Assembly (NCBI GenBank): GCA_964436165.1
Contig: CAYTBY010000001.1
Coordinates: forward strand, 6,777-70,776
DNA from: an uncultured Candidatus Saccharibacteria bacterium
GTDB lineage: Bacteria > Patescibacteriota > Minisyncoccia > 2-02-FULL-40-12 > GWA2-44-9
DNA: 64,000 nt
Reading direction: 5' to 3'
In this document: in pieces, positions 1 through 64,000 of the stretch
Layout of the letters: the number at the start of each line of letters is the position of its first letter
Position numbering within the stretch: the stretch's first letter is position 1
Notes under the pieces: model-generated
Databases searched by the model: none
What the model was told of the DNA's origin: nothing
The model's input: the letters and a program-made list of their open reading frames with translations, nothing else
Made by a program: the position numbers and the translations under genes

Positions 1-45
1 ATCAGTTTAAGCAAGAATGCCATATTTACTTTTTGGGATGACATC

Positions 46-681
46 ATGGCTATGGCTCTGGCTTACTTTTTTCTGCAGGAATCCAAGTTTTGGAACGTCT
101 CTCTTGCGGTAGGTGTGGTTTTAAGCCTGTCTTCTATGGTTATGTTTTCTTTGCACAAATATTATAAATCAAGAGTTAAAGGCAATGATTTAGGAGAAAA
201 TAATAGTAGTAAATTATCGGAATTTTTTATTTATGTAGCGATCTATAGTTTTATTTGGGGGGCGGTATTCTTCTTTATAAGGTATCAGGCTCTCAAGAAC
301 TTTCCTGTTACTGGCTTTCTTGCATTTTGGTTTATCGGAACCCTTTTAGCTGCTTCTTTAATACTTTTCATCAGCAAGAAAATTAACAATCGAGTTGCGA
401 ATACTGTCGACCACGATTTTTCTTATGACTTGTCCAGGAAAGATATACGGGGCGTGTTTTGGCTAAGCATCTCTATTGTTGCTTCTTTGGCCCTGACCTT
501 TTGGTCATATAAAGTAGCTCCACTAACCGTAAGCCAACCGATTTTCCTGGTGGGAGAAATGATTCTTCCGGCTTTTTTAGGCCTCTATTACTTTAAAGAA
601 ATTAAGAAACTAGATTTGAAGGAGAAATTAATTTTCTCGGTCGGTATTGTTGGCGGCCTGATCGTTATTCTCAGCTTTTAA
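46..681 (+). CDS. DMT/EamA-like polytopic membrane transporter. Probably the C-terminal part of a gene that begins upstream of the window.
   Basis: Multi-TM hydrophobic protein with paired EamA-like halves. The reading frame is open from nt 1 to 45, so the true start may lie upstream. Confidence 0.45.
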   Translation: MAMALAYFFLQESKFWNVSLAVGVVLSLSSMVMFSLHKYYKSRVKGNDLGENNSSKLSEFFIYVAIYSFIWGAVFFFIRYQALKNFPVTGFLAFWFIGTLLAASLILFISKKINNRVANTVDHDFSYDLSRKDIRGVFWLSISIVASLALTFWSYKVAPLTVSQPIFLVGEMILPAFLGLYYFKEIKKLDLKEKLIFSVGIVGGLIVILSF

Positions 682-702
682 CGCCGATCTTATGGTGTAA
701 AT

Positions 703-729
703 AAAAAAAGACCCATATCGCGGGTCTCG
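703..729 (-). terminator. Rho-independent terminator shared by convergent genes. The hairpin is AGACCC-atatcgc-GGGTCT with an A7 run on the plus strand, which is a T-run on the minus strand.
   Basis: GC stem-loop at 709-727. It is preceded by aaaaaaa and sits between the convergent CDS 46..681 and 745..1764. Confidence 0.55.
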
Positions 730-744
730 TAAGTTTAGATCATT

Positions 745-1764
745 TTAGATATTGGCAAAGATAGTCAGGGTTCCTATTAAACCGATGGCCATTGCCAGTT
801 TACCCTGCCTGGTAAAGTCCTTGAATTCATTAAATACATATAGGCCGATCAGAAGAGGGATCATGACTTGGCCCATTTGGAATATCGGCCGTACCTTCAA
901 TACTTCAGCTAGGGCGAAAGCCTGATAAGAAAGACCAAGACTGATAAATACTACCAGCGAGAGCAGTAATACTGGGTAAATACCTTTTAAAGTTAATTTA
1001 CCGGAAGCCTCTTCCTTGCTGCCAAGAAAAAGAATCAACAGAGAACCAATGAAACTGCTCCCATACCAAGCCGGTAGGAAGTAAAATATCGATAAGCCGT
1101 TAAGACTCAAAACTCTGAACATGAAACTTGTAAGCCCCCAGCCCAAATTATAACCCATTACCCATTTCCAAATCGTCCGATTGTTTTTTCTGCCCTGTTC
1201 TTGAAGAAGGGCTTTATTTTTGTCATCCGTGTCTTTGGGGATGGCGATGGGAGCAGTGACGAACAAAACTGCAGCAATTAAGACCAGGACAATGCCAAGG
1301 CTCCATGATAAGGTGATGACCTTGCTTTCGTTAAGGATGAAATAGGCCAGGATCATTGATAGGATATCATCACCTTGAGTGAAAAGGGCGGTTTTGGTCA
1401 CGTTTAGATCGGTGGCTCGCCATTGGCAGTAACAAGCTCCGCTATTTATTAGACCCATGCCCACTACTAACAAGAAAAAACCATTAAACTGGCTGGAGTC
1501 AAAATCGGTTGAAATAGCTCCAAAAACAAGAGATAAAAAAAAGCAGGTGAAAAACTGGAGGACCAATTTTTTTGTTCTTGATAAAGAACTGGCAACGATC
1601 TTAATAAGTATCGATGCTACTCCATTAGCTATCGCTACTCTCAGAAATACAGTCTGCTGCCAACCTGACAAAAAAATCGCGGCTATTACCATGAACGCAA
1701 AAGCGCTTATTATCGCCAGGAGTATTTTTTTCTGCTTTGTCACTCCCAACACCCTTGTTTTCAA
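745..1764 (-). CDS. DMT/EamA-family 10-TM membrane transporter
   Basis: 339 aa, about 10 predicted TM helices. Two-domain organisation typical of the drug/metabolite transporter superfamily. Confidence 0.45.
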   Translation of the reverse strand: MKTRVLGVTKQKKILLAIISAFAFMVIAAIFLSGWQQTVFLRVAIANGVASILIKIVASSLSRTKKLVLQFFTCFFLSLVFGAISTDFDSSQFNGFFLLVVGMGLINSGACYCQWRATDLNVTKTALFTQGDDILSMILAYFILNESKVITLSWSLGIVLVLIAAVLFVTAPIAIPKDTDDKNKALLQEQGRKNNRTIWKWVMGYNLGWGLTSFMFRVLSLNGLSIFYFLPAWYGSSFIGSLLILFLGSKEEASGKLTLKGIYPVLLLSLVVFISLGLSYQAFALAEVLKVRPIFQMGQVMIPLLIGLYVFNEFKDFTRQGKLAMAIGLIGTLTIFANI

Positions 1765-1827
1765 AGACCCGTAACTTCAAGATTACTATATTTGATAAAC
1801 CATGAAATGTCAAGCCTTGACAAATGA

Positions 1828-2466
1828 TCAGTATTTTTTTAGCAAAAATGCCGAATCAACATTATCACTGTTCAGATACTTGTATTTCTTTTCTTTTATT
1901 AGTTTTAGATCGATAAATTCATCCAGATACATTTTCGCAAAGTTGCCTTTCCAGAGACGGTTCTTGTGACCGCGATAGGTAATAGCTTGTGTCTGGGGGC
2001 TGAAATATTCAAATCCCCAGATGTATTTTCTTGATGTCCGGCAGATCTCTTTCATTATTTTTTTTATATCTTTAGGATTGATATGGATCAAAACTCCGGA
2101 AGTAAAAACAAGATCAAAATAATTGTCTTTGAACGGCAGGTCAAAAGCGCTTCCCTGAATGATGTTGATGTTTTTAGTATTTGTCTTTGCCAACTCCACC
2201 GCCTTAGGGAATATTTCAATTCCATATAGATTTTTAAATCCTTGCCCCTGAAGTATATTCAGCTGAACCCCAATATTACATCCCACCTCAAGAATGTTAT
2301 TTATTCCCAAATTCCCCAGAAAGTTTTTATTTAACCTCGAGCGAGAAATTCCAAAATTCCTAGTATAAAAATCATCCAGTTGTTTGGGAGAAAATGTATT
2401 CCTGTCTATATATTCTTGGCCGAAATTGGATGACCAAAATTTTTCCTGAATAGTTTGTTTCGTCAT
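1828..2466 (-). CDS. Class I SAM-dependent methyltransferase resembling the methylase associated with pseudaminic-acid clusters
   Basis: LEVGCNIGVQLNIL is a SAM motif I (hh[DE]hGxGxG-like). It has an acidic loop and an FDLVFTSGVLIHI motif. It overlaps the PseC-like gene by 4 nt (ATGA), so the two are translationally coupled. Confidence 0.55.
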   Translation of the reverse strand: MTKQTIQEKFWSSNFGQEYIDRNTFSPKQLDDFYTRNFGISRSRLNKNFLGNLGINNILEVGCNIGVQLNILQGQGFKNLYGIEIFPKAVELAKTNTKNINIIQGSAFDLPFKDNYFDLVFTSGVLIHINPKDIKKIMKEICRTSRKYIWGFEYFSPQTQAITYRGHKNRLWKGNFAKMYLDEFIDLKLIKEKKYKYLNSDNVDSAFLLKKY

Positions 2467-3623
2467 CTAAAGAAGTTTTTTATTTGATTGCAGATGTATT
2501 TTATGTTTTCTGGTTTTAAGTTCGGATAAAGGGGGAGAGTGATACAGGAGTTGTGATATATCTCTTCATTATTAAGCTTTATATTTTTGTGTCCGCTTTC
2601 TCTGTAATAGGGATGAGAGTATACGGCTGGATAGTGAAAATTTACACCGATACCCTGCCCCTTTAAATAAGATGCCAATTTATTTCGTATAGCCGGATTC
2701 TTCACTCTTATTACAAAAATGTGGTTGGCGGAAGTACCATCTTCAGTTGTCGAAGGAAGGACGATATCCTTTATGCTCTTTAATTTCTCAACATAAGCAT
2801 TAAAGATAGCTTGTCTTGCTTTTATAAATCCATCCAGTTTTTTAAGCTGGCTTAAGCCCAGGGCTGTTTGGATGTCAGTAAGTCTATAATTATGCCCTAA
2901 AGCAGTCATGACATTAAATCCGTCTTTATCTTTGTTTATTCCGTGGGACCGAAGATGTATTAATCTTTCGCAGTAGCTTTTATTGTTAGTTAATATTGCT
3001 CCGCCTTCACCGGTAGTGATTGATTTAACCGGATGAAAACTAAAAATAGTCATATCACCGATACTGCCTATTTTTTTGTTCTGATATGACGCCCCTAATG
3101 CATGACAGGCATCTTCGATAATCAGTAGTTTATATTTTTTAGCTACTTTGTTAATGACATCCATTTCGCAAGGATGGCCGGCAAAGTGAACGGGAACTAT
3201 GGCTTTTGTTCTGGGCGTGATCAGTTCCTCGATTTTGGATGCGTCTATATTATAATTATCCAGACGAATATCACAAAAGACCGGCTTGGCACCTACGGCC
3301 AGTAACATATTGGAAGTAGCAGCAAAGGTGTTGGGTGTAGTAATCACTTCATCGCCAGATTGGATATTTGCGGCTAAATAAGCTAAATGAAGGGCGGCGG
3401 TGCCACTAGAAACCGCAACAGCATAACTAGCTCCACAGTATTTAGCCAGAGCATTTTCAAATTCTTTTACTTTGGGACCCTGGGTCAGCCAATCGGATTT
3501 GAGAACGGCAATAACCGCCCTGATATCATCGGTATCGATTTTCTGGCGGCCATAGGGGATGAGAGTGTTTCCTAGGAAAGCGTTGGTTCTATTTTTGATT
3601 TGAGCTCTTGTTCTGTTAGCCAT
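2463..3623 (-). CDS. pseC: DegT/DnrJ/EryC1/StrS-family PLP-dependent sugar aminotransferase (PseC-like, UDP-4-keto-6-deoxy-HexNAc 4-aminotransferase)
   Basis: N-terminal LIPYGRQ. The block SSGTAALHLAY...DEVITTPNTF...IVPVHFAGH...EDACHALGA...FSFHPVKSITTGEGG contains the PLP lysine. The gene sits immediately downstream of the PseB-like gene. Confidence 0.8.
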   Translation of the reverse strand: MANRTRAQIKNRTNAFLGNTLIPYGRQKIDTDDIRAVIAVLKSDWLTQGPKVKEFENALAKYCGASYAVAVSSGTAALHLAYLAANIQSGDEVITTPNTFAATSNMLLAVGAKPVFCDIRLDNYNIDASKIEELITPRTKAIVPVHFAGHPCEMDVINKVAKKYKLLIIEDACHALGASYQNKKIGSIGDMTIFSFHPVKSITTGEGGAILTNNKSYCERLIHLRSHGINKDKDGFNVMTALGHNYRLTDIQTALGLSQLKKLDGFIKARQAIFNAYVEKLKSIKDIVLPSTTEDGTSANHIFVIRVKNPAIRNKLASYLKGQGIGVNFHYPAVYSHPYYRESGHKNIKLNNEEIYHNSCITLPLYPNLKPENIKYICNQIKNFFR

Positions 3624-4558
3624 GTATCGTTTGTATTACTGGCAAATGCGATATGGGTATTAAGCTTGGTGCCCATATCGAAGTAATGGTCAAAAAGTTT
3701 TGCCTTGGGTTTAAATTCGGGAAGAATGACAAAGTATCTATCCACTAATATAGTATTACGAGCCTCATGTTCAGTTAGGAGTGTCTCGTGGATTTTTTCT
3801 CCGGGTCGAATACCGATGATTACTTTTTTAGCCTGGGGGGCGAGAGCATCAAACAGTTCGGTGATTTTCATGCTGGGAATTTTGGGTACAATTATCTCTC
3901 CTCCGCCCATATGTTTAATAGCAAATGATACAAGTTGGAAGCTTTCCGGAAGAGTAAGCCAAAAACGGGTCATCTCTGGGTGGGTGATAAATACTTTTTC
4001 TGCCGCCGGTTTTTTTAGGAGGGTTTCAACGATACTGCCCCGGCTTCCCATTACATTACCGTAGCGCACGGCACTGAAGATACTACGTTTTGTAAGCGAT
4101 GTATAAGAATTTGCAGCTACAAAAAGTTTTTCGGCAGCCAGTTTAGTCGCTCCATACAGGTTGATTGGCTGAACCGCCTTGTCACTTGAGATGAGAAGCG
4201 TTTTTGAAACCTTTTGATCAATCGAAGCATCAATTATATTTTGCGAGCCGATTATGTTGGTTTTTACTGCTTCAAATGGATTGTACTCCAGCGTAGGAAC
4301 TTGTTTTAATGCGGCGGCATGGATAACCATATCTACGCCATAAAAGGCTCGCTGAAGGCGGGATAAATCCCGGACATCGCCGATAAAAAACCTAATTCGC
4401 GGATCACCTATCTCTTTTTGCATTTCATATTGCTTGAACTCGTCTCGACTGAAAATAATCAGTTTTTTTAGTTTGCTATTCTTAAGCAAAAATTTAGCAA
4501 AATTTTTGCCGAATGAACCAGTGCCGCCGGTTATAAGAATTGTCTTATTTTTAAACAT
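3572..4558 (-). CDS. pseB: UDP-N-acetylglucosamine 4,6-dehydratase of the PseB/FlaA1/CapE family
   Basis: ILITGGTGSFGK Rossmann motif, RDE(F)KQ.EM, DVRD, HAAALKQVP, PINLYGATK (YxxxK), and VRYGNVMGSRGS. Near-colinear with Helicobacter FlaA1/PseB from memory. Confidence 0.85.
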   Translation of the reverse strand: MFKNKTILITGGTGSFGKNFAKFLLKNSKLKKLIIFSRDEFKQYEMQKEIGDPRIRFFIGDVRDLSRLQRAFYGVDMVIHAAALKQVPTLEYNPFEAVKTNIIGSQNIIDASIDQKVSKTLLISSDKAVQPINLYGATKLAAEKLFVAANSYTSLTKRSIFSAVRYGNVMGSRGSIVETLLKKPAAEKVFITHPEMTRFWLTLPESFQLVSFAIKHMGGGEIIVPKIPSMKITELFDALAPQAKKVIIGIRPGEKIHETLLTEHEARNTILVDRYFVILPEFKPKAKLFDHYFDMGTKLNTHIAFASNTNDTWLTEQELKSKIEPTLS

Positions 4559-4570
4559 TGTCGTCTTTAA

Positions 4571-4610
4571 AGTCTATCAAATGGTGTCAAATAGTGTCAA
4601 ACGGTGTCAG
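4571..4610 (-). promoter_or_regulatory. Four tandem 10-bp direct repeats. The plus-strand consensus is nGTnTCAAA, which reads TTTGACAC on the minus strand. They lie immediately upstream of the pseB-like start and are a candidate operator/promoter.
   Basis: The repeats agtctatcaa / atggtgtcaa / atagtgtcaa / acggtgtcag have 10-bp periodicity. The same architecture recurs at 34697..34726. Confidence 0.45.
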
Positions 4611-4643
4611 AGAAAATGATTATAAATTCTTAGAAGCTGTCTT

Positions 4644-5729
4644 TCAGGTAAAGGAATTCATTATCGGCTTAAAATCTTTGTAATACTTGGAGCTCGGCTC
4701 TAAGACCTCATAGTGTAAATATTTTTTGCCGGTTTTAAGGGGTTTTACTTTGGTTCTATATATTTTTTTGATAATCGGAAAAGTGCTGCCAATCATTGAT
4801 CTCAGGCGGCGGTAGCGGATTGAATACTGACTTTCGGGTTTTTGGGCTGATGGAAATTCATCGCCGAAGTCTTTAATCAACAGCCAATTAAGAAATCCCC
4901 AAAGAGCTTTACGAAATGCAGTTTTTGCTTCTTTCTCGCCAATACCGTCAACGGCCATTATTTCTTTAGCAAGAATATCCTCGGCCATTTTATAAGATTT
5001 ATACCAGTGTTCCTTCATTATCCAATCAAAGGCATTATATGTGGCGAGATGGCGGTTGTGTATCTGCCTGACCAGACTTAAACAATCAATAATTTTCGAC
5101 TTACCCCCGACAAGCAATAAAGCGCTGGGAACAACCTCGGTGGCTAGAGAACGGTCGGGAATATCTTTTCCAGCGAGCCAATATCTGCGCATGGGATCCA
5201 TACGATGGACAGAAAATCCAGGCGTATAATATTCTCGGAAAAATTTGACGACCCTTTCGGATGCCGTCTCAAGTTCAATTTGTTTTCTGGGGTAATCCGC
5301 GAGGTAGTTTAATTCGCCGTGAACGCCGTTATTCTTGAGGCGAAAGCTTACCGCATAGCCGCCGGCCGATGCATAATCCGGATGCTCTTCAAGAAATTCT
5401 GCGCACTTTGTAAGAGAATCGGGTATGAAATAATCATCATCGCCGATACTTGCGCCGTATTTTTCTTTTATTAAAGATACCAGGTCGTTATGGCTATCGA
5501 TTTGTGTGAAAGATTCAGATTCTCGATATAGTTTATAGATTACTTTTAATGCGCCCTCCAGTTTTTTAATTGCCGTCTGGATTTTATTGCCATGTTCTTC
5601 GTCACTGCCGTCGGCGATATACACCGGATGGGGGGAATTTACGGATGCATAGTACTCCAACTGTCTAATTACAAAATCAGACCGGTTGCGAGTCCTAAAA
5701 TATATAGCCACCAGGGGTTTATTATCCAT
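4644..5729 (-). CDS. Hypothetical protein with a GT-A-like N-terminus (putative glycosyltransferase)
   Basis: VAIYFRTRNR...YIADGSDEE resembles the GT2 motifs (IIPTYNR ... DDGS). The rest of the protein has no recognisable motif. Confidence 0.3.
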   Translation of the reverse strand: MDNKPLVAIYFRTRNRSDFVIRQLEYYASVNSPHPVYIADGSDEEHGNKIQTAIKKLEGALKVIYKLYRESESFTQIDSHNDLVSLIKEKYGASIGDDDYFIPDSLTKCAEFLEEHPDYASAGGYAVSFRLKNNGVHGELNYLADYPRKQIELETASERVVKFFREYYTPGFSVHRMDPMRRYWLAGKDIPDRSLATEVVPSALLLVGGKSKIIDCLSLVRQIHNRHLATYNAFDWIMKEHWYKSYKMAEDILAKEIMAVDGIGEKEAKTAFRKALWGFLNWLLIKDFGDEFPSAQKPESQYSIRYRRLRSMIGSTFPIIKKIYRTKVKPLKTGKKYLHYEVLEPSSKYYKDFKPIMNSFT

Positions 5730-5766
5730 GGTGGTAATCTATCATAATTATAAAAAAACACCACAT

Positions 5767-6726
5767 TTATGTGGTGTAATGTTTTTTGTACCATTCAATA
5801 GTTTTTCTAATTCCTTCGTCTATATTTATTTCCGGTTGCCAGCCCAGTTGCTCTCTTGCCTTGCCGATGTCGATAGTAATAGAACTGTCTTTGATTGTCG
5901 GTTTGGAAAGATCGTTGACTATTTTGAGATCTTTTCCGGACTGTCTTACAATTTTTTCAACCAGTTCTCTGACCGAGACCGTCTCTCCCCGGCCCACATT
6001 GAATATTTCAAATGAGGTTTTTTGCCGATTCATCGCCATGCCGACAAACCGGACCAGGTCATCAATATAAAGCAAATCTCGTCTTTCCTCGCCCGTACCC
6101 CAAATTGTAATTTCTCCATTTGTTGCGTTTAATACTTTATTGATCGTGGCGCCAAAAACATGCGACTTTTCAAGATCAAACTTATCATGGGGGCCGTAGA
6201 TGTTGGAATGTCGAATAACGGTATACCGGGTTCTTCCCTGACGGGCATAGAACTCACATTGTTTTTCGAGGTAAATTTTTGTCCAGCCGGCGGCAAAATA
6301 ATCTCCTAATTCTCTGTTAAGATCCACGTCTGTTTCTTTAAGGAGCCGGTGTCCAAATTCATACATGATGGTACAGCTGAAGAATAACACGTGAGGAACT
6401 TTTCTCTGATGAGCGGCGCGGAAAATGAGAGAATTCATTATTGCATTATCCGTTACGTGTATTTCGGGGTGCTCCTTTATTATCTTAGAACCTGATGTGG
6501 TAGCGGCGGCTTGGACGATTACATCAAAACCTTCACTAAGCAAATTGTCGACGCTTGTTGGATCAGTCAGGTTAACTCGCCTGAGACTTTCGGCGGGAAT
6601 TAATGATGGTGGATTGGATCTGTAAGCACCCGTAACTTCGAGGTCGCTATTCTGCGATAGGGCATTGAAAATATTCCGGCCGATGAACCCGCTGGCGCCG
6701 CAAATAAGAATCCTTTTCTTTTTCAT
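5767..6726 (-). CDS. NAD-dependent epimerase/dehydratase (extended SDR)
   Basis: ILICGASGFIGRN Rossmann motif, YxxxK-type core, and a C-terminal substrate domain. The start at 6726 is preferred because it forms an ATGA overlap with the stop of the upstream gene. The ORF table start of 6765 adds 13 aa. Confidence 0.7.
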   Translation of the reverse strand: MKKKRILICGASGFIGRNIFNALSQNSDLEVTGAYRSNPPSLIPAESLRRVNLTDPTSVDNLLSEGFDVIVQAAATTSGSKIIKEHPEIHVTDNAIMNSLIFRAAHQRKVPHVLFFSCTIMYEFGHRLLKETDVDLNRELGDYFAAGWTKIYLEKQCEFYARQGRTRYTVIRHSNIYGPHDKFDLEKSHVFGATINKVLNATNGEITIWGTGEERRDLLYIDDLVRFVGMAMNRQKTSFEIFNVGRGETVSVRELVEKIVRQSGKDLKIVNDLSKPTIKDSSITIDIGKAREQLGWQPEINIDEGIRKTIEWYKKHYTT

Positions 6727-7709
6727 TGTTGAGCAACCTCCTCTTTTCTGACTGCTTGGCGGCAAGACTGCAGAAGGTATTCAACGCTTTCCTCGAAGCT
6801 ATATTTTGGTTCCCAACCCGTCTGTTTTTTGAATTTATCCGAATTTATAATCTGCAGAGTGGCATCCACCGGACGGAATAAATTTTGGTCGGCCTTGGAG
6901 GGTATCGGGCAGTGAGCTTTTCTTTTCAGCATTTCCAAAAACTCACCCACAGTTACGATCTTGTTTCCGCCGATATTATAGACCTCTCCCGCTGTTCCCT
7001 TTTCCATGGCTGTCCAATATGCGCTTGCACAGTCTCTTGCGTCCAGAATCGTCCGGGTGGATTCAAGGTTTCCGTGGAGAAGAACTTTCTGTAAGCCGGT
7101 TTCAATGCGCGCTACTTGCATTGCAAAAGCAGTAGCGAACAGGTCCGCTCTGCGGGGGTTGATGTAAGTAGACATCCGGGTGATGATAACTGGCAGACCG
7201 TAACCTTTAAAATATGAATAGCCGAGAGATTCTTGGGCAAACTTGGATACGGCGTATGGATTGTTCGGGTTAATCGGGCAATTCTCGTCTATCGGTATAT
7301 TTTTAGGATCTACTTGCCCGTAAACTTCGGGGGTACTGCACATCTGGACTCGGGGATGTATGTTGGCTAACCGGATCGCTTCCAACAGATTGGCTGTGCT
7401 GATAATATTGTTTCGAAGGGTAAAGGTTATCTTGTCCCAGGATTCTCTTACGTTGGCATAGGAGGCGATGTGGAAAACAAGGTCCGGTTTAAGTCCGGCA
7501 ACCAACTGATACGTGGCGGAATAATCATCCAAGTCGCAGTCGTGAAGAAACAGCTTGTCTGTAATATTTTGGATATTTTTTTGAGAGCGAGAACTACACG
7601 AGCGAAAAGTGCCATGAAGCTCCACTTCCGGATGGTTGTTAACAACATATTCGGCTAAATAGCTGGCTCCTGAACCTGTGATGCCGGTAATCAAAGCTTT
7701 TACAGGCAC
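6723..7709 (-). CDS. NAD-dependent sugar epimerase/dehydratase (extended SDR, GMD/4,6-dehydratase-like fold)
   Basis: ALITGITGSGASYLAEY resembles the TGxTGQDGSYLAE motif of NDP-sugar dehydratases. The YAVSK catalytic dyad is present. Confidence 0.65.
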   Translation of the reverse strand: MPVKALITGITGSGASYLAEYVVNNHPEVELHGTFRSCSSRSQKNIQNITDKLFLHDCDLDDYSATYQLVAGLKPDLVFHIASYANVRESWDKITFTLRNNIISTANLLEAIRLANIHPRVQMCSTPEVYGQVDPKNIPIDENCPINPNNPYAVSKFAQESLGYSYFKGYGLPVIITRMSTYINPRRADLFATAFAMQVARIETGLQKVLLHGNLESTRTILDARDCASAYWTAMEKGTAGEVYNIGGNKIVTVGEFLEMLKRKAHCPIPSKADQNLFRPVDATLQIINSDKFKKQTGWEPKYSFEESVEYLLQSCRQAVRKEEVAQQ

Positions 7710-7770
7710 TCCATATCTCCTTTTTAAGGTGCAAAGTTTCTATACGGATAACATAAAAGCTTATACTTGT

Positions 7771-7797
7771 ACAGAAAACCCGAGAATTTTTCTCGGG
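7771..7797 (-). terminator. Rho-independent terminator downstream of radical SAM gene 1
   Basis: CCCGAGAA-ttttt-CTCGGG hairpin. On the minus strand it is followed by a T-run. Confidence 0.5.
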
Positions 7798-7808
7798 CTG
7801 TAATTAGT

Positions 7809-9956
7809 TTAGTGATGGCCGGCAATTTCTTGGTGCGGGTTTTTATTGCCGTTATAGAGATAGGCACCTCGTCTATTGGAATACCAAACCATTTTCTGGT
7901 ACCAATCTTCCCATGTCGGCCACGTTTGAGATCTGCGGTCGATTGTGAATTCTTGAGGTTCATGAGCTAAAGGAATTTTTTGACCCACTAAAACCGATCT
8001 ATAAATACCCCAGGTATTGTAAGAAAGGCGGATACTTATATCTTCTGCCTGAAAAGGTATTTTTAGCAAATGGCGGTTGAGATTAATTGATTCTTCAAGG
8101 ATTTCGATCGGAACTTCAGAGTTTGACATCGCTAGATATCTCAAGAGCTGTCCGGCTTCTTTGTAAAAATCTTCGAGTTTACCTTCCCGGCACAGCTTAA
8201 TCAGGATATGTTCATCGGGCATCCAGTAGATTTTCAGCCACTCTTCCGAATATATGAATTCACCCTGCTTGCCTGCTTGAATGTCCCGGCCAGTTTGAGA
8301 GAAGAATCTGTTAATTTCTGAGAGTACCGGGAAATTGCCGTATTTTGAGAACTGATCAAAGCTGAAAAGTTCCAAGATCTGCCGATAACTAAAGCCATAA
8401 ACTTCGTGGAGGATAATTATGGGAATTTGAAGGAGTTTGCTGAAATAAAATAAGTTTACAGTCCAGCAAAGGATATATGTCTTAACCCAATCTTCGGGCG
8501 GCATAGTGTTGGTTCCAATGACGAATTCTTGTAATTCATCAATTCCGGTATCGGAGTCATTTTTACTGCCGTGAGCATTTATAATTTTTGTTTTTACCGT
8601 TTTGAATCCGTAGCGTTCCTGATATTCCCAATCCGCCATCTCGGTATTGCAAAGGATGGAAAGAATGTTGAACTGAATCCGATTATGCTGGCCGTTAGTA
8701 ATTAATGTTGCAATTCCGTCAAAAAAGGTATCGAATGTTTCCTCGGGCATGCCGGGGATCAGGTCGGTCATGGTAAAAATTCTTTGGGCAGCTAATTCTT
8801 TTTGAATTTCATAATATTGTTCCAGCTTCATGTTATCGCGTCTCACGGCTTTAAGGGTCGGAGGATTAAGTGATTGCTGTGACATTACGGTAGCTTTGTT
8901 GAGGCCGGCTCTTTCCAGGGCTTTTAGGGCTCTAATTGTGTGGGCTTTAGGATTTTTAGAATTCTGGGTTGAGACAGCTTCGGGATAGCCGTATTTTACT
9001 TTCGATTCGGCAAAGAATTCTGCAATTTGCTCGTCTCTTTCTTTGATGCCCCAGTTAGCATCGCAAATAAACCAGTAGGGAACTTTATGCTGTCCGCACC
9101 ACATGATGTCGTTGTATATTTGTGTCATTGGAAATTCGCTCACACGATCTTCTGTCGCTCCGCCCCAATCGCAATATGTGCATGAGAAAGGACAGCCCCG
9201 GTTAGTTTCGTACATTGTGATAAAAACCTGATCCGGATTCTCTTCGATCAACTTATCAAAAACCCCAGTTGTAAAAGGAGATGGTACTTCGGCTAATTCA
9301 TTGTTTTTCATCCGCTCGAGTTTGTTATTGTAACAGAAATTCCCATTTGCATCAGTATAGCTGATTGAAGGAATCAGTCTTTTATTATAGCATCCGTCGA
9401 TTGCCATTTGTTCAAGAATCTTTGTGAATACTCTTTCGCCCTCGCCGTGAACGCAAATATCTATTTCCGGATGAGCCCGATGATAATCAGGGGTAAAATT
9501 TATTCGCTGACGTTTTTGTTCTTCTGCCGTCAGCTCGGTTGTCCTGTTGAGGCGGAATTGCTTCTTACTGTCCGGAACTTGCGGTCCTCCAAAAACAAGA
9601 ATTCCATTCGGATTCCTTTTTTTATATTCCTGCCCCAAGACTAAGGAGTGCTGTTCTCCCCAGGTGTAATTTCCTACGCCAAGTATGTCGCATTCACTTA
9701 ATTTTTCACATATCTCATCAATCTCTCTCCGGTTCTTCGGGAACTTGTAAATTATTTCTTTGAATTCAAGATCGTCGGGATATGGAAAGTGCCGTTTCGC
9801 GTATGCCTGGATTAAACCAGCGGCAAAGGGAAAATAATATTGTCCGGAAAAAGACGTATTTAACTGTATTTGGCCGATCCTTATTTGCCCGTTAGGTTTC
9901 GGCACAATTCTAGGGGGATTTTCGGTCACCGTTTTGAGAGGAATTATAGATCCCAT
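7809..9956 (-). CDS. B12-binding-domain radical SAM enzyme (715 aa, paralog 1)
   Basis: CPFSCTYC has the CxxxCxxC radical SAM cluster motif. The N-terminal region is B12-binding-like. A C-terminal extension of about 250 aa is shared with 16508..18580. Confidence 0.75.
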   Translation of the reverse strand: MGSIIPLKTVTENPPRIVPKPNGQIRIGQIQLNTSFSGQYYFPFAAGLIQAYAKRHFPYPDDLEFKEIIYKFPKNRREIDEICEKLSECDILGVGNYTWGEQHSLVLGQEYKKRNPNGILVFGGPQVPDSKKQFRLNRTTELTAEEQKRQRINFTPDYHRAHPEIDICVHGEGERVFTKILEQMAIDGCYNKRLIPSISYTDANGNFCYNNKLERMKNNELAEVPSPFTTGVFDKLIEENPDQVFITMYETNRGCPFSCTYCDWGGATEDRVSEFPMTQIYNDIMWCGQHKVPYWFICDANWGIKERDEQIAEFFAESKVKYGYPEAVSTQNSKNPKAHTIRALKALERAGLNKATVMSQQSLNPPTLKAVRRDNMKLEQYYEIQKELAAQRIFTMTDLIPGMPEETFDTFFDGIATLITNGQHNRIQFNILSILCNTEMADWEYQERYGFKTVKTKIINAHGSKNDSDTGIDELQEFVIGTNTMPPEDWVKTYILCWTVNLFYFSKLLQIPIIILHEVYGFSYRQILELFSFDQFSKYGNFPVLSEINRFFSQTGRDIQAGKQGEFIYSEEWLKIYWMPDEHILIKLCREGKLEDFYKEAGQLLRYLAMSNSEVPIEILEESINLNRHLLKIPFQAEDISIRLSYNTWGIYRSVLVGQKIPLAHEPQEFTIDRRSQTWPTWEDWYQKMVWYSNRRGAYLYNGNKNPHQEIAGHH

Positions 9957-10020
9957 TTTTCCCTTAATTTTAAAGTTCTTGTCGTGTTATACCTTAAACT
10001 TCAAGTTTTGGCAAATTAAC

Positions 10021-10048
10021 CCCCACACTCATACATGAGTGTGTGGGG
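10021..10048. promoter_or_regulatory. Near-perfect palindrome CCCCACACTCAT-ac-ATGAGTGTGTGGGG just upstream of the radical SAM gene 1 start (minus strand)
   Basis: Inverted repeat read directly from the sequence. The same arms recur at 39576..39643, flanking a 66-bp AT-rich spacer. Confidence 0.4.
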
Positions 10049-10050
10049 TT

Positions 10051-10076
10051 AAAAAGCCCCACCTATTTAGCGGGGC
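10051..10076 (-). terminator. Rho-independent terminator for the aldo/keto reductase operon
   Basis: GCCCCAC-ctatttag-CGGGGC hairpin preceded on the plus strand by aaaaa, which is a T-run on the minus strand. Confidence 0.5.
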
Positions 10077-10108
10077 TTGGTTTAGAAGCCGTCTGAGAAG
10101 TCCATATT

Positions 10109-11059
10109 CTACTTAACAAAAAACTCATTATTGTCTTTGTATATTTTACGGATTTGTTCCACCGTCCCTTGGCTTAGAGGCGGTAAATTTGAGACAACAG
10201 TATTTTCTAAAACATCACTTACCGTAAGCAGGCCGGGGATGACAGTGCTTACTCCGTCAGCACTTAAGCAATAACGCAAGGCCAACATGGCTAACGGATG
10301 TTCTGGGTCAACTTCTGATAGTAACCGAGCGGCTTTTTGCCAGGACTCCCTCTGTTTCATCGGCCAAACCGATCTGTGGTCCTGCGGACCAAAGTTCAGA
10401 TCCATAGTTTTTCCATTATCGGTAAGAAAGCCGAAATTTAAGGGCGTGCGTGCAATAATTCCTACGCCTTGATTCCTAGCCTTTTCTATGAGGCCGTTAT
10501 CAATCGCTCTCTGGTCAATCATGCTTAGGTTGGCCTGGATAGAAGCAAATAGGCTGTATTTTAGCGCTAGAAGACCCTGATTAGGATGTTTAACCGAAAC
10601 ACCGAAAGCTTTGACCAGTCCTCGGGTTTTTAATTCCAGCAAGGCGTCAACGATGTCGTCCATGGGCAAATTTTGAATGTCCGGATTATGAAGCTGGTAA
10701 AGATCGACATAACCTGTTCCTAGATTCTCCAGACTTCTTTGAAGGGTGGCGGTAATATTTTGTCTCGAAAAATTTTGGGGAGTGTGGTGTTCCAGAAATC
10801 CAACCTTGGTGCCGATGACTACTTGGCCGCGGCAGTGCCTAAAGGTCTTTCCAATGAGGTTTTCGCTATGGCCATAGACTCCGGCAGTATCGTAGTAAGT
10901 TACTCCCTGATCAAACGCCTTTTCCAGGGTTTTTTGAGATTCGTTGTCGTCGGTCGGTCCGTAAGAGGTAGGACCGGGAGTTACACCGCCGATGCCCCAA
11001 CCGCCAAATCCGATTTCTGATACCATAATCCCGGTTGATCCGAAAGGACGATATTTCAT
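10109..11059 (-). CDS. Aldo/keto reductase family oxidoreductase
   Basis: N-terminus MKYRPFGSTGIMVSEIGFGGWGIGG. It has AKR-type YDTA..YG and a C-terminal block. Confidence 0.8.
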   Translation of the reverse strand: MKYRPFGSTGIMVSEIGFGGWGIGGVTPGPTSYGPTDDNESQKTLEKAFDQGVTYYDTAGVYGHSENLIGKTFRHCRGQVVIGTKVGFLEHHTPQNFSRQNITATLQRSLENLGTGYVDLYQLHNPDIQNLPMDDIVDALLELKTRGLVKAFGVSVKHPNQGLLALKYSLFASIQANLSMIDQRAIDNGLIEKARNQGVGIIARTPLNFGFLTDNGKTMDLNFGPQDHRSVWPMKQRESWQKAARLLSEVDPEHPLAMLALRYCLSADGVSTVIPGLLTVSDVLENTVVSNLPPLSQGTVEQIRKIYKDNNEFFVK

Positions 11060-11859
11060 GCGATTCTCGCTTTGGAATTTCCACCATCAAGTAAAATCCA
11101 TTGTCCGGTAACAAAGTTAGCTTGTTTGGAAGCAAGGAAAACCGTCCAGTTTGCGGCATCTTCCTCCGTGCCCTGTCTGCCCATTGGAATTTTACTCACG
11201 ACTTCTTTCGTCATGATCTCGCGCGCTTCCGCAACCGAGATATTCTTAGTTTGCGCCCGATCCCTGACGTCTCTCTCCCAGGTATCACAAGTTAATGAGT
11301 GGGGTGCAATTGCATTGACACAGATGCCCTTGGGCGCAAGTTCGTTGGACCAACGTTTATTTAAGAAATCCATAGCCGATTTAGCGGCGCCGTAGTGAGG
11401 ATTGTTCCAGCCTGGTTCGCGGGTGCATTTTGTGCTGACATTTATAATTCTTGCTTGATCAGATTTTTCTAAGAGTGGGATGCTAAATTCAGTGAACCAC
11501 TGCATACTCAGAGTATTTAATTTATACATATTGATCCATTGTTCTTCGGTAAGGCCATAAAGCTGAAGTGGTTTTTCGGTACCGCCACCGATGTTGTTCA
11601 CGAGGATATCGAGTTTGTCGATGTTGCCCAGGAATCCTCGAACCTCTTCACGGTTTGTTCCATCAACACACTTGGAATGAACACTGCCTTCGAAGCCCAT
11701 GGCAGCAATTTCTTTATGGGTTCTCTTAAGTTTTTCAAGCCCCCTGGCGCATAAAATTATATCGCAGCCCTCTTTAGCTAAAGCGATTGCGCATGTCTTG
11801 CCTATACTTTGGCTTGAGCCGGTAATAAGAGCTGTCCTACCTTTTAGTCCAAGATCCAT
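11056..11859 (-). CDS. Short-chain dehydrogenase/reductase (classical SDR)
   Basis: ALITGSSQSIGK is a TGxxxGIG motif. NNIG is an NNAG-like motif. Catalytic motif HYGAAKSAM (YxxxK). Confidence 0.8.
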   Translation of the reverse strand: MDLGLKGRTALITGSSQSIGKTCAIALAKEGCDIILCARGLEKLKRTHKEIAAMGFEGSVHSKCVDGTNREEVRGFLGNIDKLDILVNNIGGGTEKPLQLYGLTEEQWINMYKLNTLSMQWFTEFSIPLLEKSDQARIINVSTKCTREPGWNNPHYGAAKSAMDFLNKRWSNELAPKGICVNAIAPHSLTCDTWERDVRDRAQTKNISVAEAREIMTKEVVSKIPMGRQGTEEDAANWTVFLASKQANFVTGQWILLDGGNSKARIA

Positions 11860-11918
11860 TTTTCCCCTCTTTTCAAAGTTCTTGGCGCGTATTGTATTTT
11901 ATTTATTACAATATGTCA

Positions 11919-12000
11919 ATCCCGTTAGAGGTCCGGCCTGCCTGAAAGGCATGGCCGGCAGACGATCCGTCAAAGGCGGACGTCTTACCTCTAACGGGAT
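11919..12000 (-). other. Structured ~82-bp element. A 14-bp outer inverted repeat (ATCCCGTTAGAGGT / ACCTCTAACGGGAT) encloses nested hairpins. Possible cis-regulatory RNA or attenuator between the transketolase operon and the SDR/AKR genes.
   Basis: Inverted repeats read directly. The inner hairpin is CCGGCC-tgcctgaaaggca-TGGCCGG. It lacks a tRNA T-loop. Confidence 0.3.
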
Positions 12001-12004
12001 CAAG

Positions 12005-12026
12005 TAAAAAAGGCCCTTTCAGGCCT
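12005..12026 (-). terminator. Terminator overlapping the stop of the transketolase C-subunit gene
   Basis: aaaaaa + AGGCC-ctttca-GGCCT. On the minus strand this reads as a hairpin followed by TTTTTT. Confidence 0.4.
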
Positions 12027-12951
12027 TTCGATATAAATCCATAATTTGTTGAGCTACTGCTTCCGCATTTAATTTATAACAGCCCAGCATGTATTGATGG
12101 CTACCGGTGCGGTGATTGTATTCGTCAGGAATGCCCAGGCATCTGAAAAGCGGTTTTTTCTTGTAGTCATATTCACAAATAATCCTAGCGATACTTTCTC
12201 CTAGTCCACCGATGACATTGTGTTCTTCTAAGACAAATATCATATTTCTTGTTCGAACCGATTTTTCAATAAGCTCCTTGTCCAGCGGCTTTATTGTATG
12301 AATATTTATTACTTCTGTGCTAATTCCATGCTGTTCAAGAATATCACTGGCAGAAACAGCTTCTCTGACCATTGTGCCTGTAGCAAAGATTGTTATATTT
12401 TCTCCATGTTTAACAACTAATCCTTTACCGATTTCGAGACTATATTCTTTTTCGGCATTCGGTTCTCCGCCCTTGCCGATTCGCAGGTAGGCAGGATGAG
12501 ATGCGGTCAGAATGTATTTCGTGATTAACCGTGCTTCAAGCGGGTTCGAGGGGGAGTATATATGCATGTTTGGCAATGCTTTCATTGCGGCAATATCTTC
12601 AATGGCATGATGAGTGCAACCGCAAGTCGAATAAGCATAACCGGCGGCTACTCCGATAACCACAACCCCGACATTTTGATAACAGACATCTACTTTAATC
12701 TGTTCAAGACATCGCAGTGTGGCAAATGGGGCAATGGAATAAACAAAAACTCTATTTCCAGAAAGGGCAAGACCGGCGGCAATACTAATCATATTCTGTT
12801 CAGCGATGCCGACGTTTACATACTGATATTTATCTTGCAAGTTTTTTCTGAAATCATCCAAGTGAGCATGACCCAGGTCGCCAGTTAAAAATACAATCTT
12901 GGGATCGGCAAGCGCGGCTTGGTAGATTGTCTTTATTACTTCAAATCTCAT
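12019..12951 (-). CDS. Transketolase, C-terminal (pyrimidine-binding) subunit of a split transketolase
   Basis: GIAEQNMISIAAGLALSG and a C-terminal transketolase fold. It is coupled by an ATGA overlap to the N-subunit gene. Confidence 0.8.
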   Translation of the reverse strand: MRFEVIKTIYQAALADPKIVFLTGDLGHAHLDDFRKNLQDKYQYVNVGIAEQNMISIAAGLALSGNRVFVYSIAPFATLRCLEQIKVDVCYQNVGVVVIGVAAGYAYSTCGCTHHAIEDIAAMKALPNMHIYSPSNPLEARLITKYILTASHPAYLRIGKGGEPNAEKEYSLEIGKGLVVKHGENITIFATGTMVREAVSASDILEQHGISTEVINIHTIKPLDKELIEKSVRTRNMIFVLEEHNVIGGLGESIARIICEYDYKKKPLFRCLGIPDEYNHRTGSHQYMLGCYKLNAEAVAQQIMDLYRKA

Positions 12952-13856
12952 TGGACACCCCCATTCAACTCTTTTTTAGCCCTCTCGTATTCTTCCGGGC
13001 TTGGGCATTTGCCATGCCAGATATAATCGTCTTCCATGAATGGGACACCCTTACCCTTTATTGTCTGGGCAATTATCGCCAGAGGATTTCTCTCTCTATC
13101 CAAAGCCTCTTTTATCTGGGGGAAAGAGTGGCCGTCTATTTTTTTTACTTGCCAGCCAAAACTCTCGAACTTTTTATCTAGCGGTTCTATGCTTAGAATC
13201 TTATCTGTCTGTCCTAGCGTCTCAAGATTATTATTATCAATAATCAAGACAAGATTGCTAAGTTTATGGAATCCGGCGAACATTAACGCTTCCCAGTTTG
13301 AACCTTCCTGAAGCTCGCCATCGCCCGCAAGAACAAATACTCTTGATGACTTTCCGGCTTTCTTGGCGGCTAAAGCCATGCCAATACCAACCGATAAGCC
13401 ATGGCCAAGGGAGCCATTGGTTGTTTCAACTCCGGGCAAAGCACCACGGGTATTGTGGTCACCGATCGGAGTGCCGTCGCTGCCATATTCCCTCAGTTTC
13501 TCCAATGGAAAATAACCCCTCATTGCCAAAATCGCATACAATGCCACACAAGCGTGGCCTTTGCTTAAAATAAATTTATCCCTGTCTTCCCAATTAGGAT
13601 TTGAAGGATTGATTTTCATGAGGTCTCCGAAATATAGCGCAGTTAATATGTCGACTATAGAAAGAGCGCAGCCAAGATGGGACGACTTAGCTTCAAATAT
13701 CATGTCCAGTATCAGATGTCGGGCCGTTCTTGCCTGTTTGGTCAGGTAGGTATTATTTGTCATTTTACCCCTTGTTTTTTTAACGAACATGTTTAGAAGA
13801 CTATACAACCATATTTTTATCCAGTCAATGAGCGGAGTTGACCCCGCACTTATCAA
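12948..13856 (-). CDS. Transketolase, N-terminal (TPP-binding) subunit
   Basis: HLGCALSIVDILTALYF and SKGHACVALYAIL. GDGELQEGSNWEA is a ThDP-binding GDG...N motif. Confidence 0.8.
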   Translation of the reverse strand: MISAGSTPLIDWIKIWLYSLLNMFVKKTRGKMTNNTYLTKQARTARHLILDMIFEAKSSHLGCALSIVDILTALYFGDLMKINPSNPNWEDRDKFILSKGHACVALYAILAMRGYFPLEKLREYGSDGTPIGDHNTRGALPGVETTNGSLGHGLSVGIGMALAAKKAGKSSRVFVLAGDGELQEGSNWEALMFAGFHKLSNLVLIIDNNNLETLGQTDKILSIEPLDKKFESFGWQVKKIDGHSFPQIKEALDRERNPLAIIAQTIKGKGVPFMEDDYIWHGKCPSPEEYERAKKELNGGVQ

Positions 13857-14032
13857 GCTTTGGCGGTTTGATATTTCTTGATGATGATGGTTTATAAATT
13901 ATTATGATTCTATTAGTAATTATTTGTTTAGCTTATGACCGCGAGGAAATATAAGCTCGATAAGTGACGGGGTTGATTCTTGGCTTTAATTTGATACCAT
14001 AACCCAAGTCCTATTAAGAAAGGAGTTGGTAG

Positions 14033-14731
14033 GTGGAGAAAATTTCATACAAAACAGTTAGTTATAAAAACATAAAAGTAAATTATTTGCCTGAACTTGA
14101 GGGCGGAGGCAGGGGATTTGGGCAAGAGTATATTCGTGTTATTAGGGAAAAAGTTGGAAAAGTTGACCATGTTTTTGAATTTTGCGCCGGGCCGGGATTT
14201 ATAGGTTTTTCTTTACTGGCGCAGGGGCTTTGTAATAGATTGACATTAGCGGATATTAACCCGGAAGCGGTAGGGGCCTGTCAAAAAACCATAGAGGATA
14301 ACGACCTTGAAGACAGAGTCTCTGTTTACTTGTCTGATTGTCTAGACTCAATTCCTGTATCGGAAAAATGGGATTTAGTGGTAAGTAATCCCCCTCATTT
14401 TTGGACCGGATCAGAGGAAGTTCATAAACAGGATATTCGTACGTATGATATTGATTTTAGAGTTCATAGAAAATTTTACCAGGATATTAAGAAATTTCTT
14501 AAACCCGATGGCTCGGTTATAATTCAAGAAAATGGAAATGTTAACCGGCCAGGCTTTACAAGGCTTGAAGATTTTACTTCTATGATCGGGGAAGGAGGTC
14601 TGGAAATTGTGGAAGTTTTTTACGCCAGAGTTATGTCTGTTGAAGAGTGTCTTGGCGGAGGAGGAAGGATGGGGATGGATACTCAACAATCCCAGTTCTA
14701 TTTTATTTGGAGCAAAATAAAAACCGCCTAA
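14033..14731 (+). CDS. Class I SAM-dependent methyltransferase (small-domain/NPPY-like, motif VSNPPHF)
   Basis: FEFCAGPGFIG is SAM motif I. DLVVSNPPHF is an NPPY-like motif IV. It has a GTG start preceded by AGGAG at 14021-14025. Confidence 0.6.
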   Translation: MEKISYKTVSYKNIKVNYLPELEGGGRGFGQEYIRVIREKVGKVDHVFEFCAGPGFIGFSLLAQGLCNRLTLADINPEAVGACQKTIEDNDLEDRVSVYLSDCLDSIPVSEKWDLVVSNPPHFWTGSEEVHKQDIRTYDIDFRVHRKFYQDIKKFLKPDGSVIIQENGNVNRPGFTRLEDFTSMIGEGGLEIVEVFYARVMSVEECLGGGGRMGMDTQQSQFYFIWSKIKTA

Positions 14732-14744
14732 ACATGGCGGTTTT
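14719..14744. terminator. Bidirectional rho-independent terminator between convergent genes
   Basis: AAAACCGCC-taaacat-GGCGGTTTT. Confidence 0.55.
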
Positions 14745-15693
14745 AACTTAAAACAGTTTTTCGTGATATTTCAGAAATGCCCCAAGATTTGTGCGGATCC
14801 GCATTTTCTAGCGTGATCGGGTCGTTAATTGACGACTTAAACGTGATTAATTCTTCTCTGCCGATGTGGCAGAACCTATCATAACTTAACCGAGGATGGG
14901 TGGGATGATACAGTTCGCCGCCCCCGATATTCGCAAAAGAAAGATGGTCAATTGATACGCGCGGTCCGGCGTTCTCCTTAAGGTTTGATTTATGTATTAC
15001 AGAAATGTCGGAAAGATATGTAAAACCAGGTTCAGAGGATTCAAAAACAGGAATCGGGTCGTAGTAGCTAAAATATTCAGCCCCATCGAGAAACTTCAAA
15101 ATCTTTAGCCACCTATCGGAAAAGTTATCCGGTGGTGCATAGTAAGCGCAATTATTATCTTTAGTATCGCCGAAAATAGGCGTAATCGTATTCATACTAT
15201 GAGGCGACTCACCTAGCCAGGCATCAGAATGGGGATTTTCTGTTGAATAAGTTTTTGCCGAATTCTCACTGTTTGCCCATTTGCTTTTCGTCCACTCATC
15301 CTTGTGCCGGATAGTAGTTAGGGCGTAAAAACTGGCTATTAAACCGGTGAAGTTAAAACTCCTCATTATATCCCCGTAAGCTCTGTGAATCATATTATAT
15401 TCTAGAGTCAATTCGCGTTTAGGCAAAAGACAGCCATTATTGTTCTTGTTTTTTAACTCTGCTGATCTTTTGCTGAATTCGGCCATAATATCAGATTCAG
15501 CGGTAAGTACTTTTCTGCTTGGCAAGCATCGAGACATATAAAGCGCCACCGCACATCTTAAGGAATCAAATAGGTCGGGCTGTATTTTTAGTTTAAGAAT
15601 AAGCGGCGAAGGTCTTGCGCAGTCCGTTCTCGAAGCTAATTCGTCAAATCTGGCAATGCGTTTTTTGAGGTCTTCGGTCATTTTTCCTCCCAT
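14743..15693 (-). CDS. Hypothetical protein (316 aa)
   Basis: ORF with no recognisable motif. It overlaps the next gene by 16 nt and lies inside the sugar locus. Confidence 0.3.
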   Translation of the reverse strand: MGGKMTEDLKKRIARFDELASRTDCARPSPLILKLKIQPDLFDSLRCAVALYMSRCLPSRKVLTAESDIMAEFSKRSAELKNKNNNGCLLPKRELTLEYNMIHRAYGDIMRSFNFTGLIASFYALTTIRHKDEWTKSKWANSENSAKTYSTENPHSDAWLGESPHSMNTITPIFGDTKDNNCAYYAPPDNFSDRWLKILKFLDGAEYFSYYDPIPVFESSEPGFTYLSDISVIHKSNLKENAGPRVSIDHLSFANIGGGELYHPTHPRLSYDRFCHIGREELITFKSSINDPITLENADPHKSWGISEISRKTVLS

Positions 15694-16253
15694 GAGATTG
15701 CTTCACGAGTTCGGAGACTGTCGTCTGTTTCCTCCGGATCATGTCTAAAAATATATAACTGACCATCGCGGGTATCAAAGTAAACGGCTGGAACATATCC
15801 CCTAAAATCCCGAGTGGCATCACAGCGAGTAATATTTACAACATCCAGGTATTGACCGTCTGTCATCCAGGTAAACCACCTGCCCAACAAGAGGCGTTCA
15901 ATTAGCGTACTCCCATTGATGCCATCGGATTGGATATGGTTAGCTGATTTGTTTTTATATTTTTCCTCCGGCTCAACCCCATCACGAAACCAGGTTGTAT
16001 AGGTGCCTTTGTCAGCCGACCTAACCGATTTAGTAATTAAGTCTATATTATCATTCGTCCATCGCCAGACTGGGCATATGTCAGAGTAGCTGCAGATGAT
16101 TTGTTCAATCGTCAATGATTGGGGCATAACTACTCCCCAGCGAAAATCTGGGTGAGTTTTTGGAATTTTGATTGTGTCTTGAGCCGGCAAGCCTATCTTA
16201 AAAACTTCCCATAAAAATTTAGTCTGATTATCAAGGAATATTTCGATGTCCAA
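15678..16253 (-). CDS. Hypothetical protein (191 aa)
   Basis: ORF only. Confidence 0.3.
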   Translation of the reverse strand: MDIEIFLDNQTKFLWEVFKIGLPAQDTIKIPKTHPDFRWGVVMPQSLTIEQIICSYSDICPVWRWTNDNIDLITKSVRSADKGTYTTWFRDGVEPEEKYKNKSANHIQSDGINGSTLIERLLLGRWFTWMTDGQYLDVVNITRCDATRDFRGYVPAVYFDTRDGQLYIFRHDPEETDDSLRTREAISWEEK

Positions 16254-16306
16254 GACCCCCTCACTTTGTTAATGTTCTATCCTCAATAGTATGAGCTTTA
16301 TTTTAA

Positions 16307-16470
16307 AAGTCAAATTAGGACTTACGCGCTTGGGCTTTAAGAGCCCCAAAGCCAGCAAGCCCTAAAGGGTTTGGCCAATTTCTTCGTTAAAATCTCCGCT
16401 TAATCCTCGCCATACTTCTAGTATGGCTCGGCTTAATGCTCGATTTTGCCTCGAACTTGGCCAAACGCGT
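16307..16470. mobile_element. MITE-like structured repeat, copy A. The TA-flanked terminal inverted repeat is GGACTTACGCG...CGCGTAAGTCC. The interior is divergent.
   Basis: Termini are identical to the copies at 20930..21142 and 49451..49632. Intergenic. Contains internal palindromes, for example CCATACT-tct-AGTATGG. Confidence 0.45.
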
Positions 16471-16482
16471 AAGTCCTACTTC

Positions 16483-16501
16483 TAATTAAAAATCCCCGTA
16501 T
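16483..16501 (-). terminator. Terminator downstream of radical SAM gene 2
   Basis: AATCCCC-gtata-GGGGATT, with a T-run on the minus strand. Confidence 0.45.
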
Positions 16502-16507
16502 AGGGGA

Positions 16508-18580
16508 TTAAAAATGTCCGGCGATTTGAACAACGGCCTTACTGCCGTAAAGATAGGCACTTCTTTTACTGCCATACCAGACAACAAATCGGCACCAATC
16601 TTCCCAAGAATTCCATTGATCGGTATTGTAATCGATTGTAATCACCGATCCCCGTTTTTCCAACTGGATTGGTTCAGATCTAACCGCTGCTTTATAAAAT
16701 TCCCAAATATTATATGTTAGCGGCACTTCACGGTTACCGGTACGGAAAGGAAGTTTGAGCATATGTTCATTAAGTTCCACGGCTTCTCTTATCGCATCCC
16801 GATATTCACTCTTACCGTATCTGTCTAATAAAGATTCCAAGGCGCGATATGCTTCTTGGTAGAATGCAGAAAGATTCCCGTTAGTCGCGAGGTCTATTAG
16901 CATATATTCATCGGAGGGCCACCACATGTCAAGCCATTGGCTTGAATGGCAGAACTCTTCACCGCCCAGCTGAATTGACTGCGCTTTCTCAATAAAGAAC
17001 TGGTGAATTTTGTTAAGAATAGGGAAGTCAGCAGGTTGGCCAAACTGTCCTTCGGAAAAAAGCTCAATGAGTTTACTGTAACTTGCGCCGGTAAGCTCAT
17101 GGGTTAGGACCATCGGAATTTGAAATACTTTGTCAAAATGTAAAAATGCTGCGGTCCAGCTGAATGCGCGGACACGGACCCAATCTTCGCGCGGCATGGA
17201 TTTAGTGGTAATAACCATTTCTTGGTATTCAGGAACATCGTTTTCAATCTCTTTCCGGTTACCATGAATGTTAATTGTGCGTGCTTCAACCGTCTCCATG
17301 CCGAACTTTTCCCGATAGCTGGGATCAGCCATTTCAGCATTGGGTAAAATGGTTAAAATATAGAATAAAATTCTATCATGTAATCCGTTTCTGATGAGTT
17401 GATCTACGCCGTTGGTAAATGAGTCGTATGTTTCTCCCGGTAATCCGAGGACGATATCGGTAAAAGATGACACGCCATCGAGTTTCATTCTCTGCTGAAT
17501 TTCCTGATATGAGTCAAGACTGATGTTGTCCCGCTTGATATCTCTAAGAGTTCCAGGATCCATTGATTGCATTGAGAGCGAGGCTCCGGCAGCAAGTCCG
17601 GCTTCAGCAAAAATTTTCTGTACTTCATAAGAACGATCGGTTGCATTTTTCGTGTTTGAAACGGTAATTGAAGTCGGATAGCCGGTTCGTTTTCGAGTTT
17701 CAGCGCAGTATCTGGCTATATCAATATCTCGGGGAAGAATTCCTAAGTTTGCGTCAGCTAAGAAAATAAATTCAACTTTGTGATCTGCGAACCAATCCAT
17801 TTCTCTATATACTCGTTCCATCTCCCATTTATAAACCTTGGATGCTATCGCGGAACCCCAATCGCAAAATGTGCATGAAAATGGACAACCGCGATTTGTT
17901 TCCCAAACAGTAATCCATTTGATGTCGGGATTAGCCTTGATTATAGGTTCAAAAGTGCCCTCAAGGTATGGTGAAGGTAGTTCGTCAAGCTCTTTAAGAC
18001 GGGCGATTCTTTCGGTCTGAACAATGTATCTATCCTTATCTAAATAACTGATTGACGGAATCTTTCCCCAGTCCCCATATATATTTTCCAGGAGCAGTGA
18101 AAAAGGTCTTTCGCCCTCACCATGGCAAGCGATATCAATATAAGAGTTATCTCGTAAGTAGGCCTCTGTTCTTGCTAATGCGGGATCGCTTGAGTTTGGT
18201 TGATTTTTTTTCAAACTGCTAATCGTAATCGGAAGCTGTTTATTTTGTATGTGTGATTTATATTTATCCGGCACATGGGGCCCGCCTACCACAATAACAA
18301 TGTTCGGCTTTCTTGCCTTTAGCTCTTTGGCTATTGCAAGAGATAACTGATTATTCCAGACATAAAGACTGAAGCATGCGATATTGGAAGATATTAATTT
18401 TTTGACAGCTGAATCTACCGATTCTCGCGTAAAAATCGGAGAAAGGAATTGAAACCTGTCAATATTGGGAAGATTTTTACGCGCGTATGCTTCCAGAAGC
18501 CCAACGGAATACGGCAAATAGCTTGCTCCGGAAAAACCGGCGTTTATTTGGCATAAACCGACGGTAATTTTTTGATTCAT
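16508..18580 (-). CDS. B12-binding-domain radical SAM enzyme (690 aa, paralog 2)
   Basis: CPFSCTFC motif. Colinear with 7809..9956 from the N-terminus to the C-terminal ...WYGSKRSAYLYG. Confidence 0.75.
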   Translation of the reverse strand: MNQKITVGLCQINAGFSGASYLPYSVGLLEAYARKNLPNIDRFQFLSPIFTRESVDSAVKKLISSNIACFSLYVWNNQLSLAIAKELKARKPNIVIVVGGPHVPDKYKSHIQNKQLPITISSLKKNQPNSSDPALARTEAYLRDNSYIDIACHGEGERPFSLLLENIYGDWGKIPSISYLDKDRYIVQTERIARLKELDELPSPYLEGTFEPIIKANPDIKWITVWETNRGCPFSCTFCDWGSAIASKVYKWEMERVYREMDWFADHKVEFIFLADANLGILPRDIDIARYCAETRKRTGYPTSITVSNTKNATDRSYEVQKIFAEAGLAAGASLSMQSMDPGTLRDIKRDNISLDSYQEIQQRMKLDGVSSFTDIVLGLPGETYDSFTNGVDQLIRNGLHDRILFYILTILPNAEMADPSYREKFGMETVEARTINIHGNRKEIENDVPEYQEMVITTKSMPREDWVRVRAFSWTAAFLHFDKVFQIPMVLTHELTGASYSKLIELFSEGQFGQPADFPILNKIHQFFIEKAQSIQLGGEEFCHSSQWLDMWWPSDEYMLIDLATNGNLSAFYQEAYRALESLLDRYGKSEYRDAIREAVELNEHMLKLPFRTGNREVPLTYNIWEFYKAAVRSEPIQLEKRGSVITIDYNTDQWNSWEDWCRFVVWYGSKRSAYLYGSKAVVQIAGHF

Positions 18581-18663
18581 TAATTTTTGCCCATCCTTTA
18601 AATTTTAAAGAGCAATTTGTAGTACTTATAACACATATCATATAACTCGTCTATAAAGGGCAT

Positions 18664-18686
18664 AAAAAAGAGCCTCCTCGGCTCTT
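18664..18686 (-). terminator. Terminator overlapping the stop of the SDR gene
   Basis: aaaaaa + AGAGCC-tcct-CGGCTCT. Confidence 0.45.
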
Positions 18687-19635
18687 AAGTGTTTGTATAC
18701 TTATTGTTTCTGATAACCTGATATCCCTTGATTAGTTCTACAATCCCATCCCGTAACGATATTTGGGGCTTAAATCCGGTACTTTCTATCTTTTCGTTGC
18801 TTACAATGTAATTACGTTTATCCGGGTCTTCTCCGATGGACGCTTCGTGAAAATAAAAAGAGGGAATTTGTTTTTGTATTTCCTGGCATAGTTCAAGCTT
18901 GCTAAGATTGGCATTGCTTAAGCCGACATTGTATACTTGATTTTTCATTTGATCGAAGTTCTTGATGCAATGCAGGAACGCCCTGGCTACATCTCGGACA
19001 TGGATATAGTTTCTTTTGAAATGAGCCTCAAAGAGAACTAAGTAGCGGTCATTTAATGCACGATATACAAAATCATTGACAAGAAGGTCAAGCCGCATTC
19101 GAGGGCTTATTCCGAATACCGTGGCTAGGCGCAGTACGATTGAATTACCCCTCTCTAATACTAATTTTTCTGCTTCAACTTTTTGGCGGCCGTAAAGAGA
19201 GATCGGGTTAAGAGGAGCCTCCTCTGTGCAGTAAATACTGTCTTGACCTATGCCATAACCACTGTTGGTATTCGGGAAGATTACTTTTGGCGTCGAATCT
19301 TCAACCCATTTTTGGCATACTTCCACTACGCCGCCGATATTGACCGTGGTAGAAGTTACGGGATCTTTATCGCAAGCGGATGCTCCGACAATAGCGGCAA
19401 GAGGAAAAACATACTCGGGTTTATAATCTTTAAAAATTTTATCTATTAATTTCTCATCCCTTGTGTCGCCTCGGATTAGATTGAACCTATCAGGATAAGA
19501 GAAACATTCCAGAAGAGTGGTCTGACCATACATGAAATTATCTAATACGATTACCTCGTGGCCTTCATTAAGAAGTGTCGGTACTAAAACAGAACCGATA
19601 TATCCGGCACCGCCGGTGACTAGGATTTTAGACAT
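18685..19635 (-). CDS. NAD-dependent epimerase/dehydratase (extended SDR)
   Basis: [12 protein letters not shown] motif and a YxxxK motif. Confidence 0.7.
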   Translation of the reverse strand: MSKILVTGGAGYIGSVLVPTLLNEGHEVIVLDNFMYGQTTLLECFSYPDRFNLIRGDTRDEKLIDKIFKDYKPEYVFPLAAIVGASACDKDPVTSTTVNIGGVVEVCQKWVEDSTPKVIFPNTNSGYGIGQDSIYCTEEAPLNPISLYGRQKVEAEKLVLERGNSIVLRLATVFGISPRMRLDLLVNDFVYRALNDRYLVLFEAHFKRNYIHVRDVARAFLHCIKNFDQMKNQVYNVGLSNANLSKLELCQEIQKQIPSFYFHEASIGEDPDKRNYIVSNEKIESTGFKPQISLRDGIVELIKGYQVIRNNKYTNT

Positions 19636-20819
19636 CAGCTACCTCTACAGATTCTCAAAACTACATTCGAAATTAATTCGATATCTTTAGGTTCAAGGGA
19701 CGGATTGTTGGGAAGGAATAGACCGCAATCATAAATTCTTGTAGCCATAGGGGCTTGGAATTTGCCGTAATTATCATACCAGAAGGGATGAAGACCAAGG
19801 TTGCCGGCGGAGTAAAGTCTTGTTTCTATCCCATTTTCTTTCAGACTGGTGGCTATTTTGTCTCTTTCGGTTGAATCTTTAGCTAAGATGGCAAAATGGA
19901 TACTGGAGACCACTGAATCTTTATCGTAATTTTGGGTGTAAACATAATCGCCTAGTAAGCCTCGATACAGTTCATGATTTTCTCTTCTTCGCTTGATTGT
20001 CCATTCCAATTTATCCAATTGTCCCAATCCAATGAATGCTTGTATGTCGGTAGGCCGGACATTAAATCCGGGATAAAAGAAAGCAAAGGGACGATGGGCG
20101 GTGTCAATATTGTATTTACCAAAGATTCTGTTGTATGTTTCAGGATCCAGATGTTGGCCCCAGCCATGACTTCTGATCATTACCAGAATATTGTAAAACT
20201 CTTGGTCGTCAGTAAAAACAAGTCCTCCTTCAACGGTTGGCGATTGGTGGCCATAGTAAGTTGAAAAACTGGACATATCTCCGAATGTCCCGACTTTTCG
20301 GTTTTTGTAGCTTGATCCCACAGAAGCACAGGCATCCTCCAGTAAAAGGAATCTGTATTTTTCTTTCAAAGCTAGAATCTCATCCATTTTATGAGGCACA
20401 CCGAGAACTTGAACAAGCATTACTGTGGCGGGATGGTGTCTTTTGAGAAGTTCTTCCAAATGGCTTAAATCTAATCCGAATGTGTCTGGGTCGGCTTCGC
20501 ACATGATAGGTTCAAAACCAAATTGAATCGCTGGAGAAATTGTTGTTACCCAACCCACGCTAGGAACAATAACTTTCTTATTCATTAACTTACTGGAACA
20601 AAGAAGCGTATAATACATCAGTTGGTTGGCTGAAGATCCAGAGTTAACAAAGACGGCATGGTTGCTTCCCAACCATTCAGCCCATTTTTTCTCATATTGC
20701 TTGGTCATTTCATCCATTGTTAATCTCGGATTAGTTCTTAGCCAAGCAATTAGCTTTTCAATATCTTCCCGGTCAATGGTGTCGCCGGCTAAAGGATGTT
20801 TAGGAGTCGCGCTGTCCAT
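19635..20819 (-). CDS. DegT-fold PMP-dependent sugar 3-dehydratase (ColD/E1-like). The canonical PLP-lysine is replaced by histidine.
   Basis: DMSSFSTYYGHQSPTVEGG aligns residue-for-residue with DMTIFSFHPVKSITTGEGG of the PseC-like protein, and the H falls at the K position. This is the known hallmark of ColD/E1 dehydratases. Confidence 0.55.
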   Translation of the reverse strand: MDSATPKHPLAGDTIDREDIEKLIAWLRTNPRLTMDEMTKQYEKKWAEWLGSNHAVFVNSGSSANQLMYYTLLCSSKLMNKKVIVPSVGWVTTISPAIQFGFEPIMCEADPDTFGLDLSHLEELLKRHHPATVMLVQVLGVPHKMDEILALKEKYRFLLLEDACASVGSSYKNRKVGTFGDMSSFSTYYGHQSPTVEGGLVFTDDQEFYNILVMIRSHGWGQHLDPETYNRIFGKYNIDTAHRPFAFFYPGFNVRPTDIQAFIGLGQLDKLEWTIKRRRENHELYRGLLGDYVYTQNYDKDSVVSSIHFAILAKDSTERDKIATSLKENGIETRLYSAGNLGLHPFWYDNYGKFQAPMATRIYDCGLFLPNNPSLEPKDIELISNVVLRICRGS

Positions 20820-20890
20820 AAAACCACCTCTTGATTTTCAAAGTTCTTTCCCTGTGTTATATGAAACTTTTACGAATTCGTCAAATAAAA

Positions 20891-20918
20891 TCCCTCACCT
20901 TTCCGAAAGGTGAGGGGT
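20891..20918 (-). terminator. Hairpin CCCTCACCT-ttccgaa-AGGTGAGGG, probable terminator for the carbamoyltransferase transcript
   Basis: 9-bp GC-rich stem. On the minus strand it is followed by an A/T-rich tract. Confidence 0.35.
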
Positions 20919-20929
20919 AAAAACTATCA

Positions 20930-21142
20930 TAGGACTTACGCGTTTGCCCAAGATTGAGGCAAAATGCTTAAGTTTTTATGAGACGTACTAGGAGTACGAC
21001 GAGGAAAAACTTAAGTATTTTAACGACCGCGTGCCGCCTTAGCTTTAGCGGTGGCGCAAAAGATTGGGCAAACCTTTATGGCTTGAGCCACGTAAAGCCC
21101 TACTGATTTCGGGCTTCGTGGCTCAAGCGCGTAAGTCCTATA
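20930..21142. mobile_element. MITE-like structured repeat, copy B (about 213 bp)
   Basis: TA-GGACTTACGCG...CGCGTAAGTCC-TA termini. Interior nearly identical to copy C, plus about 30 extra bp. Confidence 0.5.
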
Positions 21143-21147
21143 TCAGA

Positions 21148-22842
21148 TTAGGCAGTTTTAGCGACTAGGTATCTGGCATTTAATACCAGGTAATCTATAT
21201 CCGTACCCAAGAAACAGTCGATTGCTTCTTGGGGTGTATTTATGATTGGTTGGCCCATGACATTGAACGAGGTATTTAATATAACTCCAATTCCGGTTAG
21301 ATGCTTGAATGCTTTCAGCAGTTTATAAAGGTTGGGATTTTGTTCTTCCTTTAGGGTCTGAACTCTTGCGGTCCCATCAATGTGGGTGATGGCCGGAACG
21401 ATACTTCTCTTTTCTTTCCTAACCCCGTAAGTTAAAAGCATATATGGCGATTGGTGGGTATTATCAAAATATTCTCCGCAATCTTCCTCCAAAACTATTG
21501 GCGCAAAAGGCCTGAAGCCTTCCCGATGCTTAACTCTTGAATTAAGAATATCTTTTATTTCTGCTGGAAATGGCGCAGTAAGAATCGAACGATTTCCGAG
21601 GGCTCGAGGGCCGAACTCAAATCTTCCGTTAAACCAGGCAATGATTTTTTGATCAGCCAGTAATTTAGCTACCAAAAGGAATAAGTCCTTAGGGTCGGTA
21701 TACTTTACTGAATTATTGATCAGAACACTTTTGATTTGTTCGTCCGTGTATTCGTTGCCCAAATAGGCGTTTTCCATCGTGTTGCGTTTGGCTTCGGGAT
21801 TCGCTTGGTAATGGTAGTTGAGCGCGGCTCCGATGCCAAGGCCGGCATCATTAGCGGCAGGTTGAATAAAGATATTTTTAAAAGGCGTTTCGGTTAGTAT
21901 TTTGCCATTGGCGACGCAGTTTAATGCTACCCCGCCAGCAAGGCAGAGATTTGATTCTCCAGTTTCAAGGTGTAAATTATTAGCGGCATGCACTAAAGCT
22001 TTTTCAGTTATATATTGCGCTCCGGCGGCGATATCTTTATGTTGCTGGGTAATTTTTTCTTGTGGCTCTCTAGCCGGACCACAAATCTCGGCAAATTTTG
22101 ACGACATGGTTGAACCTTGTATGAACGGATAATCAAAATAGCTCAAGTCCATTTCAAATTTGCCGTTAGGTTTTAGTTGGATAATATCATCAAAAACTTC
22201 TCTGTATTTTTCAATGTTTCCATAGGGCGCAAGACCCATGATTTTTCCTTCATCGCAATGTTTCTTGAAACCTAGCCAACCAGTAATGCAAGTATAGAGA
22301 ACTCCCAAAGAGCTTGGCCATTCAACATTATTTTCTTCGTAAGTGTATATATGGTTATCTTGTCCTCGTCCAATCATCAAACTTTCAATTTCGCCAACAC
22401 CGTCAACGGACAGTAGCGCACTGTGAGAAAATCCCGAGAGATAATAGGCGCTTGCCATGTGGGCAATGTGATGTCGACAAAAAGCAACTTCTTTTTTGAA
22501 GTTTAATTGTTCGCGTATTTCTTTTTCAATGTCCATGACCCTGTTGATCCATTTAAATTCAGATTCCATCCGAGGCCTTACTTGAGGATAATGGTTGAGC
22601 CAATGTCTAATAAATCTAAGACGTACGTGGGCGACCGGATCGGTCGGCACGCAGAAAACATCAACGTCTTCCATACTGATTTTTGCAAAGTCCAGGCAGG
22701 CCCTAATTGCATTATGAGGAAATTTTGGAGTGTGTTTTTCTCTGTTGAATCTCTCTTCTTCGGCGGCGTAAAGTAGCCGGCCATCCTTAACAATGGCCGC
22801 CGCGGCATCGTGGGAGAATGTCATCGCCCCAATAATTATCAT
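21148..22842 (-). CDS. Carbamoyltransferase (NodU/CmcH family)
   Basis: MIIIGAMTFSHDAAAAIVKDGRLLYAAEEERFNREKH N-terminus. C-terminal YrdC-like carbamoyl-adenylate domain. Confidence 0.8.
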   Translation of the reverse strand: MIIIGAMTFSHDAAAAIVKDGRLLYAAEEERFNREKHTPKFPHNAIRACLDFAKISMEDVDVFCVPTDPVAHVRLRFIRHWLNHYPQVRPRMESEFKWINRVMDIEKEIREQLNFKKEVAFCRHHIAHMASAYYLSGFSHSALLSVDGVGEIESLMIGRGQDNHIYTYEENNVEWPSSLGVLYTCITGWLGFKKHCDEGKIMGLAPYGNIEKYREVFDDIIQLKPNGKFEMDLSYFDYPFIQGSTMSSKFAEICGPAREPQEKITQQHKDIAAGAQYITEKALVHAANNLHLETGESNLCLAGGVALNCVANGKILTETPFKNIFIQPAANDAGLGIGAALNYHYQANPEAKRNTMENAYLGNEYTDEQIKSVLINNSVKYTDPKDLFLLVAKLLADQKIIAWFNGRFEFGPRALGNRSILTAPFPAEIKDILNSRVKHREGFRPFAPIVLEEDCGEYFDNTHQSPYMLLTYGVRKEKRSIVPAITHIDGTARVQTLKEEQNPNLYKLLKAFKHLTGIGVILNTSFNVMGQPIINTPQEAIDCFLGTDIDYLVLNARYLVAKTA

Positions 22843-22911
22843 CTCGCCATCCTTTTTAAGAAGCTGGGCATTATATACATGATTTTTAATAGTTAGTCAA
22901 TAAGCGTAATA

Positions 22912-22938
22912 AAAAAGACCGTCTTAGAACGGTCCTTT
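22912..22938 (-). terminator. Terminator overlapping the stop of the E1-beta gene
   Basis: GACCGT-cttagaa-CGGTC with TTTTTT on the minus strand. Confidence 0.45.
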
Positions 22939-23970
22939 AAATTTATTTTCCCAAGTATGGAATTTTTCTTGGTTTAAATCTGTTTTGGTTAATCCTAACT
23001 TTTTTTCTACTGCGCGTACAATATCAACAGCGTTGGGATAGAATAAATTTTCCAGCGGTCTGGTGGTTGGACATGGAGTGGGAGCAAAACCGATTCTGGT
23101 TACAGGAGATTTGAGTTTTCCAAAACACTTTTCAGAAATGCGGGCCGCTACTTCAGCGCTGAATCCGCAGTTAAGCCAGTCATAATCAGCCACAACGCAA
23201 TGACCAGTTTTGTTAACTGATTTAATCATCACCTCATCATCCAGGGGACTGACTGTCCGCGGATCAATTATCTCTAAGCCTATCCCTCTTTTGGCAAGAA
23301 CTTGAGCGGCATCGTGGGCCTCCACGTTCATCCAGGAGGTAGCGACGACAGTAATATCAGAACCTTGTCGTATAACGCGGCTCTGGCCAATTGGCACAGT
23401 GTATGGCTCTTCAGGTACATTGCCCTCTATCCAGTAAAGCCAGCGATGTTCCAGACAAATTACCGGGTTGTTATCTCTTATCGCCGAGATCATTAACCCC
23501 TTCATATCGTATGGCGTGGTAGGCATAATTACTTTTAGTCCTGGAATATGGGCGAAAATTGATTGTAAACTTTTGCTGTGTTGAAATCCTTGTCCCCAGC
23601 CTCGGCCAATGACGGCTCTTATTACGATTGGAACGGATAAATTTCCGTTACTGCCATATCTTAGGGAGGAAGCAATATTTATCAATTGATTCATGGCCAG
23701 CAATAAAAACTCTACTCTTATGTGGACATTGATTGGCCTTAACCCGCTAAGGGCGGCTCCGATCCCAAATCCCAGCAGAGCTTCTTCAGAAAGAGGAGTA
23801 CTAAAACATCTTTTTGGTCCGAATTTTTCTAATCCGTTTGTTGAGCCAAAAATTGCCTTGTGGTCGGCTACATCTAAACCATAGACGAACACTCTTTCAT
23901 CCGCGGCCATTTCCTGGCTTATCGCCTCATTAATCGCTTGCTGATAAGTGATTATTCGCTGGTTACTCAT
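22924..23970 (-). CDS. TPP-dependent 2-oxoacid/acetoin dehydrogenase E1 component, beta subunit
   Basis: Transketolase-like pyrimidine-binding and C-terminal domains. ATGA overlap with the alpha-subunit gene. Confidence 0.75.
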   Translation of the reverse strand: MSNQRIITYQQAINEAISQEMAADERVFVYGLDVADHKAIFGSTNGLEKFGPKRCFSTPLSEEALLGFGIGAALSGLRPINVHIRVEFLLLAMNQLINIASSLRYGSNGNLSVPIVIRAVIGRGWGQGFQHSKSLQSIFAHIPGLKVIMPTTPYDMKGLMISAIRDNNPVICLEHRWLYWIEGNVPEEPYTVPIGQSRVIRQGSDITVVATSWMNVEAHDAAQVLAKRGIGLEIIDPRTVSPLDDEVMIKSVNKTGHCVVADYDWLNCGFSAEVAARISEKCFGKLKSPVTRIGFAPTPCPTTRPLENLFYPNAVDIVRAVEKKLGLTKTDLNQEKFHTWENKFKGPF

Positions 23971-24946
23971 CGTAAACTCCGTGATAGAGATCTTTCGGTT
24001 CTGGAAATGGCGCGTTTTGGGCTAGAATGATAGCTTGATCTATCTGCCGGATTACGGTTTCTTCAATTTTTATTACCTCGTTTTCTAGTCCAGCTTTTAT
24101 CAATTTCGCTCTTTGCATGTCAACCGGATCTTTTTCTCGCCATTTTAAAAATTCTTCTTTAGGCCGATAGCCAGCCTCAAAGTCTTCATTTGTCCCCACA
24201 TGTTCAAGATAGCGATAATATTTTAAAGACATAAGAATTGGACCAGATTCAAGGTGTTCCAGGGCAGTTTTAGTTAAATTAAATATTTCCTCTACTTCGG
24301 TGCCAGGGTATTTAACACAATGACATCCAAACTGTTTTACAATAACAGCAAGGTTGGCATAACTGTGTCGCGATGCGGTGTGAGCATGAATAGCAAGGCC
24401 GTTGTCTTCATACACAAACAAAACAGGCAGTTTCCAAAGGCAAGCCAGATTGATGCTTTCCCAAAAAACACCTTCATCTACTGCGCCGTCGCCGAAAAAG
24501 ACAACGGCAATTTTATTATTATCAAGATAATGGTTAGCAAAGGCATTACCGAGTGCCGGAGCGATATTAGTTCCAACTACGGCCGAGCTGAACATTACCC
24601 CCTTCTCCGGATTGGCTAAATGCATTGATCCCGCTTTTCCGCCCGCTGGCCCGCTGGCCTTACCATAAAGTTCAGCAAAAAAGCCATTTATATCTTCGGT
24701 CGCGGCAAGATAAACAGCATGACTGCGGTAAGTGCTGAAAATTTGATGCCTTCCTTCAAGGGCCGTGCAAACTCCGGCGGCGATAGCTTCTTCGCCCATC
24801 GACATGTGCATTGGAGTTTTCATTTCATCGTGGCTGTATTCTTGGATTATTTTTTTTTCCGCCTGGCGTATTAGATACATCTTACGGTAGAGATCTAGCG
24901 AGAGATTAGCCGGTTTTATGTTCAAAGTAGCTCCTGTTATTGTCAA
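23963..24946 (-). CDS. TPP-dependent 2-oxoacid/acetoin dehydrogenase E1 component, alpha subunit
   Basis: GDGAVDEG...YEDNGLAIH ThDP-binding motif. YRSHA motif. Confidence 0.75.
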   Translation of the reverse strand: MTITGATLNIKPANLSLDLYRKMYLIRQAEKKIIQEYSHDEMKTPMHMSMGEEAIAAGVCTALEGRHQIFSTYRSHAVYLAATEDINGFFAELYGKASGPAGGKAGSMHLANPEKGVMFSSAVVGTNIAPALGNAFANHYLDNNKIAVVFFGDGAVDEGVFWESINLACLWKLPVLFVYEDNGLAIHAHTASRHSYANLAVIVKQFGCHCVKYPGTEVEEIFNLTKTALEHLESGPILMSLKYYRYLEHVGTNEDFEAGYRPKEEFLKWREKDPVDMQRAKLIKAGLENEVIKIEETVIRQIDQAIILAQNAPFPEPKDLYHGVYDE

Positions 24947-25002
24947 AATACTTTGACCAAATGTACAACATTAAAATCCAATCGTCAACCCTTCGTAAAA
25001 AT

Positions 25003-25032
25003 AAAAAACCGATGTGTTTAACATCGGCAAAT
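25003..25032 (-). terminator. Rho-independent terminator of the Nudix gene
   Basis: CCGATGT-gttta-ACATCGG with a T-run on the minus strand. Confidence 0.5.
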
Positions 25033-25033
25033 T

Positions 25034-25621
25034 TTAAATTAGTCCAAGTTTCTCAAGGCGAGGCTTGGCTAATAGTGTAGTTACGATCGAATAAGAACTA
25101 TTCGATTTAATCTGATATACAGCATTAAGCCAATCATTCCATGTCATGAGGTCAACTTCGATATCTTCATGCTTGTCAAGGTTTCTTTTACCAGTATCCA
25201 CGCAATCAAGGCAAAGAAATGGGTAATATGATATATCTGAACTCGCCGGGTCGTGGCAAATATTTAAGTCATTTGAAAGTGAAATAATTTTACCTGATTG
25301 GTAGCCGGTCTCTTCTTTCAGTTCTCTTTCGGCTGCATTAGCCGGACTTTCTCCGGGCATAATATTACCCCCCGGTAATTCGACAACCACTTCATCCGGC
25401 CCCATTCGGTATTGCCTAATTACAACCACTCTGCCATCTGAAGTAAGGGGTAGAATGAAAGATGAGATGTATTTACCCTTAAACTTTCCATAGGATTCGA
25501 CAGTTCCGGTCTTAGGCATTTCATAATCTTGGCTGATAAGTATTTTGCTGAAAACTTTAGCGACAACTTTTTCTTCACCGACCTTGCGCGGGATTCTGAT
25601 GGCCATTAGACAACACCCCAT
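25034..25621 (-). CDS. Nudix hydrolase (paralog 1)
   Basis: Nudix box GGNIMPGESPANAAERELKEETGY. 16-nt overlap with the IMPase-family gene. Confidence 0.7.
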   Translation of the reverse strand: MGCCLMAIRIPRKVGEEKVVAKVFSKILISQDYEMPKTGTVESYGKFKGKYISSFILPLTSDGRVVVIRQYRMGPDEVVVELPGGNIMPGESPANAAERELKEETGYQSGKIISLSNDLNICHDPASSDISYYPFLCLDCVDTGKRNLDKHEDIEVDLMTWNDWLNAVYQIKSNSSYSIVTTLLAKPRLEKLGLI

Positions 25622-26466
25622 CTACTGATATGTTCAGCCGTTTCGTCCCTGAATTTATTGACAAGCAACTCATGAATGATTGGATTTGCCGCAAGTATTG
25701 ATTTATAACCTACTTTCCATGGCTTGAGTTCTAGATTGGTGACTTTTGCTCCTGCCCCTTTCAAAATAATAGCGGCCGCGGCTATGTCTTCGGAGTCGAG
25801 TCCGGTAGCAAGAACTGCTTCAAGTCTGCCGTCGGCCACAAAGCTCAACGATGCTACAGCGCACGCAAATCCCACATCCGTCATAATACAAGGATTTTCC
25901 ATGGCTTTTACTAGGAAAGGCAGATGACTAGTTCTAAAACCTTGTTTATTTTTTAACTCTTTGCCAGAGTAAAAGCTCATGATAACCTTATTGAGTGAAT
26001 CTGCGTTGTTGACCTTAATTTGTTTACCATTGAGCCGTGAAGGTTCTCCAGCAACTCCGGTATACAGATAATCTTTAAACGGCATGTATATTACACCCAA
26101 TACAGGATCGCTACCTATACACAATGCCCGTGAAAAACAAAATCCATCAAAGTAGCGTCTTGTATATGCGATTGTTCCATCAAGTTCATCGTCAATCCAA
26201 GTGAAGGGGCTATCAGTTTTGTGGTCGTCTGATTCTTCAGAGTGAATATTGTGTTCCGGATAGGTTTCAGCGAGTTGTTTCCTTAACATAGCCGATACTC
26301 TAGTATCAGCTTCAGTTCTGAAATGAACCCTTCCCGTCCATTCGATATCGTGATTAGAGTCGTATAAATCCATATGGATTTTACCGGCAGCTTTGGCCGA
26401 GGCAGTCGCAAATTCTAAAAATTCTGACTTTCTTTGTATAAATTCAGTCCATGGGTCTGGGTGCAT
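25606..26466 (-). CDS. Inositol monophosphatase / CysQ family phosphatase
   Basis: EE metal site (SEESDD), WIDDELDGT, and a C-terminal DxxD-type motif. Confidence 0.65.
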   Translation of the reverse strand: MHPDPWTEFIQRKSEFLEFATASAKAAGKIHMDLYDSNHDIEWTGRVHFRTEADTRVSAMLRKQLAETYPEHNIHSEESDDHKTDSPFTWIDDELDGTIAYTRRYFDGFCFSRALCIGSDPVLGVIYMPFKDYLYTGVAGEPSRLNGKQIKVNNADSLNKVIMSFYSGKELKNKQGFRTSHLPFLVKAMENPCIMTDVGFACAVASLSFVADGRLEAVLATGLDSEDIAAAAIILKGAGAKVTNLELKPWKVGYKSILAANPIIHELLVNKFRDETAEHISRWGVV

Positions 26467-26573
26467 TTTGTGCCCTTTTCTTTTTTAATGAACAGACCGT
26501 TACATATTGTATCCCTAATCATTCCAAGAGTCAAGTTGCTAATTCTTATAGGAATGTTAAAGTATTTGTATTT

Positions 26574-27071
26574 ATGGCTATAATTACAAAAAAAGATTTT
26601 ATTAAAATTAGACAAAAACACTCAGATAAAAAGATTGTCTATTGCGACGGCTCTTTTGATCTTACTCATGCCGGTCATGTATTATTTTTTGAAGAGGGTA
26701 AATCAATGGGGGATGTATTAGTGGTTGGAGTCGGTGCGGATTCAGATATTAAAAAATATAAAGGCAAGACTAGGCCGATTCTTAACCAAAGCGTGAGATT
26801 GAAAACAATAGATTCTCTCAAGCCGGTGGATTATAGTTTTTTGAATAAGCTTCCTAGTCAAAAAAACCTTCTTTCGCATTTGGAAGTTAATTTTAATAAG
26901 TTAAAACCCGACGTCTATCTAATTAATGAAGATGCGTTTAATATTGAATATCGAAAAAAAATTTCAAAACAATATAGTGTGAAAATAGTAATGGCTCATC
27001 GGGTTTGTCCCCCCAATTTTGATAAGATCTCCACGTCTAAGATCATAGATAAAATTAAGAGACTAGACTAA
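26574..27071 (+). CDS. Cytidylyltransferase-family nucleotidyltransferase, HxGH class (paralog 1)
   Basis: CDGSFDLTHAGHV is an HxGH motif. The ISTSKI motif is present. An ATG at 26574 is preferred; the ORF table start at 26451 adds 41 non-conserved residues. Confidence 0.6.
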   Translation: MAIITKKDFIKIRQKHSDKKIVYCDGSFDLTHAGHVLFFEEGKSMGDVLVVGVGADSDIKKYKGKTRPILNQSVRLKTIDSLKPVDYSFLNKLPSQKNLLSHLEVNFNKLKPDVYLINEDAFNIEYRKKISKQYSVKIVMAHRVCPPNFDKISTSKIIDKIKRLD

Positions 27072-27697
27072 TGTCTACTATCCATCCAAAATTTCAAAAA
27101 ACTCGTCTTCCTAGAATAGTCATAACTGGTCCGCCTGGTGCTGGAAAAACGACCATGGTTAAAATTTTTGGTGATGAATTCGGTCATGTTATTCGTCCAG
27201 TGCCTGAAGTTGCTACGATGACAATCGTTAAATTGGGGCTTATTCCCGGCACACCGAGGTCTGAAATTGTTTTTGAAAGCGTTTTTCAGCATATGATGTA
27301 TCGAATGCAGGAGTTATTTGAGCATATGGCCGATGTGTTGGCTAGGGAGACCGGGAAAAAGGTTTTGCTTTCGGATAAGGGAAGGGTTGATATCGCTGGA
27401 CATATTCGTGGCGGGAAGAAGGAATATGAAGAACTTTTTAAAACCACTCTTAAAAAAGATTATTCTTTATATGATTTAGTATTGTTTTTAGAATTACCAT
27501 CTAAAAAAGTGTACAACCAAATTCGTAAAAATAATCCTGCCCGAGGAGAAACTTATGAAGATGCCAAAGCTACGGAGGCGAAAGTAAAAAAAGCATGGCA
27601 AAATCATCCAAATTTTAAATCTATTTCAAATTATGGTGGTTGGGAGGGGAAAGTTCAGAAAGCTCGTCTGGCGATAGCAGAATTTTTAAAAATTTGA
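27071..27697 (+). CDS. P-loop NTPase, putative small-molecule or nucleotide kinase
   Basis: Walker A motif GPPGAGKTT. TAATG coupling to the upstream gene. Confidence 0.4.
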   Translation: MSTIHPKFQKTRLPRIVITGPPGAGKTTMVKIFGDEFGHVIRPVPEVATMTIVKLGLIPGTPRSEIVFESVFQHMMYRMQELFEHMADVLARETGKKVLLSDKGRVDIAGHIRGGKKEYEELFKTTLKKDYSLYDLVLFLELPSKKVYNQIRKNNPARGETYEDAKATEAKVKKAWQNHPNFKSISNYGGWEGKVQKARLAIAEFLKI

Positions 27698-27751
27698 CAG
27701 ATCAATAAAAGAACTGTATATTTGAACGAGTAATTTAAAAAAGGATTGATC

Positions 27752-28354
27752 ATGGCTATCATCTGTCCGGAAAAGGTAAATGAAGAAAAAATTATCGGCC
27801 AAGTACACAATAAAGTATTAATTACCCAGGATTTTAAAGATCCAAGAACCGGAGAAATTATACCCTGGGGCATGTTGAAAGGATTAAAGCTGTCTTCAAT
27901 TATTTTACCGCTAACGATAGATTATAAAGTAATAGCCATTCGTCAGTTTCGATATGGGGCTAACCAGGTTGTTCTAGAATTGCCAGGCGGAAATATAGAA
28001 GGAGACCAAACTTCGCAAGATGCGGCACAATCTGAATTATTACAGGAGACGGGCTATGTAGCAGAAAAAATAATACCTCTTTCTTCAAGTGGTATTATCG
28101 CAGAGCCGTCTTGCCTTCAAGGGGCTGCTTATTTTGGTTTTCTGGGGTTGAACTGTGTCTGGAAACAAAAGCCCAAATTAGATGACAGTGAAGATATAGA
28201 GGTGGTAACAATGGACTTAGATGAATGGATTTGGATGATGTACAATATTCCAAATAAAGTCAATGGCATGCTTGCATTGACATTTTTGGCCCTTCCCCAT
28301 CTTGGACTTTTTTCACCTGGAGAACCCAAACCAACTTGGCAGAACGTTTCTTAG
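27752..28354 (+). CDS. Nudix hydrolase (paralog 2)
   Basis: Nudix box GGNIEGDQTSQDAAQSELLQETGY. Colinear with 25034..25621. ATG at 27752 with AAGGA 6 nt upstream; the table start at 27746 is TTG. Confidence 0.7.
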   Translation: MAIICPEKVNEEKIIGQVHNKVLITQDFKDPRTGEIIPWGMLKGLKLSSIILPLTIDYKVIAIRQFRYGANQVVLELPGGNIEGDQTSQDAAQSELLQETGYVAEKIIPLSSSGIIAEPSCLQGAAYFGFLGLNCVWKQKPKLDDSEDIEVVTMDLDEWIWMMYNIPNKVNGMLALTFLALPHLGLFSPGEPKPTWQNVS

Positions 28355-28419
28355 ATCGCATATTTAATGCGATTTTTTATTGTTGACAGATCTTCTTTAA
28401 GGTATACAATTTAATAATT

Positions 28420-28929
28420 ATGGAGAGTAAGAAAACCATTGCTCAGATAAAAAAAGATTTGATAGCTTTACGCAAAAATAATCCTGGCAAAAAAATTGTT
28501 TTTTGTTCGGGAAGTTTCGATCTTCCTCATGCCGGACATGTTCTTTTTTTTGAAGAGTGTAAAAAACTAGGCGATATTTTGGTAGTCGATTTAGGCAGTG
28601 ACAAGTCTTTGAGATTGACGAAAACGCCCGATCGCCCGATTCTTAATGAGCATGTGAGATTTAAAGTCGTTTCTTCTTTGAAGCCGGTTGATTATTGTTT
28701 TGTGGATAGAACAAAAAACGGACATAAAGTAAGTTCACTTATTTACTACTTCAAAACTTTAAAACCTGATATTTACGTTAACAATACAGATGCCAAGCGA
28801 TTAACTGAGGGCCAGGAAGTGGCTAGGAAAAACGGAGTAAAAATGGTTGTTTTGGACCGGACATGTCCCCCGGAGTTTATATCTATTTCTACCACTAAGA
28901 TTATTGAAAAAATTAAAAATCTCAATTAA
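28420..28929 (+). CDS. Cytidylyltransferase-family nucleotidyltransferase, HxGH class (paralog 2)
   Basis: CSGSFDLPHAGHV and ISTTKI, a paralog of 26574..27071. Confidence 0.6.
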   Translation: MESKKTIAQIKKDLIALRKNNPGKKIVFCSGSFDLPHAGHVLFFEECKKLGDILVVDLGSDKSLRLTKTPDRPILNEHVRFKVVSSLKPVDYCFVDRTKNGHKVSSLIYYFKTLKPDIYVNNTDAKRLTEGQEVARKNGVKMVVLDRTCPPEFISISTTKIIEKIKNLN

Positions 28930-28931
28930 AA

Positions 28932-28955
28932 ATCCCGCTTGTGGCGGGTTTTAAT
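28932..28955. terminator. Bidirectional terminator
   Basis: CCCGC-ttgtg-GCGGG followed by TTTT. Confidence 0.45.
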
Positions 28956-29538
28956 GTTTGTGCTCAATATATGAAGCGCCTTTTCTGTCTCTATCTGATA
29001 AAATCGGATCAGTGGTTGGCCAGCTGATATTAAATCTCGGGTCGTTCCATTTAACTACATTTTGGATTTCAGGGCCTGAATAATATTGGGATTGATTATA
29101 ATGGAAAAGGATCTGATCGCTTAGAGCCAGGTGGCCGTTACAGTGCCTGGGCGGGACTAATATTTGTAGGCCATTCTCGGCCGATAAAATAAATGACTCC
29201 CATTTGCCGAAGTGTTCCGAAGCCGGATTATAATTCAGGACTACTAAGTAAAATTCTCCCAAAAGGCAAGTTATCAATTTCCAGGTTCTAGAATCGCCGT
29301 GCAGTCCGCGTAGGGCATTTTTTATTGAAAAAGAAGCAGTTTGTTCGCCATCCTCGAAGTCTATAGTGATTCCATTGGCGAAGTAGACTCTTTTGCTATA
29401 AAGTTCCGCATAGTAGCCACGATGATCTTTGGTTACTTTTCTTTTTATTTTTAATACTCCTGGTAGAGTAGTCTCTTGAACTGTAATGTTTTTAGCTAAT
29501 TCCTCATCATTCGGTCCAAGCTGGTATTTATTAACCAC
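28951..29538 (-). CDS. RmlC-like cupin, NDP-4-keto-6-deoxy-sugar 3,5-epimerase family
   Basis: The conserved RGLH motif is present, followed by ...KLITCLLGEFYLVVLNY. Cupin-sized (195 aa). Equivalent to DdahB/MlghB-type epimerases in 6-deoxyheptose pathways. Confidence 0.6.
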   Translation of the reverse strand: MVNKYQLGPNDEELAKNITVQETTLPGVLKIKRKVTKDHRGYYAELYSKRVYFANGITIDFEDGEQTASFSIKNALRGLHGDSRTWKLITCLLGEFYLVVLNYNPASEHFGKWESFILSAENGLQILVPPRHCNGHLALSDQILFHYNQSQYYSGPEIQNVVKWNDPRFNISWPTTDPILSDRDRKGASYIEHKH

Positions 29539-29627
29539 CAGAGCCCCCCATATTTATTAAAAGACTAAAAACACAATACAATATTTTAGTTGAGTTTGTC
29601 AAAAATCTTAGAAGGATCGGTCATCGG

Positions 29628-30611
29628 TCACATGTTGTAATAAATCACCTGGCTGCCCTGATTCTCAAATTTAAATGGAACATGAAGAAGTCTTTTTAAT
29701 TTTTCTTTGATCCGAGGTTGAATTTCGGGCGGGGCAAAAAATAATATAAATCCTCCTCCTCCAGCCCCCAACAACTTACCGCCAAGAGCGCCAGCTTTGA
29801 TGGCCGTGTCGTAAATTGCATCAATTCTGGGATTGCTTATTTTACTGGACAATTTTTTCTTATATTCCCAGCTTGTTTTTAGAAGTTTGCCAAAATCTTC
29901 AATGGGCTTTTCATCTTTAATAATTGAAAAACCTTCGCTAGCTATGGCGGTCATGATTTTTAGTTCTTCGTTGGTCTTTTTTATGTTTTTTATCTGTATT
30001 TTAGCGATCTCTGAAGCGTTGCGAGACAAGCCGGTAAAAAATAGCATACAATGGTCCTGAAGCAGGTTCAGGTGTTCTGGACGCATTATTATCGGTTGAA
30101 TGGAAATATGATGTGAGCCGCCGAAATCTATTTTATTAAAACCGCCGAAAGCTGCTGCTGTCTGGTCTTGCGAGCCGACATTTTCTTTGATCATATTCTG
30201 CTCAATGTGAATAGCTTCAAGCGCCAATTCTTTCTTGCTTTTCATTATGCCCTTTAGGCCATACAGGGCATTTATAAGTCCAACCGTAAATGACGAGCTA
30301 GAGCCTAGGCCTGATCTGGCCGGCAGATCGCCGTCATGATGGATTTCTAGTCCGTGGTCTATATTAATGAATCGGAGACATTCTCTGACCGAAGGGTGGT
30401 CAATTTTATTTATATCTTTGACATTCTCTGATTGAGAATAAACAATACGGTGTTTGTATTTAAAAAACGGCGGCAAAGGACGGCAAGTTATGTAGCAGTA
30501 TTTATCTATGGTCGTAGATAAAACAGTCCCGCCGTTCTCTTTGTACCAGCCGGGGTAATCGGTTCCTCCGCCGAAAAACGATATTCTAAAAGGTGTTCTG
30601 GTGATAATCAT
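29628..30611 (-). CDS. GHMP kinase, D-glycero-D-manno-heptose 7-phosphate kinase (HddA)-like
   Basis: GHMP ATP motif LPARSGLGSSSSF. N-terminus MIITRTPFRISFFGGGTDYP is typical of HddA and fucokinase. Confidence 0.7.
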   Translation of the reverse strand: MIITRTPFRISFFGGGTDYPGWYKENGGTVLSTTIDKYCYITCRPLPPFFKYKHRIVYSQSENVKDINKIDHPSVRECLRFINIDHGLEIHHDGDLPARSGLGSSSSFTVGLINALYGLKGIMKSKKELALEAIHIEQNMIKENVGSQDQTAAAFGGFNKIDFGGSHHISIQPIIMRPEHLNLLQDHCMLFFTGLSRNASEIAKIQIKNIKKTNEELKIMTAIASEGFSIIKDEKPIEDFGKLLKTSWEYKKKLSSKISNPRIDAIYDTAIKAGALGGKLLGAGGGGFILFFAPPEIQPRIKEKLKRLLHVPFKFENQGSQVIYYNM

Positions 30612-30665
30612 TGATAGGTTTTAGGTATTTAGCTTTTAGGTGTTAGAATCCTAAGAAGTTAAAAC

Positions 30666-32639
30666 CTAATTCTCTAAATTCCTTGTATTTAATAGCCAAG
30701 CATATCCTCGCCAGCGGTCTTTTTTTGTGATTTCATGTAAAATCAAATCTCGGAAACCGGTTACTTCGCTTTCCACTGGCCAAATATTGCTAGTTCCCAT
30801 AGTTTTAAATTTAGCCGTGGCTATTTTCTCCATATCCCTTGTTTCCAGTAATTTATTTAGGACAGGGTCCTTGGTATAATCTCCGCCTTCGATTGCTTCC
30901 ATCTCCGTGTTCATATAAAGCGATTTACTGCTTGTACAAGGAATCACTATCCATCCGTTTTTAACATCAGCTATGCTGTTAATATAGTGCACAATATAGG
31001 GCGGCGCCATATCTTTGGGGGGCAGATAATCTGATTTTCCTATGCCATGAATTGCTTCTATGAAAGATTTATTATAGTTGGTGTTGTAAGTGTAAAATTC
31101 TTTTATTCCAAGGCGATCCAATGTGTTTATTAAGTTAGTCACGCTCATTCTTGCTGGATAAACATCTGAAAAAAATTTCCATAAATTCCAAACAAGAGCG
31201 ACCAAAATCAGGACTATAAAAATTGGGACACTCTTATCATAGAAAAATAATTGAATTAAATACGCACCACTACCGATAGCCAAAAAAATACCCACCAGTC
31301 CCGGAGAATATGTTCTGGAAAGCTGGGGAGCCTTGGTTATTTCTGCCCAAATAACAGGTGATAAGGAAAACAACAAAATTAAAACCATGCCCACTTCATT
31401 GAAAATTAAATTACCTTGCAAGAAAAAGGGAGAGACAATTAGGCCAATGGCAGAGGCTGTGAATATTATAGTATGAACGGGGACCATCCTAAAAAATACT
31501 TTTGGCAACCAAATTAACCCCGCTCCTTGGGTATAGCGAGTAACGGTCAAACCTTTCTTTGCGAAATAATCAACATATAGCCTGAAGTGTGATTTTTTTC
31601 TGATTTGAGTCTCCAGCAAAAATGCAAAGAAATATTTAAAACTTTTTTTAATATCCGGCAAGGTTAAAGTTAAAAAGCCGATAATGAATCCAATTAAAAT
31701 TAGTAAAAGATATCCCCAGCTGATCAGATTAACTAACAGTAATAAGGCGACAGTAGCATAAAGACCCCAGACAGTTAGTTGTTTGACTCTTTTGCGGGCA
31801 TGCTCTAAGTAGAAGTCTAAAGAAAATTTATCTCTCCCGCGGATTAGTTTATTTAGGAATCTTGGCGCTGTCTGATAGTATATTGAGGCAACTATTTTTT
31901 TATGGACAAGCCATAGAAAAACTATCGTTAAGCCGTATAAAATTAGCATTGTCATGTTAAATAATACCAATTGATTATTCCAGATTTGAGTATAAATATT
32001 ATCAAAAGCATTATTGGCGATTATTGTTCGGTGGCTTGAATAAAAAACAGCAGTAAAGAAGAGAGGTGTATATTTAATTGTTGAGGCAGAGGCAAATTGG
32101 GCAAAACAAAATATTATTCCTGCCCCGATTAGCCAGATGGCCGATTCCGGCCAACCGCCATTTGCTTGTTGTATAAACAGAACAGATAAGAGAAAAAGCA
32201 TGGTGGCTACATTGGCATGGCCTCCATAAAGAGCAACTTGCCAGCTCCATAGGGAAGTCAAGAATAGTATTCCTAGAAATAAAGCGATGGCAGGGTTCCA
32301 ATATCCAAGTGCGATAAGAAATATTAAAAATGAAGAAAAAGCGGTGGATATGCCGCCCAGGGCAGTATATGGATAATCTCCGGTTTTATTGCGAAATATT
32401 TTCTGAAAGACAGCCATCAGTATAATAGTCATATCTTTCATGCCAGTTTTTCCAAGGCCCATTTTATGTAAATCTGAAAACCATCGCCATCTTGAAGACG
32501 TCGCCGCGGCATAAGCCATTAGTTCGTTGTCGGTATTGGGACCATTGAATTGCACCCCGCGGACCAGGAACATAAAAATCAACGCTGCCATAGATGAAGA
32601 CAGGGCCATAAATATTATGCTGGTGATTGGATCTGACAT
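30666..32639 (-). CDS. Large polytopic membrane protein (657 aa) with a C-terminal soluble domain; putative glycan polymerase or GT-C-like transferase
   Basis: More than 12 hydrophobic segments. No diagnostic motif recognised. Confidence 0.3.
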   Translation of the reverse strand: MSDPITSIIFMALSSSMAALIFMFLVRGVQFNGPNTDNELMAYAAATSSRWRWFSDLHKMGLGKTGMKDMTIILMAVFQKIFRNKTGDYPYTALGGISTAFSSFLIFLIALGYWNPAIALFLGILFLTSLWSWQVALYGGHANVATMLFLLSVLFIQQANGGWPESAIWLIGAGIIFCFAQFASASTIKYTPLFFTAVFYSSHRTIIANNAFDNIYTQIWNNQLVLFNMTMLILYGLTIVFLWLVHKKIVASIYYQTAPRFLNKLIRGRDKFSLDFYLEHARKRVKQLTVWGLYATVALLLLVNLISWGYLLLILIGFIIGFLTLTLPDIKKSFKYFFAFLLETQIRKKSHFRLYVDYFAKKGLTVTRYTQGAGLIWLPKVFFRMVPVHTIIFTASAIGLIVSPFFLQGNLIFNEVGMVLILLFSLSPVIWAEITKAPQLSRTYSPGLVGIFLAIGSGAYLIQLFFYDKSVPIFIVLILVALVWNLWKFFSDVYPARMSVTNLINTLDRLGIKEFYTYNTNYNKSFIEAIHGIGKSDYLPPKDMAPPYIVHYINSIADVKNGWIVIPCTSSKSLYMNTEMEAIEGGDYTKDPVLNKLLETRDMEKIATAKFKTMGTSNIWPVESEVTGFRDLILHEITKKDRWRGYAWLLNTRNLEN

Positions 32640-34441
32640 TAGCGTATGTTATAAACTTTATAGAAATACGAGTCTTTATTTTTAAGCAGTTCTGCGGGTG
32701 ATCCTTGTTCTGTAACTGTACCACCGTTCATGACTATCAGGCGGTCTGAGCTTGTTACAGTTGAAAGGCGATGGGCAATAGCAATGACCGTAAGAGAGCG
32801 CTTTAATTCATCTATGGATTTTTGAATATGAACTTCTGATTCGTTATCTAAGGCGCTGGTAGCTTCATCTAGGATTAATATCTCCGGTTTTCTTAATAAG
32901 ACTCTTGCGAGGATGATTCTTTGGCGTTGACCGGCTGAAAGCTTAACACCATTTTCACCCACAAGCGTTTGGAATTTATCGGGAAGTTCGTTTATAAAAT
33001 CATAAGCTTGACTGATTTTGGCGGCTTCTGCTATCTCTTTTTTGGTAGCCATATCATTGTAAAATCTGATGTTGTTTTCTACCGTATCATTCAGTAAAAA
33101 TATCTCTTGCGAGACGTAGCCAACTTTACTGCGCCACTGAAATAAATCTATTCTTGAGATAGGCTTACCGTCGATAAGAATTTCTCCAGCTCCTAATTCA
33201 AATAGCCTTAGAAGGATATCAACCAACGTAGTTTTACCGACTCCGGATGGCCCGATTATGCCTATCATTTCACCGCGCTTTAATGAAAAGCTAAGATTAT
33301 TGAGGACTTTTACGTCATTGTTGTAGCCGAAAGTGATATTGTTAATTTCAAGTTTGTCTTTAAACTCAAATGATAAAATACCGGTATTGATTTCTTGGTG
33401 GCGGTCAGCCTCTTTTTCATAGTCTGAGATCACTTGCAGATATGGCAAAGCCTCATTGACGCCATTTAGTTGGGTGTGCATCGCCTGACTAAATGCAAGT
33501 ATTTTTTGAATTAAATATATTGTTGCAGCAAATGAAGCGATATTAAATTCTGTATTATAGAGATATTCAAATGCAAAAAGGCCTGAAATATAAAATAGTC
33601 CGACAGGTTCAATAAATGAACCAGGCGCTCGGTTGTAGGCCGCTATTTTGAGTCGTATCTGACGCAATTTTGCAAGGTATGAGTTGGTATGATCAATAAT
33701 CTGATCTTCTGTGGCGGTTACTTTAACTGTTTTTGAACCCAGGGCATGCTGACTGATATGATGATTTAAGCTTCTGTTAACACCAGATAATTTATGAGCC
33801 TCTTCTCTAATCCCGTACATCAGAGGCTTTACAAAAAGAAAGATTATTAAACTTACTACTAAGGTTAATATTGTCAGAGAGAGCGAGATATTAATTGCTA
33901 CGATCGTATATGCAATAAGACTCGTTAGAGTCATGATCATCGCATTGATAGTACCAAGAATTCCCGAACACGCATTAACGTCATACATTAATATTGATTC
34001 AAGGTGGCCGGTTTTTTGCTCCATCAGATAGGGCCAGTCTGCTTTTAAGGTCTTTTCGAACAATTCACTGCGCTTTTTCATCTCGTAGTCAGCGGAGACT
34101 TTTTCGTTGTAATAAAATGCACAATAAGTGATGATGCCTTTAAGAATAAACAAAACTAGCACTAAGCCTAGAACATAGAAAAGATTATAGGGTATATGAA
34201 AGAAAGCTAAACCATCTTGTATAAACTTAGATATACTATCCAACTCCTTAATGTTTACTCCTCCTCGACTTCCGACTAGGGCAAACAGGGGAATGACTGC
34301 TCCGATTCCAATACCACCGAATAAACCAGTTATGAACCCCAGGATTGTGGTAACGATAAATCTTCTGCGATAATACCAGAATGATGTCCGGATGATCTTT
34401 AGAGTATTTGTAATTTTTTGGGCGTCGATTAATGCGGGCAT
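32639..34441 (-). CDS. ABC transporter, fused permease/ATPase exporter (type I, MsbA-like)
   Basis: Walker A GPSGVGKTT, ABC signature LSAGQRQR, and Walker B ILILDEATSALD. The N-terminal domain has 6 TM helices. Confidence 0.85.
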   Translation of the reverse strand: MPALIDAQKITNTLKIIRTSFWYYRRRFIVTTILGFITGLFGGIGIGAVIPLFALVGSRGGVNIKELDSISKFIQDGLAFFHIPYNLFYVLGLVLVLFILKGIITYCAFYYNEKVSADYEMKKRSELFEKTLKADWPYLMEQKTGHLESILMYDVNACSGILGTINAMIMTLTSLIAYTIVAINISLSLTILTLVVSLIIFLFVKPLMYGIREEAHKLSGVNRSLNHHISQHALGSKTVKVTATEDQIIDHTNSYLAKLRQIRLKIAAYNRAPGSFIEPVGLFYISGLFAFEYLYNTEFNIASFAATIYLIQKILAFSQAMHTQLNGVNEALPYLQVISDYEKEADRHQEINTGILSFEFKDKLEINNITFGYNNDVKVLNNLSFSLKRGEMIGIIGPSGVGKTTLVDILLRLFELGAGEILIDGKPISRIDLFQWRSKVGYVSQEIFLLNDTVENNIRFYNDMATKKEIAEAAKISQAYDFINELPDKFQTLVGENGVKLSAGQRQRIILARVLLRKPEILILDEATSALDNESEVHIQKSIDELKRSLTVIAIAHRLSTVTSSDRLIVMNGGTVTEQGSPAELLKNKDSYFYKVYNIR

Positions 34442-34443
34442 TT

Positions 34444-34689
34444 TTACCAGTGTTTTATTCGTGATTTTATTTTTTTCTTCAGGTCTGAGTAGGCTCTAAC
34501 TGCCCTTCTTTCCATGCGGGGAGAGACTAATCTTAGCAGTTCTTTCCCCAGGACTCTATATTGACCGCCGACCTTATTAGCTCTAATCAAACCCTTTTTC
34601 AGGAGTCGTTTCAGGGTGCTGTTTGATATTTTTAGAAGTAACCTGGCTTCGTTAGTTGTGTAAACTTCGTTCGGATTTATATCTGGCAT
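34444..34689 (-). CDS. Small helix-turn-helix DNA-binding protein (excisionase/MerR-like HTH)
   Basis: LLKISNSTLKRLLKKGLIRANKVGGQYRV is an HTH pattern. 81 aa. Sits just downstream of the tandem repeat array. Confidence 0.45.
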   Translation of the reverse strand: MPDINPNEVYTTNEARLLLKISNSTLKRLLKKGLIRANKVGGQYRVLGKELLRLVSPRMERRAVRAYSDLKKKIKSRIKHW

Positions 34690-34696
34690 TCTCTAA

Positions 34697-34726
34697 ACGT
34701 ATCAAAAAGTGTCAAAAGGTGTCAAA
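34697..34726 (-). promoter_or_regulatory. Three tandem 10-bp direct repeats (acgtatcaaa / aagtgtcaaa / aggtgtcaaa), the same motif as at 4571..4610
   Basis: Read directly from the sequence. On the minus strand they read TTTGACAC / TTTGATAC. Confidence 0.45.
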
Positions 34727-34741
34727 TAAAGTAATAAACAT

Positions 34742-35323
34742 TTAGACATGATTTTTGAAAGCATTATCTATCAGTGAACATAACTCATGAATCATCATTA
34801 TGTGGGCTTCCTGAATATGCTGGGTATTATGAGAGGGTACAACCAGCTTAAGGTCGCATAAATTACTCATTTGTCCGCCGTCTTTACCCAATAACCCGAC
34901 TGTCATCAACCCATTCTTTTTCGCGATGTTCAGGGCATTAATTAAATTAAGGGAATTACCGCTTGTGGAAATGCCGACGAATATATCGCCGTATTTGCCA
35001 AGACCCTCGATTTGTCTCGAAAAAACATAGTCATAGCCGAAATCATTGCCGATAGCGGTAATTATGGATGAATTCGTTGTTAGGGCGATGGCTGGCAGGC
35101 CTTTGCGTTTATGGATAAATTGTCCAGCCAGCTCTGCGGCAAAATGCTGGGTATCGGCCGCTGAACCGCCGTTGCCGGCGATTAAAATCTTTCGGCCCAT
35201 CTTTAGGGCAGTTATCATCCGGCTGGCAATTTTCTCAATTTCAAGTAAAAATTCCTTGTCTGATGCGATTTTAAGCTTAGTTTCTATTGATTCGAGAATT
35301 GATTTTTTAATATCCCTTATCAT
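34742..35323 (-). CDS. gmhA: D-sedoheptulose 7-phosphate isomerase (SIS domain)
   Basis: [24 protein letters not shown], and the HELC motif of the GmhA family. Confidence 0.8.
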
Positions 35324-36290
35324 TTAAATACCGGTCAATTGTTTTTTTGAGGCCATTTTCAAAATCAGTAGTGGCTTTAAAGCCGAATTCTTTTTTGGCT
35401 AAAGTTGCGTCAACCATGCGCCTTGGTTGGCCATCGGGTTTTGATTTATCCCAGTGGATTTCACCCCTAAAATTCATAAGTCTGCAAATTATCTTTACGA
35501 GATCGCGTATTTTTATTTCTCTGTTTGCTCCTAAGTTAACCGGATCTGGTTTGTCGTATTTTTCTGTGGCTAAAATTATGCCTTCAGCGCAATCGTCCAC
35601 ATAGAGAAATTCTCTGGAAGCTGTGCCTGTTCCCCAGACGTCTATGTATTTCTTTTCCGCTTTTTGGGCATCAGCCACTTTTTTTATAAGTGCCGGAATG
35701 ACATGGGAAGTTTCAGGATTGAAATTATCACCTGGGCCGTAGAGATTTACCGGCAGAAGGTAAATCGCATTGAAATTGTACTGCTGGCGATAGGCTTGAG
35801 CTTGGACGAGGAGCATTTTTTTAGCAAGTCCGTAAGGGGCATTTGTTTCCTCCGGATAGCCGTGCCAGAGAGTTGTTTCGGCAAAGGGGACTGACGTGTG
35901 CTTGGGGTAGGCACAAATGGTTCCAATAGCGACGAATTTTTTTACTCCAGCTTGGCGGGCCGTCTCCATTAATTGAGAACCCATCATTAGATTGTCGTAA
36001 AACATTTGACCGGGAATCTTTTGGTTATATCCTATTCCGCCAACAACAGCGGCAAGATGAATTATAATGTCCTGGTTTTTTACAACTTTTTGACAGTTTT
36101 CCCACTTAGTCAGGTCATAATCCTTAGAGCGGGGGACTGATATATTTTTTTTGGGCACTCCCCGTTCCAACAATTTTTTCACCACAAAAGAGCCAAGAAA
36201 CCCGGCTCCACCGGTAACGAGAATTTTTCTAGTGCTGAGATTTACCAAAGCACTAGCCCTGAGCTTTGTCGAAGGGTTTGCGGAGTTCAT
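35307..36290 (-). CDS. GDP-L-fucose synthase family 3,5-epimerase/4-reductase (Fcl/WcaG-like); could act on a GDP-4-keto-6-deoxy-hexose or -heptose
   Basis: Motifs [29 protein letters not shown] and KPDGQPR, colinear with E. coli Fcl from memory. Confidence 0.75.
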
Positions 36291-36298
36291 TTAAATTT

Positions 36299-39200
36299 TT
36301 ATTTTTTCTCGTTTATGTCTGCCCAGACCATTATTTTAACGAGATCTTTAAATTTTGTCTTTGGTTGCCAACCGAGCATTTTTTTAGCTTTTGAGGAGTC
36401 GGCAATGAGATGATGGACTTCAGCCGGGCGGTAATAGCGGGGGTCTATCTCGACATATTTTTTGTAGTCGCCAAGGCCGGCTTCTTGAAAGGCAAGTTGT
36501 ACGAACTCGCGAACGGTATGGGTTTCTCCGGTGCCGATGACATAGTCATCCGGCTTTGGCTGCTGCATCATCAGCCACATAGCTTCGCAAAACTCCGGGG
36601 CATAACCCCAGTCGCGTCTAGCGTCAAGATTACCGAGGTATAATTTTTTATCCAGACCGGCTTTTATTCTGGCAATTCCTCTTGTAATTTTTCTGGTAAC
36701 AAATGTCTCACCGCGGCGGGGGCTGTTATGTATCCAAGTAAGACCTATGCCCGCAGAGAAAGTATTGCTCTCGGTTTCTAAGTCAAATAGCCAGCCGGTA
36801 TAGCCATGATTTTTTATTAGTTTAATCTCTGTCAGTTCTCTTTGCAGGTGTTTGCCTTTTCCGGTTTTTTGGTTCGAATTTATATTAAGGTGGTAATAAA
36901 GATAATTTTTTCTAAATTCCGGATGTAGGGTCATTCTTAGTTCTAGTGTATTTTTAACTAAATACCACAAACTTGCTGCTAACACGGAAGAGTTTGTGGT
37001 AAATGATTTAAATTCTGTCTTTTGATGACCGCCCCTAAGTCCATCACAGGAGTTATAGCCACTTAGAAACGCCAGGACCACCTCGTGGTTAGAATTTAAG
37101 ATGCGCTTAGGAACTCTTTTGAATAATTTTTGAGTGTAAATTTCTTTCCATATAAAACGCAAGTAATCCGCATTTCCTCTTAGCTCTGTCGATTTAATTT
37201 TATTAGCAGGGTTAAATCCGCTTGGATGATCATCTTCCCGACTACTTCCTCCGCTAACCTTTTGCCACAAATCAGCAAACCTCCTTCTTAAATTATCAGT
37301 ATTATTTATAAATCGTCCTTTCCCGTCACTGCTTATATAGCCATCAGCAACTAACATTCCCAATAATTCTGCCTCCTCTAATGTAGTAATTGTAATTCTT
37401 TGTAAGGGCGGAAGAGTTTTTAATTCTAAATTATCCCCTGGCTTTAAATTGCCTGTTTTTATTTCAGTAGCTCCTTTTAAAAATGATATATGATCTTCTG
37501 TGGCCTCATAATATCCTCCTCTACATATTACTCGCTTAATTTTTTTGTCTTTTGATGAGCCGTATTCATTCCAGGTGGCAGTCAAGGTTTTAATTTTTGA
37601 CCACTTATCTCCATCCCAAATTTCTACACCCCCGTTGCCCATAGTAATATACTTTTTTCCTTTTGTTGGATCCTCTCGATGGGGCACTATCTCTTCAATA
37701 GGAAGAATATCAATTAAGCCACCCCTTCTGATTATTACTGGTGTTTGCGCCGTGATACATTCGTGATTGAACAAAATTCCGTTAACGGCAAAAATTCCAT
37801 AGGCTTCGCGGTAGAGATTGGTCATGTTATAGGCGAAAAGCTTTGCCGCTCCGTATGGGCTCTGGGGATTGAAGGGTGTTTTCTCATTTTGGGGCGGGGG
37901 AGACGAACCGAACATTTCGGAACTTGAGGCTTGGTAAAATTTAACTTTTTTACTCGCCAAGCCGGAGCCTTTGGCGTAGCGCTGGCCCATATCTTCTTGG
38001 AAATCTCTTATTGCTTCAAGAACCCGCAGAGCTCCATTGCCGGTGATATCCATTGTATATTCTGGAATCTCAAAAGAAACCTTTACGTGGGAATTATGAA
38101 CTACTATATTGCCGACGCCTACAGCGAAATTATGTACTTCAGCCACGGTTATATCATAAACCCAGCCGTTATAATCTATCCATTCTAATTTTTTACTATT
38201 TCCTTGATTTGGCTGGTATGTAGTGCATTCTCTAAAATGCCAAACCGAATGATAGCCTGTGTTTTTATTATTTTCCTCGTTAACGGTATAGTCGTAGTTC
38301 AACAGCGTGAACAACAAACTTAATTGACATGCAAGTTTATATGAATTAGTTGTATACCTAAAGCCGGTACCAGGATTTATACATCCATCGCCTTCGCACA
38401 TTTTTTCCCAAATTTCTTCTAAAAATTTAGCCTCAATCTGAGAGAACCAATAGGGAAGCTGTTTTGTTTTAGAGTTTTCTCCCAGTAATTTTCGAAGTAG
38501 ATTATACAATGCCCTTGATTTTATTTGTAGCTCCCAAACATCTTTATAATTGTCTTTTTTATGCTTGACATACCAACAACTGCCAACATAAAATTTTTTA
38601 AGATCTGATTCAAGGCTTTTAAGCCACTCTTTATTATTTGAGCTTATACCGACATACCAATTTTTATTTGCTTTATTAAAACTTGTATGACCTTCTGCAA
38701 TAAATGCCCCTGTAAATCTACAGAAAGATTTTAACGTATCTCCTTTAACTTTTCTTAAAACCTTGCTGATTAAGCCGTGCTCATCTAGCCAGAAGTATTT
38801 ATTATCAAATTTATAAACCCCGTCTAGTTTTAAAGAAATAGATTTTCTATACCTATTCGGTTTATAATTGAGTTTTCTGATGTTTAATAACCATGGATTT
38901 TCAGATGGACGACAAATTTTTCCAGTTACATCAATTACAGAATGATTAGGCGTTACAGTTACTGATCCAAATTTTTGAGATAATTTTGCGACTTTGCCGC
39001 TCCACCTATGTCTAGATATTTGTTTTATTGGGAAAAACGTTCCCATTCCATTCCACATTCCCAAAGCCCTAAGCTGAGTATTGTTTGATAAATCAATAAC
39101 TTCAACATTAGTATCATCCATTTTCTCTACTCTAACTTTACCCCTCTTTTTTACCTGTTCGCTCCACAAGTCTTCTAATGTTCTATATTCAAGTTTTTGT

Positions 39201-39517
39201 GCAGACAAAATCGGACATAGACATTCACCTGTTACTGATTGCGCCCCCAAATTATATATTTCATCGGGTTTAACTTGATAAATAATTTTTCTGATAGTTC
39301 CTGAATCTGCCAAATCACCGTGATGCAAAAACAACCTCTTGTTTCTTTCGTGAGGATCCTGGTATAAGTGGTTGAGTCGGGAAGTATTAAAAGTCGAGGC
39401 TCTTCTGACTACTCCATGAACAAAATAGCCCTTCTTCAAGAGAAGCTCGGTAAGGTAGGAACCGTCTTGTCCTGTACAGCCAAAAACCAAAGCTATTTTA
39501 TTTTTGTTTTTTACCAT
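36299..39517 (-). CDS. gmd: GDP-mannose 4,6-dehydratase homolog interrupted by two inteins
   Basis: Exteins: [12 protein letters not shown]...YNLGAQ / [12 protein letters not shown]...NGILFNHE / [18 protein letters not shown]. They sum to about 345 aa, colinear with E. coli Gmd. The start at 39517 ([13 protein letters not shown]) is preferred. The ORF is open to 39568. Confidence 0.8.
   Translation of the reverse strand: [1072 protein letters not shown]
36725..37759 (-). mobile_element. Intein 2 (about 345 aa) in Gmd, between FNHE and SPRRGETF. Starts with Cys, ends ...WIHN, with +1 Ser. Contains LAGLIDADG homing-endonuclease motifs ([24 protein letters not shown]).
   Basis: The [21 protein letters not shown] block of Gmd is split exactly at HE|SP. 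Canonical C1 and HN intein termini. Confidence 0.75.
38093..39238 (-). mobile_element. Intein 1 (about 382 aa) in Gmd, between NLGAQ and SHVKVSF. Ends ...VVHN with +1 Ser. Contains LAGLIDADG-like motifs ([17 protein letters not shown]).
   Basis: The insertion splits the contiguous LGAMSHVAVSFE-type extein motif. C-terminal HN. The first intein residue is ambiguous (Ser111 or Cys116). Confidence 0.65.
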
Positions 39518-39575
39518 AAGATTTAGGATAAATATTATCTGTTCAACTGACAATATTGACGCCCACACTCATCTG

Positions 39576-39643
39576 TTATCTAATTTTTAAATTACATTAC
39601 TTAAAAATTAAAACAAGGCCAGTAAACAGAATGAGTGTGGGGG
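39576..39643. promoter_or_regulatory. CCCACACTCAT ... ATGAGTGTGGGGG inverted repeat flanking a 66-bp AT-rich spacer, in the divergent promoter region between gmd and the paralog island
   Basis: Same arms as the palindrome at 10021..10048. Confidence 0.35.
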
Positions 39644-39672
39644 TTGACATGGCAACTACAATCGTTTATACT
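39644..39672 (+). promoter_or_regulatory. Sigma70-like promoter for the plus-strand island: TTGACA, a 17-nt spacer, then TATACT
   Basis: -35 at 39644-39649 and -10 at 39667-39672. GGAAGGGG RBS before the ATG at 39711. Confidence 0.45.
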
Positions 39673-39710
39673 ATGTAAGTTTCAAGTTATTTTAAAAATA
39701 GGAAGGGGAT

Positions 39711-40190
39711 ATGGGCCAAGTAATAGCTGTGGGTGGTTTACAAACTGGCGGTGGGAATCTTATAAAACAGACACCCAAAGAAGAATTGTTGATTGAATTG
39801 CGTAGAATTAAGATGAATAATCTTTCCTCTGCCCAAGTCCAAAAGTTGTCTGATAATAAAAAAGTTTTTTGCAGATCTTTCAAGGAGCTTTGCTATTCCA
39901 GATTCGGGTTATCTCCTGATCAGTTAATACAGTTTAAGGATGAGCATTTAAAAGAACTGGATAATCTGCTGTTCGGAAGAGCCAAATGGGCGCGCTTACC
40001 CCCGTATTTAATTTTTTTAATCCCAGTATTTGGACAAGTTGCTTTTTTCGTTGCACGCAATGGAGTATTAGGGATTGGCAATCATGGACCATATTATGTT
40101 GCCCGTAAATTTCTTAAAAAAACTCTTGGTAAAGATTATTTTCCGATTGATGAGCTAAGGAAATATTTAGAGATGGAGGCCAAGCCATGA
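39711..40190 (+). CDS. Hypothetical single-pass membrane protein, family P member 1 (N-terminal LIKQT motif; C-terminal KKTLGKDYFPIDELRKYLE tail)
   Basis: Shares a central ELCYSRFGLSPDQL...LKELDNLLFGRAK block and a C-terminal tail motif with 40852..41433, 42533..43048, 44635..45165 and 45954..46367. Confidence 0.4.
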   Translation: MGQVIAVGGLQTGGGNLIKQTPKEELLIELRRIKMNNLSSAQVQKLSDNKKVFCRSFKELCYSRFGLSPDQLIQFKDEHLKELDNLLFGRAKWARLPPYLIFLIPVFGQVAFFVARNGVLGIGNHGPYYVARKFLKKTLGKDYFPIDELRKYLEMEAKP

Positions 40191-40741
40191 CGGTAAGATA
40201 TAACTCACCGATCATTTTAACCTTTGCTCTTATATCAACAGCAGTTCTCGCCATTTTCATGGCTACCGGTACTACATTCTACCATCTGTTTACTGCGCCG
40301 ACAGATTTCAGGATTTTTTCTCCGTTTACCTACTTTTGCCTGGTGTCGCATATTTTCGGCCATAAAGACTGGAATCACCTCTTGAGTAATTTCATGATAA
40401 TACTGCTCATCGGCCCGCTGGTAGAAGAAAAATATTCTTCGATCGTGCTTTTACTGATGATTCTGATCACGGCCATGGTAACCGGAATTCTAAATATTAT
40501 CCTTTTTTCTACCAGTTTAATGGGAGCGAGCGGTATTGCTTTCATGTTAATTATCCTGGGTTCTTTGACTAATATTAGAAGGAAAGAAGTGCCTCTGACG
40601 TTTTTGCTGGTCATCGCTATTTTTATAGGCGGTGAAGTGCTTAACAGTTTACAGGCAGATAATATTTCTCAATTTGCCCATGTCTTAGGCGGAGTGTGCG
40701 GAGCCGGTTTCGGGCTTACCTTTGCTAAAAAATCTTATTAA
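40187..40741 (+). CDS. Rhomboid-family intramembrane serine protease (6-TM short form)
   Basis: GASGIAF matches the GxSG catalytic Ser motif. AHVLGGVCGAGFG has the catalytic His followed by GxxxG. ATGA overlap with the upstream family-P gene. Confidence 0.65.
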   Translation: MTVRYNSPIILTFALISTAVLAIFMATGTTFYHLFTAPTDFRIFSPFTYFCLVSHIFGHKDWNHLLSNFMIILLIGPLVEEKYSSIVLLLMILITAMVTGILNIILFSTSLMGASGIAFMLIILGSLTNIRRKEVPLTFLLVIAIFIGGEVLNSLQADNISQFAHVLGGVCGAGFGLTFAKKSY

Positions 40742-40757
40742 GTCGTATTTCATTTCC

Positions 40758-40785
40758 GGGCTAAGGCCCGGAGTTTTTGTAAATG
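40758..40785 (+). terminator. Rho-independent terminator after the rhomboid gene
   Basis: CCGGGC-taag-GCCCGG followed by agttttt. Confidence 0.5.
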
Positions 40786-40851
40786 TTGACGACAAATACA
40801 TTTAGTGTATAATATGGCCATCATAAGTTGTTTGAAAAGGGAGAACAAAAG

Positions 40852-41433
40852 ATGTCTAGCAAACTGACTTTGCAGAAAGAGCAAACTGGCCGTTTGATTT
40901 TAGACGGACCTCAGGAAGTAATAAGTTCAAGTCTTGCCAGGTTCAGAGATCTGAATAAAGAAGAAGCCACTAAAGCCGCTCAAGAGGCAACTATTGCACA
41001 TAAAGAAAGTGTAATCAAGAACGCCCAACGAGAAAAAGAATTATATGCCATGAACTTCATGGCTTGCTTTCAGCGTTTTTCACGGATAAATAGCGATCAG
41101 TTTAGAGATATTGTTACCAAGCTGAAAGATAGTGAAATGAGCGCCCTAGAAGATGTAGTAGCTAAAACAATGTATAGGCGAGCCTTTCTGTCATTGAGTT
41201 TCATTTCTCTGGTGTTGATTTCCGGCCTTTCCTGTTTTCTTTACTATTCTTCTAACGATAATTCAGGTTTAGCGACGATGTCATTATTCTTGTCTCTAAT
41301 AACCTTAGGCTTCTTTTTTACAGATACCACTTCTTCAAGAGCCCTCCTTTTTAAAAGGAGAAAATTAAAGAAAATATATGGCCAAAACTACTTTCCATAT
41401 CAGGAATTAAAAAATAAGCTAGAACTAAAATAA
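40852..41433 (+). CDS. Hypothetical 2-TM membrane protein, family P member 2
   Basis: C-terminal KKIYGQNYFPYQELKNKLE tail and central FQRFSRINSDQF...LEDVVAKTMYRRA block. ATG at 40852 with AAAGGGAG RBS; the table start at 40828 is TTG. Confidence 0.4.
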   Translation: MSSKLTLQKEQTGRLILDGPQEVISSSLARFRDLNKEEATKAAQEATIAHKESVIKNAQREKELYAMNFMACFQRFSRINSDQFRDIVTKLKDSEMSALEDVVAKTMYRRAFLSLSFISLVLISGLSCFLYYSSNDNSGLATMSLFLSLITLGFFFTDTTSSRALLFKRRKLKKIYGQNYFPYQELKNKLELK

Positions 41434-41451
41434 TAAAAACGATAAAATCAA

Positions 41452-41478
41452 AAAGCCCCGCCTTGACGGGGCTGTTTT
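41452..41478. terminator. Bidirectional terminator
   Basis: AGCCCCGCC-ttga-CGGGGCT followed by gtttt. Confidence 0.5.
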
Positions 41479-41479
41479 A

Positions 41480-42514
41480 TTAGTTAGCTTGAGCGGAAAC
41501 GGAAACATCAATTATTTCTGCTTCGGCTGGATTTAACATTTTTGTTTGAACCGAAGCTGATTCCAGGGCTAAAGTCCTCTTTCTGTCCTCGCTTGCCAAG
41601 AGCTTCAGTTTCTCGTCAATTCTCCGACTCCCTGTTTCTAAGAGCTTCTGCATATCGGCCGAGACGATAGAGTGGTCGCGGCATTTTCTGACCGCATCCA
41701 GGGCGTTATCAATGGCCCTGATAGAAATATCGCATGTTGTCACCAGAGCATCTCTTCCCGAATACATTATATCGCCTGCCTCAACTAGGGTCTTGGCCGT
41801 ATCTCTAATCGCGGCAAATGGCTTATAAACATTGACAAAGTTATAGTATTCGCCAGCCGCGGCTTCACAAACTTCAAGACTGGCGTAACAGGCCTTAACC
41901 CCGAATATTACCAGGGCTCTACCCTGAGAGAGGTTGTCCTCAAGCTGTTGAAGAAGTCTTTTTCTGCGGTTTTCTTTTTCTTCCTCGCCAAGAACATTGA
42001 ACTTATCATCAAGAAGTTCTGCTATTTCTTCGTCTACTTCAATATCGGCCTGTCTGAATATATATTCATGGAGCTCTCGGGCATTCAAATTTTTTTCTCG
42101 GGCTTCTTCAATATCTGCTTTTTGGGCTTCAATCTCTAGCCCTTTTTCTCTGATGGCATGAGTCAGGTTCTTGGTTGCCATCTGAACGTTGGTTACTCTG
42201 GTTCGATATTCTCCTTCGGCGGCCTCAAGGGCATCTAGTTCTTCGGCTATCATCTTGGTTAGGGGAGCAGGCAGTTTGTGATAAAAACTCTGAGGAATTA
42301 TCAGGTGCAGTCCTCTGGCCAGCCAGCTCTTGGTCCGGTTGGCCGGCAGTTTAAGGATCTGCCTGATGTAATCGTTCAATTCTACAAATTCATCCCGGCT
42401 TCTTTTGACCTCTCTTATTGATTCCTGCAAGGCCCGGTCAGATGCTGACTTAAGGGTTCTTTCCCTGGCTAGTGACGAATTTCTTTTTCCCGAACTGACG
42501 AGTTCTAGCGGCAT
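41480..42514 (-). CDS. Hypothetical coiled-coil-rich protein (344 aa)
   Basis: Extensive heptad-like charged and Leu patterning. No enzymatic motif. Confidence 0.3.
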   Translation of the reverse strand: MPLELVSSGKRNSSLARERTLKSASDRALQESIREVKRSRDEFVELNDYIRQILKLPANRTKSWLARGLHLIIPQSFYHKLPAPLTKMIAEELDALEAAEGEYRTRVTNVQMATKNLTHAIREKGLEIEAQKADIEEAREKNLNARELHEYIFRQADIEVDEEIAELLDDKFNVLGEEEKENRRKRLLQQLEDNLSQGRALVIFGVKACYASLEVCEAAAGEYYNFVNVYKPFAAIRDTAKTLVEAGDIMYSGRDALVTTCDISIRAIDNALDAVRKCRDHSIVSADMQKLLETGSRRIDEKLKLLASEDRKRTLALESASVQTKMLNPAEAEIIDVSVSAQAN

Positions 42515-42532
42515 GTCTGTTCCTCCTTTTTA

Positions 42533-43048
42533 TTACCTTTCTTGAATCTTCAAGTCGGGACAAAAGTTTTTACCGGATAGTGTTCGTATTTTTTTATACC
42601 AATAACAGTATCTGTTATTTTTATATTGGGCATCTTTGCCATAATTTATTTTGTCCATCATGCGTGCGCTACCTTCGCCAGTGATAGTAACTGCTAAAAT
42701 CAACCATCCAAAGAGGGGAATACACAGCAAGATGCCTGTTTGAATAAAACTGGGTATTTTTGACCGTTCATAGATAATCGCCGCTAGTTCATTCAGGTCG
42801 TCTTGTTCTAACTTCTGTAGTTGTTCCAGCGAAACACCCAACTTACTCCAGCAAAGCTGTATAAATAAACGGCTTAGGCCATCCCTTAGCACGTTGTAAT
42901 ATACTATTTCTTTTGCCGTCATATTCTCCGTTTTAAAGGAGTGTAATCTTGTTAATAATGCCTCGCGTTTGGTTTGCAGAATTAGGGCTCGGCTCGTTTC
43001 CTGACTTTTTGTAACGCCAGTCTGTCCTATAGTTAGGGCCTGTTCCAT
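42533..43048 (-). CDS. Hypothetical single-pass membrane protein, family P member 3 (opposite strand)
   Basis: LCWSKLGVSLEQLQKLEQDDLNELAAIIYERSK block and KKIRTLSGKNFCPDLK tail. Confidence 0.35.
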   Translation of the reverse strand: MEQALTIGQTGVTKSQETSRALILQTKREALLTRLHSFKTENMTAKEIVYYNVLRDGLSRLFIQLCWSKLGVSLEQLQKLEQDDLNELAAIIYERSKIPSFIQTGILLCIPLFGWLILAVTITGEGSARMMDKINYGKDAQYKNNRYCYWYKKIRTLSGKNFCPDLKIQER

Positions 43049-43049
43049 T

Positions 43050-43388
43050 TTATTTCTCTTCCTTTACTTCAGTTTTCTGGAGGGACCTAAGGACGGCTTC
43101 AGTTGTCCTGCTTACCGATTTGCCCGTGTATTCCATAGCCTCGTCGTGGCTAAAGTTTGCCTTTATCAGGGCATTATATTGCTCTCTGATTCTTCCGGCT
43201 AAACGTAGATCGGGATCAATAGCTTCATGAAAGTTCTGAACGATAGTTGTCTTTAGCCGGCCAAGCTTGGCTTTTAGCACTCTCTTGGTTATTTCGACGG
43301 CCAGATCCAGATCTTCTTTTGTAAAGGGACTTTCAGTTGTTGATGCCATGGTTCCTCCTTTTCTCTTTTGGAAACGGACACCACTCAA
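43050..43388 (-). CDS. Hypothetical protein (112 aa)
   Basis: ORF only. Confidence 0.25.
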   Translation of the reverse strand: MSGVRFQKRKGGTMASTTESPFTKEDLDLAVEITKRVLKAKLGRLKTTIVQNFHEAIDPDLRLAGRIREQYNALIKANFSHDEAMEYTGKSVSRTTEAVLRSLQKTEVKEEK

Positions 43389-43507
43389 ACCGTGGCCACA
43401 TGTTATTATATTACTTAAGATATGTCAAGAGGTCAATATTGACTTATTACCCTACATTTGTTATATATTCAGCCATAAGTTCTTCGACAACTTAGTAGGA
43501 GTTGAAG

Positions 43508-44062
43508 ATGGAGACAGCCATGCAACTTATTAAAAGCACTTGTTTTGAGCAACTATTGCAAAATATTCGGCAGGAAGAATTAAGGAGAATGGAATCAGAA
43601 CGATTAAAACAGGAGAAAGATAAAAACCATGAGCTTATTAACAGATCATTTCGTGTAATTTATTTATCGGTCATGTCATCATATTTCTATTTAAGACGTG
43701 TGCACAATATGCCAGAAAGACCTCTTACGCTTCAGGAGTTTGAAGCTGTTACTGAACATCTAAAAAAAATAGGCGGACAAACCGTTAAAAAATTTAGACA
43801 TAGATTAGTTCACGCCTTCCGGATTGATACGGCTTGGCATTATTATCTAAAGCATGGCCATTTTCCAGAGAAGAAAACTCCTTTCGGAAGGTGGTACGAT
43901 AATCACCCACTCATTGGTTTTAACCATTTTGATCCTTTTGCGGATCGTAAAAGTTATCGGGACGATTATAATTATAGTATTCCACCTAATATAGATGCAT
44001 TGATTAGAGAAATAAAGGATAAACAACTTGGCCAATGCGAGTCAGAAAGGAAGGGGGAGTGA
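43508..44062 (+). CDS. Hypothetical soluble protein, family Q member 1 (N-terminal METAMQLIKST)
   Basis: Colinear with 46380..46964 (SIMSIYFYLRKVHNM, GWHYYLEYG, FGWWY, IPPN). AGGAG RBS 6 nt upstream of the ATG at 43508. Confidence 0.4.
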   Translation: METAMQLIKSTCFEQLLQNIRQEELRRMESERLKQEKDKNHELINRSFRVIYLSVMSSYFYLRRVHNMPERPLTLQEFEAVTEHLKKIGGQTVKKFRHRLVHAFRIDTAWHYYLKHGHFPEKKTPFGRWYDNHPLIGFNHFDPFADRKSYRDDYNYSIPPNIDALIREIKDKQLGQCESERKGE

Positions 44063-44577
44063 TGGAAACGATAGCGTTAATTAAGTCGACGGCATTTGAG
44101 GGCTTGGTCTCTAAATACCGAGAGGAACAAGAGAAGTATTCGAATTCAGACCTGAATATAGGTCGGGTTAATATAATTACTCGGCAAGTAAAGACCGCTT
44201 ATAATTTTCTGTGTAAATTTGGCAAGCCCCACTCCAGTATGACTTTTGATGAATTTGAAGTGACTGATGGTGAAATAAAAAGAATTCAGCAAGACGAGCT
44301 TCGTATAAATGAAGAGAACCTAAAGGAAACACCGTTTTTTAGGTTCATTAAAAGGCACTCAATATCACAAACGATTTCTAAGAGTCGTTATATTCTTAAA
44401 TGTGGCTATTATCCAGCTTTTTACAAGAATACCTTTTTGGGCCAGTGGACTAATTATAGAGAAGAAGTTCCCCTTAACTTACCAGAGCTAGTGAAAGAGA
44501 TTTGTTTGGCTCGTTGGTGTGTCAGTATCAAACCAGAAGAGATTAACCGTTATAATGAAAACGATAGTCAGAGTTAA
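44062..44577 (+). CDS. Hypothetical soluble protein, family Q member 2 (N-terminal METIALIKSTAFEGL)
   Basis: TGATG stop/start overlap with member 1. AAGGGGGAG RBS. The table start at 44035 would overlap the upstream gene by 28 nt. Confidence 0.35.
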   Translation: METIALIKSTAFEGLVSKYREEQEKYSNSDLNIGRVNIITRQVKTAYNFLCKFGKPHSSMTFDEFEVTDGEIKRIQQDELRINEENLKETPFFRFIKRHSISQTISKSRYILKCGYYPAFYKNTFLGQWTNYREEVPLNLPELVKEICLARWCVSIKPEEINRYNENDSQS

Positions 44578-44634
44578 TGAATTGAACCCAAACACATCAC
44601 ATCTATCTACAGAACCAGAAAGGAGCGCAGAGTG

Positions 44635-45165
44635 ATGGAAACAGCAGTTCAGACAAGGGAAGAGTCAAAACTGATTCTGCCTTCAGGAACGGAAAAATTG
44701 ATGGCCAGAGTCAGGGTCTTAGAGGCCCAGGCATTAAGCGCGAGAAGTGCCGAAATATCAGGAGAATATAAGGGCCAATATAAATTTGCCCTCAGTAGGC
44801 TTGCTCGAAGGTGGCTATCTTTAAAGGAAATTGGTCAATTATCAGAAGAAGAGTACTCAGCGCTGGATTTTATTGTTTATAAAAAATCAGTTCGTCAGTT
44901 AACAATCTGGGGCTTGGCAAATACAGTTATTCTTATTGCGGGGACTTGCCCAGTATTATTGATTCCTGGTTTTGGAACATCCGTGCTGATTTTTATTGTC
45001 TTAGTACTCCTTGCGATGGCTAATGGGCTTTACTTTGATCCTGATCCTAAGAATCCTATGTCGTTCGGAAATTCTATATTTAAATTCTTGAGAGCAAGAA
45101 GGTTTTTGAAAGAACAAGGTTGTCTTGGCCTGGAAATTAAAAATGATGCCAACAGCAGAAGTTAA
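44635..45165 (+). CDS. Hypothetical 2-TM membrane protein, family P member 4
   Basis: LSLKEIGQLSEEEYSALDFIVYKKS block. N-terminal METAVQ. Confidence 0.35.
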   Translation: METAVQTREESKLILPSGTEKLMARVRVLEAQALSARSAEISGEYKGQYKFALSRLARRWLSLKEIGQLSEEEYSALDFIVYKKSVRQLTIWGLANTVILIAGTCPVLLIPGFGTSVLIFIVLVLLAMANGLYFDPDPKNPMSFGNSIFKFLRARRFLKEQGCLGLEIKNDANSRS

Positions 45166-45841
45166 TCAATCTGCCCCTCTTTTTCTTAACCCGGCTGAGT
45201 CTATCATCAGGTCAGACAATATATTATTTAAGTTACGAGCAAAACTGGAAAGTAAAAAATCACCAAAACTTCTGGCCTCTGTAGTTTATTGTCTAGCCCT
45301 TAAAGCTCAAAAGAAAATATTGGCCTATCTCAACGATGATGATTTTTTCTGCCAAGTATTGTGGGATTCAAGGATCGGTTTACCGAGTTCTCCCTCGCTG
45401 GCGGCAGATGTGGCCAAATGCGCAGAGGTATTTGATTTGTCTCCAGAACTGAAATCATTGCTAAATTCTTTGTCCGGCTGGGTTCTTTTTAAAAAAGAAC
45501 AAATGCCATGTTGCTGTGGAGGCAAAGAAAGAATGGTGGATATAGATATTATGATGAATACTATCCTGAAAGTCGAAAACAGCAGTTTGACCGTAAAGTT
45601 TCTTGTCGGAGTAAAAAGCGATGATCAAGACCATCTCGAAAAGCATTATAAGACAAAGAGGCAGAGCAAGGTTGATAGCGGTTTAATTATTATTTTTACT
45701 TGTGAGAATCAAATTACGGCATCAAGCGACGGCCTAATGCCGGTAATAGAATCGATGGATTTCAGTCATGATGAACAGTTACATGTCCCAGAGCTTGAGA
45801 AAAATATTTGGAGCGCAGTCGCTTCAATGGCGGAGTCATAA
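45125..45841 (+). CDS. Hypothetical protein (238 aa), Cys-rich (CCCGG)
   Basis: ORF only. The true start is probably an internal Met, because it overlaps the upstream gene by 41 nt. Confidence 0.25.
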   Translation: MAWKLKMMPTAEVNQSAPLFLNPAESIIRSDNILFKLRAKLESKKSPKLLASVVYCLALKAQKKILAYLNDDDFFCQVLWDSRIGLPSSPSLAADVAKCAEVFDLSPELKSLLNSLSGWVLFKKEQMPCCCGGKERMVDIDIMMNTILKVENSSLTVKFLVGVKSDDQDHLEKHYKTKRQSKVDSGLIIIFTCENQITASSDGLMPVIESMDFSHDEQLHVPELEKNIWSAVASMAES

Positions 45842-45858
45842 GACCCCGCTTTTTGTTT
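45829..45858 (+). terminator. Probable terminator
   Basis: GCGGAGTC-ataa-GACCCCGC with one mismatch, followed by TTTTTG. Confidence 0.35.
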
Positions 45859-45953
45859 GTAAATTTTAATAAAACCCGTACTTGACATTGAGTCAATATT
45901 TTGTTATCAATTTTTCAGTGAATGTGTTGGTCCCTTAACAAAAAGGACTCCAG

Positions 45954-46367
45954 ATGGAAACAGGAACCCTTATTAAGCAGACTATCGAGGAACAGGTGTT
46001 TATCAAGATAAACGTGATGAGACAGAACGAGCTGACCGCAAAACAAGCGAATGAGATTGAAAAGCTGGAAGGACGTATTAAGTGTGATTTCTTTCTTCTA
46101 GTATGGAAATATTTTGGTATTAGTGAATGTCAGGCAAAGCAATTCTCGGACCAGGAGCTCAAGGCCTTATTTTTTATTGTTCATAAAAAAGCTGAAAAAA
46201 CAGCTGTGTATATAAAAACACTATCTGCTATTACGGTGGTCGGTTGGTTTATGGTCAATTCTTATGGTGCTGGTTCAGATACGGTAGATTTTACAAATTC
46301 CGTCCGAAAACTTAAGAAAAAGTTGGGTAATAGTTTTGATCCGGTTAAAATATTACGTTCTATATAA
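45954..46367 (+). CDS. Hypothetical single-pass membrane protein, family P member 5 (N-terminal METGTLIKQT)
   Basis: LLVWKYFGISECQAKQFSDQELKALFFIVHKKAEK block and LKKKLGNSFDPVKIL tail. Confidence 0.4.
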   Translation: METGTLIKQTIEEQVFIKINVMRQNELTAKQANEIEKLEGRIKCDFFLLVWKYFGISECQAKQFSDQELKALFFIVHKKAEKTAVYIKTLSAITVVGWFMVNSYGAGSDTVDFTNSVRKLKKKLGNSFDPVKILRSI

Positions 46368-46379
46368 GGAGGAACAAAA

Positions 46380-46964
46380 ATGACTGAAACCGAACTGGCT
46401 CTTTCGGAGAGTAATATTGACGGACGGCTTATTAAGAGTACTCGTTTTGAAGGTATTTTGGCCAATATCAAGGCTGAACAGGATAAGCACAATCAGGAAA
46501 TGTTGAAGGAATTTGAAAAAAATAAAACAAATGAACTGGTTCAGAATGAATTTCGTAAAATATTCAGATCAATTATGTCGATATATTTCTATTTAAGGAA
46601 GGTTCACAATATGGACAGAAGGGATTTATCTATTGAAGAATATGAGGCGACTAGAGATCATTTGAAAGAAATGGGAGTTAGAGAAGTAAATAAATTAAGG
46701 AACAGATTATTCGGTTCCTTGGGGATAAAAACCGGGTGGCATTATTATTTGGAATATGGATATTTCAAAATTGGCCGAACTCCTTTCGGGTGGTGGTATA
46801 GGTCTCATCCGCTATTTAGCCATGAAGGGTTTGATCCGTTTGAGAGATCTGATCAATTTAGTTCTGGTACCGGTAATTATAGTTATTGCATACCCCCCAA
46901 CATGAAAGTTTTAATGGAGGAATTATTTAAGAAACAAAGTTGCGGAGGAAAGGATTCAAATTGA
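46380..46964 (+). CDS. Hypothetical soluble protein, family Q member 3
   Basis: Colinear with 43508..44062. AAGGAGG RBS. Confidence 0.4.
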   Translation: MTETELALSESNIDGRLIKSTRFEGILANIKAEQDKHNQEMLKEFEKNKTNELVQNEFRKIFRSIMSIYFYLRKVHNMDRRDLSIEEYEATRDHLKEMGVREVNKLRNRLFGSLGIKTGWHYYLEYGYFKIGRTPFGWWYRSHPLFSHEGFDPFERSDQFSSGTGNYSYCIPPNMKVLMEELFKKQSCGGKDSN

Positions 46965-47002
46965 ATGCCATTTAAGATTAACCGAGTTGATTATCAGCGG
47001 AG

Positions 47003-47027
47003 CACTAAGCTCCGTTTTTTATTGAGT
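47003..47027 (+). terminator. Rho-independent terminator
   Basis: CGGAGC-actaa-GCTCCG followed by TTTTTT. Confidence 0.5.
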
Positions 47028-47056
47028 AAAGCCCAGGTTTCTGTTATTTTTATAAG

Positions 47057-48382
47057 GTGATAAATCTAGTATTGAATAGGCTCAATTACTACCGACAGAG
47101 TTTGTTTGTCAGGAATGTGGCGACATTGCAGGTAGGGAGTTTTGGGGGAACATTGGTTCAGGCGGTTTTTGGAATACTTATTGCCCGGCTCTTACAGCCG
47201 GAGCTTTTTGGTGTTTACAGCTTATCTATCGGTCTGGCCGCTTTAGCCGGTTTGCTTTTGGGGGCCGGAATGCAGGATGCGGTGGGGACTTTGGTCGGTT
47301 CGGCTTATGCTAAAAATGACAGAGAAGAACTACAAAATGCCTTGGCTTTTCTTTTAAAAATCACTTTCTATGCCGGAATTTTAACTTTAATTATTTTCTT
47401 TTTTCTTCCGTCGCTGACCGAATATTTTTATAGTAATTCGCTTATCGGCTGGTATGCCGGCATAGTTCTGCTGGCCGTCTTTTTTTCCACTTCTTTCAAC
47501 GCTGTAGTCCAGTTAAGTTTGCAGGTGGCCGGCAAAATTAAAGCCCTGGCTTTACTGGTTTTTGGCGATCAGTTTCTGCGGTCAGGGTTGTCGCTACTTT
47601 TGATATTTGTCGGCCTCGGTGTTTTCGGCGGAGTAAGCGGACAGTTAGTCGGTTCTATAGGTGTATTTATTTTTTCTATTTTAATGTGGCGGAAATTAAG
47701 GAAGGTTTATTCAATCTTTCCATCATTGACGGAGCTTTTTAACCGAACCAAAAGTGTCTCGGTATTTAAATATTTTGGTTTCAGTTTCTGGGTGGCGGTG
47801 GATAGGAATATGGGTAATTTATATATGGCTTTGCCGGTGGTATTAACCGGTATTTATGTCTCGACGGGAGAGGTGTCTTTTTTTAAGCTTGCCTTTGGTT
47901 ATCTTAACATTGCCTTGAGCTTACTCGGCCCCATATCAGTTCTTTTAAACATGGAGTTTCCCAAGATTCAGGTTGAAGATTCCCGTCAGTTGAGGAATAA
48001 CTTTATTAAGATTTCGGTGTTTGGTCTGGTTATTTCCATTGTCCTTACTCTTGCCGCTATTCTTGTATCTCCGTTGGCCTTCAGAATTTTATATGGTGAA
48101 AGTTTTCTGCCCAGCGTCAGCTATGTTTTTGGCCTGGCGGCCTATGGAGCGTTATATGGAATTGGCGTCGGTCTTGGGCCGATGTGGCGGGCGATAAACA
48201 AGGTTAAAGTTTCAATACTTATCAATATCATTATCTTGGGAGGAGGTATTCCGCTCGGCCTTTGGCTCATAAAGCACTACGGTCTTTGGGGTTCAGTTGT
48301 AATGGTGACACTTTGGTTTACTATTTCGCATTTGATATCATTTATTTATCTGATGAAAAAATTAAATAATCGGAATGTATAA
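47057..48382 (+). CDS. Polysaccharide biosynthesis protein, Wzx-like flippase (MOP superfamily)
   Basis: 441 aa, about 12-14 TM helices. N-terminal region typical of oligosaccharide flippases. Confidence 0.55.
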   Translation: MINLVLNRLNYYRQSLFVRNVATLQVGSFGGTLVQAVFGILIARLLQPELFGVYSLSIGLAALAGLLLGAGMQDAVGTLVGSAYAKNDREELQNALAFLLKITFYAGILTLIIFFFLPSLTEYFYSNSLIGWYAGIVLLAVFFSTSFNAVVQLSLQVAGKIKALALLVFGDQFLRSGLSLLLIFVGLGVFGGVSGQLVGSIGVFIFSILMWRKLRKVYSIFPSLTELFNRTKSVSVFKYFGFSFWVAVDRNMGNLYMALPVVLTGIYVSTGEVSFFKLAFGYLNIALSLLGPISVLLNMEFPKIQVEDSRQLRNNFIKISVFGLVISIVLTLAAILVSPLAFRILYGESFLPSVSYVFGLAAYGALYGIGVGLGPMWRAINKVKVSILINIIILGGGIPLGLWLIKHYGLWGSVVMVTLWFTISHLISFIYLMKKLNNRNV

Positions 48383-49478
48383 AAAACCAGCCATCATGTT
48401 AGTTATTGTTATCGGATCAGTGCTTATTTACTTTTTGATTGCTACACCCATAATGATGGATGACGGTACTCACTATGAAGGATTTACTGAGTCGTTGGCA
48501 ATGGGTAACTTGGATTTCAAATCTTTTTATGGTTTTCAGGGCCTGTCTATTTTATCGGTGCCGATATTTTGGCTTACTGGTTCGCACATATCAATTATCA
48601 TCACTTCCGCCATTTTGTATTTATTGGCTTTGCCTTTAGCATATTTTATTGGACGTAGTTATTATCAAAGCAATAGGGCTGGGTTTTATTTTGTGGCGTT
48701 GATTTTGCTTATGCCCTACACTTATACGACAATGATGCGAGGATTTCAGGAAGCGGGGCTTTTATTTTTTATTCTTCTTATCATTTACGGGGCAATTAGT
48801 AAAAAAACATGGACGCCTGTCTCATGGGCTGTCGGAGGAATTGTTAAACCTTTCGCCTTGGTCCTGTTCCCTCTTTTTGCCAAAGATTTTTTTGACCGGA
48901 AGAAAATTATCTGGATTATTGTTGCCGGTGCGATCGGCACTGCCTATTTGAGTGCTAGCTATTATCAAACCGGACATTTGATAAATAATGCGGCCATTAA
49001 TTCTTATCAAGGAAACTTTGATACCGGCAATCCTCCGCCCCTGACCGAGAGTTTCACCGTCGGCATAAAAGGATTTTTGAGGGTTGGAGCTAATTTATTT
49101 TTACACTATAGGAAAATTTTAATATCGCCGTTGATTATTATTCTTGGCGGTTTAACTCTGCTCCTAAAAAAAGACCTAAGATTGCGGAAGGAAATAATGT
49201 TGGCTATTTTATTAAATTTTATCTTGGTTGGAAGTTTGACGTTTTCTTTTTCAAAATATCTTTTACCGATGGCAGTTCTGCTGGCCCTGGTTTCGGTTAA
49301 TTATTTGTTAAAATATAAATGGCTGATGCCGTTAGTTCTAGCCGACTCCTTATTTATATTTCTGCCGATATGGGGCTATTTTGGCGTTGATTTTTGGAGT
49401 AATATCTACCTATATCTAGCCCCATATTATTTAGCTGTCTTTATCTATATTAGGACTTACGCGTTTGCCCAAGATTAA
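48375..49478 (+). CDS. Polytopic membrane protein (367 aa); possible glycan polymerase or GT-C-like enzyme
   Basis: About 10 or more TM helices. The last 9 codons and the stop lie inside MITE copy C. Confidence 0.3.
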   Translation: MYKKPAIMLVIVIGSVLIYFLIATPIMMDDGTHYEGFTESLAMGNLDFKSFYGFQGLSILSVPIFWLTGSHISIIITSAILYLLALPLAYFIGRSYYQSNRAGFYFVALILLMPYTYTTMMRGFQEAGLLFFILLIIYGAISKKTWTPVSWAVGGIVKPFALVLFPLFAKDFFDRKKIIWIIVAGAIGTAYLSASYYQTGHLINNAAINSYQGNFDTGNPPPLTESFTVGIKGFLRVGANLFLHYRKILISPLIIILGGLTLLLKKDLRLRKEIMLAILLNFILVGSLTFSFSKYLLPMAVLLALVSVNYLLKYKWLMPLVLADSLFIFLPIWGYFGVDFWSNIYLYLAPYYLAVFIYIRTYAFAQD

Positions 49479-49632
49479 GGCAAAATGCTTAAGTTTTTAT
49501 GAGACGTACTAGGAGTACGGCGAGTAAAAACTTAAGCATTTTAACGAAAAGATTGGGCAAACCCTTGCGGCTTGAGCTACGCTAAGCCCTATAGATTTTG
49601 GGCTTCGTAGCTCAAGCGCGTAAGTCCTATAT
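49451..49632. mobile_element. MITE-like structured repeat, copy C (182 bp)
   Basis: TA|GGACTTACGCG...CGCGTAAGTCC|TA termini. Three nested stem-loops, including a perfect 17-bp inverted repeat AAAATGCTTAAGTTTTT/AAAAACTTAAGCATTTT and a 12-bp inverted repeat GCTTGAGCTACG/CGTAGCTCAAGC. Confidence 0.55.
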
Positions 49633-49636
49633 ATTT

Positions 49637-50335
49637 ATGCAACGAGAATCAGTCGTTTTAATCCCAACTCTTAACGAGAGGAAAAATCTGGAAAAACTTA
49701 TTCCGGCGATATTTAGTTCTATGCCGGAAATTTCGGTTTTAGTCATGGACGATAATTCTGGCGATGGGACGGCCCAGTTTCTGAATTCTATTCAAGCCAG
49801 ATTTCCCAATCTATTTTTTTTAAATCGGGATAAGGATTTTGGCTACGGCAAGGCCTGTCTGGATGGTTTCAGGTGGGCGTTGGGAGGGGGATATAAACAC
49901 ATTGTGACAATGGACGCTGATTTTTCTCATGACTTTAAAAGCATTCCCGGTTTTCTTAATAAACTTGAGAATAATGATGTTGTCATCGGTTCGCGTTATA
50001 TAGCCGGAGGGAAGATAGAAAATTGGGGACTTCATCGTAGAATTTTAAGTAAAGCCGCCAATTTCTATGTCCGGACGATTTTGAATCTGAAAATTAAGGA
50101 CTTGACGACTGGTTTCAACGCTTACCGCCGAGAAATTCTGTCCAAGATAAATTTTGATGATATTAAATCCGACGGTTATGCTTTTTTGGTCGAGCTGAAA
50201 TACAAATTGTTCAAATCGGGTGCTAAAATTACTGAATATCCGATTACGTTTTACGAAAGACGGGAGGGCGAATCAAAAATGACCGGCAAAGTAATTTTAG
50301 AATCAATTAAAATGCCTTGGCGGTTGAGGTTTTAA
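49637..50335 (+). CDS. GT2 polyprenol-phosphate glycosyltransferase (dolichol-phosphate mannose synthase-like)
   Basis: VLIPTLNE and VMDDNSGDGT (DxD-like) are GT2 motifs. MDADFSHD has the DAD and the family-typical SHD pattern. The start at 49637 lies just outside the MITE. Confidence 0.8.
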   Translation: MQRESVVLIPTLNERKNLEKLIPAIFSSMPEISVLVMDDNSGDGTAQFLNSIQARFPNLFFLNRDKDFGYGKACLDGFRWALGGGYKHIVTMDADFSHDFKSIPGFLNKLENNDVVIGSRYIAGGKIENWGLHRRILSKAANFYVRTILNLKIKDLTTGFNAYRREILSKINFDDIKSDGYAFLVELKYKLFKSGAKITEYPITFYERREGESKMTGKVILESIKMPWRLRF

Positions 50336-50358
50336 AATATAAGTTTTATTATTGATCT

Positions 50359-52593
50359 ATGCGGGAATCCCTATTAGCCAAAATAATTACGTATCTTATT
50401 TACGCGGTTGCTTTTGTGCCGTTGATCATTTTTTCTGACTTTGTTTCGCCGTTTCATTTCGGCAAGGTTATTGTCTTTCGGAGTCTAGTCTATATTCTCA
50501 CAGCCTCTTATCTGTTGCTTATATTGAAGGACCGGTCATATCTTCCGAAAATGACAAAGGTAAGCTGGGCTTTTTTCTTTTTTGCGGCCGCTTTTTCAAT
50601 AACTACTTTTGCCAGCGTTCTGCCTTATGCAAGTTTTTGGGGAACGCTTGAAAGAATGGGCGGTCTTTTCACCTTCTGGCATTATTTCATTTATTTTATA
50701 ATTTTAACCGCCGTCTTTAAAACTGAAAAAAAATGGATGAGTTTATTCAACCTCGTAATTTTTATCGGCGTTCTCTCGGCCATTTACGGATTTGGCCAAA
50801 GAACGAATATAGAATTTTTTGTCGGTTCTGGCGGGCGCTCCAGAATATTCGGTACTATCGGCAACCCGGCCTTATTTGCCGGTTACCAGATTTTAGTTTC
50901 CTTTCTGTCGATGATGCTTGTTTTTCGTTCCGGCATCGGCCGTAATTTACGGCTTTTTTACGCCGGTTCCGGTTTGATTACGATGATTGCCGCTCTCATA
51001 ACTGCCGTCAGGGGATCAATTCTCGGCATTGGTATCGGACTGCTCGCTTTTGTACTTTTATATTCTGCGGCTTATAGGTCTAAAAAGGCAAAAAAAGCTT
51101 TCTTATTTATGATTGCTTTTTTGTTTTTATTTGTGGCCTCGGCTTTAATATTTAAGGACTCTTCTTTCGTAAAAAGGTCAGGTTATTTGAGCCGTATTAC
51201 CGATTTTTCTTTGACATCATTTACGGTACAAACCCGATTCTGGGCTTGGGAGGCTGGATTTAAGGGCTGGAAAGAAACGTCTAAAACAGTGCTTTTGGGT
51301 TGGGGGCCGGAGAACTTCAATATACCTTTTTCGAGACATTTTAACCCTAAGTTTTATGCCGGACCCGGCGCCGAAACACTTTTTGACCGGGCTCATAATA
51401 TGTTCGTTGAAATTACGGTAACGATGGGCCTTTTGGGACTGTTAGCGTATTTATGGGTATTCGGCGCGAGTTTAAAAGTTTTGTGGAGAAAAATACACAA
51501 TAAGGACACGATGCTTTACGGGATCGGTTTGATTCCTCTTTTAATTGCTTACGCTATTCATAATTCATTTATATTTGATACTTCGGCTAACTTTCTGACC
51601 TTTTTTACTATTTTAGGTTTTATATCTTTTCTGGCCTTGCCAAGACAGGCAGAAGAAAAGAGGGTTGTTCGCCGGCCCGAAGTTAATGACCTTGCGGTGG
51701 CTTTATCTGTTGTCGTCCTTTTTATTGCTGTTTTAGCGGCGATATATTTTATAAACGTTAAGCCGTCACAAGCTAATTATGCGACGACGCGGGCGATTGT
51801 CGCCGGTTGGGGAGGGGACTTTGACGGGGCGGTTGCAAAATACAAAGAAGCTATTTCTTATGATGTTCCCGGCAAGTACGAATACCGCCACAGATTCGGC
51901 CAGTATATACTCGAGAAGACCAGTTCCGGCAAATTAACCGATAAACAAAAAGAGATAATCTTATTTACTATCGGCGAGATTCAAAAAAACGTTGATGAAA
52001 ATAAAGTTGATTATCTGCCCTATCTTTACATAGCTCGGCTTTATATAATTCTTGGCAAAAATGATCCGGATTCGGAGTATAATAACCGGTCTCTAGATTA
52101 TTCTTTAAAGGCCTTGGAAATTGCGCCTACGTTTGTCCGAAGTTACTTTGAGGTAGCTCAGGCCTATTTGAATAAAAATGATCTCGATAAAGGGGCCGAA
52201 TACTTTAGAAAAGCGGCCGAACTCAATCCTGATGCCCGCATTTCCCGCTGGTATTGGGGGATAATCGAAGTAGAAAGGGGAAATGTCAATCTCGGCCTTG
52301 AAGTAATCGAGGGCGTTCTTAAGACTGGATATATTCTTTCAGAAGGTGATCTTAACCGGGTCTTGAATGTTTATGTAGCTAGGGGCGATCTGGCTAAGGT
52401 TACCTGGATATCCGAATTGTTAGTTGAGGTCAATCCGACCAAGGCCCAATACCGGGCCTCCCTTGCTTTTGCTTACGCCCGAATCGGAAAAATAGACGAG
52501 GCGGTTAAACAAGCCCATGAAGCGGTCAAAATTGATCCAGCGTTTGAATCCGAAGCCCGCTCCTTCGTCGAATCTCTCGGTAGAGAATGGTAG
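50359..52593 (+). CDS. O-antigen ligase (Wzy_C) domain membrane protein with C-terminal TPR repeats
   Basis: About 12 TM helices. The periplasmic-loop motif FDRAHNMFVE is typical of O-antigen ligase-like proteins. TPR-like repeats fall at 660-744. Confidence 0.6.
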   Translation: MRESLLAKIITYLIYAVAFVPLIIFSDFVSPFHFGKVIVFRSLVYILTASYLLLILKDRSYLPKMTKVSWAFFFFAAAFSITTFASVLPYASFWGTLERMGGLFTFWHYFIYFIILTAVFKTEKKWMSLFNLVIFIGVLSAIYGFGQRTNIEFFVGSGGRSRIFGTIGNPALFAGYQILVSFLSMMLVFRSGIGRNLRLFYAGSGLITMIAALITAVRGSILGIGIGLLAFVLLYSAAYRSKKAKKAFLFMIAFLFLFVASALIFKDSSFVKRSGYLSRITDFSLTSFTVQTRFWAWEAGFKGWKETSKTVLLGWGPENFNIPFSRHFNPKFYAGPGAETLFDRAHNMFVEITVTMGLLGLLAYLWVFGASLKVLWRKIHNKDTMLYGIGLIPLLIAYAIHNSFIFDTSANFLTFFTILGFISFLALPRQAEEKRVVRRPEVNDLAVALSVVVLFIAVLAAIYFINVKPSQANYATTRAIVAGWGGDFDGAVAKYKEAISYDVPGKYEYRHRFGQYILEKTSSGKLTDKQKEIILFTIGEIQKNVDENKVDYLPYLYIARLYIILGKNDPDSEYNNRSLDYSLKALEIAPTFVRSYFEVAQAYLNKNDLDKGAEYFRKAAELNPDARISRWYWGIIEVERGNVNLGLEVIEGVLKTGYILSEGDLNRVLNVYVARGDLAKVTWISELLVEVNPTKAQYRASLAFAYARIGKIDEAVKQAHEAVKIDPAFESEARSFVESLGREW

Positions 52594-52796
52594 AATTTAT
52601 TTCCCGCTCTCGCCATTCCTATTTCTCATCCGGTTCGCCGCATCAATAAATTACTACGATATTTACTCATTTTCTTGAATAAAAATCGGCTCCCTTCGTA
52701 AGACTACATCCCAATTTTGTATTCAATAAGAAAATATCGTAAATATCTTGAATTTGTATTGAAGCGGCTCAAAGGATTCGAAATAGAAATGGCTAT

Positions 52797-52849
52797 GCTG
52801 GAAATACTGCATTTCCAGAGTTGACATATAACTTGAGCCGTGCTATCAT
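52797..52849 (+). promoter_or_regulatory. Promoter with an adjacent operator-like palindrome: CTGGAAAT-actgc-ATTTCCAG, then TTGACA, a 17-nt spacer, and TATCAT
   Basis: -35 at 52821-52826 and -10 at 52844-52849. Palindrome at 52797-52817. Confidence 0.5.
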
Positions 52850-52897
52850 AGAACACGGTTAAAGATGGTTTTCAGTTACTTCACAAGGAGAAGAAGA

Positions 52898-53242
52898 ATG
52901 AAGACGACACGGATCATTGTCATACTGATTCTTGGACTATGTGTCCCAGCCCTGTCGGGCTGTAACAATCAGAAAATCTGTTCAAATGGTTTCTATGAAA
53001 TCAATGGTAAAGTTGTTAAAAAGGGCATAGCTGCGGAAAATAACCCAACTGGAATGACGGCGGGAACTTTCTGGGCTCGGGTGGGTGATGGCTATATTCG
53101 CTTCAAGGAAAGAAATACTTGGGAATCCACAGAAATCAACAAGTCATTTGTCGTAAAATTTGACTGTAGTGGCTGGGTAATCTCCATTATCCCCAGTATA
53201 GTCAACAAGGACTTCGTTGTTGTTGGGGATACTCTAAAATAG
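52898..53242 (+). CDS. Small lipoprotein (signal peptide with lipobox LSGC)
   Basis: MKTTRIIVILILGLCVPALSGC. AAGGAG RBS 7 nt upstream of the ATG at 52898. The table start at 52865 adds 11 aa. Confidence 0.55.
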   Translation: MKTTRIIVILILGLCVPALSGCNNQKICSNGFYEINGKVVKKGIAAENNPTGMTAGTFWARVGDGYIRFKERNTWESTEINKSFVVKFDCSGWVISIIPSIVNKDFVVVGDTLK

Positions 53243-53258
53243 CATCCATTCCTTTACA

Positions 53259-53285
53259 GAGCTCGTACTTGCGAGCTCTTTTTAT
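53259..53285 (+). terminator. Rho-independent terminator
   Basis: AGAGCTCG-tact-TGCGAGCTCT followed by TTTTT. Confidence 0.6.
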
Positions 53286-53344
53286 TACCTTTTAGGAGCG
53301 TGCTTTAGCCGCTTCTGGAATCGCCTCAGCGGGCAGGGTTAAAC

Positions 53345-53377
53345 AATTATGTTAAACATCGGATGTTTAACATAATT
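53345..53377. repeat. Perfect 16-bp-arm palindrome AATTATGTTAAACATC-g-GATGTTTAACATAATT
   Basis: Read directly. Lies in the convergent intergenic region. Confidence 0.5.
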
Positions 53378-53472
53378 ACTTAGAGCGAAGGAGCGGCGCA
53401 GTGAGAGCTCTCGCTGGGAGCTCGAACGGTAGCGAGAGGATATTCATATTTGCTGTAAATTCCATGGATAAC

Positions 53473-54867
53473 CTACCATCCAAACAACTTGCCAATCTCC
53501 TCTGGAGTTTCGCGTTTACGTGCGATTTTTATTTCGCCGTTTGAGGCGACTAATTTAGCCGGACTTGATAAGAGGCAATGATGGGAAGCAAAAGAATCCT
53601 GATAAGCGCCGGTATCAGTGAAAGCGACATAAAGTTCGTCCACGTCTTCAAGGCGGGGGAGAAGGACATGTCTTCCGCTCGAAGTATATCGGTCATCGCT
53701 GTCACAGCTTGAACCGGCCAGCCAGACTTTTTGGAGTTTTTTAGAATTAAGATTATTGATCGGAATTATATTCCATTTTTGACGGCGGACAGACCAGGTA
53801 TCAGCTAAGTCATTAATAAAACTTCCATCAACAAAATACCATCTGATGTCGGTCTTATTGGTAATCGACTTTTCAGCCAGTACTTTATAAATAGTTATTT
53901 GAGCCGGACCGACAACATAGCTTCCCCATTCGCTTATTATGTTGGGATGTTTTACGCCCAATTTATCGCACTCATTCTTAGCCCCCTTTACAAGTTGGTT
54001 GATTAAATTTTTCAGGGAATAGAGTTTTTTTCTTTTTTCAAAAGGTATTCCGACTCCGCCGCCGATATCGATCGTATCAAGACCAGGATTCTTTTCTCTT
54101 AAAGTTTTATAAATGCCGATGGCTCGTTTTAATGGTTTAACGAAATCCTCAATTTTTTCTATTTGGCAGGAAAGATGGTAGTGGAGGATCGAGAGATTGC
54201 GTATTTTGCCCAGCTTAAGCAGTTCTTCCTCTGAAAAACCAAAGTGATTATACTTTTTGTCAAAGTGGGCGTTTATTTTAACGGCCAGATCAACCCGGAT
54301 GCCTATCTCGCCTCTGAATTTTTTCAGCCGGTCTAATTCTGCCTGATTTTCAATTACCGGAATGACTATCAGCCCCTTATTTTTTAACTCTTCAATGAGG
54401 GCAATGTATTTTTCTGTTTTCGGGCCATTGCAGGTAACCCGTATCTTTCGGTTGAATTTCTCTTCCTCAATCATCCGCTTTACCAGATACAGCTCATTAA
54501 CACTTGAGACTTCTATATTTGCCCCTTCAGCGATAGCCGGCAGAACAAATTCCTTATTTTGATTGACCTTCATTACATAATGGTAGAAAAATTTGCCCTT
54601 GTAGTTCAGGATTTTAATATAGGCGTTAAAAGTATCAATCAGGTCGCGGACTCTGTTCTCGATTATAGTTGGAAAAAGAATCTCAGTACTTGTTCCGTAC
54701 TTTTTAATGACGTCATAAATATTGTATTGGAAGTTTCCTTCTCTGACGATCAGCTCGCCGTCGGGGCTGATGTCGAAGTTCTGGGTGTTTAATTCTTCAA
54801 AACCAAATTTCCAGAACTTCTTGAACCCATTTTTCTTTTTTCGCTTCCGGCCTTTTCGTTTATCCAT
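53473..54867 (-). CDS. Fold-type III PLP-dependent decarboxylase (Orn/DAP/Arg decarboxylase family; SpeA-like)
   Basis: YVMKVN resembles the PLP-lysine motif (YAVKAN-like). GGGVGIPF is a glycine-rich phosphate loop. Lys-rich N-terminus. Confidence 0.55.
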   Translation of the reverse strand: MDKRKGRKRKKKNGFKKFWKFGFEELNTQNFDISPDGELIVREGNFQYNIYDVIKKYGTSTEILFPTIIENRVRDLIDTFNAYIKILNYKGKFFYHYVMKVNQNKEFVLPAIAEGANIEVSSVNELYLVKRMIEEEKFNRKIRVTCNGPKTEKYIALIEELKNKGLIVIPVIENQAELDRLKKFRGEIGIRVDLAVKINAHFDKKYNHFGFSEEELLKLGKIRNLSILHYHLSCQIEKIEDFVKPLKRAIGIYKTLREKNPGLDTIDIGGGVGIPFEKRKKLYSLKNLINQLVKGAKNECDKLGVKHPNIISEWGSYVVGPAQITIYKVLAEKSITNKTDIRWYFVDGSFINDLADTWSVRRQKWNIIPINNLNSKKLQKVWLAGSSCDSDDRYTSSGRHVLLPRLEDVDELYVAFTDTGAYQDSFASHHCLLSSPAKLVASNGEIKIARKRETPEEIGKLFGW

Positions 54868-54941
54868 TTATTACTTTTATTATATACTAAAACAAAACTT
54901 TGCAAAACAAAAATCCCGCATTAGGTCGGGATTTTATCATC

Positions 54942-55613
54942 TCATCTGGAGATATTTATTTTAGGATTGTATTTGCCAATCTTTTTGCTTAAGTTTCGTA
55001 TTCGATTAGCCATTGAGTCCAGTCGCCTATCTTCCCATGCCTCCGCTACTAACCGCACAAGTATTCCCAATAATACAACTAATAACACGATTGAACCGGT
55101 TGTCACTAATGTCCAAAATAAGTATTTGTATAAGAGCCATGTGTATAGCACTATACCCACGGGTATAATCGGCACAATCGATATACGGTCAGCGATTGTC
55201 GGAAGATATATTTGTTTAGGGTTTATAAATAAAGGATTTTCGCCTTCACTCATGACATCAAAACTAGGAATAGGATAATATCCAAATAGCAGCATAAATG
55301 GCGCGTATAAGATGATTTTCACTGTTTCCCACAAAATTAGAATCGGCCAGCCCAGTAGAAGCATGAAGAATATCTTTGTCCAATATGAAAAGAAGTTTTG
55401 GGCCAGATTGCCGTAATCCGGACTGCGACTAAACTTTTTAAATGGATAAGCGACTCTTCCATGCCAAGAGCTAATCCTGATTACGGGTTTTCCCGTTATC
55501 GGATCTTTTAAAAGAGTGCTTATAAAAATAAAGAATAAAGCGCCCAAAAATATATAAGCGCCGATATTTATAAGCAGAAGAATTTTTATTGTCTCCAATA
55601 TTGTCTCAAACAT
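54942..55613 (-). CDS. Hypothetical 5-6 TM membrane protein
   Basis: ORF plus hydrophobicity. Confidence 0.3.
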   Translation of the reverse strand: MFETILETIKILLLINIGAYIFLGALFFIFISTLLKDPITGKPVIRISSWHGRVAYPFKKFSRSPDYGNLAQNFFSYWTKIFFMLLLGWPILILWETVKIILYAPFMLLFGYYPIPSFDVMSEGENPLFINPKQIYLPTIADRISIVPIIPVGIVLYTWLLYKYLFWTLVTTGSIVLLVVLLGILVRLVAEAWEDRRLDSMANRIRNLSKKIGKYNPKINISR

Positions 55614-55625
55614 TCGTTTTCTCCT

Positions 55626-56165
55626 CTATTCCGACAATTTATCTGCGACAATAAAAGGCACTAATGGTTTGAAAGATTTCTTAACGGCATCCGACATTCT
55701 TAGACATTCATCTTTCTCCAGCTTTTTTTTCTTTACAACCTTATCTACTGCCTTCGTTAACTTTTTAAATGCCGGCTTTAAGAGCTGGCTGAAAACTATA
55801 AAGCAAGACATAGCAGAATTGGTGTTTTGAGAACTGAATTGGATCATATTTTGAAGATCAAGAGGGTGCCGGCAAGTTACATCTATCGTCCCGCCTCGCG
55901 CTATATCCATTTCTATAACAACGATTCTTTTTCTGATTCTGACTATTTTCGAATTAATGTCTTTCTCCGGCCACCATATTCTTCTTAGGCCTAAACTAAA
56001 ACCTACACTTTGGCCAGTATCAGGCCAGTAGGGCAATTTAAATTGAGGAATATCAAAAGCAGACAACTGTACAGTTTCTTCTGTCAGCTCCGGCCCCAGG
56101 GCACTAAAGTTATCAATGAATTTTCTTAGTTCAACCGCCGCTTCTTTGTTTGTCATAAGGACCAC
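55626..56165 (-). CDS. Hypothetical protein, family V member 1 (IPQFKLPYWP ... KPLVPFIVADKL)
   Basis: Shares N- and C-terminal motifs with 56236..56823 and 59163..59660. Confidence 0.4.
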   Translation of the reverse strand: MVLMTNKEAAVELRKFIDNFSALGPELTEETVQLSAFDIPQFKLPYWPDTGQSVGFSLGLRRIWWPEKDINSKIVRIRKRIVVIEMDIARGGTIDVTCRHPLDLQNMIQFSSQNTNSAMSCFIVFSQLLKPAFKKLTKAVDKVVKKKKLEKDECLRMSDAVKKSFKPLVPFIVADKLSE

Positions 56166-56235
56166 TGTTTTTAAAAAAACTTACCAGTATTATACGTATT
56201 TTAAATAAAAAAGCAAACTCTGCGAGTTTGCTTGG

Positions 56236-56823
56236 TCATTTCGCCATCTTATCGGCGACAATGAATGGAATCAACGGTTCAAAGGATCGCTTGACCGCTT
56301 CGACAAGGGCTTGGCTGTTTTTGATCTTATCTTTCAGGTTTTTTGTATCTTGGTTTAGCAGTTTAATTATCTCATTATATATTTCTTTAAGGAATTGATG
56401 AAACACGACAAAACATCTTAATCTTTCAAGGGCATCGAATGCATTAGAATATGCGCCGTAACTTTCTTCTAGTTCGTCATGGAAGGGATATTTTTTATGA
56501 TTCCAGAGAGCTACACGCACTACTCCAGAGGGGCTTATCCGGAAAGTTAGAGCCTCGACTTTTTTTTGACTCAATACAATCATGTTTTTTATGGACGGCT
56601 CTGTTCTAAGAGTTGAGTTAAGTTCTGGAAATTCTATTGTTCGTTTACCGAGATCTATATTTAAATCATTCATATCTTTTGGCCAATTAGGTAGACGGAA
56701 TTGGGGAACATCATCTATTTTCTCCATATTTTCTATATACGTTCGCAGTTTCTTTATCTCTGGTTCATATGTATTTAAGAAGAAATCAATTAGTGATTGA
56801 AGTATCGCCGTGTCATTCATCAT
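56236..56823 (-). CDS. Hypothetical protein, family V member 2 (VPQFRLPNWP ... EPLIPFIVADKM)
   Basis: Paralog. 4-nt overlap with the vWA gene. Confidence 0.4.
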   Translation of the reverse strand: MMNDTAILQSLIDFFLNTYEPEIKKLRTYIENMEKIDDVPQFRLPNWPKDMNDLNIDLGKRTIEFPELNSTLRTEPSIKNMIVLSQKKVEALTFRISPSGVVRVALWNHKKYPFHDELEESYGAYSNAFDALERLRCFVVFHQFLKEIYNEIIKLLNQDTKNLKDKIKNSQALVEAVKRSFEPLIPFIVADKMAK

Positions 56824-58001
56824 TGCGTCTCCATAATTATTTTTTCTCCCCAGGGAACGTTATATTCTTGATTCAAGAGCCAGATGACGGGATACTCTGG
56901 CGGACGAGCCGGATAGCTGCCCATTCCGTCCGTCTGATAGACAAGAGCGGATATTTCTAGGCGTCTTTTTTCAATTTCCGCGAATACTGGTTCAAAGGCC
57001 GTACCGCCACCATGTTTAGGAAAAAATTTCGGCCAGACATCCTGAGGGGTTATCTCAAAGTAATCGTGGATACCCGCATCGCAGAAAAATAGGTGAAGAG
57101 TATAATCTTCAAACTGATCGGTTAAGCCCCTTGTTTCAGCCATGAACTCTTGGAATTGTTTTTTACTGACCGAACCGGAAGTATCAATAGCGCAGGCAAT
57201 TTCTAGCTTCTCTCCGTAAACGGATGGGAGGTATATGCCTCGCCAAAGATGTTTTTTAGCCGGTGGATAAAAACGGAAATCGTTCTTAGCCGTTGAGATA
57301 ACCTTGTCTCTTAAAAGGGTTTTCCAATCCTGTTTCGGTTCAAGGATGTCTTCAACCAGCTTTGCTATTGAACCTGGCAAGTGACCTCTGCCTTTGGCAA
57401 AATTTGCCGCTCTGGCTATGCGGTCTTTCCACTGGTCCGCAAGATCCTGGTTTTCTTTATTAACATCTTGGGCGCTAATATTATTTCCATCCTGGTTATC
57501 ATTGGATTCTGTGCTTGTACCTTGATTCTTGTTCGGTTTTCCCGGCCATTTATGGTGGGAATCCGCTAGTCTGCCCTTGATTGTTTTCGGATCGGGCAGT
57601 AAATCATATATTCTTTCAGCTGACATTCCTTCGTATTTTTTGTCCAGCAATATGCCCGGCGGAAGCTGGAGACCCTCTTTTGTTACAATGAGATTTATTG
57701 CAAAATCAGTGGCATAATTCCATTTCAAAAACTCTCTGCCGCCCCTTCTCCAAATATGTCCAAGGGCGCAGTGGAGTACTTCGTGGACGAGAGTGCCTCT
57801 TAGCTGTTCCGGTGGTACGTTATTAACAAAGTCAGGGTGATAGAACAAGTGCTTTCCGTCTGTTGCCATTGTCGGGATGGGCAGATCTCTGGTTTCAACC
57901 GGTTCAAGTCCCAGGGCAAGATATCCGAAAAAACTGTACTCGTCTCTCATAAGGACCATTCGTTCTTTAAGGATGCGGTTTCTGGGAGAGAGTTTTGGCA
58001 T
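56820..58001 (-). CDS. Fusion of a putative HExxH metallopeptidase-like domain with a vWA domain (DUF2201-like partner of a MoxR ATPase)
   Basis: TLVHEVLHCALGH is an HExxH motif. ACAIDTSGSVS is a vWA MIDAS motif (DxSxS). Confidence 0.6.
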   Translation of the reverse strand: MPKLSPRNRILKERMVLMRDEYSFFGYLALGLEPVETRDLPIPTMATDGKHLFYHPDFVNNVPPEQLRGTLVHEVLHCALGHIWRRGGREFLKWNYATDFAINLIVTKEGLQLPPGILLDKKYEGMSAERIYDLLPDPKTIKGRLADSHHKWPGKPNKNQGTSTESNDNQDGNNISAQDVNKENQDLADQWKDRIARAANFAKGRGHLPGSIAKLVEDILEPKQDWKTLLRDKVISTAKNDFRFYPPAKKHLWRGIYLPSVYGEKLEIACAIDTSGSVSKKQFQEFMAETRGLTDQFEDYTLHLFFCDAGIHDYFEITPQDVWPKFFPKHGGGTAFEPVFAEIEKRRLEISALVYQTDGMGSYPARPPEYPVIWLLNQEYNVPWGEKIIMETQ

Positions 58002-58013
58002 GTTTGGTTTTCC

Positions 58014-59012
58014 TTAATCAAAAGTCAGTAGTTCGTAATATTCTTTCGCTAGCTTTGTCCAGGAGGGACTTTGAACCACGGTCTGTTTATTCTTCTGGAG
58101 CATAAGTTTTATCATTAAGACGGCTATCTCCTTCGGTTCTAAATAATCGGAATACTGAAGTAAGCGCTCAAATTGTTCCGGTCGAGCTTTTACGACCAAA
58201 CCGGTAACTAGGGCATAAGAAGTATCAATTCCGCCTTTTACTATTAGGTTCTTGCCTCTCAATATTTCGTCAAGATCAGGCATTTCAGCTCTAACTCTAA
58301 GGTAGCCCTTGAATTCAATTGCTGTACCCTCGCCGATTGTACCTTGGATCAACTTTTCCTTTAAATTTTGACTCAAGGTGTCGGTCTTTAATATTCTAGA
58401 AACGAATTCCCATGTCCGGGGAGTGGGGAAGGCATTATCATGTCTGGCCGGATCAAAACGGTAGAGTTTGTCGGGCATAAAACTTATGAATTCGATAACT
58501 TCAGATGCAATTCCTATTTTCATTGCCCATTCGCGCCAATCGTCAGTATGAATTTCAACATCAGCATGTATAAAACGGTTTCTTAGGGGAGCTGCCATTT
58601 TATATACGTTCGCTCCATGTTCGGCTTTGTTTCCGGCAGCAATCATATACCATCCATCCGGGACTAGATATTCACCGACTCTCCTGTCCAAAATCAATTG
58701 ATATGCGCTGGCTTGAACTAGAGGAGGAGCCAGATTCATCTCGTCAAGAAGCCAGATGCCTCGGCCATCTCGCGGGAATTCGTGGGGGGCCAGCCATTTT
58801 GCTCTGTCATTTTCAGGAAAAGGCAGTCCTTTAATATCACTCGGGTCCATCATTGATAATCTCGTGTCAATGAATCCGATTTTCTCCTCTTGAGCTACTT
58901 GGCAGCAAATTCTTGATTTCCCGCATCCGGGCGGTCCCCAAAGGTGGAGAGCCGGCATGCCCTGACTGTTAACGATAGCTCTGATGAGTTCGGTAACTTC
59001 TTTCGGGCGCAT
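58014..59012 (-). CDS. MoxR-like AAA+ ATPase
   Basis: Walker A GPPGCGKS. Walker B LLDEMN. About 330 aa and AAA_5-like. Confidence 0.7.
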   Translation of the reverse strand: MRPKEVTELIRAIVNSQGMPALHLWGPPGCGKSRICCQVAQEEKIGFIDTRLSMMDPSDIKGLPFPENDRAKWLAPHEFPRDGRGIWLLDEMNLAPPLVQASAYQLILDRRVGEYLVPDGWYMIAAGNKAEHGANVYKMAAPLRNRFIHADVEIHTDDWREWAMKIGIASEVIEFISFMPDKLYRFDPARHDNAFPTPRTWEFVSRILKTDTLSQNLKEKLIQGTIGEGTAIEFKGYLRVRAEMPDLDEILRGKNLIVKGGIDTSYALVTGLVVKARPEQFERLLQYSDYLEPKEIAVLMIKLMLQKNKQTVVQSPSWTKLAKEYYELLTFD

Positions 59013-59162
59013 TTTGTTGTTCTCCTTTATTGTGAACGAACTGGAATCGTATCCGCTTTATATAATAATAAGTTAAAAATGTCAATACTTTACAAATATT
59101 TATTATCGTGGTATTCTCCTGGGTAGTTAATTTTCCTTTACAACTACAACGGGGAGTAAGTC

Positions 59163-59660
59163 ATGGAGAGAACTCTTGATATTAGTTCTGGACTTGGTGA
59201 TTTTTTTCAGAAAGTTAGAAAAGTTGAGATCGAAGAATTAAAAGTGCCGGATTTTTATATTTCGGGGTGGCCAAGGGCAGTCGGTAGAATAGATATAAGG
59301 TTGAGAAAGCCCGGAATTGTTTATCGGTGGAGGTCAATTAACGGGACTTTATATAAAATTACTAGATGGTTTTGTACGGGGTTCTATGGATTTAAGTTCT
59401 CAATATTAGACACCGGAGAGATTTATATTAATTCTACGGACGCGGCATATTTATCAAGAGAGACTCCATATCGTAGTACTAATAATACATCAAGAGCTGT
59501 TTGTCTCATGTTGTTCGATCAATTTAAAAGCAGGGCATTGCCAAAAATAATTGCTAAAGTTGAAAGAGATTCAAGGTATAATCAAAAAGCAGTTGAAGCC
59601 GTCAAAAAAGCTCTTGAACCATTCATTCCCCAGATTGTTGCCGACCAGCTGGCAAGCTGA
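59163..59660 (+). CDS. Hypothetical protein, family V member 3 (VPDFYISGWP ... EPFIPQIVADQL)
   Basis: Paralog on the opposite strand, divergent from the MoxR operon. Confidence 0.4.
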   Translation: MERTLDISSGLGDFFQKVRKVEIEELKVPDFYISGWPRAVGRIDIRLRKPGIVYRWRSINGTLYKITRWFCTGFYGFKFSILDTGEIYINSTDAAYLSRETPYRSTNNTSRAVCLMLFDQFKSRALPKIIAKVERDSRYNQKAVEAVKKALEPFIPQIVADQLAS

Positions 59661-59662
59661 CA

Positions 59663-59687
59663 GGCTCCGAAATCTCGGAGCTTTTTA
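59663..59687. terminator. Bidirectional terminator
   Basis: GCTCCGA-aatc-TCGGAGC followed by TTTTT. Confidence 0.55.
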
Positions 59688-59692
59688 ATTTT

Positions 59693-61009
59693 TTATCTTC
59701 CGGCTTGGCGGAGAGAGATGTTTATTGTTTTGAGAATAATTCCTAGGTCGAGAATGAGAGAGCGGTTTTTTATATAGTAGAGGTCGTATTGCAATTTTTC
59801 GGCGGCATCGGCGACGGATGAACTATAGCGGTAATTTATCTGAGCCCAGCCGGTAAGTCCTGGTTTAATAATATACCTCTCTTCATAAAAGGGTATGTTC
59901 TTTTTTAAACTCTCATGGAATTCCGGTCTTTCGGCCCGCGGGCCGACGAATGACATCTCTCCTTTGATGATATTCCAGAGCTGGGGAAGTTCGTCTATTC
60001 TTGCTTTGCGGAGGAGTTTACCGAGCCAGGTTATTCTGGGGTCGTTTTCTTGAGCCCAAACGGCGCCGGTTTCTTTTTCGGCATCTTTTTTCATGGTTCG
60101 AAATTTTATTATTTCAAAATTTTTCCCATTCTGGCCGACTCTTTTCTGGCGGTAAAATATTGGTCCAGGCGAGCCGGTTTTTATTGTTAAGGCAATCAGG
60201 GGTATAAACGGCAAAACGACGGCTCCAAGGACGAATGAAAAAATGAGATCAAAAAACCTCTTCAGTTCTTCGTATGTTTTTTTACTGCCCTCGGTTAGGT
60301 TTTCCAAAAACCAAACTTGGTTAATGGCGCCAAGAGGAACTTTATTGGTTATTTGTTCATAGAATGATGAAAGGTTGCGGAAGGTAACCCGGTTTTCAAG
60401 CGAGCGATAAAATGTATCGATGATCTGGGGAATCTGATAAGTTTCTGGAGAGATGACGACGGTGTTTATTTTTTCCTGACGAATAATTTGGTCCACATTT
60501 CTTATTCCTTCTTTGACTAAGTCCATTAAATATTTTAACTCGTAACCAAGCTGAGGATTTTCTTCCACAAATTTTGCCAGTTCTAAGGATTGGTTGTTTA
60601 CCCCGACAATTAAAAGAGGCTTCTTGTAACCGCTGGCATTGGCTTTATTAAAAAGAGTTCGGCTGGCGATAACTATTCCCGAGGATAGGGCCGTAAATAG
60701 GGCCAAATTTGTTTTTGGTGTTATCTGGAATATCGGGATTAAATAAAAGAAAATGACGGAGATAGCCGAGGCGGTGATGATTGCCCGAGAAAGGCCGGAG
60801 TAAAAGTCGAGGTTGTTTCTTAAAAACCCGAAGTCATACAAGTTGGTGATGTAGAAAATAAAGAGCCAGAGGGCAAAAATAAACAAAAAAGGCATTGAGT
60901 GAATGCCGTATTGGTAGCCGAAACTATCCCTATAACGTACAAAAAGGGTAATGGCCAGAGCTCCATATAAAGCCCCGATATCCAATAAAAAAAGGCCGAA
61001 TCTTCTCAT
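59693..61009 (-). CDS. Polyprenyl-phosphate hexose-1-phosphate transferase (WbaP/WcaJ-type bacterial sugar transferase)
   Basis: PIFYRQKRVGQNGKNFEIIKFRTM ... DELPQLWNIIKGEMSFVGPRAERPEF is the canonical sugar-transferase C-terminal domain. Four or five N-terminal TM helices. Confidence 0.85.
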   Translation of the reverse strand: MRRFGLFLLDIGALYGALAITLFVRYRDSFGYQYGIHSMPFLFIFALWLFIFYITNLYDFGFLRNNLDFYSGLSRAIITASAISVIFFYLIPIFQITPKTNLALFTALSSGIVIASRTLFNKANASGYKKPLLIVGVNNQSLELAKFVEENPQLGYELKYLMDLVKEGIRNVDQIIRQEKINTVVISPETYQIPQIIDTFYRSLENRVTFRNLSSFYEQITNKVPLGAINQVWFLENLTEGSKKTYEELKRFFDLIFSFVLGAVVLPFIPLIALTIKTGSPGPIFYRQKRVGQNGKNFEIIKFRTMKKDAEKETGAVWAQENDPRITWLGKLLRKARIDELPQLWNIIKGEMSFVGPRAERPEFHESLKKNIPFYEERYIIKPGLTGWAQINYRYSSSVADAAEKLQYDLYYIKNRSLILDLGIILKTINISLRQAGR

Positions 61010-61049
61010 GATTGTGGTTAATAATAACCCAAAACCGATAAAGCGTCAA

Positions 61050-61086
61050 TTGCAAGCACTCATTAAGTGGGTATAATGCCTGTATG
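61050..61086 (+). promoter_or_regulatory. Sigma70-like promoter (TTGCAA, 16-nt spacer, TATAAT). The predicted TSS coincides with the ATG, implying a leaderless mRNA.
   Basis: -35 at 61050-61055 and -10 at 61072-61077. The ATG at 61084 is 7 nt after the -10. No SD sequence is present. Confidence 0.4.
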
Positions 61087-62058
61087 GCAACTAATAAAAT
61101 AAAAATTGGTATTATCGGTCTGGGGATGGTGGGCGAGCCGATAAGAAGGTGGTTTGAAGATGTAAACGGCTATAAAAGAGGCCGGGATTTGTTTTGCTAT
61201 GATGTTGACTCAAAAAAGGGCTATTCCGACGATGTTAATAGGGCCGATGTAATTTTTGTCTCGGTTCCGACGCCGACAAATCCGGACGGCAGTTGTAATG
61301 TATCTATTGTTGAGTCGGCTGTGGCCGGTGTTGGGGATAGGAAAATAGTCGTAATTAAATCAACGGTTTCACCCGGGACGGTGGAGAAGCTTCAGAAAAA
61401 ACATCCCAAAAAGCGGTTTATCTTTAATCCGGAATTTTTGACAGAATCTCAAGCCTGGGAGGATTTTATTTCTCCCGACCGGCAAATAGTCGGAACAACT
61501 GCGAAAAGCATGAGCGATGCGGTAGAGGTTCTTAATCTTTTGCCCAAAAAGAATTTTATTCGTCCTTGGACATCTGACTATGCCAAAAAATCAGTCAATG
61601 CTACTGAAGCTGAATTTGGTAAATACGCCTCGAACGTTTTCGGCTATATCAAAGTGATCTATGGAAATATCTTAGCTGATATGTGCTACTCAATGAGTAA
61701 AATAAATGGAGTAAAAGTAGATTACGAAAATGTTAAAGAGCTGATAGGCGCCGATTTACGTATTGGTCCGGCTTGGCTGAATGTTAATCACGGTAATTAC
61801 TCGGGGAGTGGGGGGTACTGCTTTCCGAAGGATATGAATGCTTTTATCGCTTTTGGCGAGACGCTTGAAAAAGATGCGATCAAGAAGAAATTATTAGACA
61901 AGGAACATCTCAAGATTCTTCAGGGCGGCCTGGCGGTTCTGAAAGCAGTCCGGGATTATAATAAAGTTCTCATTGAATCTCAGGGACTCTCAATGGAAGA
62001 CGTTTCGAGGCATGATAAGGAAATAATTGTCCAGAAAAGAAAGAAGATACGGGTATAA
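61084..62058 (+). CDS. NAD-dependent nucleotide-sugar dehydrogenase-like protein (UDP-glucose/GDP-mannose dehydrogenase family, short form)
   Basis: KIGIIGLGMVG Rossmann motif. A central GSGGYCFPKD resembles the catalytic-Cys region (GGxCxxKD). Confidence 0.55.
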   Translation: MATNKIKIGIIGLGMVGEPIRRWFEDVNGYKRGRDLFCYDVDSKKGYSDDVNRADVIFVSVPTPTNPDGSCNVSIVESAVAGVGDRKIVVIKSTVSPGTVEKLQKKHPKKRFIFNPEFLTESQAWEDFISPDRQIVGTTAKSMSDAVEVLNLLPKKNFIRPWTSDYAKKSVNATEAEFGKYASNVFGYIKVIYGNILADMCYSMSKINGVKVDYENVKELIGADLRIGPAWLNVNHGNYSGSGGYCFPKDMNAFIAFGETLEKDAIKKKLLDKEHLKILQGGLAVLKAVRDYNKVLIESQGLSMEDVSRHDKEIIVQKRKKIRV

Positions 62059-62143
62059 ATTAACCTAATTTCTAATTAACCTAATCAAATTCCAATGACC
62101 AAATTCTTATTTTAGACATTAGAAATTAAAACATTGGACATTG

Positions 62144-62186
62144 ATTAGAATAATTAGGTCAATTAGAATAATTAGAAATTTCTAAT
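62144..62186. repeat. AT-rich direct repeats (2x ATTAGAATAATTAG) ending in the palindrome ATTAGAAATTTCTAAT, which overlaps the start codon
   Basis: Read directly from the sequence. Confidence 0.4.
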
Positions 62187-63087
62187 GAGATTACTCGTAA
62201 CCGGCGGCGCCGGATTCATAGGGTCGAATTTAGTTGATGTTCTGATTGAGCGTGGTTTTGAGGTTCATGTGATTGATGACCTATCTAACGGCAAGAAGGA
62301 GAACGTTAACAAAAAGGCAGTTCTGCATACTCTTGATGTCACTGACCTTGGTTCCATAAAACCTATTTTTACGGGAGTAGATTATGTCTTTCATTTGGCA
62401 GCTTTGCCCAGAGTTCAATATTCCATTGAGTGTCCGGCCGAATCAAACAAAACTAATGTTGAGGGTACGTTGAATGTTTTGATATCCTCAGTCGAAGCAA
62501 AAGTCAAAAAATTTATTTATTCAGCTTCCAGTTCGGCTTACGGCGATCAGGTAGCGATGCCATTAAAAGAAGACATGATTCCATCTCCGAAAAGTCCGTA
62601 TGGTTTGCAAAAATATTTAGGTGAGCTTTACTGCAGGTTATGGAGGGAGGTTTATAATCTTCCAACCGTTTCTCTCCGTTATTTTAATGTATATGGTCCG
62701 AGATATAATCCTGATGGCGCTTACGCTCTTGTTATCGGAAAATTTTTAAAGCAAAGATTAAATGGCGAACCGATGACAATCACAGGTGATGGGGAACAAA
62801 CGAGGGACTTTACTCATGTTAGGGATGTCGTTCGGGCTAATATACTGGCCATGGAAAGTCAGATGGTGGGTAGGGGCGAAGTAATAAATATCGGAGCCGG
62901 TAAAAATCAATCCATGAACAGAATCGCCCAGCTGATTGGGGGACCGGCAACCTATATACCTGCCAGGTTGGAGCCTAAGCATACTTTGGCCGACAATACT
63001 CTGGCCCGTGAACTTTTAGGCTGGAAGCCTGAAATTGACCTGGAAGAAGGCATCTCGGAATTAAAAAAAATGGCCGGTCTTATCTAG
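62185..63087 (+). CDS. NAD-dependent sugar epimerase (extended SDR, UDP-hexose 4-epimerase-like)
   Basis: [14 protein letters not shown] motif and YGLQK (YxxxK). Confidence 0.75.
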   Translation: MRLLVTGGAGFIGSNLVDVLIERGFEVHVIDDLSNGKKENVNKKAVLHTLDVTDLGSIKPIFTGVDYVFHLAALPRVQYSIECPAESNKTNVEGTLNVLISSVEAKVKKFIYSASSSAYGDQVAMPLKEDMIPSPKSPYGLQKYLGELYCRLWREVYNLPTVSLRYFNVYGPRYNPDGAYALVIGKFLKQRLNGEPMTITGDGEQTRDFTHVRDVVRANILAMESQMVGRGEVINIGAGKNQSMNRIAQLIGGPATYIPARLEPKHTLADNTLARELLGWKPEIDLEEGISELKKMAGLI

Positions 63088-63090
63088 AAT

Positions 63091-63099
63091 TGGTATAAT
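63091..63099 (+). promoter_or_regulatory. Extended -10 promoter element TGgTATAAT
   Basis: Exact TGnTATAAT match 21 nt upstream of the ATG at 63121. Confidence 0.4.
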
Positions 63100-63120
63100 G
63101 ATGAAATGGGTTTAGTTAAA

Positions 63121-64000
63121 ATGGCTAAATTTTTGTGTTTTCTGCTGATTCTTATCAGCTTTTTTGTTGGTAAACCTGTTTATGCCGATAGTCTTGGCCA
63201 GAGAACGAATTTTAATGTAAATCCAGAATTTGATAAATACGAGAGGACATCTTTAACTGCGACATTGCGTCATATCGGCGAGAATCTTTATTTTTACATT
63301 GAAGACAGTTATTGGGATGGCCTTGGTTTTGCTGGACAAAATTCTCTTCTAACAAACATTAAATTTTTAGCCGACGAGTTTGATAAAAATATTTACCCAA
63401 AAGAAACGGCTCTTTGGGGGTCGGAGCCGAAACCTGGCATTGATGGTGATCCCAAGATTACTATTCTTCTGGAGGAGCTTTTAACTAATAATGGGGGGTA
63501 TTTTGATACTGCTAACGGTTACGCCAAAGAATCATCGAAGGATTCTAACGAGCGGGAGATGATTTCCTTGAATGCCGAAGTTTTGGTTTCGGATTCTTTT
63601 GTAGAAAAAATGTTTCTGGCCCATGAGTTTCAGCACCTCATTTCTTTTAATCAGAAAGAGCTAATCAACAATTCATCGGAAGACGTTTGGTTAAATGAAC
63701 TGCGCTCGGAATACTCAATTTCTGTGGCCGGTTATAATGATTCTTACCCGAATTCTAATTTGGATCGAAGAGCTTATATCTTTTCCGGCAATCAATCTGA
63801 TAGTTTGACCGAGTGGCCGAATAAAAATTCAGATTATGCCATGGTTGCATTGTTTGCTGAATATTTAGTCGAGCAGTTTGGCCCTAATATTTTATCGGAA
63901 ATGCTGAGAAGCTCTTTGACCGGAATCTCTTCGTTGAATAAATATTTTACAGATAAGGGCTATTATAGTCCGTCATCCGCCCCTTCTGGCGGAAGCGGAT
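63121..64000 (+). CDS. Secreted protein with an HExxH motif (putative metallopeptidase-like). Partial: it runs off the window end.
   Basis: The frame is open from 63121 to 64000 with no stop, which is why it is absent from the ORF table. Signal peptide MAKFLCFLLILISFFVGKPVYA. HEFQH motif. Confidence 0.45.
   Translation, partial: MAKFLCFLLILISFFVGKPVYADSLGQRTNFNVNPEFDKYERTSLTATLRHIGENLYFYIEDSYWDGLGFAGQNSLLTNIKFLADEFDKNIYPKETALWGSEPKPGIDGDPKITILLEELLTNNGGYFDTANGYAKESSKDSNEREMISLNAEVLVSDSFVEKMFLAHEFQHLISFNQKELINNSSEDVWLNELRSEYSISVAGYNDSYPNSNLDRRAYIFSGNQSDSLTEWPNKNSDYAMVALFAEYLVEQFGPNILSEMLRSSLTGISSLNKYFTDKGYYSPSSAPSGGSG

What the first reader, a model, noticed from the sequence alone, without database searches (positions are those of the whole stretch)
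12019..24946. Two thiamine-diphosphate two-carbon-transfer systems in one sugar cluster: a split transketolase and an E1 alpha/beta pair
A split transketolase lies at 12019..13856 and a pyruvate/acetoin-dehydrogenase-like E1 alpha/beta pair at 22924..24946. Both are embedded among nucleotide-sugar modifying enzymes rather than central metabolism. In known glycan pathways such enzymes attach C2 side chains, for example branched or chain-extended sugars.
The neighbouring aldo/keto reductase, SDR, carbamoyltransferase and radical SAM enzymes are consistent with a heavily decorated, possibly branched, higher-carbon sugar.
Basis: inference. Interest (0 to 1): 0.5.

Follow-up and report, generated by a model that had tools for sequence, protein, structure and literature searches.

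The report
Two thiamine enzymes for sugar branching
An uncultivated bacterium's cell-surface sugar gene cluster holds two thiamine-dependent carbon-carbon-bond enzymes that look repurposed from central metabolism, most likely to add two-carbon branches to an activated seven-carbon sugar, a chemistry so far known mainly from antibiotic pathways.

Summary
A split transketolase lies at 12019-13763 (longest ORF runs to 13856). A pyruvate-dehydrogenase-type E1 alpha/beta pair lies at 22924-24925. Both sit in a roughly 60-kb glycan locus, probably from a Yanofskybacteria-like bacterium of the candidate phyla radiation (CPR).

New here: the "aminotransferase" next to the E1 pair is a ColD-type sugar 3-dehydratase, with His replacing the catalytic Lys. 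The adjacent SDR is 55% identical to a Campylobacter jejuni SDR that I recall as Cj1427, the GDP-heptose C4-dehydrogenase. The conserved module therefore reads: oxidise C4, remove the 3-OH, then add a two-carbon unit to the ketone. This is yersiniose-like logic, but with an E1-type enzyme acting on a heptose.

No E2 or E3 gene was found in the window or in 80 related genomic loci. None of the 8 E1 and 3 further transketolase neighbourhoods inspected showed E2, E3, acetoin or pentose-phosphate genes.

The transketolase keeps its cofactor and donor residues. It has lost canonical sugar-phosphate-binding residues (S385A, H461A, D469C). None of its 120 closest homologues has H461 or D469. A split transketolase lies within 10 kb of the E1 pair in 22 of 52 related loci.

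Verdict: a new variant of known ThDP-dependent sugar branching. No biochemistry is available.

The parts
23963..24925 (-). E1 alpha subunit (ThDP diphosphate-binding domain), 320 aa. The longest ORF extends to 24946.
   Evidence: E1_dh 8.5e-48. PDH_E1_alph_y scores 251 bits, below its 393.85 cut-off. The GDG..N ThDP motif is present, and the catalytic His aligns with human E1 alpha His263. Start at TTG 24925 behind an AGGAG site; identical to P0001.
22924..23970 (-). E1 beta subunit (pyrimidine-binding and TK C-terminal domains), 348 aa. Overlaps E1 alpha by 8 nt.
   Evidence: Pfam. NF006667 scores 302.7 bits, below its 321 cut-off. Matches 1w85_B at 2e-68, with Glu59 and His128 conserved.
21148..22842 (-). 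NodU/CmcH-type carbamoyltransferase, inserted between the E1 pair and the 3-dehydratase.
   Evidence: Carbam_trans_N 6e-65 and Carbam_trans_C 5e-71. It occupies the same position in L005.
19635..20819 (-). ColD-type PLP/PMP-dependent sugar 3-dehydratase. It belongs to the DegT family but has His in place of the catalytic Lys.
   Evidence: Motif SFSTYYGHQSPTVEGG, against SFHPVKSITTGEGG in the true PseC at 2463-3623. The His is present in all five syntenic loci. Best structure is ColD 2gms (1.5e-59) with His188 aligned; next is the CDP-sugar 3-dehydrase 3bcx (1e-39). Best NCBIfam match is RfbH.
18685..19635 (-). Cj1427-like NDP-heptose C4-dehydrogenase (SDR). Its start overlaps the dehydratase stop by 1 nt.
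   Evidence: Matches PDB 6vo6/6vo8 over its full length at 2.5e-112, at 55% identity. 6vo6 is a 313-aa Campylobacter jejuni protein. That it is Cj1427 rests on my memory. Cj1427 function is described in PMC10680097.
16508..18580 (-). B12-binding radical SAM enzyme, KedN5-like C-methyltransferase family.
   Evidence: Radical_SAM and B12-binding. NF033712 at 2.6e-73, below cut-off. Conserved next to the module in L005; B12/radical SAM genes also occur in L003, L006 and L014.
25034..25621 (-). NUDIX hydrolase immediately upstream of E1 alpha.
   Evidence: Pfam. tblastn at E <= 1e-5 finds homologues in 23 related loci, several directly upstream of E1 alpha.
12948..13763 (-). Split transketolase N-half (ThDP diphosphate-binding domain). 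The longest ORF extends to 13856.
   Evidence: Transketolase_N 8e-49. Matches 6yak at 7.7e-72. H26, H66, H100, D155 and N185 (E. coli numbering) are conserved. Likely start is ATG 13763.
12019..12951 (-). Split transketolase C-half (pyrimidine-binding and C-terminal domains). Its acceptor pocket is remodelled.
   Evidence: Pfam. Matches 6yaj at 1.2e-53. E411, H473 and R358 are kept, while S385 is A, H461 is A, D469 is C and R520 is K. None of the 120 best homologues has H461 or D469.
11056..11859 (-). Classical SDR next to the transketolase, a candidate branch ketoreductase.
   Evidence: adh_short 5.8e-36. An SDR directly follows the orthologous TK pair in L006 and L007.
10109..11059 (-). Aldo/keto reductase. 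Overlaps the SDR by 4 nt.
   Evidence: Aldo_ket_red 5e-56. An AKR lies next to the TK in L010 and L013. Pau7, an AKR, reduces the acetyl branch in paulomycin (PMC4753412).
7809..9956 (-). Second B12-type radical SAM enzyme, KedN5-like.
   Evidence: Radical_SAM. NF033712 at 1.6e-66, below cut-off. Adjacent to an AKR in L001, L006 and L007.
5767..7709 (-). A 4,6-dehydratase-like SDR (6723-7709) and a GDP-fucose-synthase-like SDR (5767-6765). Together they could generate and process a keto-sugar.
   Evidence: gmd 138 bits, dTDP-glucose dehydratase 130 bits and Fcl 147 bits, all below cut-off.
34742..35323 (-). GmhA, sedoheptulose-7-phosphate isomerase; entry to the heptose pathway.
   Evidence: TIGR00441 scores 208.4 bits against a 209.45 cut-off.
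29628..30611 (-). HddA-like GHMP heptose-7-phosphate kinase.
   Evidence: NF049969 at 3.8e-44, below cut-off. Found in 29 of 52 related loci.
28420..28929 (+). RfaE-domain-II-like heptose-1-phosphate nucleotidyltransferase. A paralogue lies at 26451-27071.
   Evidence: TIGR02199 at 4.4e-27 and 1.6e-23. Conserved in L005, L025, L073 and L088.
28951..29538 (-). RmlC-like 3,5-epimerase for 4-keto sugars.
   Evidence: dTDP_sugar_isom 1.7e-39. Found in 34 of 52 related loci.
36299..39568 (-). GDP-mannose/heptose 4,6-dehydratase-like gene carrying two inteins. The spliced extein is 345 aa.
   Evidence: GDP_Man_Dehyd 2e-124, LAGLIDADG_3 and Intein_splicing. Junctions read from the sequence: GAQ|...HN|SHVKVSF and FNHE|...HN|SPRRGETF.

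Best explanation
Both ThDP systems are tailoring enzymes of a cell-surface glycan pathway. They are not central-metabolism enzymes.

Proposed route for the E1 module. All steps are inferred from homology and gene order.
1. Sedoheptulose-7-P is converted by GmhA, an HddA-like kinase, a phosphatase and an RfaE-domain-II-like nucleotidyltransferase into an NDP-heptose. The nucleotide would be GDP by analogy with Campylobacter.
2. The Cj1427-like SDR (18685-19635) oxidises C4.
3. The ColD-type dehydratase (19635-20819) removes the 3-OH, giving an NDP-3-deoxy-4-keto-heptose.
4. The E1 alpha/beta pair decarboxylates pyruvate to hydroxyethyl-ThDP. It adds this to the C4 ketone instead of to lipoamide, giving a 4-C-acetyl tertiary alcohol.
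5. Reduction, O-carbamoylation (21148-22842) and radical-SAM C-methylation (16508-18580) follow.

Proposed role of the transketolase. The split TK (12019-13763) forms dihydroxyethyl-ThDP from a ketol donor, possibly hydroxypyruvate. It transfers a hydroxyacetyl unit to a second, non-phosphorylated keto or aldehydo sugar nucleotide. The adjacent SDR and aldo/keto reductase then reduce the new ketone.

What is shown: the gene identities, the conserved synteny, the catalytic and substituted residues, and the absence of E2/E3. What is inferred: substrates, regiochemistry and products.
For: (1) Context.
- E1 alpha-E1 beta is followed by the His-type DegT and the Cj1427-like SDR in five syntenic loci. 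Two of these are Candidatus Yanofskybacteria MAGs; the other three are unnamed.
- All 8 E1 contexts inspected, and all 3 further TK contexts, are glycan clusters.

(2) No complex partners.
- Every one of the 52 genomic loci of at least 15 kb has E1 beta.
- None of 80 loci has an E2 or E3 homologue, and neither does the window.

(3) Acceptor-making enzymes.
- ColD is the best structural match of the dehydratase, and its His188 is conserved.
- Every DegT homologue found near E1 pairs is His-type: 14 of the 52 long loci carry one, and none carries only a Lys-type.
- The adjacent SDR is 55% identical over its full length to the C. jejuni protein of PDB 6vo6.
- In vitro, Cj1427 plus a C. jejuni C3-dehydratase makes GDP-D-glycero-3-deoxy-4-keto-D-threo-heptose (PMC10680097). 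The proposed acceptor is therefore chemically accessible.

(4) E1 competence.
- The ThDP motif, alpha His, beta Glu59 and beta His128 are all present.
- Scores fall below the NCBIfam PDH equivalog cut-offs.

(5) Transketolase residues.
- Cofactor and donor residues H26, H66, H100, D155, N185, E411 and H473 are kept.
- S385 is A, H461 is A, D469 is C and R520 is K. The same changes occur in orthologues at 78-85% identity. The bona fide split TK of Carboxydothermus keeps all the canonical residues (PMC7661550).
- None of the 120 nearest homologues has H461 or D469.
- In L011 the TK pair lies between a dehydratase-like SDR and a His-type DegT.

(6) Co-occurrence. A split TK pair lies within 10 kb of the E1 pair in 22 of 52 loci from many phyla.

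(7) Precedent. The alphaKADH2 pairs, and the proposed split TKs, branch keto sugars (PMC12247030). An AKR, Pau7, reduces such a branch (PMC4753412).
Against: - There is no biochemical or glycan-structure data for this organism or for any relative.
- I could not obtain sequences of characterised branching enzymes (AviB1/B2, Pau11/12, KbDH, the miharamycin TK). Grouping with them is therefore untested.
- TK-type sugar branching has never been demonstrated in vitro, even in the reference pathways.
- The TKs that co-occur with E1 pairs in other phyla belong to a different subfamily. They are 30-39% identical to the window's TK-C and mostly keep D469.
- Heptose-pathway genes co-occur with the TK, which also fits a role in supplying sedoheptulose-7-P.
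- The ColD-like and Cj1427-like partners accompany only a minority of the family: 14 of 52 loci and 10 of 80 loci respectively.
- The activating nucleotide is unclear. The window has RfaE-type nucleotidyltransferases and no HddC-type enzyme.
- That PDB 6vo6 is Cj1427 rests on my memory plus its C. jejuni origin.
Confidence: 0.6

Rival explanations
1. The split transketolase is an ordinary sugar-phosphate transketolase. It sits in the locus to supply sedoheptulose-7-phosphate to GmhA and the heptose pathway.
For: GmhA, the HddA-like kinase and other heptose-pathway genes co-occur with the TK in the window and in L010, L012 and L013-type loci. R358 is retained and R520 is a conservative Lys. Many CPR genomes are metabolically reduced (my background knowledge).
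Against: Three canonical substrate-channel residues are replaced (S385A, H461A, D469C), and the replacements are conserved in orthologues. None of the 120 closest homologues has H461 or D469, whereas the characterised Carboxydothermus split TK keeps them. L006 and L007 each carry two divergent TK pairs, each with its own SDR. The L011 TK lies between a dehydratase-like SDR and a 3-dehydratase, with no SIS or GHMP-kinase gene in the 13-kb stretch retrieved. I found no other pentose-phosphate gene among the window ORFs scanned.
Confidence: 0.15
2. The E1 alpha/beta pair is the E1 component of a housekeeping pyruvate or acetoin dehydrogenase complex, and its place in the sugar locus is coincidental.
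For: Its best family and structure matches are PDH E1 subunits. The catalytic residues used for lipoyl chemistry, including beta His128, are present. Automatic annotations of homologues say PDH or acetoin E1.
Against: No E2 or E3 was found in the window or in 80 related loci. All 8 contexts inspected are glycan clusters. Scores fall below both the PDH E1 alpha and E1 beta equivalog cut-offs. Tight linkage to a sugar 3-dehydratase and a C4-dehydrogenase is conserved.
Confidence: 0.04
3. The ThDP enzymes act on something other than a sugar-ring ketone. One option is decarboxylation of an alpha-keto-acid sugar, such as a nonulosonic or ulosonic acid. Another is building a small acyloin or hydroxyacyl substituent that is later attached to an amino sugar. 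For the TK, a third option is extending a terminal aldehyde (chain elongation rather than branching).
For: PseB, PseC and a Pse-associated methylase are in the window, so alpha-keto-acid sugars may be made. Transketolases normally use aldehyde acceptors. The subfamily that co-occurs with E1 pairs elsewhere mostly keeps D469, the residue that reads the 2-OH of aldoses. A B12 radical SAM and a carbamoyltransferase suggest further unusual chemistry.
Against: The conserved partners of the E1 pair are enzymes that make a 4-keto sugar, not Pse genes. All known sugar-pathway E1 pairs add to ring ketones. I found no acyltransferase or ligase next to either system among the Pfam hits.
Confidence: 0.15

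Closest known systems
alphaKADH2-type sugar-branching E1 alpha/beta pairs (AviB1/AviB2 of avilamycin, Pau11/Pau12 of paulomycin, the aldgamycin enzymes, KbDH-alpha/beta of kibdelomycin)
   Same: A two-gene E1 alpha/beta enzyme without E2 or E3, encoded inside a deoxy/keto-sugar pathway. Tailoring enzymes lie alongside: a ketoreductase candidate, a C-methyltransferase candidate and a carbamoyltransferase. The predicted chemistry is transfer of an acetyl unit from pyruvate to a C3 or C4 ketone (PMC12247030, PMC4753412).
   Different: The known members are described from antibiotic (secondary-metabolite) pathways. Here the pair sits in a Wzx/Wzy/ABC-type surface-glycan locus of an uncultivated CPR bacterium. 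Relatives occur in many other phyla. The pair is coupled to heptose-pathway enzymes, a ColD-type dehydratase and a Cj1427-like dehydrogenase. The sequence relationship to the characterised members was not testable.
Yersiniose A pathway (CDP-glucose 4,6-dehydratase, the E1/E3 3-deoxygenation system, YerE, YerF) and the related erwiniose and caryophyllose pathways
   Same: The same logic in a cell-surface glycan: make a 3-deoxy-4-keto nucleotide sugar, add a carbon branch at C4 with a ThDP enzyme, then reduce it.
   Different: YerE is a single-chain, acetolactate-synthase-like flavoenzyme. The window has no such gene; it uses an E1 alpha/beta pair and a split TK. The 3-dehydratase is ColD-like, with no sign of E1/E3 iron-sulfur partners. 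The likely substrate is a heptose rather than a CDP-hexose. YerE-like genes do occur beside E1 and TK in relatives L001 and L013.
Split-gene transketolases proposed for hydroxyacetyl branching in miharamycin and amipurimycin biosynthesis
   Same: The TK is split into N and C genes and sits in a sugar pathway next to oxidoreductases. It is proposed to transfer a C2 ketol unit to a keto sugar.
   Different: The 13 reported candidates all come from Streptomyces and none has been shown to work in vitro. The window's enzyme belongs to a large family from environmental bacteria. In that family the canonical acceptor residues are lost.
Campylobacter jejuni capsular heptose modification enzymes (Cj1427 C4-dehydrogenase, HS:5 C3-dehydratase, C3/C5 epimerases, C4 reductases)
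   Same: A GmhA/HddA-type route to an activated heptose. The window has a 55%-identical homologue of the C. jejuni SDR of PDB 6vo6 (Cj1427 by my recollection), a ColD-type 3-dehydratase, an RmlC-like epimerase, and GMD- and Fcl-like SDRs.
   Different: C. jejuni reduces the 4-keto intermediates, and no ThDP enzyme is reported there. In that work the combination of Cj1427 and the C3-dehydratase was an artificial in vitro mix. Here the two genes are naturally adjacent and linked to a C-C bond-forming enzyme.

Membership tests
alphaKADH2 sugar-branching E1 alpha/beta enzymes | Separate, adjacent alpha (PP domain) and beta (Pyr + TKC domains) genes | tested here: met
   Pfam; the genes overlap by 8 nt.
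alphaKADH2 sugar-branching E1 alpha/beta enzymes | Intact ThDP-binding and catalytic residues | tested here: met
   The GDG..N motif and alpha His are present. Beta Glu59 and His128 are conserved.
alphaKADH2 sugar-branching E1 alpha/beta enzymes | No E2 or E3 partner; encoded within a keto-sugar pathway | tested here: met
   No AceF or Lpd homologue in the window or in 80 loci. A ColD-type dehydratase and a Cj1427-like SDR are adjacent.
alphaKADH2 sugar-branching E1 alpha/beta enzymes | Sequence clustering with characterised members (AviB1/B2, Pau11/12, KbDH) | not testable with these tools
   Their sequences could not be retrieved. Krug et al. 2024 is not held.
alphaKADH2 sugar-branching E1 alpha/beta enzymes | Pyruvate-dependent acetyl transfer to a keto sugar | not testable with these tools
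   Requires an enzyme assay.
Pyruvate/acetoin dehydrogenase complex E1 | Scores above the curated equivalog cut-offs | tested here: not met
   E1 alpha scores 251.4 against a 393.85 cut-off. E1 beta scores 302.7 against 321 and 284.2 against 454.
Pyruvate/acetoin dehydrogenase complex E1 | Operon or genomic association with E2 (lipoyl acyltransferase) and E3 | tested here: not met
   The whole genome was not available.
Canonical transketolase (EC 2.2.1.1) | ThDP and metal ligands plus donor-side histidines (H26, H66, H100, D155, N185, E411, H473) | tested here: met
   MAFFT alignment with E. coli TktA and the Carboxydothermus TK.
Canonical transketolase (EC 2.2.1.1) | Sugar-phosphate/aldose-binding residues R358, S385, H461, D469 and R520 | tested here: not met
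   R358 is kept. S385 is A, H461 is A, D469 is C and R520 is K.
Canonical transketolase (EC 2.2.1.1) | Pentose-phosphate or Calvin-cycle gene context | tested here: not met
   Glycan context in the window and in the four loci with TK homologues of 46-85% identity for which neighbourhoods were inspected.
Split-gene TK proposed for keto-sugar hydroxyacetylation (miharamycin/amipurimycin) | Split N and C genes in a sugar pathway next to an oxidoreductase | tested here: met
   ATGA overlap between the halves, with an SDR and an AKR downstream.
Split-gene TK proposed for keto-sugar hydroxyacetylation (miharamycin/amipurimycin) | Homology to, or the same activity as, the reference enzymes | not testable with these tools
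ColD/E1-type sugar 3-dehydratases | DegT fold with His replacing the Schiff-base Lys | tested here: met
   The His aligns with ColD His188; the H188N variant 3b8x reads SNH at the same position.
Cj1427-type NDP-heptose C4-dehydrogenase | Full-length orthology to Cj1427 | tested here: met
   55% identity, E 2.5e-112, to 6vo6. 6vo6 is a C. jejuni protein. Equating it with Cj1427 rests on my memory. The alpha-ketoglutarate ping-pong mechanism is not testable here.
YerE-like ThDP flavoenzymes | TPP_enzyme_N/M/C architecture | tested here: not met
   None among the window ORFs scanned. Present in relatives L001 (split) and L013.

The most novel reading that the evidence does not exclude
A widespread, undescribed pathway may exist in uncultivated bacteria, including the CPR, Omnitrophota, Dehalococcoidia, Planctomycetota and Desulfobacterota. 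It would build surface glycans from heptose-derived sugars of nine or more carbons that carry branches. One branch would be an acetyl or hydroxyethyl group added by an E1 alpha/beta enzyme to a naturally made NDP-3-deoxy-4-keto-heptose. A second, hydroxyacetyl or dihydroxyethyl branch would be added by a dedicated transketolase family whose acceptor pocket has been rebuilt for nucleotide sugars. This would be the first functional setting for TK-type sugar branching. It would also be the first E1-type branching outside antibiotic biosynthesis.
Probability: 0.35. Interest if true: 0.75.

Novelty: new variant of a known kind. Interest (0 to 1): 0.58.

Why it matters
ThDP-dependent branching of keto sugars creates chiral tertiary alcohols and unusual higher-carbon sugars. 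According to a 2025 review (PMC12247030):
- E1-type branching is described from antibiotic pathways.
- TK-type branching is only a hypothesis, resting on 13 Streptomyces candidates.

If this reading is right, three things follow.
- Both classes are common in the surface-glycan loci of many uncultivated lineages.
- The TK question becomes directly testable, because there is a large and diverse set of candidates with a recognisable residue signature.
- A natural route to 3-deoxy-4-keto-heptoses exists, which so far have been made only by mixing Campylobacter enzymes in vitro.

It would also say something about how CPR bacteria decorate their surfaces. These bacteria depend on contact with host cells.

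Tried and rejected
- Locating the window's own contig by exact protein look-up failed. P0001 is not on record in the look-up of encoding contigs. The cluster look-up showed only unnamed singletons from one 152,652-bp contig. The organism is therefore inferred from its nearest relatives.
- Several papers are not held: Krug et al. 2024 (the in silico survey of branching enzymes), Romo et al. 2019 (amipurimycin) and the Cj1427 structure paper.
- A text search for the PDB codes 6VO6 and 6VO8 found nothing relevant. The link from 6vo6 to Cj1427 therefore rests on its C. jejuni origin and my memory.
- A literature search for transketolase in O-antigen clusters found nothing.
- I checked E1 beta His128 as a possible discriminator of lipoyl chemistry. 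It is conserved, so it does not discriminate.
- I first read the gene at 19635-20819 as an aminotransferase that might aminate the branch, as in kibdelomycin. I rejected that once the Lys-to-His change and the ColD match were seen.
- Raw tblastn counts for the TK C-half were inflated by cross-hits to E1 beta. I corrected them by excluding hits that overlap E1 beta.
- No tRNA genes are in the window, and base composition shows no island boundary around the finding.

Full report
**1. The observation**

ORF listing and Pfam/NCBIfam scans confirm both gene pairs at the stated coordinates.

- The transketolase (TK) is split. The N-half is 12948-13856 (Transketolase_N, 8e-49). The C-half is 12019-12951 (Transket_pyr plus Transketolase_C). 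The two genes overlap by ATGA.
- Their best solved-structure matches are the two chains of the Carboxydothermus hydrogenoformans split TK, at 7.7e-72 and 1.2e-53.
- The N-half most likely starts at the ATG at 13763, behind an AAGGGG site. That gives 271 aa, as in its orthologues.
- E1 alpha (E1_dh, 8.5e-48) and E1 beta overlap by 8 nt. The database copy of E1 alpha starts at the TTG at 24925.

**2. Setting**

The window is one large glycan locus.

- It encodes GmhA, an HddA-like GHMP kinase, RfaE-domain-II-like nucleotidyltransferases, an RmlC-like epimerase and several 4,6-dehydratase- and Fcl-like SDRs.
- It also encodes PseB and PseC (both above their curated cut-offs), an ABC exporter, Wzx, a Wzy_C-TPR protein, a GT2 glycosyltransferase and an initiating sugar transferase.
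- I found no pentose-phosphate genes among the ORFs scanned, and tblastn found no E2 or E3.
- The proteins are unnamed singletons from one 152,652-bp public contig.
- The nearest named relatives are Candidatus Yanofskybacteria MAGs. E1 alpha reaches 71% identity and TK-C 81%. The source is therefore probably a member of the candidate phyla radiation (CPR, also called Patescibacteria).

**3.

I inspected eight neighbourhoods of E1 alpha homologues at 54-83% identity. Two are Yanofskybacteria MAGs, one is a Chloroflexota MAG, and the rest are unnamed MAG or metagenome contigs. All are glycan clusters. Three neighbourhoods of more distant TK-C homologues (46-52%) are glycan clusters too. They carry GmhA, GHMP kinase, HAD phosphatase and NTP-transferase genes, along with glycosyltransferases and flippases.

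A scan of species-representative genomes returned 80 loci from many phyla. Local tblastn on these gave the following.

| Feature near E1 alpha | Count |
|---|---|
| E1 beta | 52 of 52 loci of at least 15 kb |
| E. coli AceF (E2) or Lpd (E3) homologue | 0 of 80 loci |
| GMD-like SDR | 44 of 52 |
| RmlC-like epimerase | 34 of 52 |
| HddA-like kinase | 29 of 52 |
| Separate split TK pair within 10 kb | 22 of 52 |

A genome has few TK genes per megabase, so my rough estimate is that the last figure is at least a ten-fold enrichment. The predicted refutation (pentose-phosphate or acetoin context) is not observed.

**4. What the E1 pair works with**

The gene after the E1 pair (19635-20819) looks like a DegT aminotransferase, but it is not one.

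- At the Schiff-base lysine position it has His. The motif is SFSTYYGHQSPTVEGG, against SFHPVKSITTGEGG in the window's true PseC. All five syntenic orthologues share the His.
- Its best structure is ColD, the GDP-4-keto-6-deoxy-mannose 3-dehydratase (1.5e-59), with His188 aligned. The next best is the CDP-sugar 3-dehydrase.
- Every DegT homologue found near E1 pairs in the genome loci is His-type. Fourteen of the 52 long loci carry one, and none carries only a Lys-type.

The next gene (18685-19635) overlaps the dehydratase stop by one base.

- It matches PDB 6vo6/6vo8 over its full length at 2.5e-112 and 55% identity.
- That chain is a 313-aa Campylobacter jejuni SDR. [quoted passage not shown]
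- PMC10680097 describes the Cj1427 reaction. It also shows that Cj1427 plus the HS:5 C3-dehydratase makes GDP-D-glycero-3-deoxy-4-keto-D-threo-heptose in vitro.
- The SDRs in the same position in the five syntenic loci are 49-56% identical to the C. jejuni protein.

The conserved module therefore reads: C4 oxidation, C3 dehydration, then a ThDP enzyme. This is the logic of yersiniose synthesis, in which YerE adds a C2 unit to CDP-3,6-dideoxy-4-keto-glucose (PMC12247030). Here an E1 alpha/beta enzyme replaces YerE and the substrate is a heptose.

**5. Is the E1 pair competent, and is it a PDH E1?**

- The ThDP motif, the alpha catalytic His, beta Glu59 and beta His128 are all conserved.
- Both subunits score below the curated PDH equivalog cut-offs.
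- Together with the absence of E2 and E3, this fits the alphaKADH2 class, which adds an acetyl branch from pyruvate to C3 or C4 ketones of deoxysugars. Members include AviB1/B2, Pau11/12, the aldgamycin enzymes and KbDH; KbDH has been assayed in vitro.
- I could not obtain those sequences, so direct grouping with them is untested.

**6. The transketolase**

I aligned the window TK with E. coli TktA and the Carboxydothermus enzyme.

- It keeps H26, H66, H100, D155, N185, E411, H473 and R358. These cover the cofactor and metal ligands and the donor site for the ketol unit.
- It has S385A, H461A, D469C and R520K in the acceptor/phosphate channel. PMC7661550 names R358, S385, D469 and R520 as substrate-binding positions and reports that the bona fide split TK keeps them.
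- Orthologues at 78-85% identity share the same substitutions.
- None of the 120 closest homologues, down to 45% identity, has H461 or D469.
- A second subfamily occurs beside the first in L006 and L007, and beside E1 pairs in other phyla. It has H461G and a variable residue at position 385, but mostly keeps D469.
- An SDR or an aldo/keto reductase is always adjacent.
- In L011 the TK lies between a dehydratase-like SDR and a His-type DegT.

This pattern argues for ketol transfer to a non-phosphorylated sugar-nucleotide acceptor. Split TKs have been proposed to do this in miharamycin and amipurimycin biosynthesis, but it has never been shown. The main rival, supply of sedoheptulose-7-P to GmhA, is not excluded. 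It fits the residue pattern and the paralogue pairs poorly.

**7. Proposed mechanism (inference)**

1. An NDP-heptose is oxidised at C4 and dehydrated at C3.
2. Hydroxyethyl-ThDP, formed from pyruvate on the E1 pair, attacks C4 and gives a 4-C-acetyl tertiary alcohol.
3. Reduction, O-carbamoylation and radical-SAM C-methylation follow.
4. The TK adds a hydroxyacetyl unit to a second keto or aldehydo sugar, possibly made by the dehydratase-like SDR at 6723-7709.
5. The adjacent SDR or aldo/keto reductase reduces that branch. In paulomycin biosynthesis the AKR Pau7 does this job.

The activating nucleotide is uncertain. The window has RfaE-type nucleotidyltransferases and NUDIX genes, but no HddC-type enzyme.

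**8. Comparison and novelty**

Each element has a precedent: YerE logic in lipopolysaccharide, alphaKADH2 pairs and proposed split TKs in antibiotic pathways, and Campylobacter heptose enzymes. Four aspects are new.

- The setting is surface-glycan loci of CPR bacteria and many other uncultivated lineages.
- A Cj1427-like dehydrogenase and a ColD-like dehydratase are naturally coupled to an E1-type carboligase.
- A large TK family carries a rebuilt acceptor pocket.
- The two ThDP classes frequently occur together. In L013 all three classes occur together, next to an erwiniose-like aldolase/dehydrogenase pair (PMC9306805).

I rate this a new variant of a known kind, of moderate to good interest. 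Everything beyond gene identity and synteny still needs biochemistry.

Noticed in passing
window 36299-39568 (-): The GDP-mannose/heptose 4,6-dehydratase-like gene carries two inteins. The first spans aa 111-492, has a LAGLIDADG domain and is inserted at GAQ|SHVKVSF. The second spans aa 604-948 and is inserted at FNHE|SPRRGETF. Both end in HN followed by Ser. The spliced extein is 345 aa. A key pathway enzyme therefore depends on protein splicing.
   Followed up: partly
window 1828-4558 (-), and 4644-5729: PseB and PseC (both above their NCBIfam cut-offs) and a Pse-associated methylase begin a pseudaminic-acid-type pathway in the same locus. The ORF at 4644-5729, which has no Pfam hit, matches the TIGR04440 glycosyltransferase domain. 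I did not look for the later Pse genes.
   Followed up: partly
window 25034-28929: There are duplicated NUDIX hydrolases (25034-25621 and 27746-28354) and duplicated RfaE-domain-II-like nucleotidyltransferases (26451-27071 and 28420-28929), plus an AAA_28 P-loop protein (27071-27697). No HddC-type guanylyltransferase was seen. The nucleotide that activates the heptose is therefore unclear.
   Followed up: partly
window 43502-46964 (+): A run of small paralogous ORFs has no Pfam match. The ORFs at 43502 and 46380 share the LIKSTxFE, YFYLRxVHNM and PFGxWY motifs. The ORFs at 44632 and 45954 have hydrophobic C-terminal stretches. GC skew turns positive in this region. Function unknown.
   Followed up: no
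L013 1-18972 (JGI Ga0209514_10000004, 483-502 kb): One glycan cluster carries E1 alpha/beta, a full-length YerE/acetolactate-synthase-like ThDP enzyme, a split transketolase and an AKR. It also carries an acylating acetaldehyde dehydrogenase and a DmpG-type aldolase, which resemble the erwiniose donor-supply genes ErwI and ErwJ. All three ThDP sugar-branching classes sit side by side.
   Followed up: partly
L058 (contig binned as Nanoarchaeota, JAUYPG010000004.1): An E1 alpha homologue (53%) sits with a ColD-like (59%) and a Cj1427-like (54%) gene on a contig assigned to an archaeal MAG. This could reflect gene transfer between episymbiont lineages or a binning error.
   Followed up: no
window 30666-34441 (-), with L003, L005, L007, L016: An MsbA/PglK-like ABC exporter is paired with a conserved protein of about 655 aa that has no family match. 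The pair recurs next to the heptose and E1 genes in CPR loci. The unknown protein could be a membrane transferase or polymerase for the glycan.
   Followed up: partly

Follow-up and report, generated by a model that had tools for sequence, protein, structure and literature searches.

ISAba11, an IS701 family member of Acinetobacter baumannii, is 1,101 bp long (PMC7760358) and has been described with a 5-bp direct repeat, including TATAG and ATTTA (bioRxiv 10.1101/2020.10.08.331108). The elements analyzed here, located in a 64-kb stretch of DNA (the window), have the terminal sequence TAGGACTTACGC in common with ISAba11 at both ends (TAGGACTTACGCATTG...TGCGTAAGTCCTA in ISAba11 vs TAGGACTTACGCGYTTG in the window), and in both cases a 5-bp AT-rich target-site duplication (TSD) is found outside a TA. 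Like the full-length ISs of CPR genomes, ISAba11 is compact, with about 1.1 kb and a single DDE transposase, whereas the window elements are non-coding sequences of 163-211 nt whose interior has no relationship to any IS. In protein sequence, ISAba11 and the parent IS from CPR share only about 36% identity, the transposase signature is HHEK in the former vs R(3)E(6)K in the latter, and the hosts are Moraxellaceae in one case and Patescibacteria in the other. A second relative, ISPlag1 of Planktothrix (IS701 group), has the inverted repeat CAGGACTTACGCA, and its 197-bp remnants bearing this repeat have been implicated in genome rearrangement (PMC2464740). Its inverted repeat starts with the same core, with CA in place of the TA of the window copies, and its transposase motif CAIRWKIEEFHREIK is close to DCRWKIETFHRGIK of the CPR IS. 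ISPlag1 differs in size (1,306 bp, 337-aa transposase), and its remnants have been described as deletion products flanking a lost gene cluster rather than a proliferating family of structured MITEs.

Several MITEs of other bacteria resemble the present family. The non-autonomous bcr1 of the Bacillus cereus group (about 155 bp, 5-bp direct repeats) is transcribed and keeps a cruciform-like structure by compensatory base changes at the RNA level (PMC3184786). It has no sequence relationship to the present family, occurs in other hosts, is presumably moved by another enzyme, and its transcription was shown experimentally, whereas that of the present copies is deduced from their position. Nezha of Anabaena and Nostoc, a MITE of 130-170 bp, has direct repeats and is predicted to fold stably. 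Filled and empty sites have been reported for it, as has an IS (ISNpu3) that carries its terminal inverted repeats in another species (PMC3184786); the likeness of Nezha and ISNpu3 to the present family is one of description. Chunjie (Geobacter), Correia (Neisseria) and ERIC (enterobacteria) are also listed as MITEs (PMC3184786). As with the copies described here, these are short hairpin-forming MITEs between co-directional genes that leave the operon unbroken, but they differ in termini, TSDs and parent IS families. The hairpins in their RNA can affect how an mRNA is processed or how stable it is.

With a probability of about 0.88, we consider the window repeats to be non-autonomous MITEs of a TAGGACTTACGCGYTTG family with ISAba11-group ends, mobilised in trans by an IS and folding into a compensated three-way junction.

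Copies in the window and their boundaries

The repeat family was confirmed with three copies in the window, all located in a sugar-coat (surface polysaccharide) gene cluster of a bacterium of the candidate phyla radiation (CPR). The three repeats of the preliminary description were real, while its coordinates had to be shifted: copy A occupies 16316-16478 instead of 16307-16470, copy B ends at 21140 and copy C at 49629. The copies and their ends are as follows.

16316-16478, minus strand: MITE copy A, 163 nt, inverted relative to B and C
20930-21140, plus strand: MITE copy B, 211 nt
20925-20929: left TSD of B, TATCA
21141-21145: right TSD of B, TATCA
21026-21057, plus strand: private insert of copy B, a 32-nt GC-rich hairpin (-13.7 kcal/mol alone) in the junction strand
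49451-49629, plus strand: MITE copy C, 179 nt
49446-49450: left TSD of C, TATAT
49630-49634: right TSD of C, TATAT
49451-49467, plus strand: left terminal inverted repeat of C, 17 nt, TAGGACTTACGCGTTTG, 16/17 positions vs the right end
49613-49629, minus strand: right terminal inverted repeat of C, 17 nt, TAGGACTTACGCGCTTG on the minus strand

All six ends of the three copies are perfect 17-mers TAGGACTTACGCGYTTG. Even when up to three mismatches were allowed, this 17-mer had six matches in the window (0.11 expected), all of them perfect, and GGACTTACGCG likewise matched six times in three convergent pairs (0.49 expected). Within each copy the two 17-nt terminal inverted repeats can pair at all but one of their positions (16/17); the left one of C, with the same terminus as ISAba11, is the presumed site of transposase recognition and cleavage. 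None of the copies (163, 211 and 179 nt) has the capacity to encode a transposase. Copy A, which was thought to keep only the termini, is full-length in the opposite orientation, can be aligned over its whole length with B and C and forms the same three-way-junction fold with compensatory changes. B and C had been called near-identical apart from a 30-bp indel; their identity is about 88-94% in two blocks flanking the insert of B, which measures 32 nt and was not found in C, in A or at any other locus searched.

As the preliminary description had observed, TA is present on both sides of every window copy, and it is found next to nearly all family elements (69-73 of 74 per side). MITEs that derive from IS630 and duplicate TA are frequent in bacteria, and the dinucleotide had been interpreted as the TSD of an IS630/Tc1-mariner-derived MITE. 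However, a 5-bp direct repeat lies directly outside the TA, exact in 33 of the 74 family elements (0.85 expected) and with one mismatch in a further 11 (3.8 expected), while no other direct-repeat length was enriched among these 74 elements. Copy A carries no intact TSD, with CAAAT (16311-16315) vs CTTCT (16479-16483) differing at three of five positions. The same layout is seen for ISAba11 in pRBH2-4, where the element aaaga/TAGGACTTACGCA...TGCGTAAGTCCTA/aaaga (slashes mark the boundary) measures exactly 1,101 bp with the TA inside and is flanked by the 5-bp TSD AAAGA. Relatives have CA at the homologous terminal position. The IS701 end consensus is ---YACT- and the classical IS701 TSD is 4 bp (PMC2266710); ACT occupies positions 5-7 of the inverted repeat and matches this consensus only if the TA is counted.

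Empty sites allowed both boundaries to be compared by excision. Two loci contain the gene pair orthologous to that around copy C without the element, the genes overlapping by 38 nt. In-silico excision of C together with one 5-bp copy yielded an upstream gene ending in ...YATRISRFNPNS and a stop codon, vs ...YATRISHPNPNS in the homologue, and thereby restored the native C-terminus found in MITE-free orthologues, whereas excision under the TA model produced an unrelated protein tail. For site B, a syntenic MITE-free counterpart was found via a metagenome scan with the carbamoyltransferase, a protein for which no exact database record exists. Because of the 5-bp repeat outside the TA, the layout of ISAba11, the CA in relatives and the outcome of excision, the TA is not a TSD: it represents the outermost two bases of the inverted repeat, and the TSD is 5 bp.

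The designation as MITEs was upheld. The repeats are short and non-coding, have terminal inverted repeats and TSDs (A excepted), occur in multiple copies, share their ends with an autonomous IS and are missing from orthologous empty sites. The family is new, while MITEs of this kind are known.

Parent IS and distribution of the family

Four full-length ISs with the same terminus (1,067-1,074 bp) encode a 322-aa transposase, the stop codon of which falls inside the right inverted repeat. With 368.8 bits, this transposase exceeded the cutoff of 250 on NF049921 ('IS701 family transposase'). It matched Pfam DDE_Tnp_1 and DDE_5, was 36% identical over 89% to annotated ISAba11-family transposases and contains the motif R(3)E(6)K (RWKIETFHRGIK). 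The autonomous IS was found in other Patescibacteria MAGs, and tblastn detected no cognate transposase in the 64-kb window. Going by the elements that share these ends, the cognate transposase is one of the IS701 family, ISAba11 group. A search for a cognate IS630-family transposase had been proposed, and all transposase-bearing elements with these ends proved to be of the IS701 family. Together with the 5-bp duplication, the ISAba11 boundary, the CA of relatives and the excision outcome, this leaves an IS630/Tc1-mariner origin with practically no probability, despite the TA adjoining so many elements. No TSD was present at any of the four full-length ISs (0/4), which could be due to chimeric MAG assembly or inter-copy recombination. 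Copies in the Methanoregula chromosome had only one recognisable end in the stretches examined. The scan of viral contigs gave no match to the 17-mer and thus no evidence of phage carriage.

In genome contigs only convergent pairs of the 17-mer were counted; since about 140 single matches are expected by chance in 596 Gb, single matches were not taken as evidence. By this measure, 68 MITE-sized elements in other genomes share the ends, and their interiors fall into 30 unrelated clusters. Of the MITE-sized elements, 94% fold with a z-score below -4. The interior of the window copies is unrelated to that of the IS. The positions at gene 3' ends within a polysaccharide cluster and the strong structure would also suit repeats that are not mobile, such as gene-associated regulatory hairpins, REP-like or integron attC-like sites sharing ends by chance. 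This explanation is contradicted by the diversity of the 5-bp TSDs, by filled and empty orthologous sites, by identical termini on transposase-encoding ISs and by the occurrence in both orientations next to unrelated genes at more than 60 loci, and we regard it as extremely improbable.

Mobile elements of Patescibacteria/CPR are poorly catalogued, and our literature search found no paper that connects MITEs with CPR or with the ISAba11 group. The corrected annotation (TA inside the inverted repeat, 5-bp duplication, parent IS family) applies to a repeat widely distributed among Patescibacteria/CPR MAGs, and the 17-mer provides a simple marker for finding these elements.

The three-way-junction fold

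The copies had been described as highly structured, which the folding check bore out: all three fold far more stably than shuffles, with -97 kcal/mol for C (z -12.9), -104 kcal/mol for B (z -10.5) and -79 kcal/mol for A (z -8.6). Instead of the three nested stem-loops proposed earlier, the interior forms a three-way junction, in which two hairpin domains lie next to each other and are closed off by a terminal stem. In P1 the outer halves of the two inverted repeats pair with one another, while P2 and P3 each pair one inner inverted-repeat half with an internal segment. In copy C the two domains consist of the following parts.

49463-49562, plus strand: P2 domain, closed by a 10-bp stem between the inner left-repeat half (49463-49472) and its internal copy (49553-49562)
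49482-49500 with 49524-49542, plus strand: P2 inner stem, 19 bp, enclosed by the 10-bp stem
49503-49510 with 49514-49521, plus strand: P2 apical stem, 7 bp
49570-49617, plus strand: P3 hairpin, with a 12-bp stem (49570-49581 with 49606-49617) that includes the inner right-repeat half
49584-49589 with 49600-49605, plus strand: further stem of P3, 6 bp

Covariation was analyzed in an alignment of 26 copies from about 20 MAGs of several CPR classes. In these 26 sequences, 95.8% of the cells were paired, vs 84.6% after shuffling and 25-44% for the slid controls. Double changes were observed in 20 of 43 pairs (107 cells vs 31), P3 had compensated changes in 10 of 21 pairs, and the covariation score was 0.288 vs 0.093, with controls that remove phylogenetic non-independence only in part. 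The fold is probably conserved under selection, with a putative role.

Hairpin-templated correction is an established mutational mechanism, and compensation could be a by-product of mutation without selection, arising from template-switch correction of quasi-palindromes or from gene conversion among copies. One-sided intermediates of the G-U type are very few relative to double changes, and the symmetry of both strands as well as the lack of a significant orientation bias relative to transcription (13 opposite vs 6 same, binomial p about 0.17) fit a process acting at the DNA level. On the other hand, whole segments of 4-5 bp have been swapped (AAAA/TTTT to TTTT/AAAA; GTACT/AGTAC to CCGCC/GGCGG) while the junction bases beside them stayed fixed across lineages in different CPR classes, and internal loops and bulges have been kept rather than corrected into perfect palindromes. 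We therefore consider a purely mutational origin of the compensation rather unlikely.

A different possibility is that the Y-shaped interior represents a selected functional module riding on ISAba11-type ends and spreading horizontally among Patescibacteria classes, acting as a transcript-stabilising or insulating cis RNA, as a small RNA, or as a DNA/RNA fold aiding synapsis or transposition; selection would then keep the fold for that function rather than just for being harmless. In favour of such a module are the compensatory covariation of P2 and P3, which is strong and seen in copies of several CPR classes, the 13 unpaired columns that are at least 90% conserved, the co-transcription suggested by position and the analogy to bcr1, which is transcribed and compensated at the RNA level (PMC3184786). 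A second genome, moreover, contains a family member at the same nucleotide position that is 83.8% identical, vs 48% at the saturated third positions of the flanks. However, both of these copies have greater similarity to copies at other sites (89%), so independent insertions fit. The absent orientation bias argues against a module as well, and unpaired and junction positions of the interior were not more conserved than stems (1.18 vs 1.31 bits, p=0.26). Rfam 15 at gathering thresholds gave no match in the whole window, and a permissive E-value search with copy C returned only sub-threshold plant miRNA-hairpin noise (E of 0.07 or above). The 30 unrelated interiors on the same ends are nearly all simply strong hairpins, which suggests generic palindromy rather than one specific function. 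Taken together, a functional module appears unlikely. If it were true, repeated occupancy of the same junction across species would indicate domestication or a structural hotspot, not chance.

Insertion targets are AT-rich, with a weakly informative profile of at most 0.7 bit per position, and strict target-sequence specificity was ruled out on these grounds as the cause of same-site reuse. In a hand tally of the stems, G-U occurred in 25 cells over 10 pairs vs A-C in 10 cells over 7 pairs, an asymmetry too weak and too non-independent to serve as a pointer to the functional strand. No feature of the copies pointed to a specific RNA strand or to a sequence-specific core.

For non-autonomous MITEs mobilised in trans, the history of the family may be pictured as follows. 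A compact autonomous IS of the type found in related Patescibacteria genomes would supply the DDE transposase, and insertion, as the comparisons show, takes place in AT-rich DNA and duplicates 5 bp. In these very compact genomes a tolerated insertion would almost always lie inside an operon and hence be transcribed along with it. Persistence and further spread would then be limited to copies that fold up into a self-contained hairpin structure, which would most likely be the reason for the conserved fold, and persisting copies would be free of promoters, U-tract terminators and orientation dependence. Alternatively, the fold may contribute to transposition efficiency. The family combines a single set of termini with at least 30 interiors and with strong covariation, and it offers a natural data set on why MITEs keep hairpins. 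ISAba11, which is experimentally active in Acinetobacter, offers a tractable surrogate system.

Effects on neighboring genes

Nearly all resolvable copies (19 of 20) are located between co-directional genes, and we infer from this position that the copies are co-transcribed inside co-directional operons. No promoter-like or terminator-like sites were found inside the copies. The elements give rise to protein tails encoded by the MITE (RTYAF...), separate genes that overlapped before and introduce structured 3' UTRs. The affected surface-polysaccharide loci are variable regions that are likely relevant to the interaction between episymbiont and host.

Each of the three window sites is affected in a different way. 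Copy C, assumed like the others to be strictly intergenic, is inserted in the 3' end of ORF 48375-49478, which runs nine codons into the element and has its stop codon there. The native tail YATRISRFNPNS is thereby replaced by RTYAFAQD and a stop, and the ORF is parted from the GT2 gene (ATG at 49637), with which it formerly overlapped by 38 nt. Copy B is located past the stop codon of the carbamoyltransferase gene (21148) but ahead of that gene's intrinsic terminator (20892-20916) and, given this position, is predicted to be transcribed in antisense orientation as a structured 211-nt addition to the 3' UTR upstream of the terminator. Copy A lies directly upstream of a promoter-like site of the next gene (16313-16286), between this site and the terminator of the radical-SAM gene (16491-16509).

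The three copies in the window

Six occurrences of the 11-mer GGACTTACGCG were counted in the window, arranged in three convergent pairs (0.49 occurrences expected). With the probe TAGGACTTACGCGYTTG and up to 3 mismatches allowed, the same six sites were recovered, every one of them perfect (0.11 expected); since nothing further appeared even with mismatches, the copies number exactly three, and the window has neither solo nor decayed ends. The three repeat copies of the preliminary description are thus real, and their highly structured nature was likewise borne out by folding z-scores of -8.6 (A), -10.5 (B) and -12.9 (C) against dinucleotide shuffles.

MITE copies in the window (corrected coordinates)
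16316-16478, opposite orientation to B and C, MITE copy A
20930-21140, MITE copy B
49451-49629, MITE copy C

Other details required revision. Copy A, thought to keep only the termini, is a complete copy in inverted orientation, and B and C, considered near-identical, share 88-94% identity in the blocks flanking a 32-nt insert private to B. Nor are all copies strictly intergenic, as the ORF at 48375-49478 reads nine codons into C. The insert of B (window 21026-21057) is GC-rich, folds at -13.7 kcal/mol and was not found in any other locus compared. GC-rich mini-hairpin inserts of about 21-43 nt were observed at varied positions inside AT-rich MITE copies, namely B and two loci from other genomes (L037:3950-4177 and L055:3689-3915); such inserts may form a second layer of very small palindromic insertions, nested in the MITEs.

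Element boundary and parent insertion sequence

The TA dinucleotides bordering the copies had been interpreted as a duplicated target. The inverted repeat of ISPlag1, an IS701 group element of Planktothrix (CAGGACTTACGCA; PMC2464740), suggested that TA is the terminal dinucleotide instead, and five lines of evidence disagree with the earlier interpretation and agree that TA belongs to the inverted repeat and that the target-site duplication (TSD) is 5 bp long. First, a 5-bp direct repeat directly outside the TA was exact in 33 of 74 elements (permutation mean 0.85, maximum 5) and present with one mismatch in 11 further ones (3.8 expected), and flank repeats of 2, 3, 4 and 6 bp were not enriched among these 74. 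The TSD is TATCA for B and TATAT for C; no 5-bp TSD was found for copy A. Second, ISAba11 as found in pRBH2-4 runs aaaga, then TAGGACTTACGCATTG...TGCGTAAGTCCTA, then aaaga, and measures 1,101 bp from TA to TA; the published length of ISAba11 is 1,101 bp (PMC7760358), and a 'characteristic 5 bp direct repeat' has been described for it (bioRxiv 10.1101/2020.10.08.331108). Third, CA replaces TA at the homologous terminal position in elements of Gloeocapsa (CAGGAGTTACGCA) and Piscirickettsia (CACGAGTTTCGCA). Fourth, the IS701-family end consensus ---YACT- puts ACT at positions 5-7 (PMC2266710) and therefore fits the window ends only with TA counted. Fifth, in-silico excision of C together with one 5-bp copy restored the tail of the ORF as ...FIYIYATRISRFNPNS*, the tail of the closest MITE-free homologue being ...FIYVYATRISHPNPNS, whereas excision under the TA model yielded an unrelated protein tail.

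A 17-mer scan of one genome per species returned at least 118 loci, and those listed came mostly from MAGs of Patescibacteria (candidate phyla radiation, CPR), Saccharibacteria among them. Because chance alone would give about 140 single 17-mer matches in 596 Gb (our own arithmetic), only convergent pairs were counted. This left at least 72 paired elements outside the window, 65 of them MITE-sized; these 65 from the matches listed and the three window copies form a set of 68 MITE-sized elements. Four full-length insertion sequences (ISs) of 1,067-1,074 bp, encoding a 322-aa protein, were present among the matches listed.

Full-length ISs in other genomes (locus and coordinates)
L035:6485-7558, full-length IS
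L075:5098-6170, full-length IS
L025:1080-2152, full-length IS
L107:161-1227, full-length IS

The 322-aa protein matched NCBIfam NF049921 ('IS701 family transposase') with 368.8 bits (cutoff 250) as well as Pfam DDE_Tnp_1 and DDE_5, and the CPR transposase shares 36% identity with the annotated 'IS701-like element ISAba11 family transposase' of Acinetobacter plasmids. The transposase on elements bearing these ends is consequently of the IS701 family and not, as had been anticipated, of the IS630 family. No IS701-type transposase was found within the 64-kb window, and nothing of the MITE interior was found in the IS. In every feature that could be compared, the window elements agree with MITEs and with derivation from the ISAba11 group (IS701). 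Assignment to the IS630/Tc1-mariner MITEs was rejected on both defining features.

The layout of the IS is very compact: the left inverted repeat measures 17 nt, the leader is about 97 nt long, and the transposase ORF terminates within the right inverted repeat (final codons and stop TTG GCA AAC GCG TAA), which places the inner repeat under coding as well as transposase-binding constraint. At L035:6485-6506, and likewise in L075 and L025, the ORF end reads TTG GCA AAC GCG TAA GTCCTA. A host ORF running into an insertion can also find a TAG or TAA stop in the element terminus. None of the four full-length ISs exhibited a 5-bp TSD (3-4 mismatches each), compared with 44 of the 74 elements overall; chimeric flank joining in short-read MAG assembly or inter-copy recombination are possible causes.

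Fold and covariation

The minimum free energy structures of the copies are three-way junctions, in which the outer 12 nt of the two inverted repeats pair with each other (P1). In P2, the left repeat's inner half is paired to an internal copy, and a long bulged hairpin is enclosed; in P3, the right repeat's inner half is paired to an internal segment. An alignment of 26 copies from about 20 MAGs, with interiors related to those of the window copies, gave a consensus of 43 pairs, and both-sided changes were observed in 20 of these. The shuffle controls in the following comparison ignore phylogeny.

Covariation in the 26-copy alignment (observed; column shuffles; slid partners)
Cells paired: 95.8%; 84.6%; 25-44%
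Double-change cells: 107; 31; 16-34
Covariation score: 0.288; 0.093; 0.03-0.08

Among the 15 copies sharing the long form of P3, 10 of its 21 pairs were compensated. G-U cells outnumbered A-C cells by 25 to 10 in a hand tally, a weak signal that is not independent. Conservation did not differ between unpaired interior and paired columns (1.18 vs 1.31 bits, p=0.26); near-invariance was confined to the inverted repeats (1.88 bits). Orientation relative to transcription was unbiased (13 opposite, 6 same). Covariation and conservation together indicate that the pairing and the ends are constrained; nothing points to a sequence-specific core or to a particular RNA strand. Clustered by interior, the 68 MITE-sized elements (65 from the matches listed) gave 30 unrelated groups, of which the window's, with 31 members, is the largest; 94% of the elements had a folding z below -4, which makes strong self-complementarity a property of the whole superfamily.

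Structured, co-transcribed MITEs with compensatory changes are known, bcr1 of the Bacillus cereus group among them, and bcr1 resembles the window family in having 5-bp direct repeats (PMC3184786). In the literature searched, neither CPR MITEs nor MITEs of the ISAba11 group were described. The family is of interest mainly for CPR genome annotation and as a clean case for why MITEs keep folds.

Insertion sites and distribution

All three copies lie within a surface-polysaccharide cluster encoding radical-SAM, epimerase, DegT aminotransferase, carbamoyltransferase, flippase, GT2 and Wzy proteins. Neighbouring genes were co-directional at 19 of the 20 family members with both sides resolved, the MITE often filling the entire spacer, and no promoter-like or terminator-like sites were detected inside the copies. 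Copy A has a terminator 12 nt upstream and a promoter-like -35 hexamer 3 nt away, and B is located between a stop codon and the terminator of that gene. At copy C, one gene lost its final 12 codons and gained 8 from the MITE, and two genes that formerly overlapped now stand apart, with the GT2 ATG 8 nt from the element. Two pairs of paralogues in the cluster, B12-binding radical-SAM genes (window 7809-9956 and 16508-18580; DNA blocks of 73-79% identity, constantly 8,693 nt apart) and two smaller genes (window 26451-27071 and 28420-28929; 73% blocks, 1,861-nt spacing), have sequences that point to segmental duplication.

Empty counterparts were observed for two of the insertions. In L140 and L141, the contigs of the MITE-free homologue, the two genes have a 38-nt overlap, identical to that in the MITE-excised window sequence, and these are true empty sites for C. 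In L119, whose carbamoyltransferase is 73% identical to that of the window, the stop TAATC... is followed by a terminator within 16 nt and then an aminotransferase gene; at site B the same TAATC precedes TGATA-MITE-TGATA and then the terminator, TGATA being the duplicated TATCA read on the minus strand. The MITE-free homologue itself (P0003, L140:447-1625) carries a private in-frame insertion of 21 residues in a loop region (HLSGIGGKAAPSKEQFPISAG; A5 columns 146-166), absent from all 12 other aligned homologues.

The gene beside C has homologues assigned by name to Candidatus Yanofskybacteria or Patescibacteria, and the most similar MITE among the matches listed (89%) is from a Yanofskybacteria MAG, which makes a patescibacterial host very probable. 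In a second genome (GCA_030697885.1, JAUYOT010000016.1; L139:3598-3776), a family member starts at the nucleotide position of C in the orthologous gene and encodes a similar tail, RTYAFGQ... (RTYAFGQVRDKIKD). Identity between the two MITEs is 83.8%, against about 71% for the flanking genes and 48% at third-codon positions of these genes. Both MITEs have nearer relatives elsewhere (89%) than each other, and the 5-mers flanking the second no longer match; we read the pair as two independent insertions at one of the few tolerated sites, a single inherited, constrained insertion being less probable. The target profile is weakly informative (AT-rich, A at -2, Y at -1, R at +6).

Some element-bearing MAGs are labelled Bdellovibrionales, Gammaproteobacteria or Planctomycetales, these being either correct labels or mis-binned CPR contigs. 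One MITE interior cluster is common to Bdellovibrionales-labelled loci (L015, L023, L110) and Moraniibacteriota (CPR) loci (L053, L063); either the element crosses phyla or the labels or bins of these TPA MAGs are wrong. Paired copies or related transposases were also present in archaeal records, namely Methanoperedens (L061) and a Methanoregula chromosome (L019, L049, L074). At L139:1-247, a 368-residue product with Pfam matches to GDP_Man_Dehyd and LAGLIDADG_3 suggests a putative intein or homing-endonuclease insertion in the sugar dehydratase gene of this CPR MAG.

Follow-up and report, generated by a model that had tools for sequence, protein, structure and literature searches.

Gene content of the locus

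The window analyzed here, by which we mean the whole 64-kb stretch of DNA, contains eight genes organized as one tight minus-strand operon, encoding in order Gmd, an Fcl-like protein, GmhA, a small HTH_17 protein, an ABC exporter, a GT-C-fold membrane protein, a GHMP kinase, and an RmlC-like cupin (Table 1). Intergenic gaps range from -17 to +89 nt; 8 nt separate Gmd from the Fcl-like gene, which shares 17 nt with GmhA, and Gmd-Fcl-GmhA are translationally coupled. An intrinsic terminator closes the operon and separates it from a convergent plus-strand operon. All five enzymes listed in a preliminary description of this DNA (Gmd, Fcl-like, GmhA, GHMP kinase, and cupin) are found on the minus strand as described, but that account left unmentioned the inteins, the HTH_17 gene, the ABC exporter, and the 657-aa membrane protein. 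The HTH_17 gene is conserved (63-75% identity) upstream of the ABC or GHMP gene in seven related loci (L007, L010, L026, L074, L081, L082, and L122), and its product, a constant part of the cassette, presumably acts as a regulator.

Table 1. Features of the window with their supporting matches. Most family scores, including those for HddA, Fcl, RmlC, and rfaE_dom_II, lie under the curated equivalog cut-offs.
Feature	Position	Strand	Evidence
DdahA/Rmd-like SDR	6723-7709
Cj1427-like SDR, GDP-heptose C4-dehydrogenase ortholog	18685-19635	-	PDB 6vo6/6vo8, 378 bits, E 2.5e-112
DegT-family aminotransferase or dehydratase	19635-20819	-	PF01041, E 4.6e-70
NUDIX hydrolase a, ADP-sugar pyrophosphatase (NudE-like) type	25034-25621	-	PF00293, E 6e-14; NudE 49 bits
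Inositol-monophosphatase/FBPase-family phosphatase	25606-26466	-	PF00459, E 1.3e-38
NTa, HldC-like HxGH nucleotidyltransferase	26574-27071	+	rfaE_dom_II 83.1 bits
AAA_28 P-loop kinase-like protein	27071-27697	+	PF13521, E 9.7e-17
NUDIX-fold protein b, degenerate Nudix box	27746-28354	+	PF00293, E 1e-7; NudE best NCBIfam match, 35.8 bits
NTb, HldC-like HxGH nucleotidyltransferase	28420-28929	+	rfaE_dom_II 94.7 bits (cut-off 181.5)
Intrinsic terminator, bidirectional	28934-28948	.	CCCGCTTGTGGCGGG plus T-runs on both strands
RmlC-fold cupin, C3/C5 epimerase, MlghB/DdahB type	28951-29538	-	PF00908, 135.6 bits, E 1.7e-39
GHMP kinase, HddA/WcbL-like	29628-30611	-	HddA best model, 151 bits (cut-off 600)
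GT-C-fold integral-membrane glycosyltransferase (ArnT/PglB/STT3-like), 657 aa, C-terminal extracytoplasmic domain	30666-32639	-
ABC exporter, fused TMD-NBD, MsbA/PglK/HepA type	32639-34441	-	PF00664, PF00005
HTH_17 (excisionase/MerR-like) small DNA-binding protein	34444-34689	-	PF12728, E 1.3e-10
GmhA, sedoheptulose-7-phosphate isomerase	34742-35323	-	TIGR00441, 208.4 bits (cut-off 209.45); PF13580
Fcl/GFS-type GDP-L-fucose synthase-like 3,5-epimerase/4-reductase	35307-36290	-	NF047922, 275 bits (cut-off 500)
Gmd, canonical GDP-mannose 4,6-dehydratase with two inteins	36299-39568	-	TIGR01472, 462 bits (cut-off 415)
Gmd intein 2, 345 aa	36725-37759	-	TIGR01445 intein_Nterm (weak); RFC and V-ATPase intein matches
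Gmd intein 1, 382 aa, LAGLIDADG homing-endonuclease domain	38093-39238	-	LAGLIDADG_3, E 1.1e-16; Intein_splicing; TIGR01443

Two inteins expand the Gmd reading frame to 1089 aa, triple the usual length; the spliced extein is 345 aa, and translation probably starts from the ATG at 39517. Intein 1 starts at Ser1 (SVTGECL), has TPNH as block B, and ends in VVHN followed by S, lying before the equivalent of S90 in E. coli Gmd. Intein 2 starts at Cys1 (CITAQTP), has TEDH as block B together with the motifs LLGMLVADG and SGYNSCDG, and ends in WIHN followed by S; it splits the motif NHE/SPRRG before E. coli S189. Both sites are hot spots among 120 metagenomic intein-bearing Gmds. Intein-free orthologs with 70-83% identity are present in L075, L074, L130, and L079. 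Gmd would have to splice out both LAGLIDADG inteins before acting as a dehydratase.

A probable GDP-fucose pair

Spliced Gmd matches the solved GDP-mannose dehydratases in the PDB with 318-449 bits (MUR1, 449; E. coli Gmd, 387), as against 99.7 bits for the C. jejuni GDP-heptose 4,6-dehydratase 7us5. The extein shares 56% identity with E. coli Gmd and retains the catalytic residues S132, E135, Y157, and K161. By homology this protein is a canonical GDP-mannose dehydratase, with GDP-mannose as its predicted substrate. The Fcl-like protein likewise scores highest against GDP-fucose synthases (174-202 bits, versus 137 for MlghC and 98 for DdahC) and retains T107, C109, Y136, K140, and H179. Cys109 and His179 form the epimerase dyad of GDP-fucose synthase, whereas DdahC carries H/T and MlghC R/Y at these positions (PMC7949155). 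Given the dyad, Fcl does not need a separate cupin epimerase, and its combination with a canonical Gmd most simply yields GDP-L-fucose. GDP-fucose, mentioned in the preliminary description as an alternative product, thus accounts best for the presence of Gmd with Fcl: GDP-mannose would be converted to GDP-L-fucose by spliced Gmd and a bifunctional Fcl. Three CPR loci (L074, L075, and L130) contain the same tight pair, with 68-83% identity. No ManB or ManC is encoded in the 64-kb window; ManC could be encoded elsewhere in the genome.

Proposed heptose entry and modification

The remaining sugar enzymes of the operon point in a different direction. GmhA is 73% identical to its counterpart in the closest syntenic relative (L007), which preserves the arrangement GmhA...GHMP-RmlC; Gmd and Fcl are absent there, both beside GmhA and throughout the 21 kb of L007 sequence examined. 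Against the PDB, the GHMP kinase matches WcbL (136 bits), 3k85 (134 bits), and C. jejuni HddA (119 bits) ahead of fucokinase (74 bits). Homologs of the kinase with 46-82% identity occur in 65 genomes; locus counts here and below are phylogenetically non-independent and include a few near-duplicate contigs. An HddC-type gene adjoins the kinase in 43 of the 65 genomes, and a Cj1427-like SDR, its commonest and most consistent neighbor, lies nearby in 27-33; DegT, B12-radical-SAM, and split transketolase genes are also found. GmhA accompanies the kinase mainly in Treponema, Clostridia, and CPR, hosts expected to be without LPS heptose. The claim that a nucleotide-heptose pathway starts in this operon is upheld by the presence of GmhA and an HddA/WcbL-like kinase. 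In such a pathway, GmhA would isomerize sedoheptulose-7-phosphate, the kinase would phosphorylate the product at C1, and a phosphatase would then remove the 7-phosphate.

Outside the operon span, but as a conserved downstream partner of the kinase, the window encodes an SDR with ~58% identity over its full length to the 6vo6 chain. Cj1427 is a GDP-heptose C4-dehydrogenase (PMC10680097, PMC7949155, PMC9978623), and an ortholog points to a route that keeps the 6-hydroxyl, as opposed to 4,6-dehydration. The DegT gene is directly upstream, and most related loci likewise have DegT and SDR genes side by side. The cupin scores about equally against the C. jejuni GDP-heptose epimerases (95-96 bits) and dTDP RmlC (92 bits). 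Across MlghB residues 61-173 it is 44% identical and keeps H67, K74, N121, H123, Y134, and D173, that is, the MlghB catalytic set plus the heptose-linked His123; in L075, L081, and L130 the cupin gene adjoins the Cj1427-like gene. Taken together, these homologies point to a heptose route consisting of Cj1427, a cupin epimerase, and a reductase or aminotransferase. The NDP-heptose would be oxidized at C4 with the 6-hydroxyl retained, the cupin would epimerize the resulting NDP-4-keto-heptose, its putative substrate, at C3/C5, and finally an Fcl-like reductase would reduce the 4-keto-heptose or the adjacent DegT protein would transaminate it. The locus also encodes a carbamoyltransferase, an E1 alpha/beta pair, and B12-radical-SAM enzymes, which may carry out further tailoring. 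To judge from the homologs of the downstream enzymes, the nucleotide would be GDP. Comparing Cj1427-like SDRs from 23 loci with HddC and 12 with only the nucleotidyltransferases described below, we find no group-specific columns, so the nucleotide is probably unchanged between the two kinds of locus.

The preliminary description instead had the Gmd-like enzyme dehydrate GDP-D-glycero-D-manno-heptose, followed by cupin epimerization and Fcl-like reduction to GDP-6-deoxy-heptose, as in the DdahA/B/C and DmhA/B systems. The contiguity and coupling of Gmd, Fcl, and GmhA agree with this scheme, as do the repetition of the order Gmd-Fcl-GmhA-GHMP in L075, the lack of ManB/ManC in the window to provide GDP-mannose, the existence of a separate cupin with the heptose-type His123, and the presence in L079 of a canonical Gmd that adjoins the Fcl-like gene belonging to the cassette. 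Nevertheless, we regard it as unlikely. The Gmd scores favor GDP-mannose enzymes over the only solved GDP-heptose 4,6-dehydratase, the Fcl dyad is that of a bifunctional GDP-fucose synthase and not of DdahC or MlghC, and the L007 cassette does without either gene. Moreover, a canonical Gmd (at least 70% identity) occurs in just 4 of 44 loci anchored on the nucleotidyltransferases, while the Cj1427-type C4-dehydrogenase that partners the kinase occurs in 17 of these, and the window encodes a separate DdahA/Rmd-like SDR.

The phosphatase and nucleotidyltransferase steps

Two steps of the usual pathway lack their usual enzymes. Neither GmhB or another HAD phosphatase nor HddC was found in the 64 kb, by Pfam scans covering most ORFs over 100 aa or by tblastn searches across the full window in which representative GmhB, HAD, and HddC sequences from CPR served as queries. 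This agrees with the earlier proposal that both are missing and that the pathway is non-canonical at these two steps; the absence holds for the window, and both genes could lie elsewhere in the genome. For the phosphatase, a speculative and weak candidate to stand in for GmhB is the inositol-monophosphatase-family gene, whose product has DELDGT and EDIAAA motifs and falls under the cut-offs of the HisN, SuhB, and CysQ models. Genes of this family occur in 6 of the 44 nucleotidyltransferase loci, five of them without GmhB. The 7-phosphate would be removed by this enzyme or by a phosphatase encoded elsewhere.

For the nucleotidyltransferase, the candidates are two convergent genes outside the operon span on the opposite strand, NTa and NTb, paralogs with 48% identity (the NTa ORF is listed from 26451, and other assemblies call a 165-aa gene). 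The preliminary description was right that these are HxGH enzymes and not HddC-type, but its cytidylyltransferase label is imprecise: the best profile for both is rfaE_dom_II (E 1e-23 to 1e-27; TagD, 28 bits), placing them in the RfaE-domain-II/HldC-like class of heptose-1-phosphate adenylyltransferases. As such they could supply the missing step and are no evidence against the pathway. NTb shares 31% identity with domain II of E. coli HldE, and its AF2 model (pLDDT 90) has B. pseudomallei HldC as best Foldseek match (E 3.6e-11; ECT, 3.5e-8), ahead of ECT, CCT, and TagD by ~1000-fold in E-value. Heptose markers are found in 30 of the 44 metagenome loci, with classic GmhB directly beside the nucleotidyltransferase in four or five of these, and in relatives (P0291) the enzyme is fused to a GHMP domain that matches the HddA model best. 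Where the kinase is orthologous, loci with the nucleotidyltransferase carry HddC-type genes in 4 of 20 cases, compared with 42 of 62 for loci lacking it (Fisher p = 2.4e-4). In the syntenic loci L007 and L072 the order is GHMP-RmlC-NT-NUDIX, and HddC is absent. Profile, fold, GmhB adjacency, kinase fusion, and HddC anticorrelation together make NTa and NTb the likely replacement heptose-1-phosphate nucleotidyltransferase. Heptose-1-phosphate would then be nucleotidylated by these neighboring enzymes in place of HddC. Characterized HldC enzymes act on the beta-anomer with ATP; promiscuous forms use CTP or UTP (PMC11573728). The downstream enzymes here look GDP-specific, and HddA-type kinases yield the alpha-anomer. 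Giving NTa and NTb this role therefore requires both a new anomer and a new nucleotide preference, which counts against it.

These enzymes might instead serve a non-heptose purpose, the CDP-activation of a phospho-alcohol or other small phosphate (ethanolamine-phosphate, glycerol-phosphate) for glycan decoration, with the P-loop kinase making the phosphate ester, NUDIX and IMPase proteins clearing by-products, and an HddC encoded elsewhere making GDP-heptose. By PDB sequence search the top match is indeed human ECT (58-76 bits, above HldC at 40-46), and several fairly close relatives (130-190 bits) have ECT-like tandem-CT, APH kinase, HIT, or CDP-alcohol phosphatidyltransferase architectures. 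HxGH and HddC-type genes also coexist in ~10 of the 44 loci (among them L043 and six loci carrying an HddC-CBS-GHMP fusion), so the former do not strictly replace HddC and may serve another role. Finally, nucleotidyltransferase-kinase-phosphatase triads with non-homologous P-loop kinases occur in L077, L083, L086, and L139, yet in three of these the phosphatase is classic GmhB. Against the 83-95 bits for rfaE_dom_II, the best structural match to HldC, the HddA-like fusion, the anticorrelation with HddC, and a window in which the Pfam scans found no CDP-alcohol transferase, LicD, or phosphotransferase domain, we judge this second function improbable.

One further explanation concerns the plus-strand cluster of nucleotidyltransferases, AAA_28 kinase, and NUDIX protein. 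NUDIX a, on the minus strand, has a canonical Nudix box (GNIMPGESPANAAERELKEETG); the plus-strand NUDIX b, 44% identical to it, has E to Q, R to S, and E to Q changes; the AAA_28 protein matches no NCBIfam family. In NadR, an HxGH NMN adenylyltransferase is joined to an AAA_28 ribosylnicotinamide kinase, and NadM-Nudix fusions are known. That the plus-strand genes are a NadR/NadM-Nudix-like NAD salvage module merely located inside a glycan locus superficially fits this Pfam domain set but is very improbable, given that NMNAT, NadR, and NadD models match neither nucleotidyltransferase at E 1e-3 or better where rfaE_dom_II does, that the AAA_28 protein fits no NadR model and has an ortholog in only one related locus (L075), and that NT-NUDIX pairs lie inside heptose cassettes in dozens of them.

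A proposed composite operon for sugar precursors and export

Based on these data, we propose, with a probability of roughly 60% for the explanation as a whole, that this composite operon serves both sugar-precursor synthesis and export within a glycan-biosynthesis locus spanning 60 kb or more, and that it unites ordinary GDP-fucose enzymes with the opening steps of an activated-heptose pathway. The host is an uncultured bacterium that probably belongs to the CPR (Patescibacteria). This would be a variant of the known nucleotide-heptose pathway in which the usual phosphatase and nucleotidyltransferase are absent and probably replaced by unrelated enzymes. On the export side, the ABC protein matches HepA (359 bits), MsbA (323), and PglK (227), all under cut-offs, and is presumed to be a flippase for a lipid-linked glycan, which would be flipped and then transferred outside the membrane by the GT-C protein. 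The latter has no Pfam match, although one homolog carries PF13231. Its AlphaFold model (pLDDT 89.2, pTM 0.90) retrieves only GT-C enzymes among the top 16 Foldseek matches in the PDB (probability 1.00, TM 0.26-0.39), and the family is so far found mainly in CPR MAGs.

Operon organization and the surrounding glycan locus

The entire 64-kb window is a surface-glycan locus. It encodes DegT aminotransferases, several SDRs, B12-radical-SAM enzymes, an E1 alpha/beta pair, a split transketolase and a carbamoyltransferase, together with a Wzx-like flippase, a Wzy/ligase-like protein, a GT2 and an initiating phosphoglycosyl transferase. No RNA family turned up when the window was scanned in full against Rfam. 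Using ORF listing and profile scans, we recovered all of the genes named in the preliminary description on the minus strand of 28951-39568, where they form an operon with intergenic gaps of -17 to +89 nt. A bidirectional terminator separates this operon from a convergent plus-strand cluster that includes two HldC-like HxGH nucleotidyltransferases, NTa and NTb (48% identical to each other; their family is abbreviated NT).

Features of the glycan locus, with profile scores followed by the cut-off of the model
Feature	Position	Strand	Remarks
Gmd	36299-39568	-	TIGR01472, 462.3 bits (cut-off 415) with inteins still in place
Intein 1 of Gmd	38093-39238	-	N-terminal Ser; block B TPNH; LAGLIDADG_3 domain; end VVHN/S
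Intein 2 of Gmd	36725-37759	-	N-terminal Cys; block B TEDH; two LAGLIDADG-like motifs; end WIHN/S
Fcl-like SDR	35307-36290	-	NF047922, 275 bits (cut-off 500); best-matching family all the same
GmhA	34742-35323	-	TIGR00441, 208.4 bits (cut-off 209.45); PRK13936, 209 bits (cut-off 276); SIS_2 domain present
HTH_17 protein, 81 aa	transcribed after GmhA, before ABC exporter	-	
Fused ABC exporter, MsbA/PglK/HepA type	between HTH_17 gene and 657-aa protein gene	-	
Polytopic 657-aa protein	between ABC exporter and GHMP kinase genes	-	no Pfam match
GHMP kinase	29628-30611	-	HddA is the best model; NF049969, 151.5 bits (cut-off 600)
RmlC-fold cupin	28951-29538	-	last gene in transcription order
Bidirectional terminator	28934-28948		
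NTb	28420-28929	+	
NUDIXb	27746-28354	+	
AAA_28 P-loop protein	27071-27697	+	
NTa	26574-27071	+	
IMPase-family gene	25606-26466	-	
NUDIXa	25034-25621	-	
Cj1427 ortholog, DegT, carbamoyltransferase, E1 alpha/beta pair	18685-24946	-	order as in Saccharibacteria locus L007
Cj1427-like SDR	18685-19635	-	
B12-radical-SAM methyltransferase	16508-18580	-	
Split transketolase	12019-13856	-	N and C halves are separate genes
Rmd-like SDR	6723-7709	-	
Second Fcl-like ORF	5767-6765	-	
PseB/FlaA1-like inverting 4,6-dehydratase, paired with DegT aminotransferase	2463-4558	-	Polysacc_synt_2, 310 bits
About nine ORFs without Pfam match	41480-46964	both	112-344 aa; between operon and Wzx-like flippase gene

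A conserved HddA-like kinase and its genomic neighbours

In a PDB search, the characterised enzymes nearest to the GHMP kinase are the heptose-7-phosphate kinases WcbL, 3k85 and C. jejuni HddA, which score 119-136 bits, with fucokinase at 74 bits; relative to the HddA equivalog model, the enzyme represents a distinct, highly conserved subfamily. We surveyed its loci using one genome per species, clustering the neighbouring ORFs and scanning their representatives with NCBIfam. Kinases 46-82% identical to that of the window are encoded in 65 loci, from CPR groups, Planctomycetota, Omnitrophota, Elusimicrobia, Proteobacteria, Treponema, Clostridia and archaea. An HddC-type NTP_transferase (best model HddC), usually adjoining the kinase, is found in 43 of these loci, a Cj1427-like SDR in 27-33, DegT in 26, B12-rSAM in 23, an Fcl-like SDR in 20, the split transketolase in about 20, and GmhA in 17. 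Judging from the taxa, most of the hosts with GmhA would have no LPS heptose. The closest syntenic relative, L007 on a Saccharibacteria contig, has the order GmhA-HTH-ABC-GT-C-GHMP-RmlC-NT-NUDIX-E1ab-carbamoyltransferase-DegT-Cj1427-like-B12rSAM, and neither Gmd nor Fcl adjoins GmhA there. Based on the kinase relatives and this linkage, the non-canonical nucleotide-heptose pathway suggested in the preliminary description is present; the part of that proposal that lost ground is the Gmd-type route to 6-deoxy-heptose, which is taken up below.

HldC-like transferases as candidates for the HddC step

Two steps expected of such a pathway had been reported missing, and they are absent from all 64 kb: for GmhB, tblastn with a CPR representative found nothing, for HddC there was no tblastn match at E 1e-3 or better, and Pfam scans of most ORFs above 100 aa showed neither a HAD nor a PF00483 domain. 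In C. jejuni as well, GmhB lies outside the capsule cluster (PMC10680097), so that a missing phosphatase alone is weak evidence. The HxGH transferases previously described as cytidylyltransferase-type are indeed present and are not HddC-type, but the best curated family for them is RfaE domain II (heptose-1-phosphate adenylyltransferase).

TIGR02199 (rfaE_dom_II) is the best-scoring family for both proteins (NTb 94.7 and NTa 83.1 bits, cut-off 181.5), and the identity between NTb and E. coli HldE domain II is 31% across the whole domain. Both the HxGH and the ISTT motif are present in the two proteins, as PHAGH or THAGH and as ISTT or ISTS. An AlphaFold model of NTb (pLDDT 90) finds B. pseudomallei HldC 5xf2 as its best Foldseek match (E 3.6e-11, 29-30% identity). 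3glv, a Thermoplasma RfaE-like protein, comes second, and ECT, CCT and TagD rank lower, with E 3.5e-8 or weaker. An alternative is that the NTs are CDP-alcohol-type transferases: a plain PDB sequence search places human ECT above HldC, and ECT-like tandem-CT, APH or CDP-alcohol-transferase architectures occur in some of the fairly close relatives. Against the 83-95 bits of RfaE domain II, however, TagD reaches only 28, and we consider this alternative unlikely.

Members of the NT family abound in assemblies of CPR bacteria and DPANN archaea. From an NT-anchored metagenome scan we took 44 loci of at least 6 kb, 30 of which contain at least one heptose marker (GmhA, GmhB, HddA-like kinase or Cj1427-like SDR). 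Classic GmhB is encoded in eight, directly beside the NT gene in four or five, and a NUDIX-fold gene in 23. A profile search of 1.8 billion representatives revealed fusions of NT with a GHMP kinase domain that has HddA as its best model, in the database protein P0291 and also in P0257; this is a Rosetta-stone link. To our knowledge, no bifunctional NT-GHMP architecture has been described. In P0291, P0283 and P0257, the HldC-like domain fused to the HddA-like GHMP domain has HxGH changed to QSGH; P0257 has two NT domains and a GHMP-like domain.

The distribution of HddC-type genes points in the same direction. Among loci with an orthologous stand-alone kinase, these genes occur in 4 of 20 that have an NT versus 42 of 62 that do not (Fisher p = 2.4e-4, uncorrected for phylogeny). 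As a caveat to the assignment, about ten loci encode both an NT and an HddC-type protein, six of them with an HddC-CBS-GHMP fusion. Such 678-aa fusions of HddC-type NTP_transferase, CBS and GHMP domains are found in the CPR cassettes L083, L086, L092, L096, L098 and L140, which also encode an HxGH NT. A search for specificity-determining positions in Cj1427-like enzymes revealed no group-specific residues between HddC loci and NT-only loci, so nothing suggests a changed nucleotide on the sugar. Taken together, the profiles, the fold, GmhB adjacency, the kinase fusion, the HddC anticorrelation and the unchanged Cj1427-like residues lead us to propose the HldC-like NTs as the most likely heptose-1-phosphate nucleotidyltransferases of the locus, with a probability of roughly 0.55.

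The NTs resemble HldC and HldE domain II (B. pseudomallei HldC 5x9q/5xf2; E. coli HldE) in fold, in the HxGH and ISTT motifs, and in their partnership with GmhA/GmhB. Unlike in HldC systems, their partner is a GHMP kinase of the alpha-anomer type and not PfkB, the enzymes downstream of them are homologous to GDP-heptose and not ADP-heptose enzymes, and their own scores lie below the rfaE_dom_II cut-off. Known HldC enzymes use the beta-anomer and ATP, or CTP or UTP when they have the motif (F/L)XXGRSTT (PMC11573728). This promiscuity motif is absent from the window, which has EFISISTT. A tentative extension, which we hold to be less likely than not, is that a distinct HldC-fold HxGH clade took over the HddC step in CPR bacteria and probably DPANN archaea, converting alpha-heptose-1-phosphate to GDP- or another NDP-heptose with an obligate, often degenerate NUDIX partner and sometimes with an IMPase and a P-loop kinase in place of GmhB and HddA. 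If so, the cytidylyltransferase fold would have gained a new nucleotide and anomer specificity, and NT and NUDIX would form a previously undescribed module, possibly for proofreading or nucleotide-carrier exchange.

Nucleotide-activated heptoses are precursors of surface glycans. In all characterised routes to them, as far as we know, the partner of a GHMP kinase is an HddC-type transferase and that of a PfkB kinase an HldC-type transferase. The window, like dozens of related CPR loci, points to a third combination, that of a GHMP kinase, an HldC-like transferase and a NUDIX partner. If confirmed, this combination would widen the known enzyme repertoire for NDP-heptose synthesis, give a function to a large unannotated CPR/DPANN protein family, and mean that ultra-small, host-dependent bacteria invest in elaborate heptose-based surface glycans. 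ADP-, CDP- and UDP-heptose are innate-immune agonists with the sensor ALPK1 (PMC11573728).

NUDIX, phosphatase and P-loop kinase neighbours

The commonest immediate neighbour of an NT gene is a NUDIX-fold gene (21 of 49 NT genes), and six more NT genes adjoin a divergent protein that is NUDIX-like by eye. This adjacency is seen at 25034-28354 of the window and in L004, L072, L077, L093, L097, L105, L133, L135 and L144. NUDIXa has a canonical Nudix box; that of NUDIXb is degenerate, as in many NT-adjacent homologs, which suggests a non-hydrolytic or altered function for such proteins. Both are NudE/ADP-sugar-pyrophosphatase-like. We rejected a Gmm-like assignment because BLASTP similarity is limited to the Nudix box, and NadR/NadM-Nudix NAD salvage as an explanation of the NT-AAA_28-NUDIX cluster because no NMNAT or NadR model matches. 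The E. coli gmd-fcl-gmm-manC cluster is a precedent for a NUDIX gene among GDP-sugar genes.

For the 7-phosphatase, the IMPase-family gene is a weak candidate. Its metal-binding motifs are present, and the family occurs in 6 of the 44 NT loci, five of which are without GmhB and one of which (L136) has both. Among the related loci, the AAA_28 P-loop protein has an ortholog solely in L075; non-homologous P-loop kinases adjoin GmhB-NT or IMPase-NT in L077, L083, L086 and L139. The combination of a P-loop kinase, a phosphatase (GmhB or IMPase family) and an HxGH NT recurs as a triad at 25606-27697 of the window and in L075, L077, L083, L086 and L139. In L139 the triad is accompanied by GmhA with no GHMP kinase within the 17 kb examined, and hence the P-loop kinases may be an alternative heptose kinase.

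A probable Cj1427-type route to a tailored heptose

The SDR encoded at 18685-19635 matches 6vo6/6vo8 with 378 bits (E 2.5e-112, ~58% identity over residues 2-315). We take 6vo6 to be Cj1427; its PDB label is only "putative sugar-nucleotide epimerase/dehydratase". Over residues 61-173, the operon cupin and MlghB share 44% identity, and a pairwise alignment shows that the cupin retains MlghB H67, K74, N121, H123, Y134 and D173. The numbering of the MlghB sequence in this alignment fits every residue cited in PMC7949155. The heptose-specific pocket has His123 and Ile56 where RmlC has Phe and Ser. In MlghB, His123 has been linked to the C7 hydroxyl (PMC7949155), and the cupin has its equivalent (N-G-H versus N-S-H). 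The alignment does not extend to Ile56; judged by spacing, the cupin has Ser at that position, like RmlC. Bit scores against the PDB are similar for GDP-heptose and dTDP epimerases and so do not discriminate between the two for this protein. In L075, L081 and L130, the cupin adjoins the Cj1427-like gene.

In C. jejuni NCTC 11168 (HS:2), GDP-D-glycero-L-gluco-heptose is made by GmhA (Cj1424), HddA (Cj1425), GmhB (Cj1152) and HddC (Cj1423), followed by Cj1427 (MlghA), Cj1430 (MlghB) and Cj1428 (MlghC) (PMC10680097, PMC7949155). Cj1427 acts before the cupin epimerase Cj1430 and the reductase Cj1428 (PMC10680097, PMC7949155, PMC9978623). The window shares with this pathway a SIS isomerase, a GHMP 1-kinase, a C4-dehydrogenase of the Cj1427 type, Fcl-like SDR reductases and an RmlC-fold C3/C5 epimerase with the same catalytic residues. 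It differs from the HS:2 cluster in having HldC-like HxGH transferases and NUDIX-fold proteins in place of an HddC-type guanylyltransferase, and in DegT, carbamoyltransferase, E1 alpha/beta, B12-rSAM and split transketolase genes that indicate much heavier tailoring. Whereas C. jejuni is an epsilonproteobacterium, the host of the window is, judging from its closest relatives, probably a CPR bacterium, which we infer to be without LPS. On this reading, CPR bacteria have recombined a Campylobacter-type GDP-heptose route with the HldC family.

The Cj1427-like linkage, the cupin and the gene order of L007 indicate that the conserved chemistry is C4 oxidation with retention of the 6-OH and not Gmd-type 4,6-dehydration. 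In the pathway we propose, such an oxidation would be followed by epimerisation and then by reduction or transamination. The genes at 18685-24946 and the B12-radical-SAM methyltransferase suggest a heavily tailored 4-keto or 4-amino heptose as the product.

Proposed export of the glycan

The 657-aa protein belongs to a family so far found mainly in CPR MAGs. Its model (pLDDT 89, pTM 0.90) has a GT-C fold with a multi-helix membrane part and an extracytoplasmic domain, and its top 16 PDB matches are ArnT, PglB, AglB and STT3 (probability 1.00, TM only 0.26-0.39). On the strength of this model, the protein is confidently predicted to be a GT-C glycosyltransferase. In CPR heptose cassettes it is always accompanied, as at 30666-34441 of the window, by a PglK/MsbA-like ABC exporter and a small HTH_17 gene. 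Given the GT-C fold and the exporter upstream, a lipid-linked glycan would be flipped by the exporter and then transferred by the GT-C enzyme outside the membrane.

The Gmd-Fcl pair and probable GDP-fucose synthesis

The Gmd ORF (1089 aa) contains two inteins that are absent from the preliminary description. Class 1 inteins have an N-terminal Cys or Ser, a TxxH block B, and a C-terminal HN followed by Ser, Thr or Cys, and leave a contiguous host protein after excision; both inserts show all of these features and match Pfam and TIGR intein models. They lie before the equivalents of E. coli Gmd S90 and S189. The spliced protein has 345 aa, with S132, E135, Y157, K161, P190, R191 and R192 invariant in the alignment and NHESPRRG intact. 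Gmd orthologs in related heptose cassettes (70-83% identity) are intein-free and align across both junctions. Intein-bearing Gmds are common in metagenomes: more than 100 of those listed are long enough for one intein and about 15 for two, with a range of one to three, and the insertions are concentrated at these two sites. LAGLIDADG domains are also common to both sets, with no essential difference between them; the inteins of the window are genuine, yet not a new kind.

Among solved structures, all bona fide GDP-mannose dehydratases match the spliced Gmd at 318-449 bits, and 7us5, the C. jejuni GDP-D-glycero-D-manno-heptose 4,6-dehydratase, reaches only 99.7 bits. When examined as a possible DdahA/WcbK-type enzyme, it is not closer to the heptose dehydratase than to the GDP-mannose enzymes. 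The top PDB matches of the Fcl-like SDR are GDP-fucose synthases (174-202 bits), with MlghC at 137 and DdahC at 98 bits, and an alignment shows that the SDR triad and the epimerase dyad are kept (T107, C109, Y136, K140, H179). The Cys109/His179 dyad sets the bifunctional GDP-fucose synthase apart from the reductase-only enzymes MlghC (R/Y) and DdahC (H/T) (PMC7949155, Table 4). A reductase-only Fcl was considered and rejected, since in an alignment with E. coli Fcl the histidine of GPHDNF is His170 and the true His179 (NSHVIP) is conserved together with Cys109. A bifunctional Fcl would need no cupin epimerase.

The simplest reading of these comparisons is that the Gmd-Fcl pair likely converts GDP-mannose to GDP-L-fucose, which the preliminary description had offered as its second option on the strength of gene content and which the Gmd scores and Fcl dyad now favour. 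Neither ManB nor ManC is encoded in the 64-kb window. For its first option, in which the Gmd-like enzyme makes 6-deoxy-heptose, the prospects are poor, given the same scores and dyad and the lack of Gmd and Fcl beside GmhA in L007. The window and the E. coli colanic-acid module gmd-fcl-gmm-(wcaI)-manC-manB have in common an adjacent gmd-fcl pair with catalytic residues kept (56% identity for Gmd, 36% for Fcl) and a NUDIX hydrolase and a nucleotidyltransferase in the neighbourhood. Unlike the E. coli module, the window has a Gmd split by two inteins, NUDIX proteins that are not Gmm-like, and no ManC/ManB. For annotators, Gmd, Fcl and GmhA in one operon do not necessarily mean 6-deoxy-heptose.

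Possible additional sugar branches

Cupin epimerase and Fcl-like reductase families are also shared with the Ddah/Dmh pathways (C. jejuni DdahA/B/C; Y. pseudotuberculosis DmhA/B). Whereas the operon dehydratase is a canonical Gmd, a DdahA/Rmd-like SDR is encoded elsewhere in the window. This ORF scores 167 bits with Rmd (2pk3), 159 bits with 7us5 and ~95-110 bits with Gmds, and is paired with the second Fcl-like ORF, which lacks Cys109; the two could provide a 6-deoxy-heptose or D-rhamnose-type branch. The pair at 2463-4558 indicates that the locus has an extra sugar branch, of the UDP-2,4-diamino- or nonulosonic-acid type. Five CPR cassettes (L004, L080, L081, L122 and L147) contain a conserved trio that is absent from the window and could supply mannose phosphates. 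It consists of an HAD-type hydrolase of 218 aa, a 242-aa cupin that faintly matches mannose-6-P isomerase, and a DJ-1/PfpI protein. Lastly, the split transketolase could supply sedoheptulose-7-P or transfer two carbons onto a keto-sugar.
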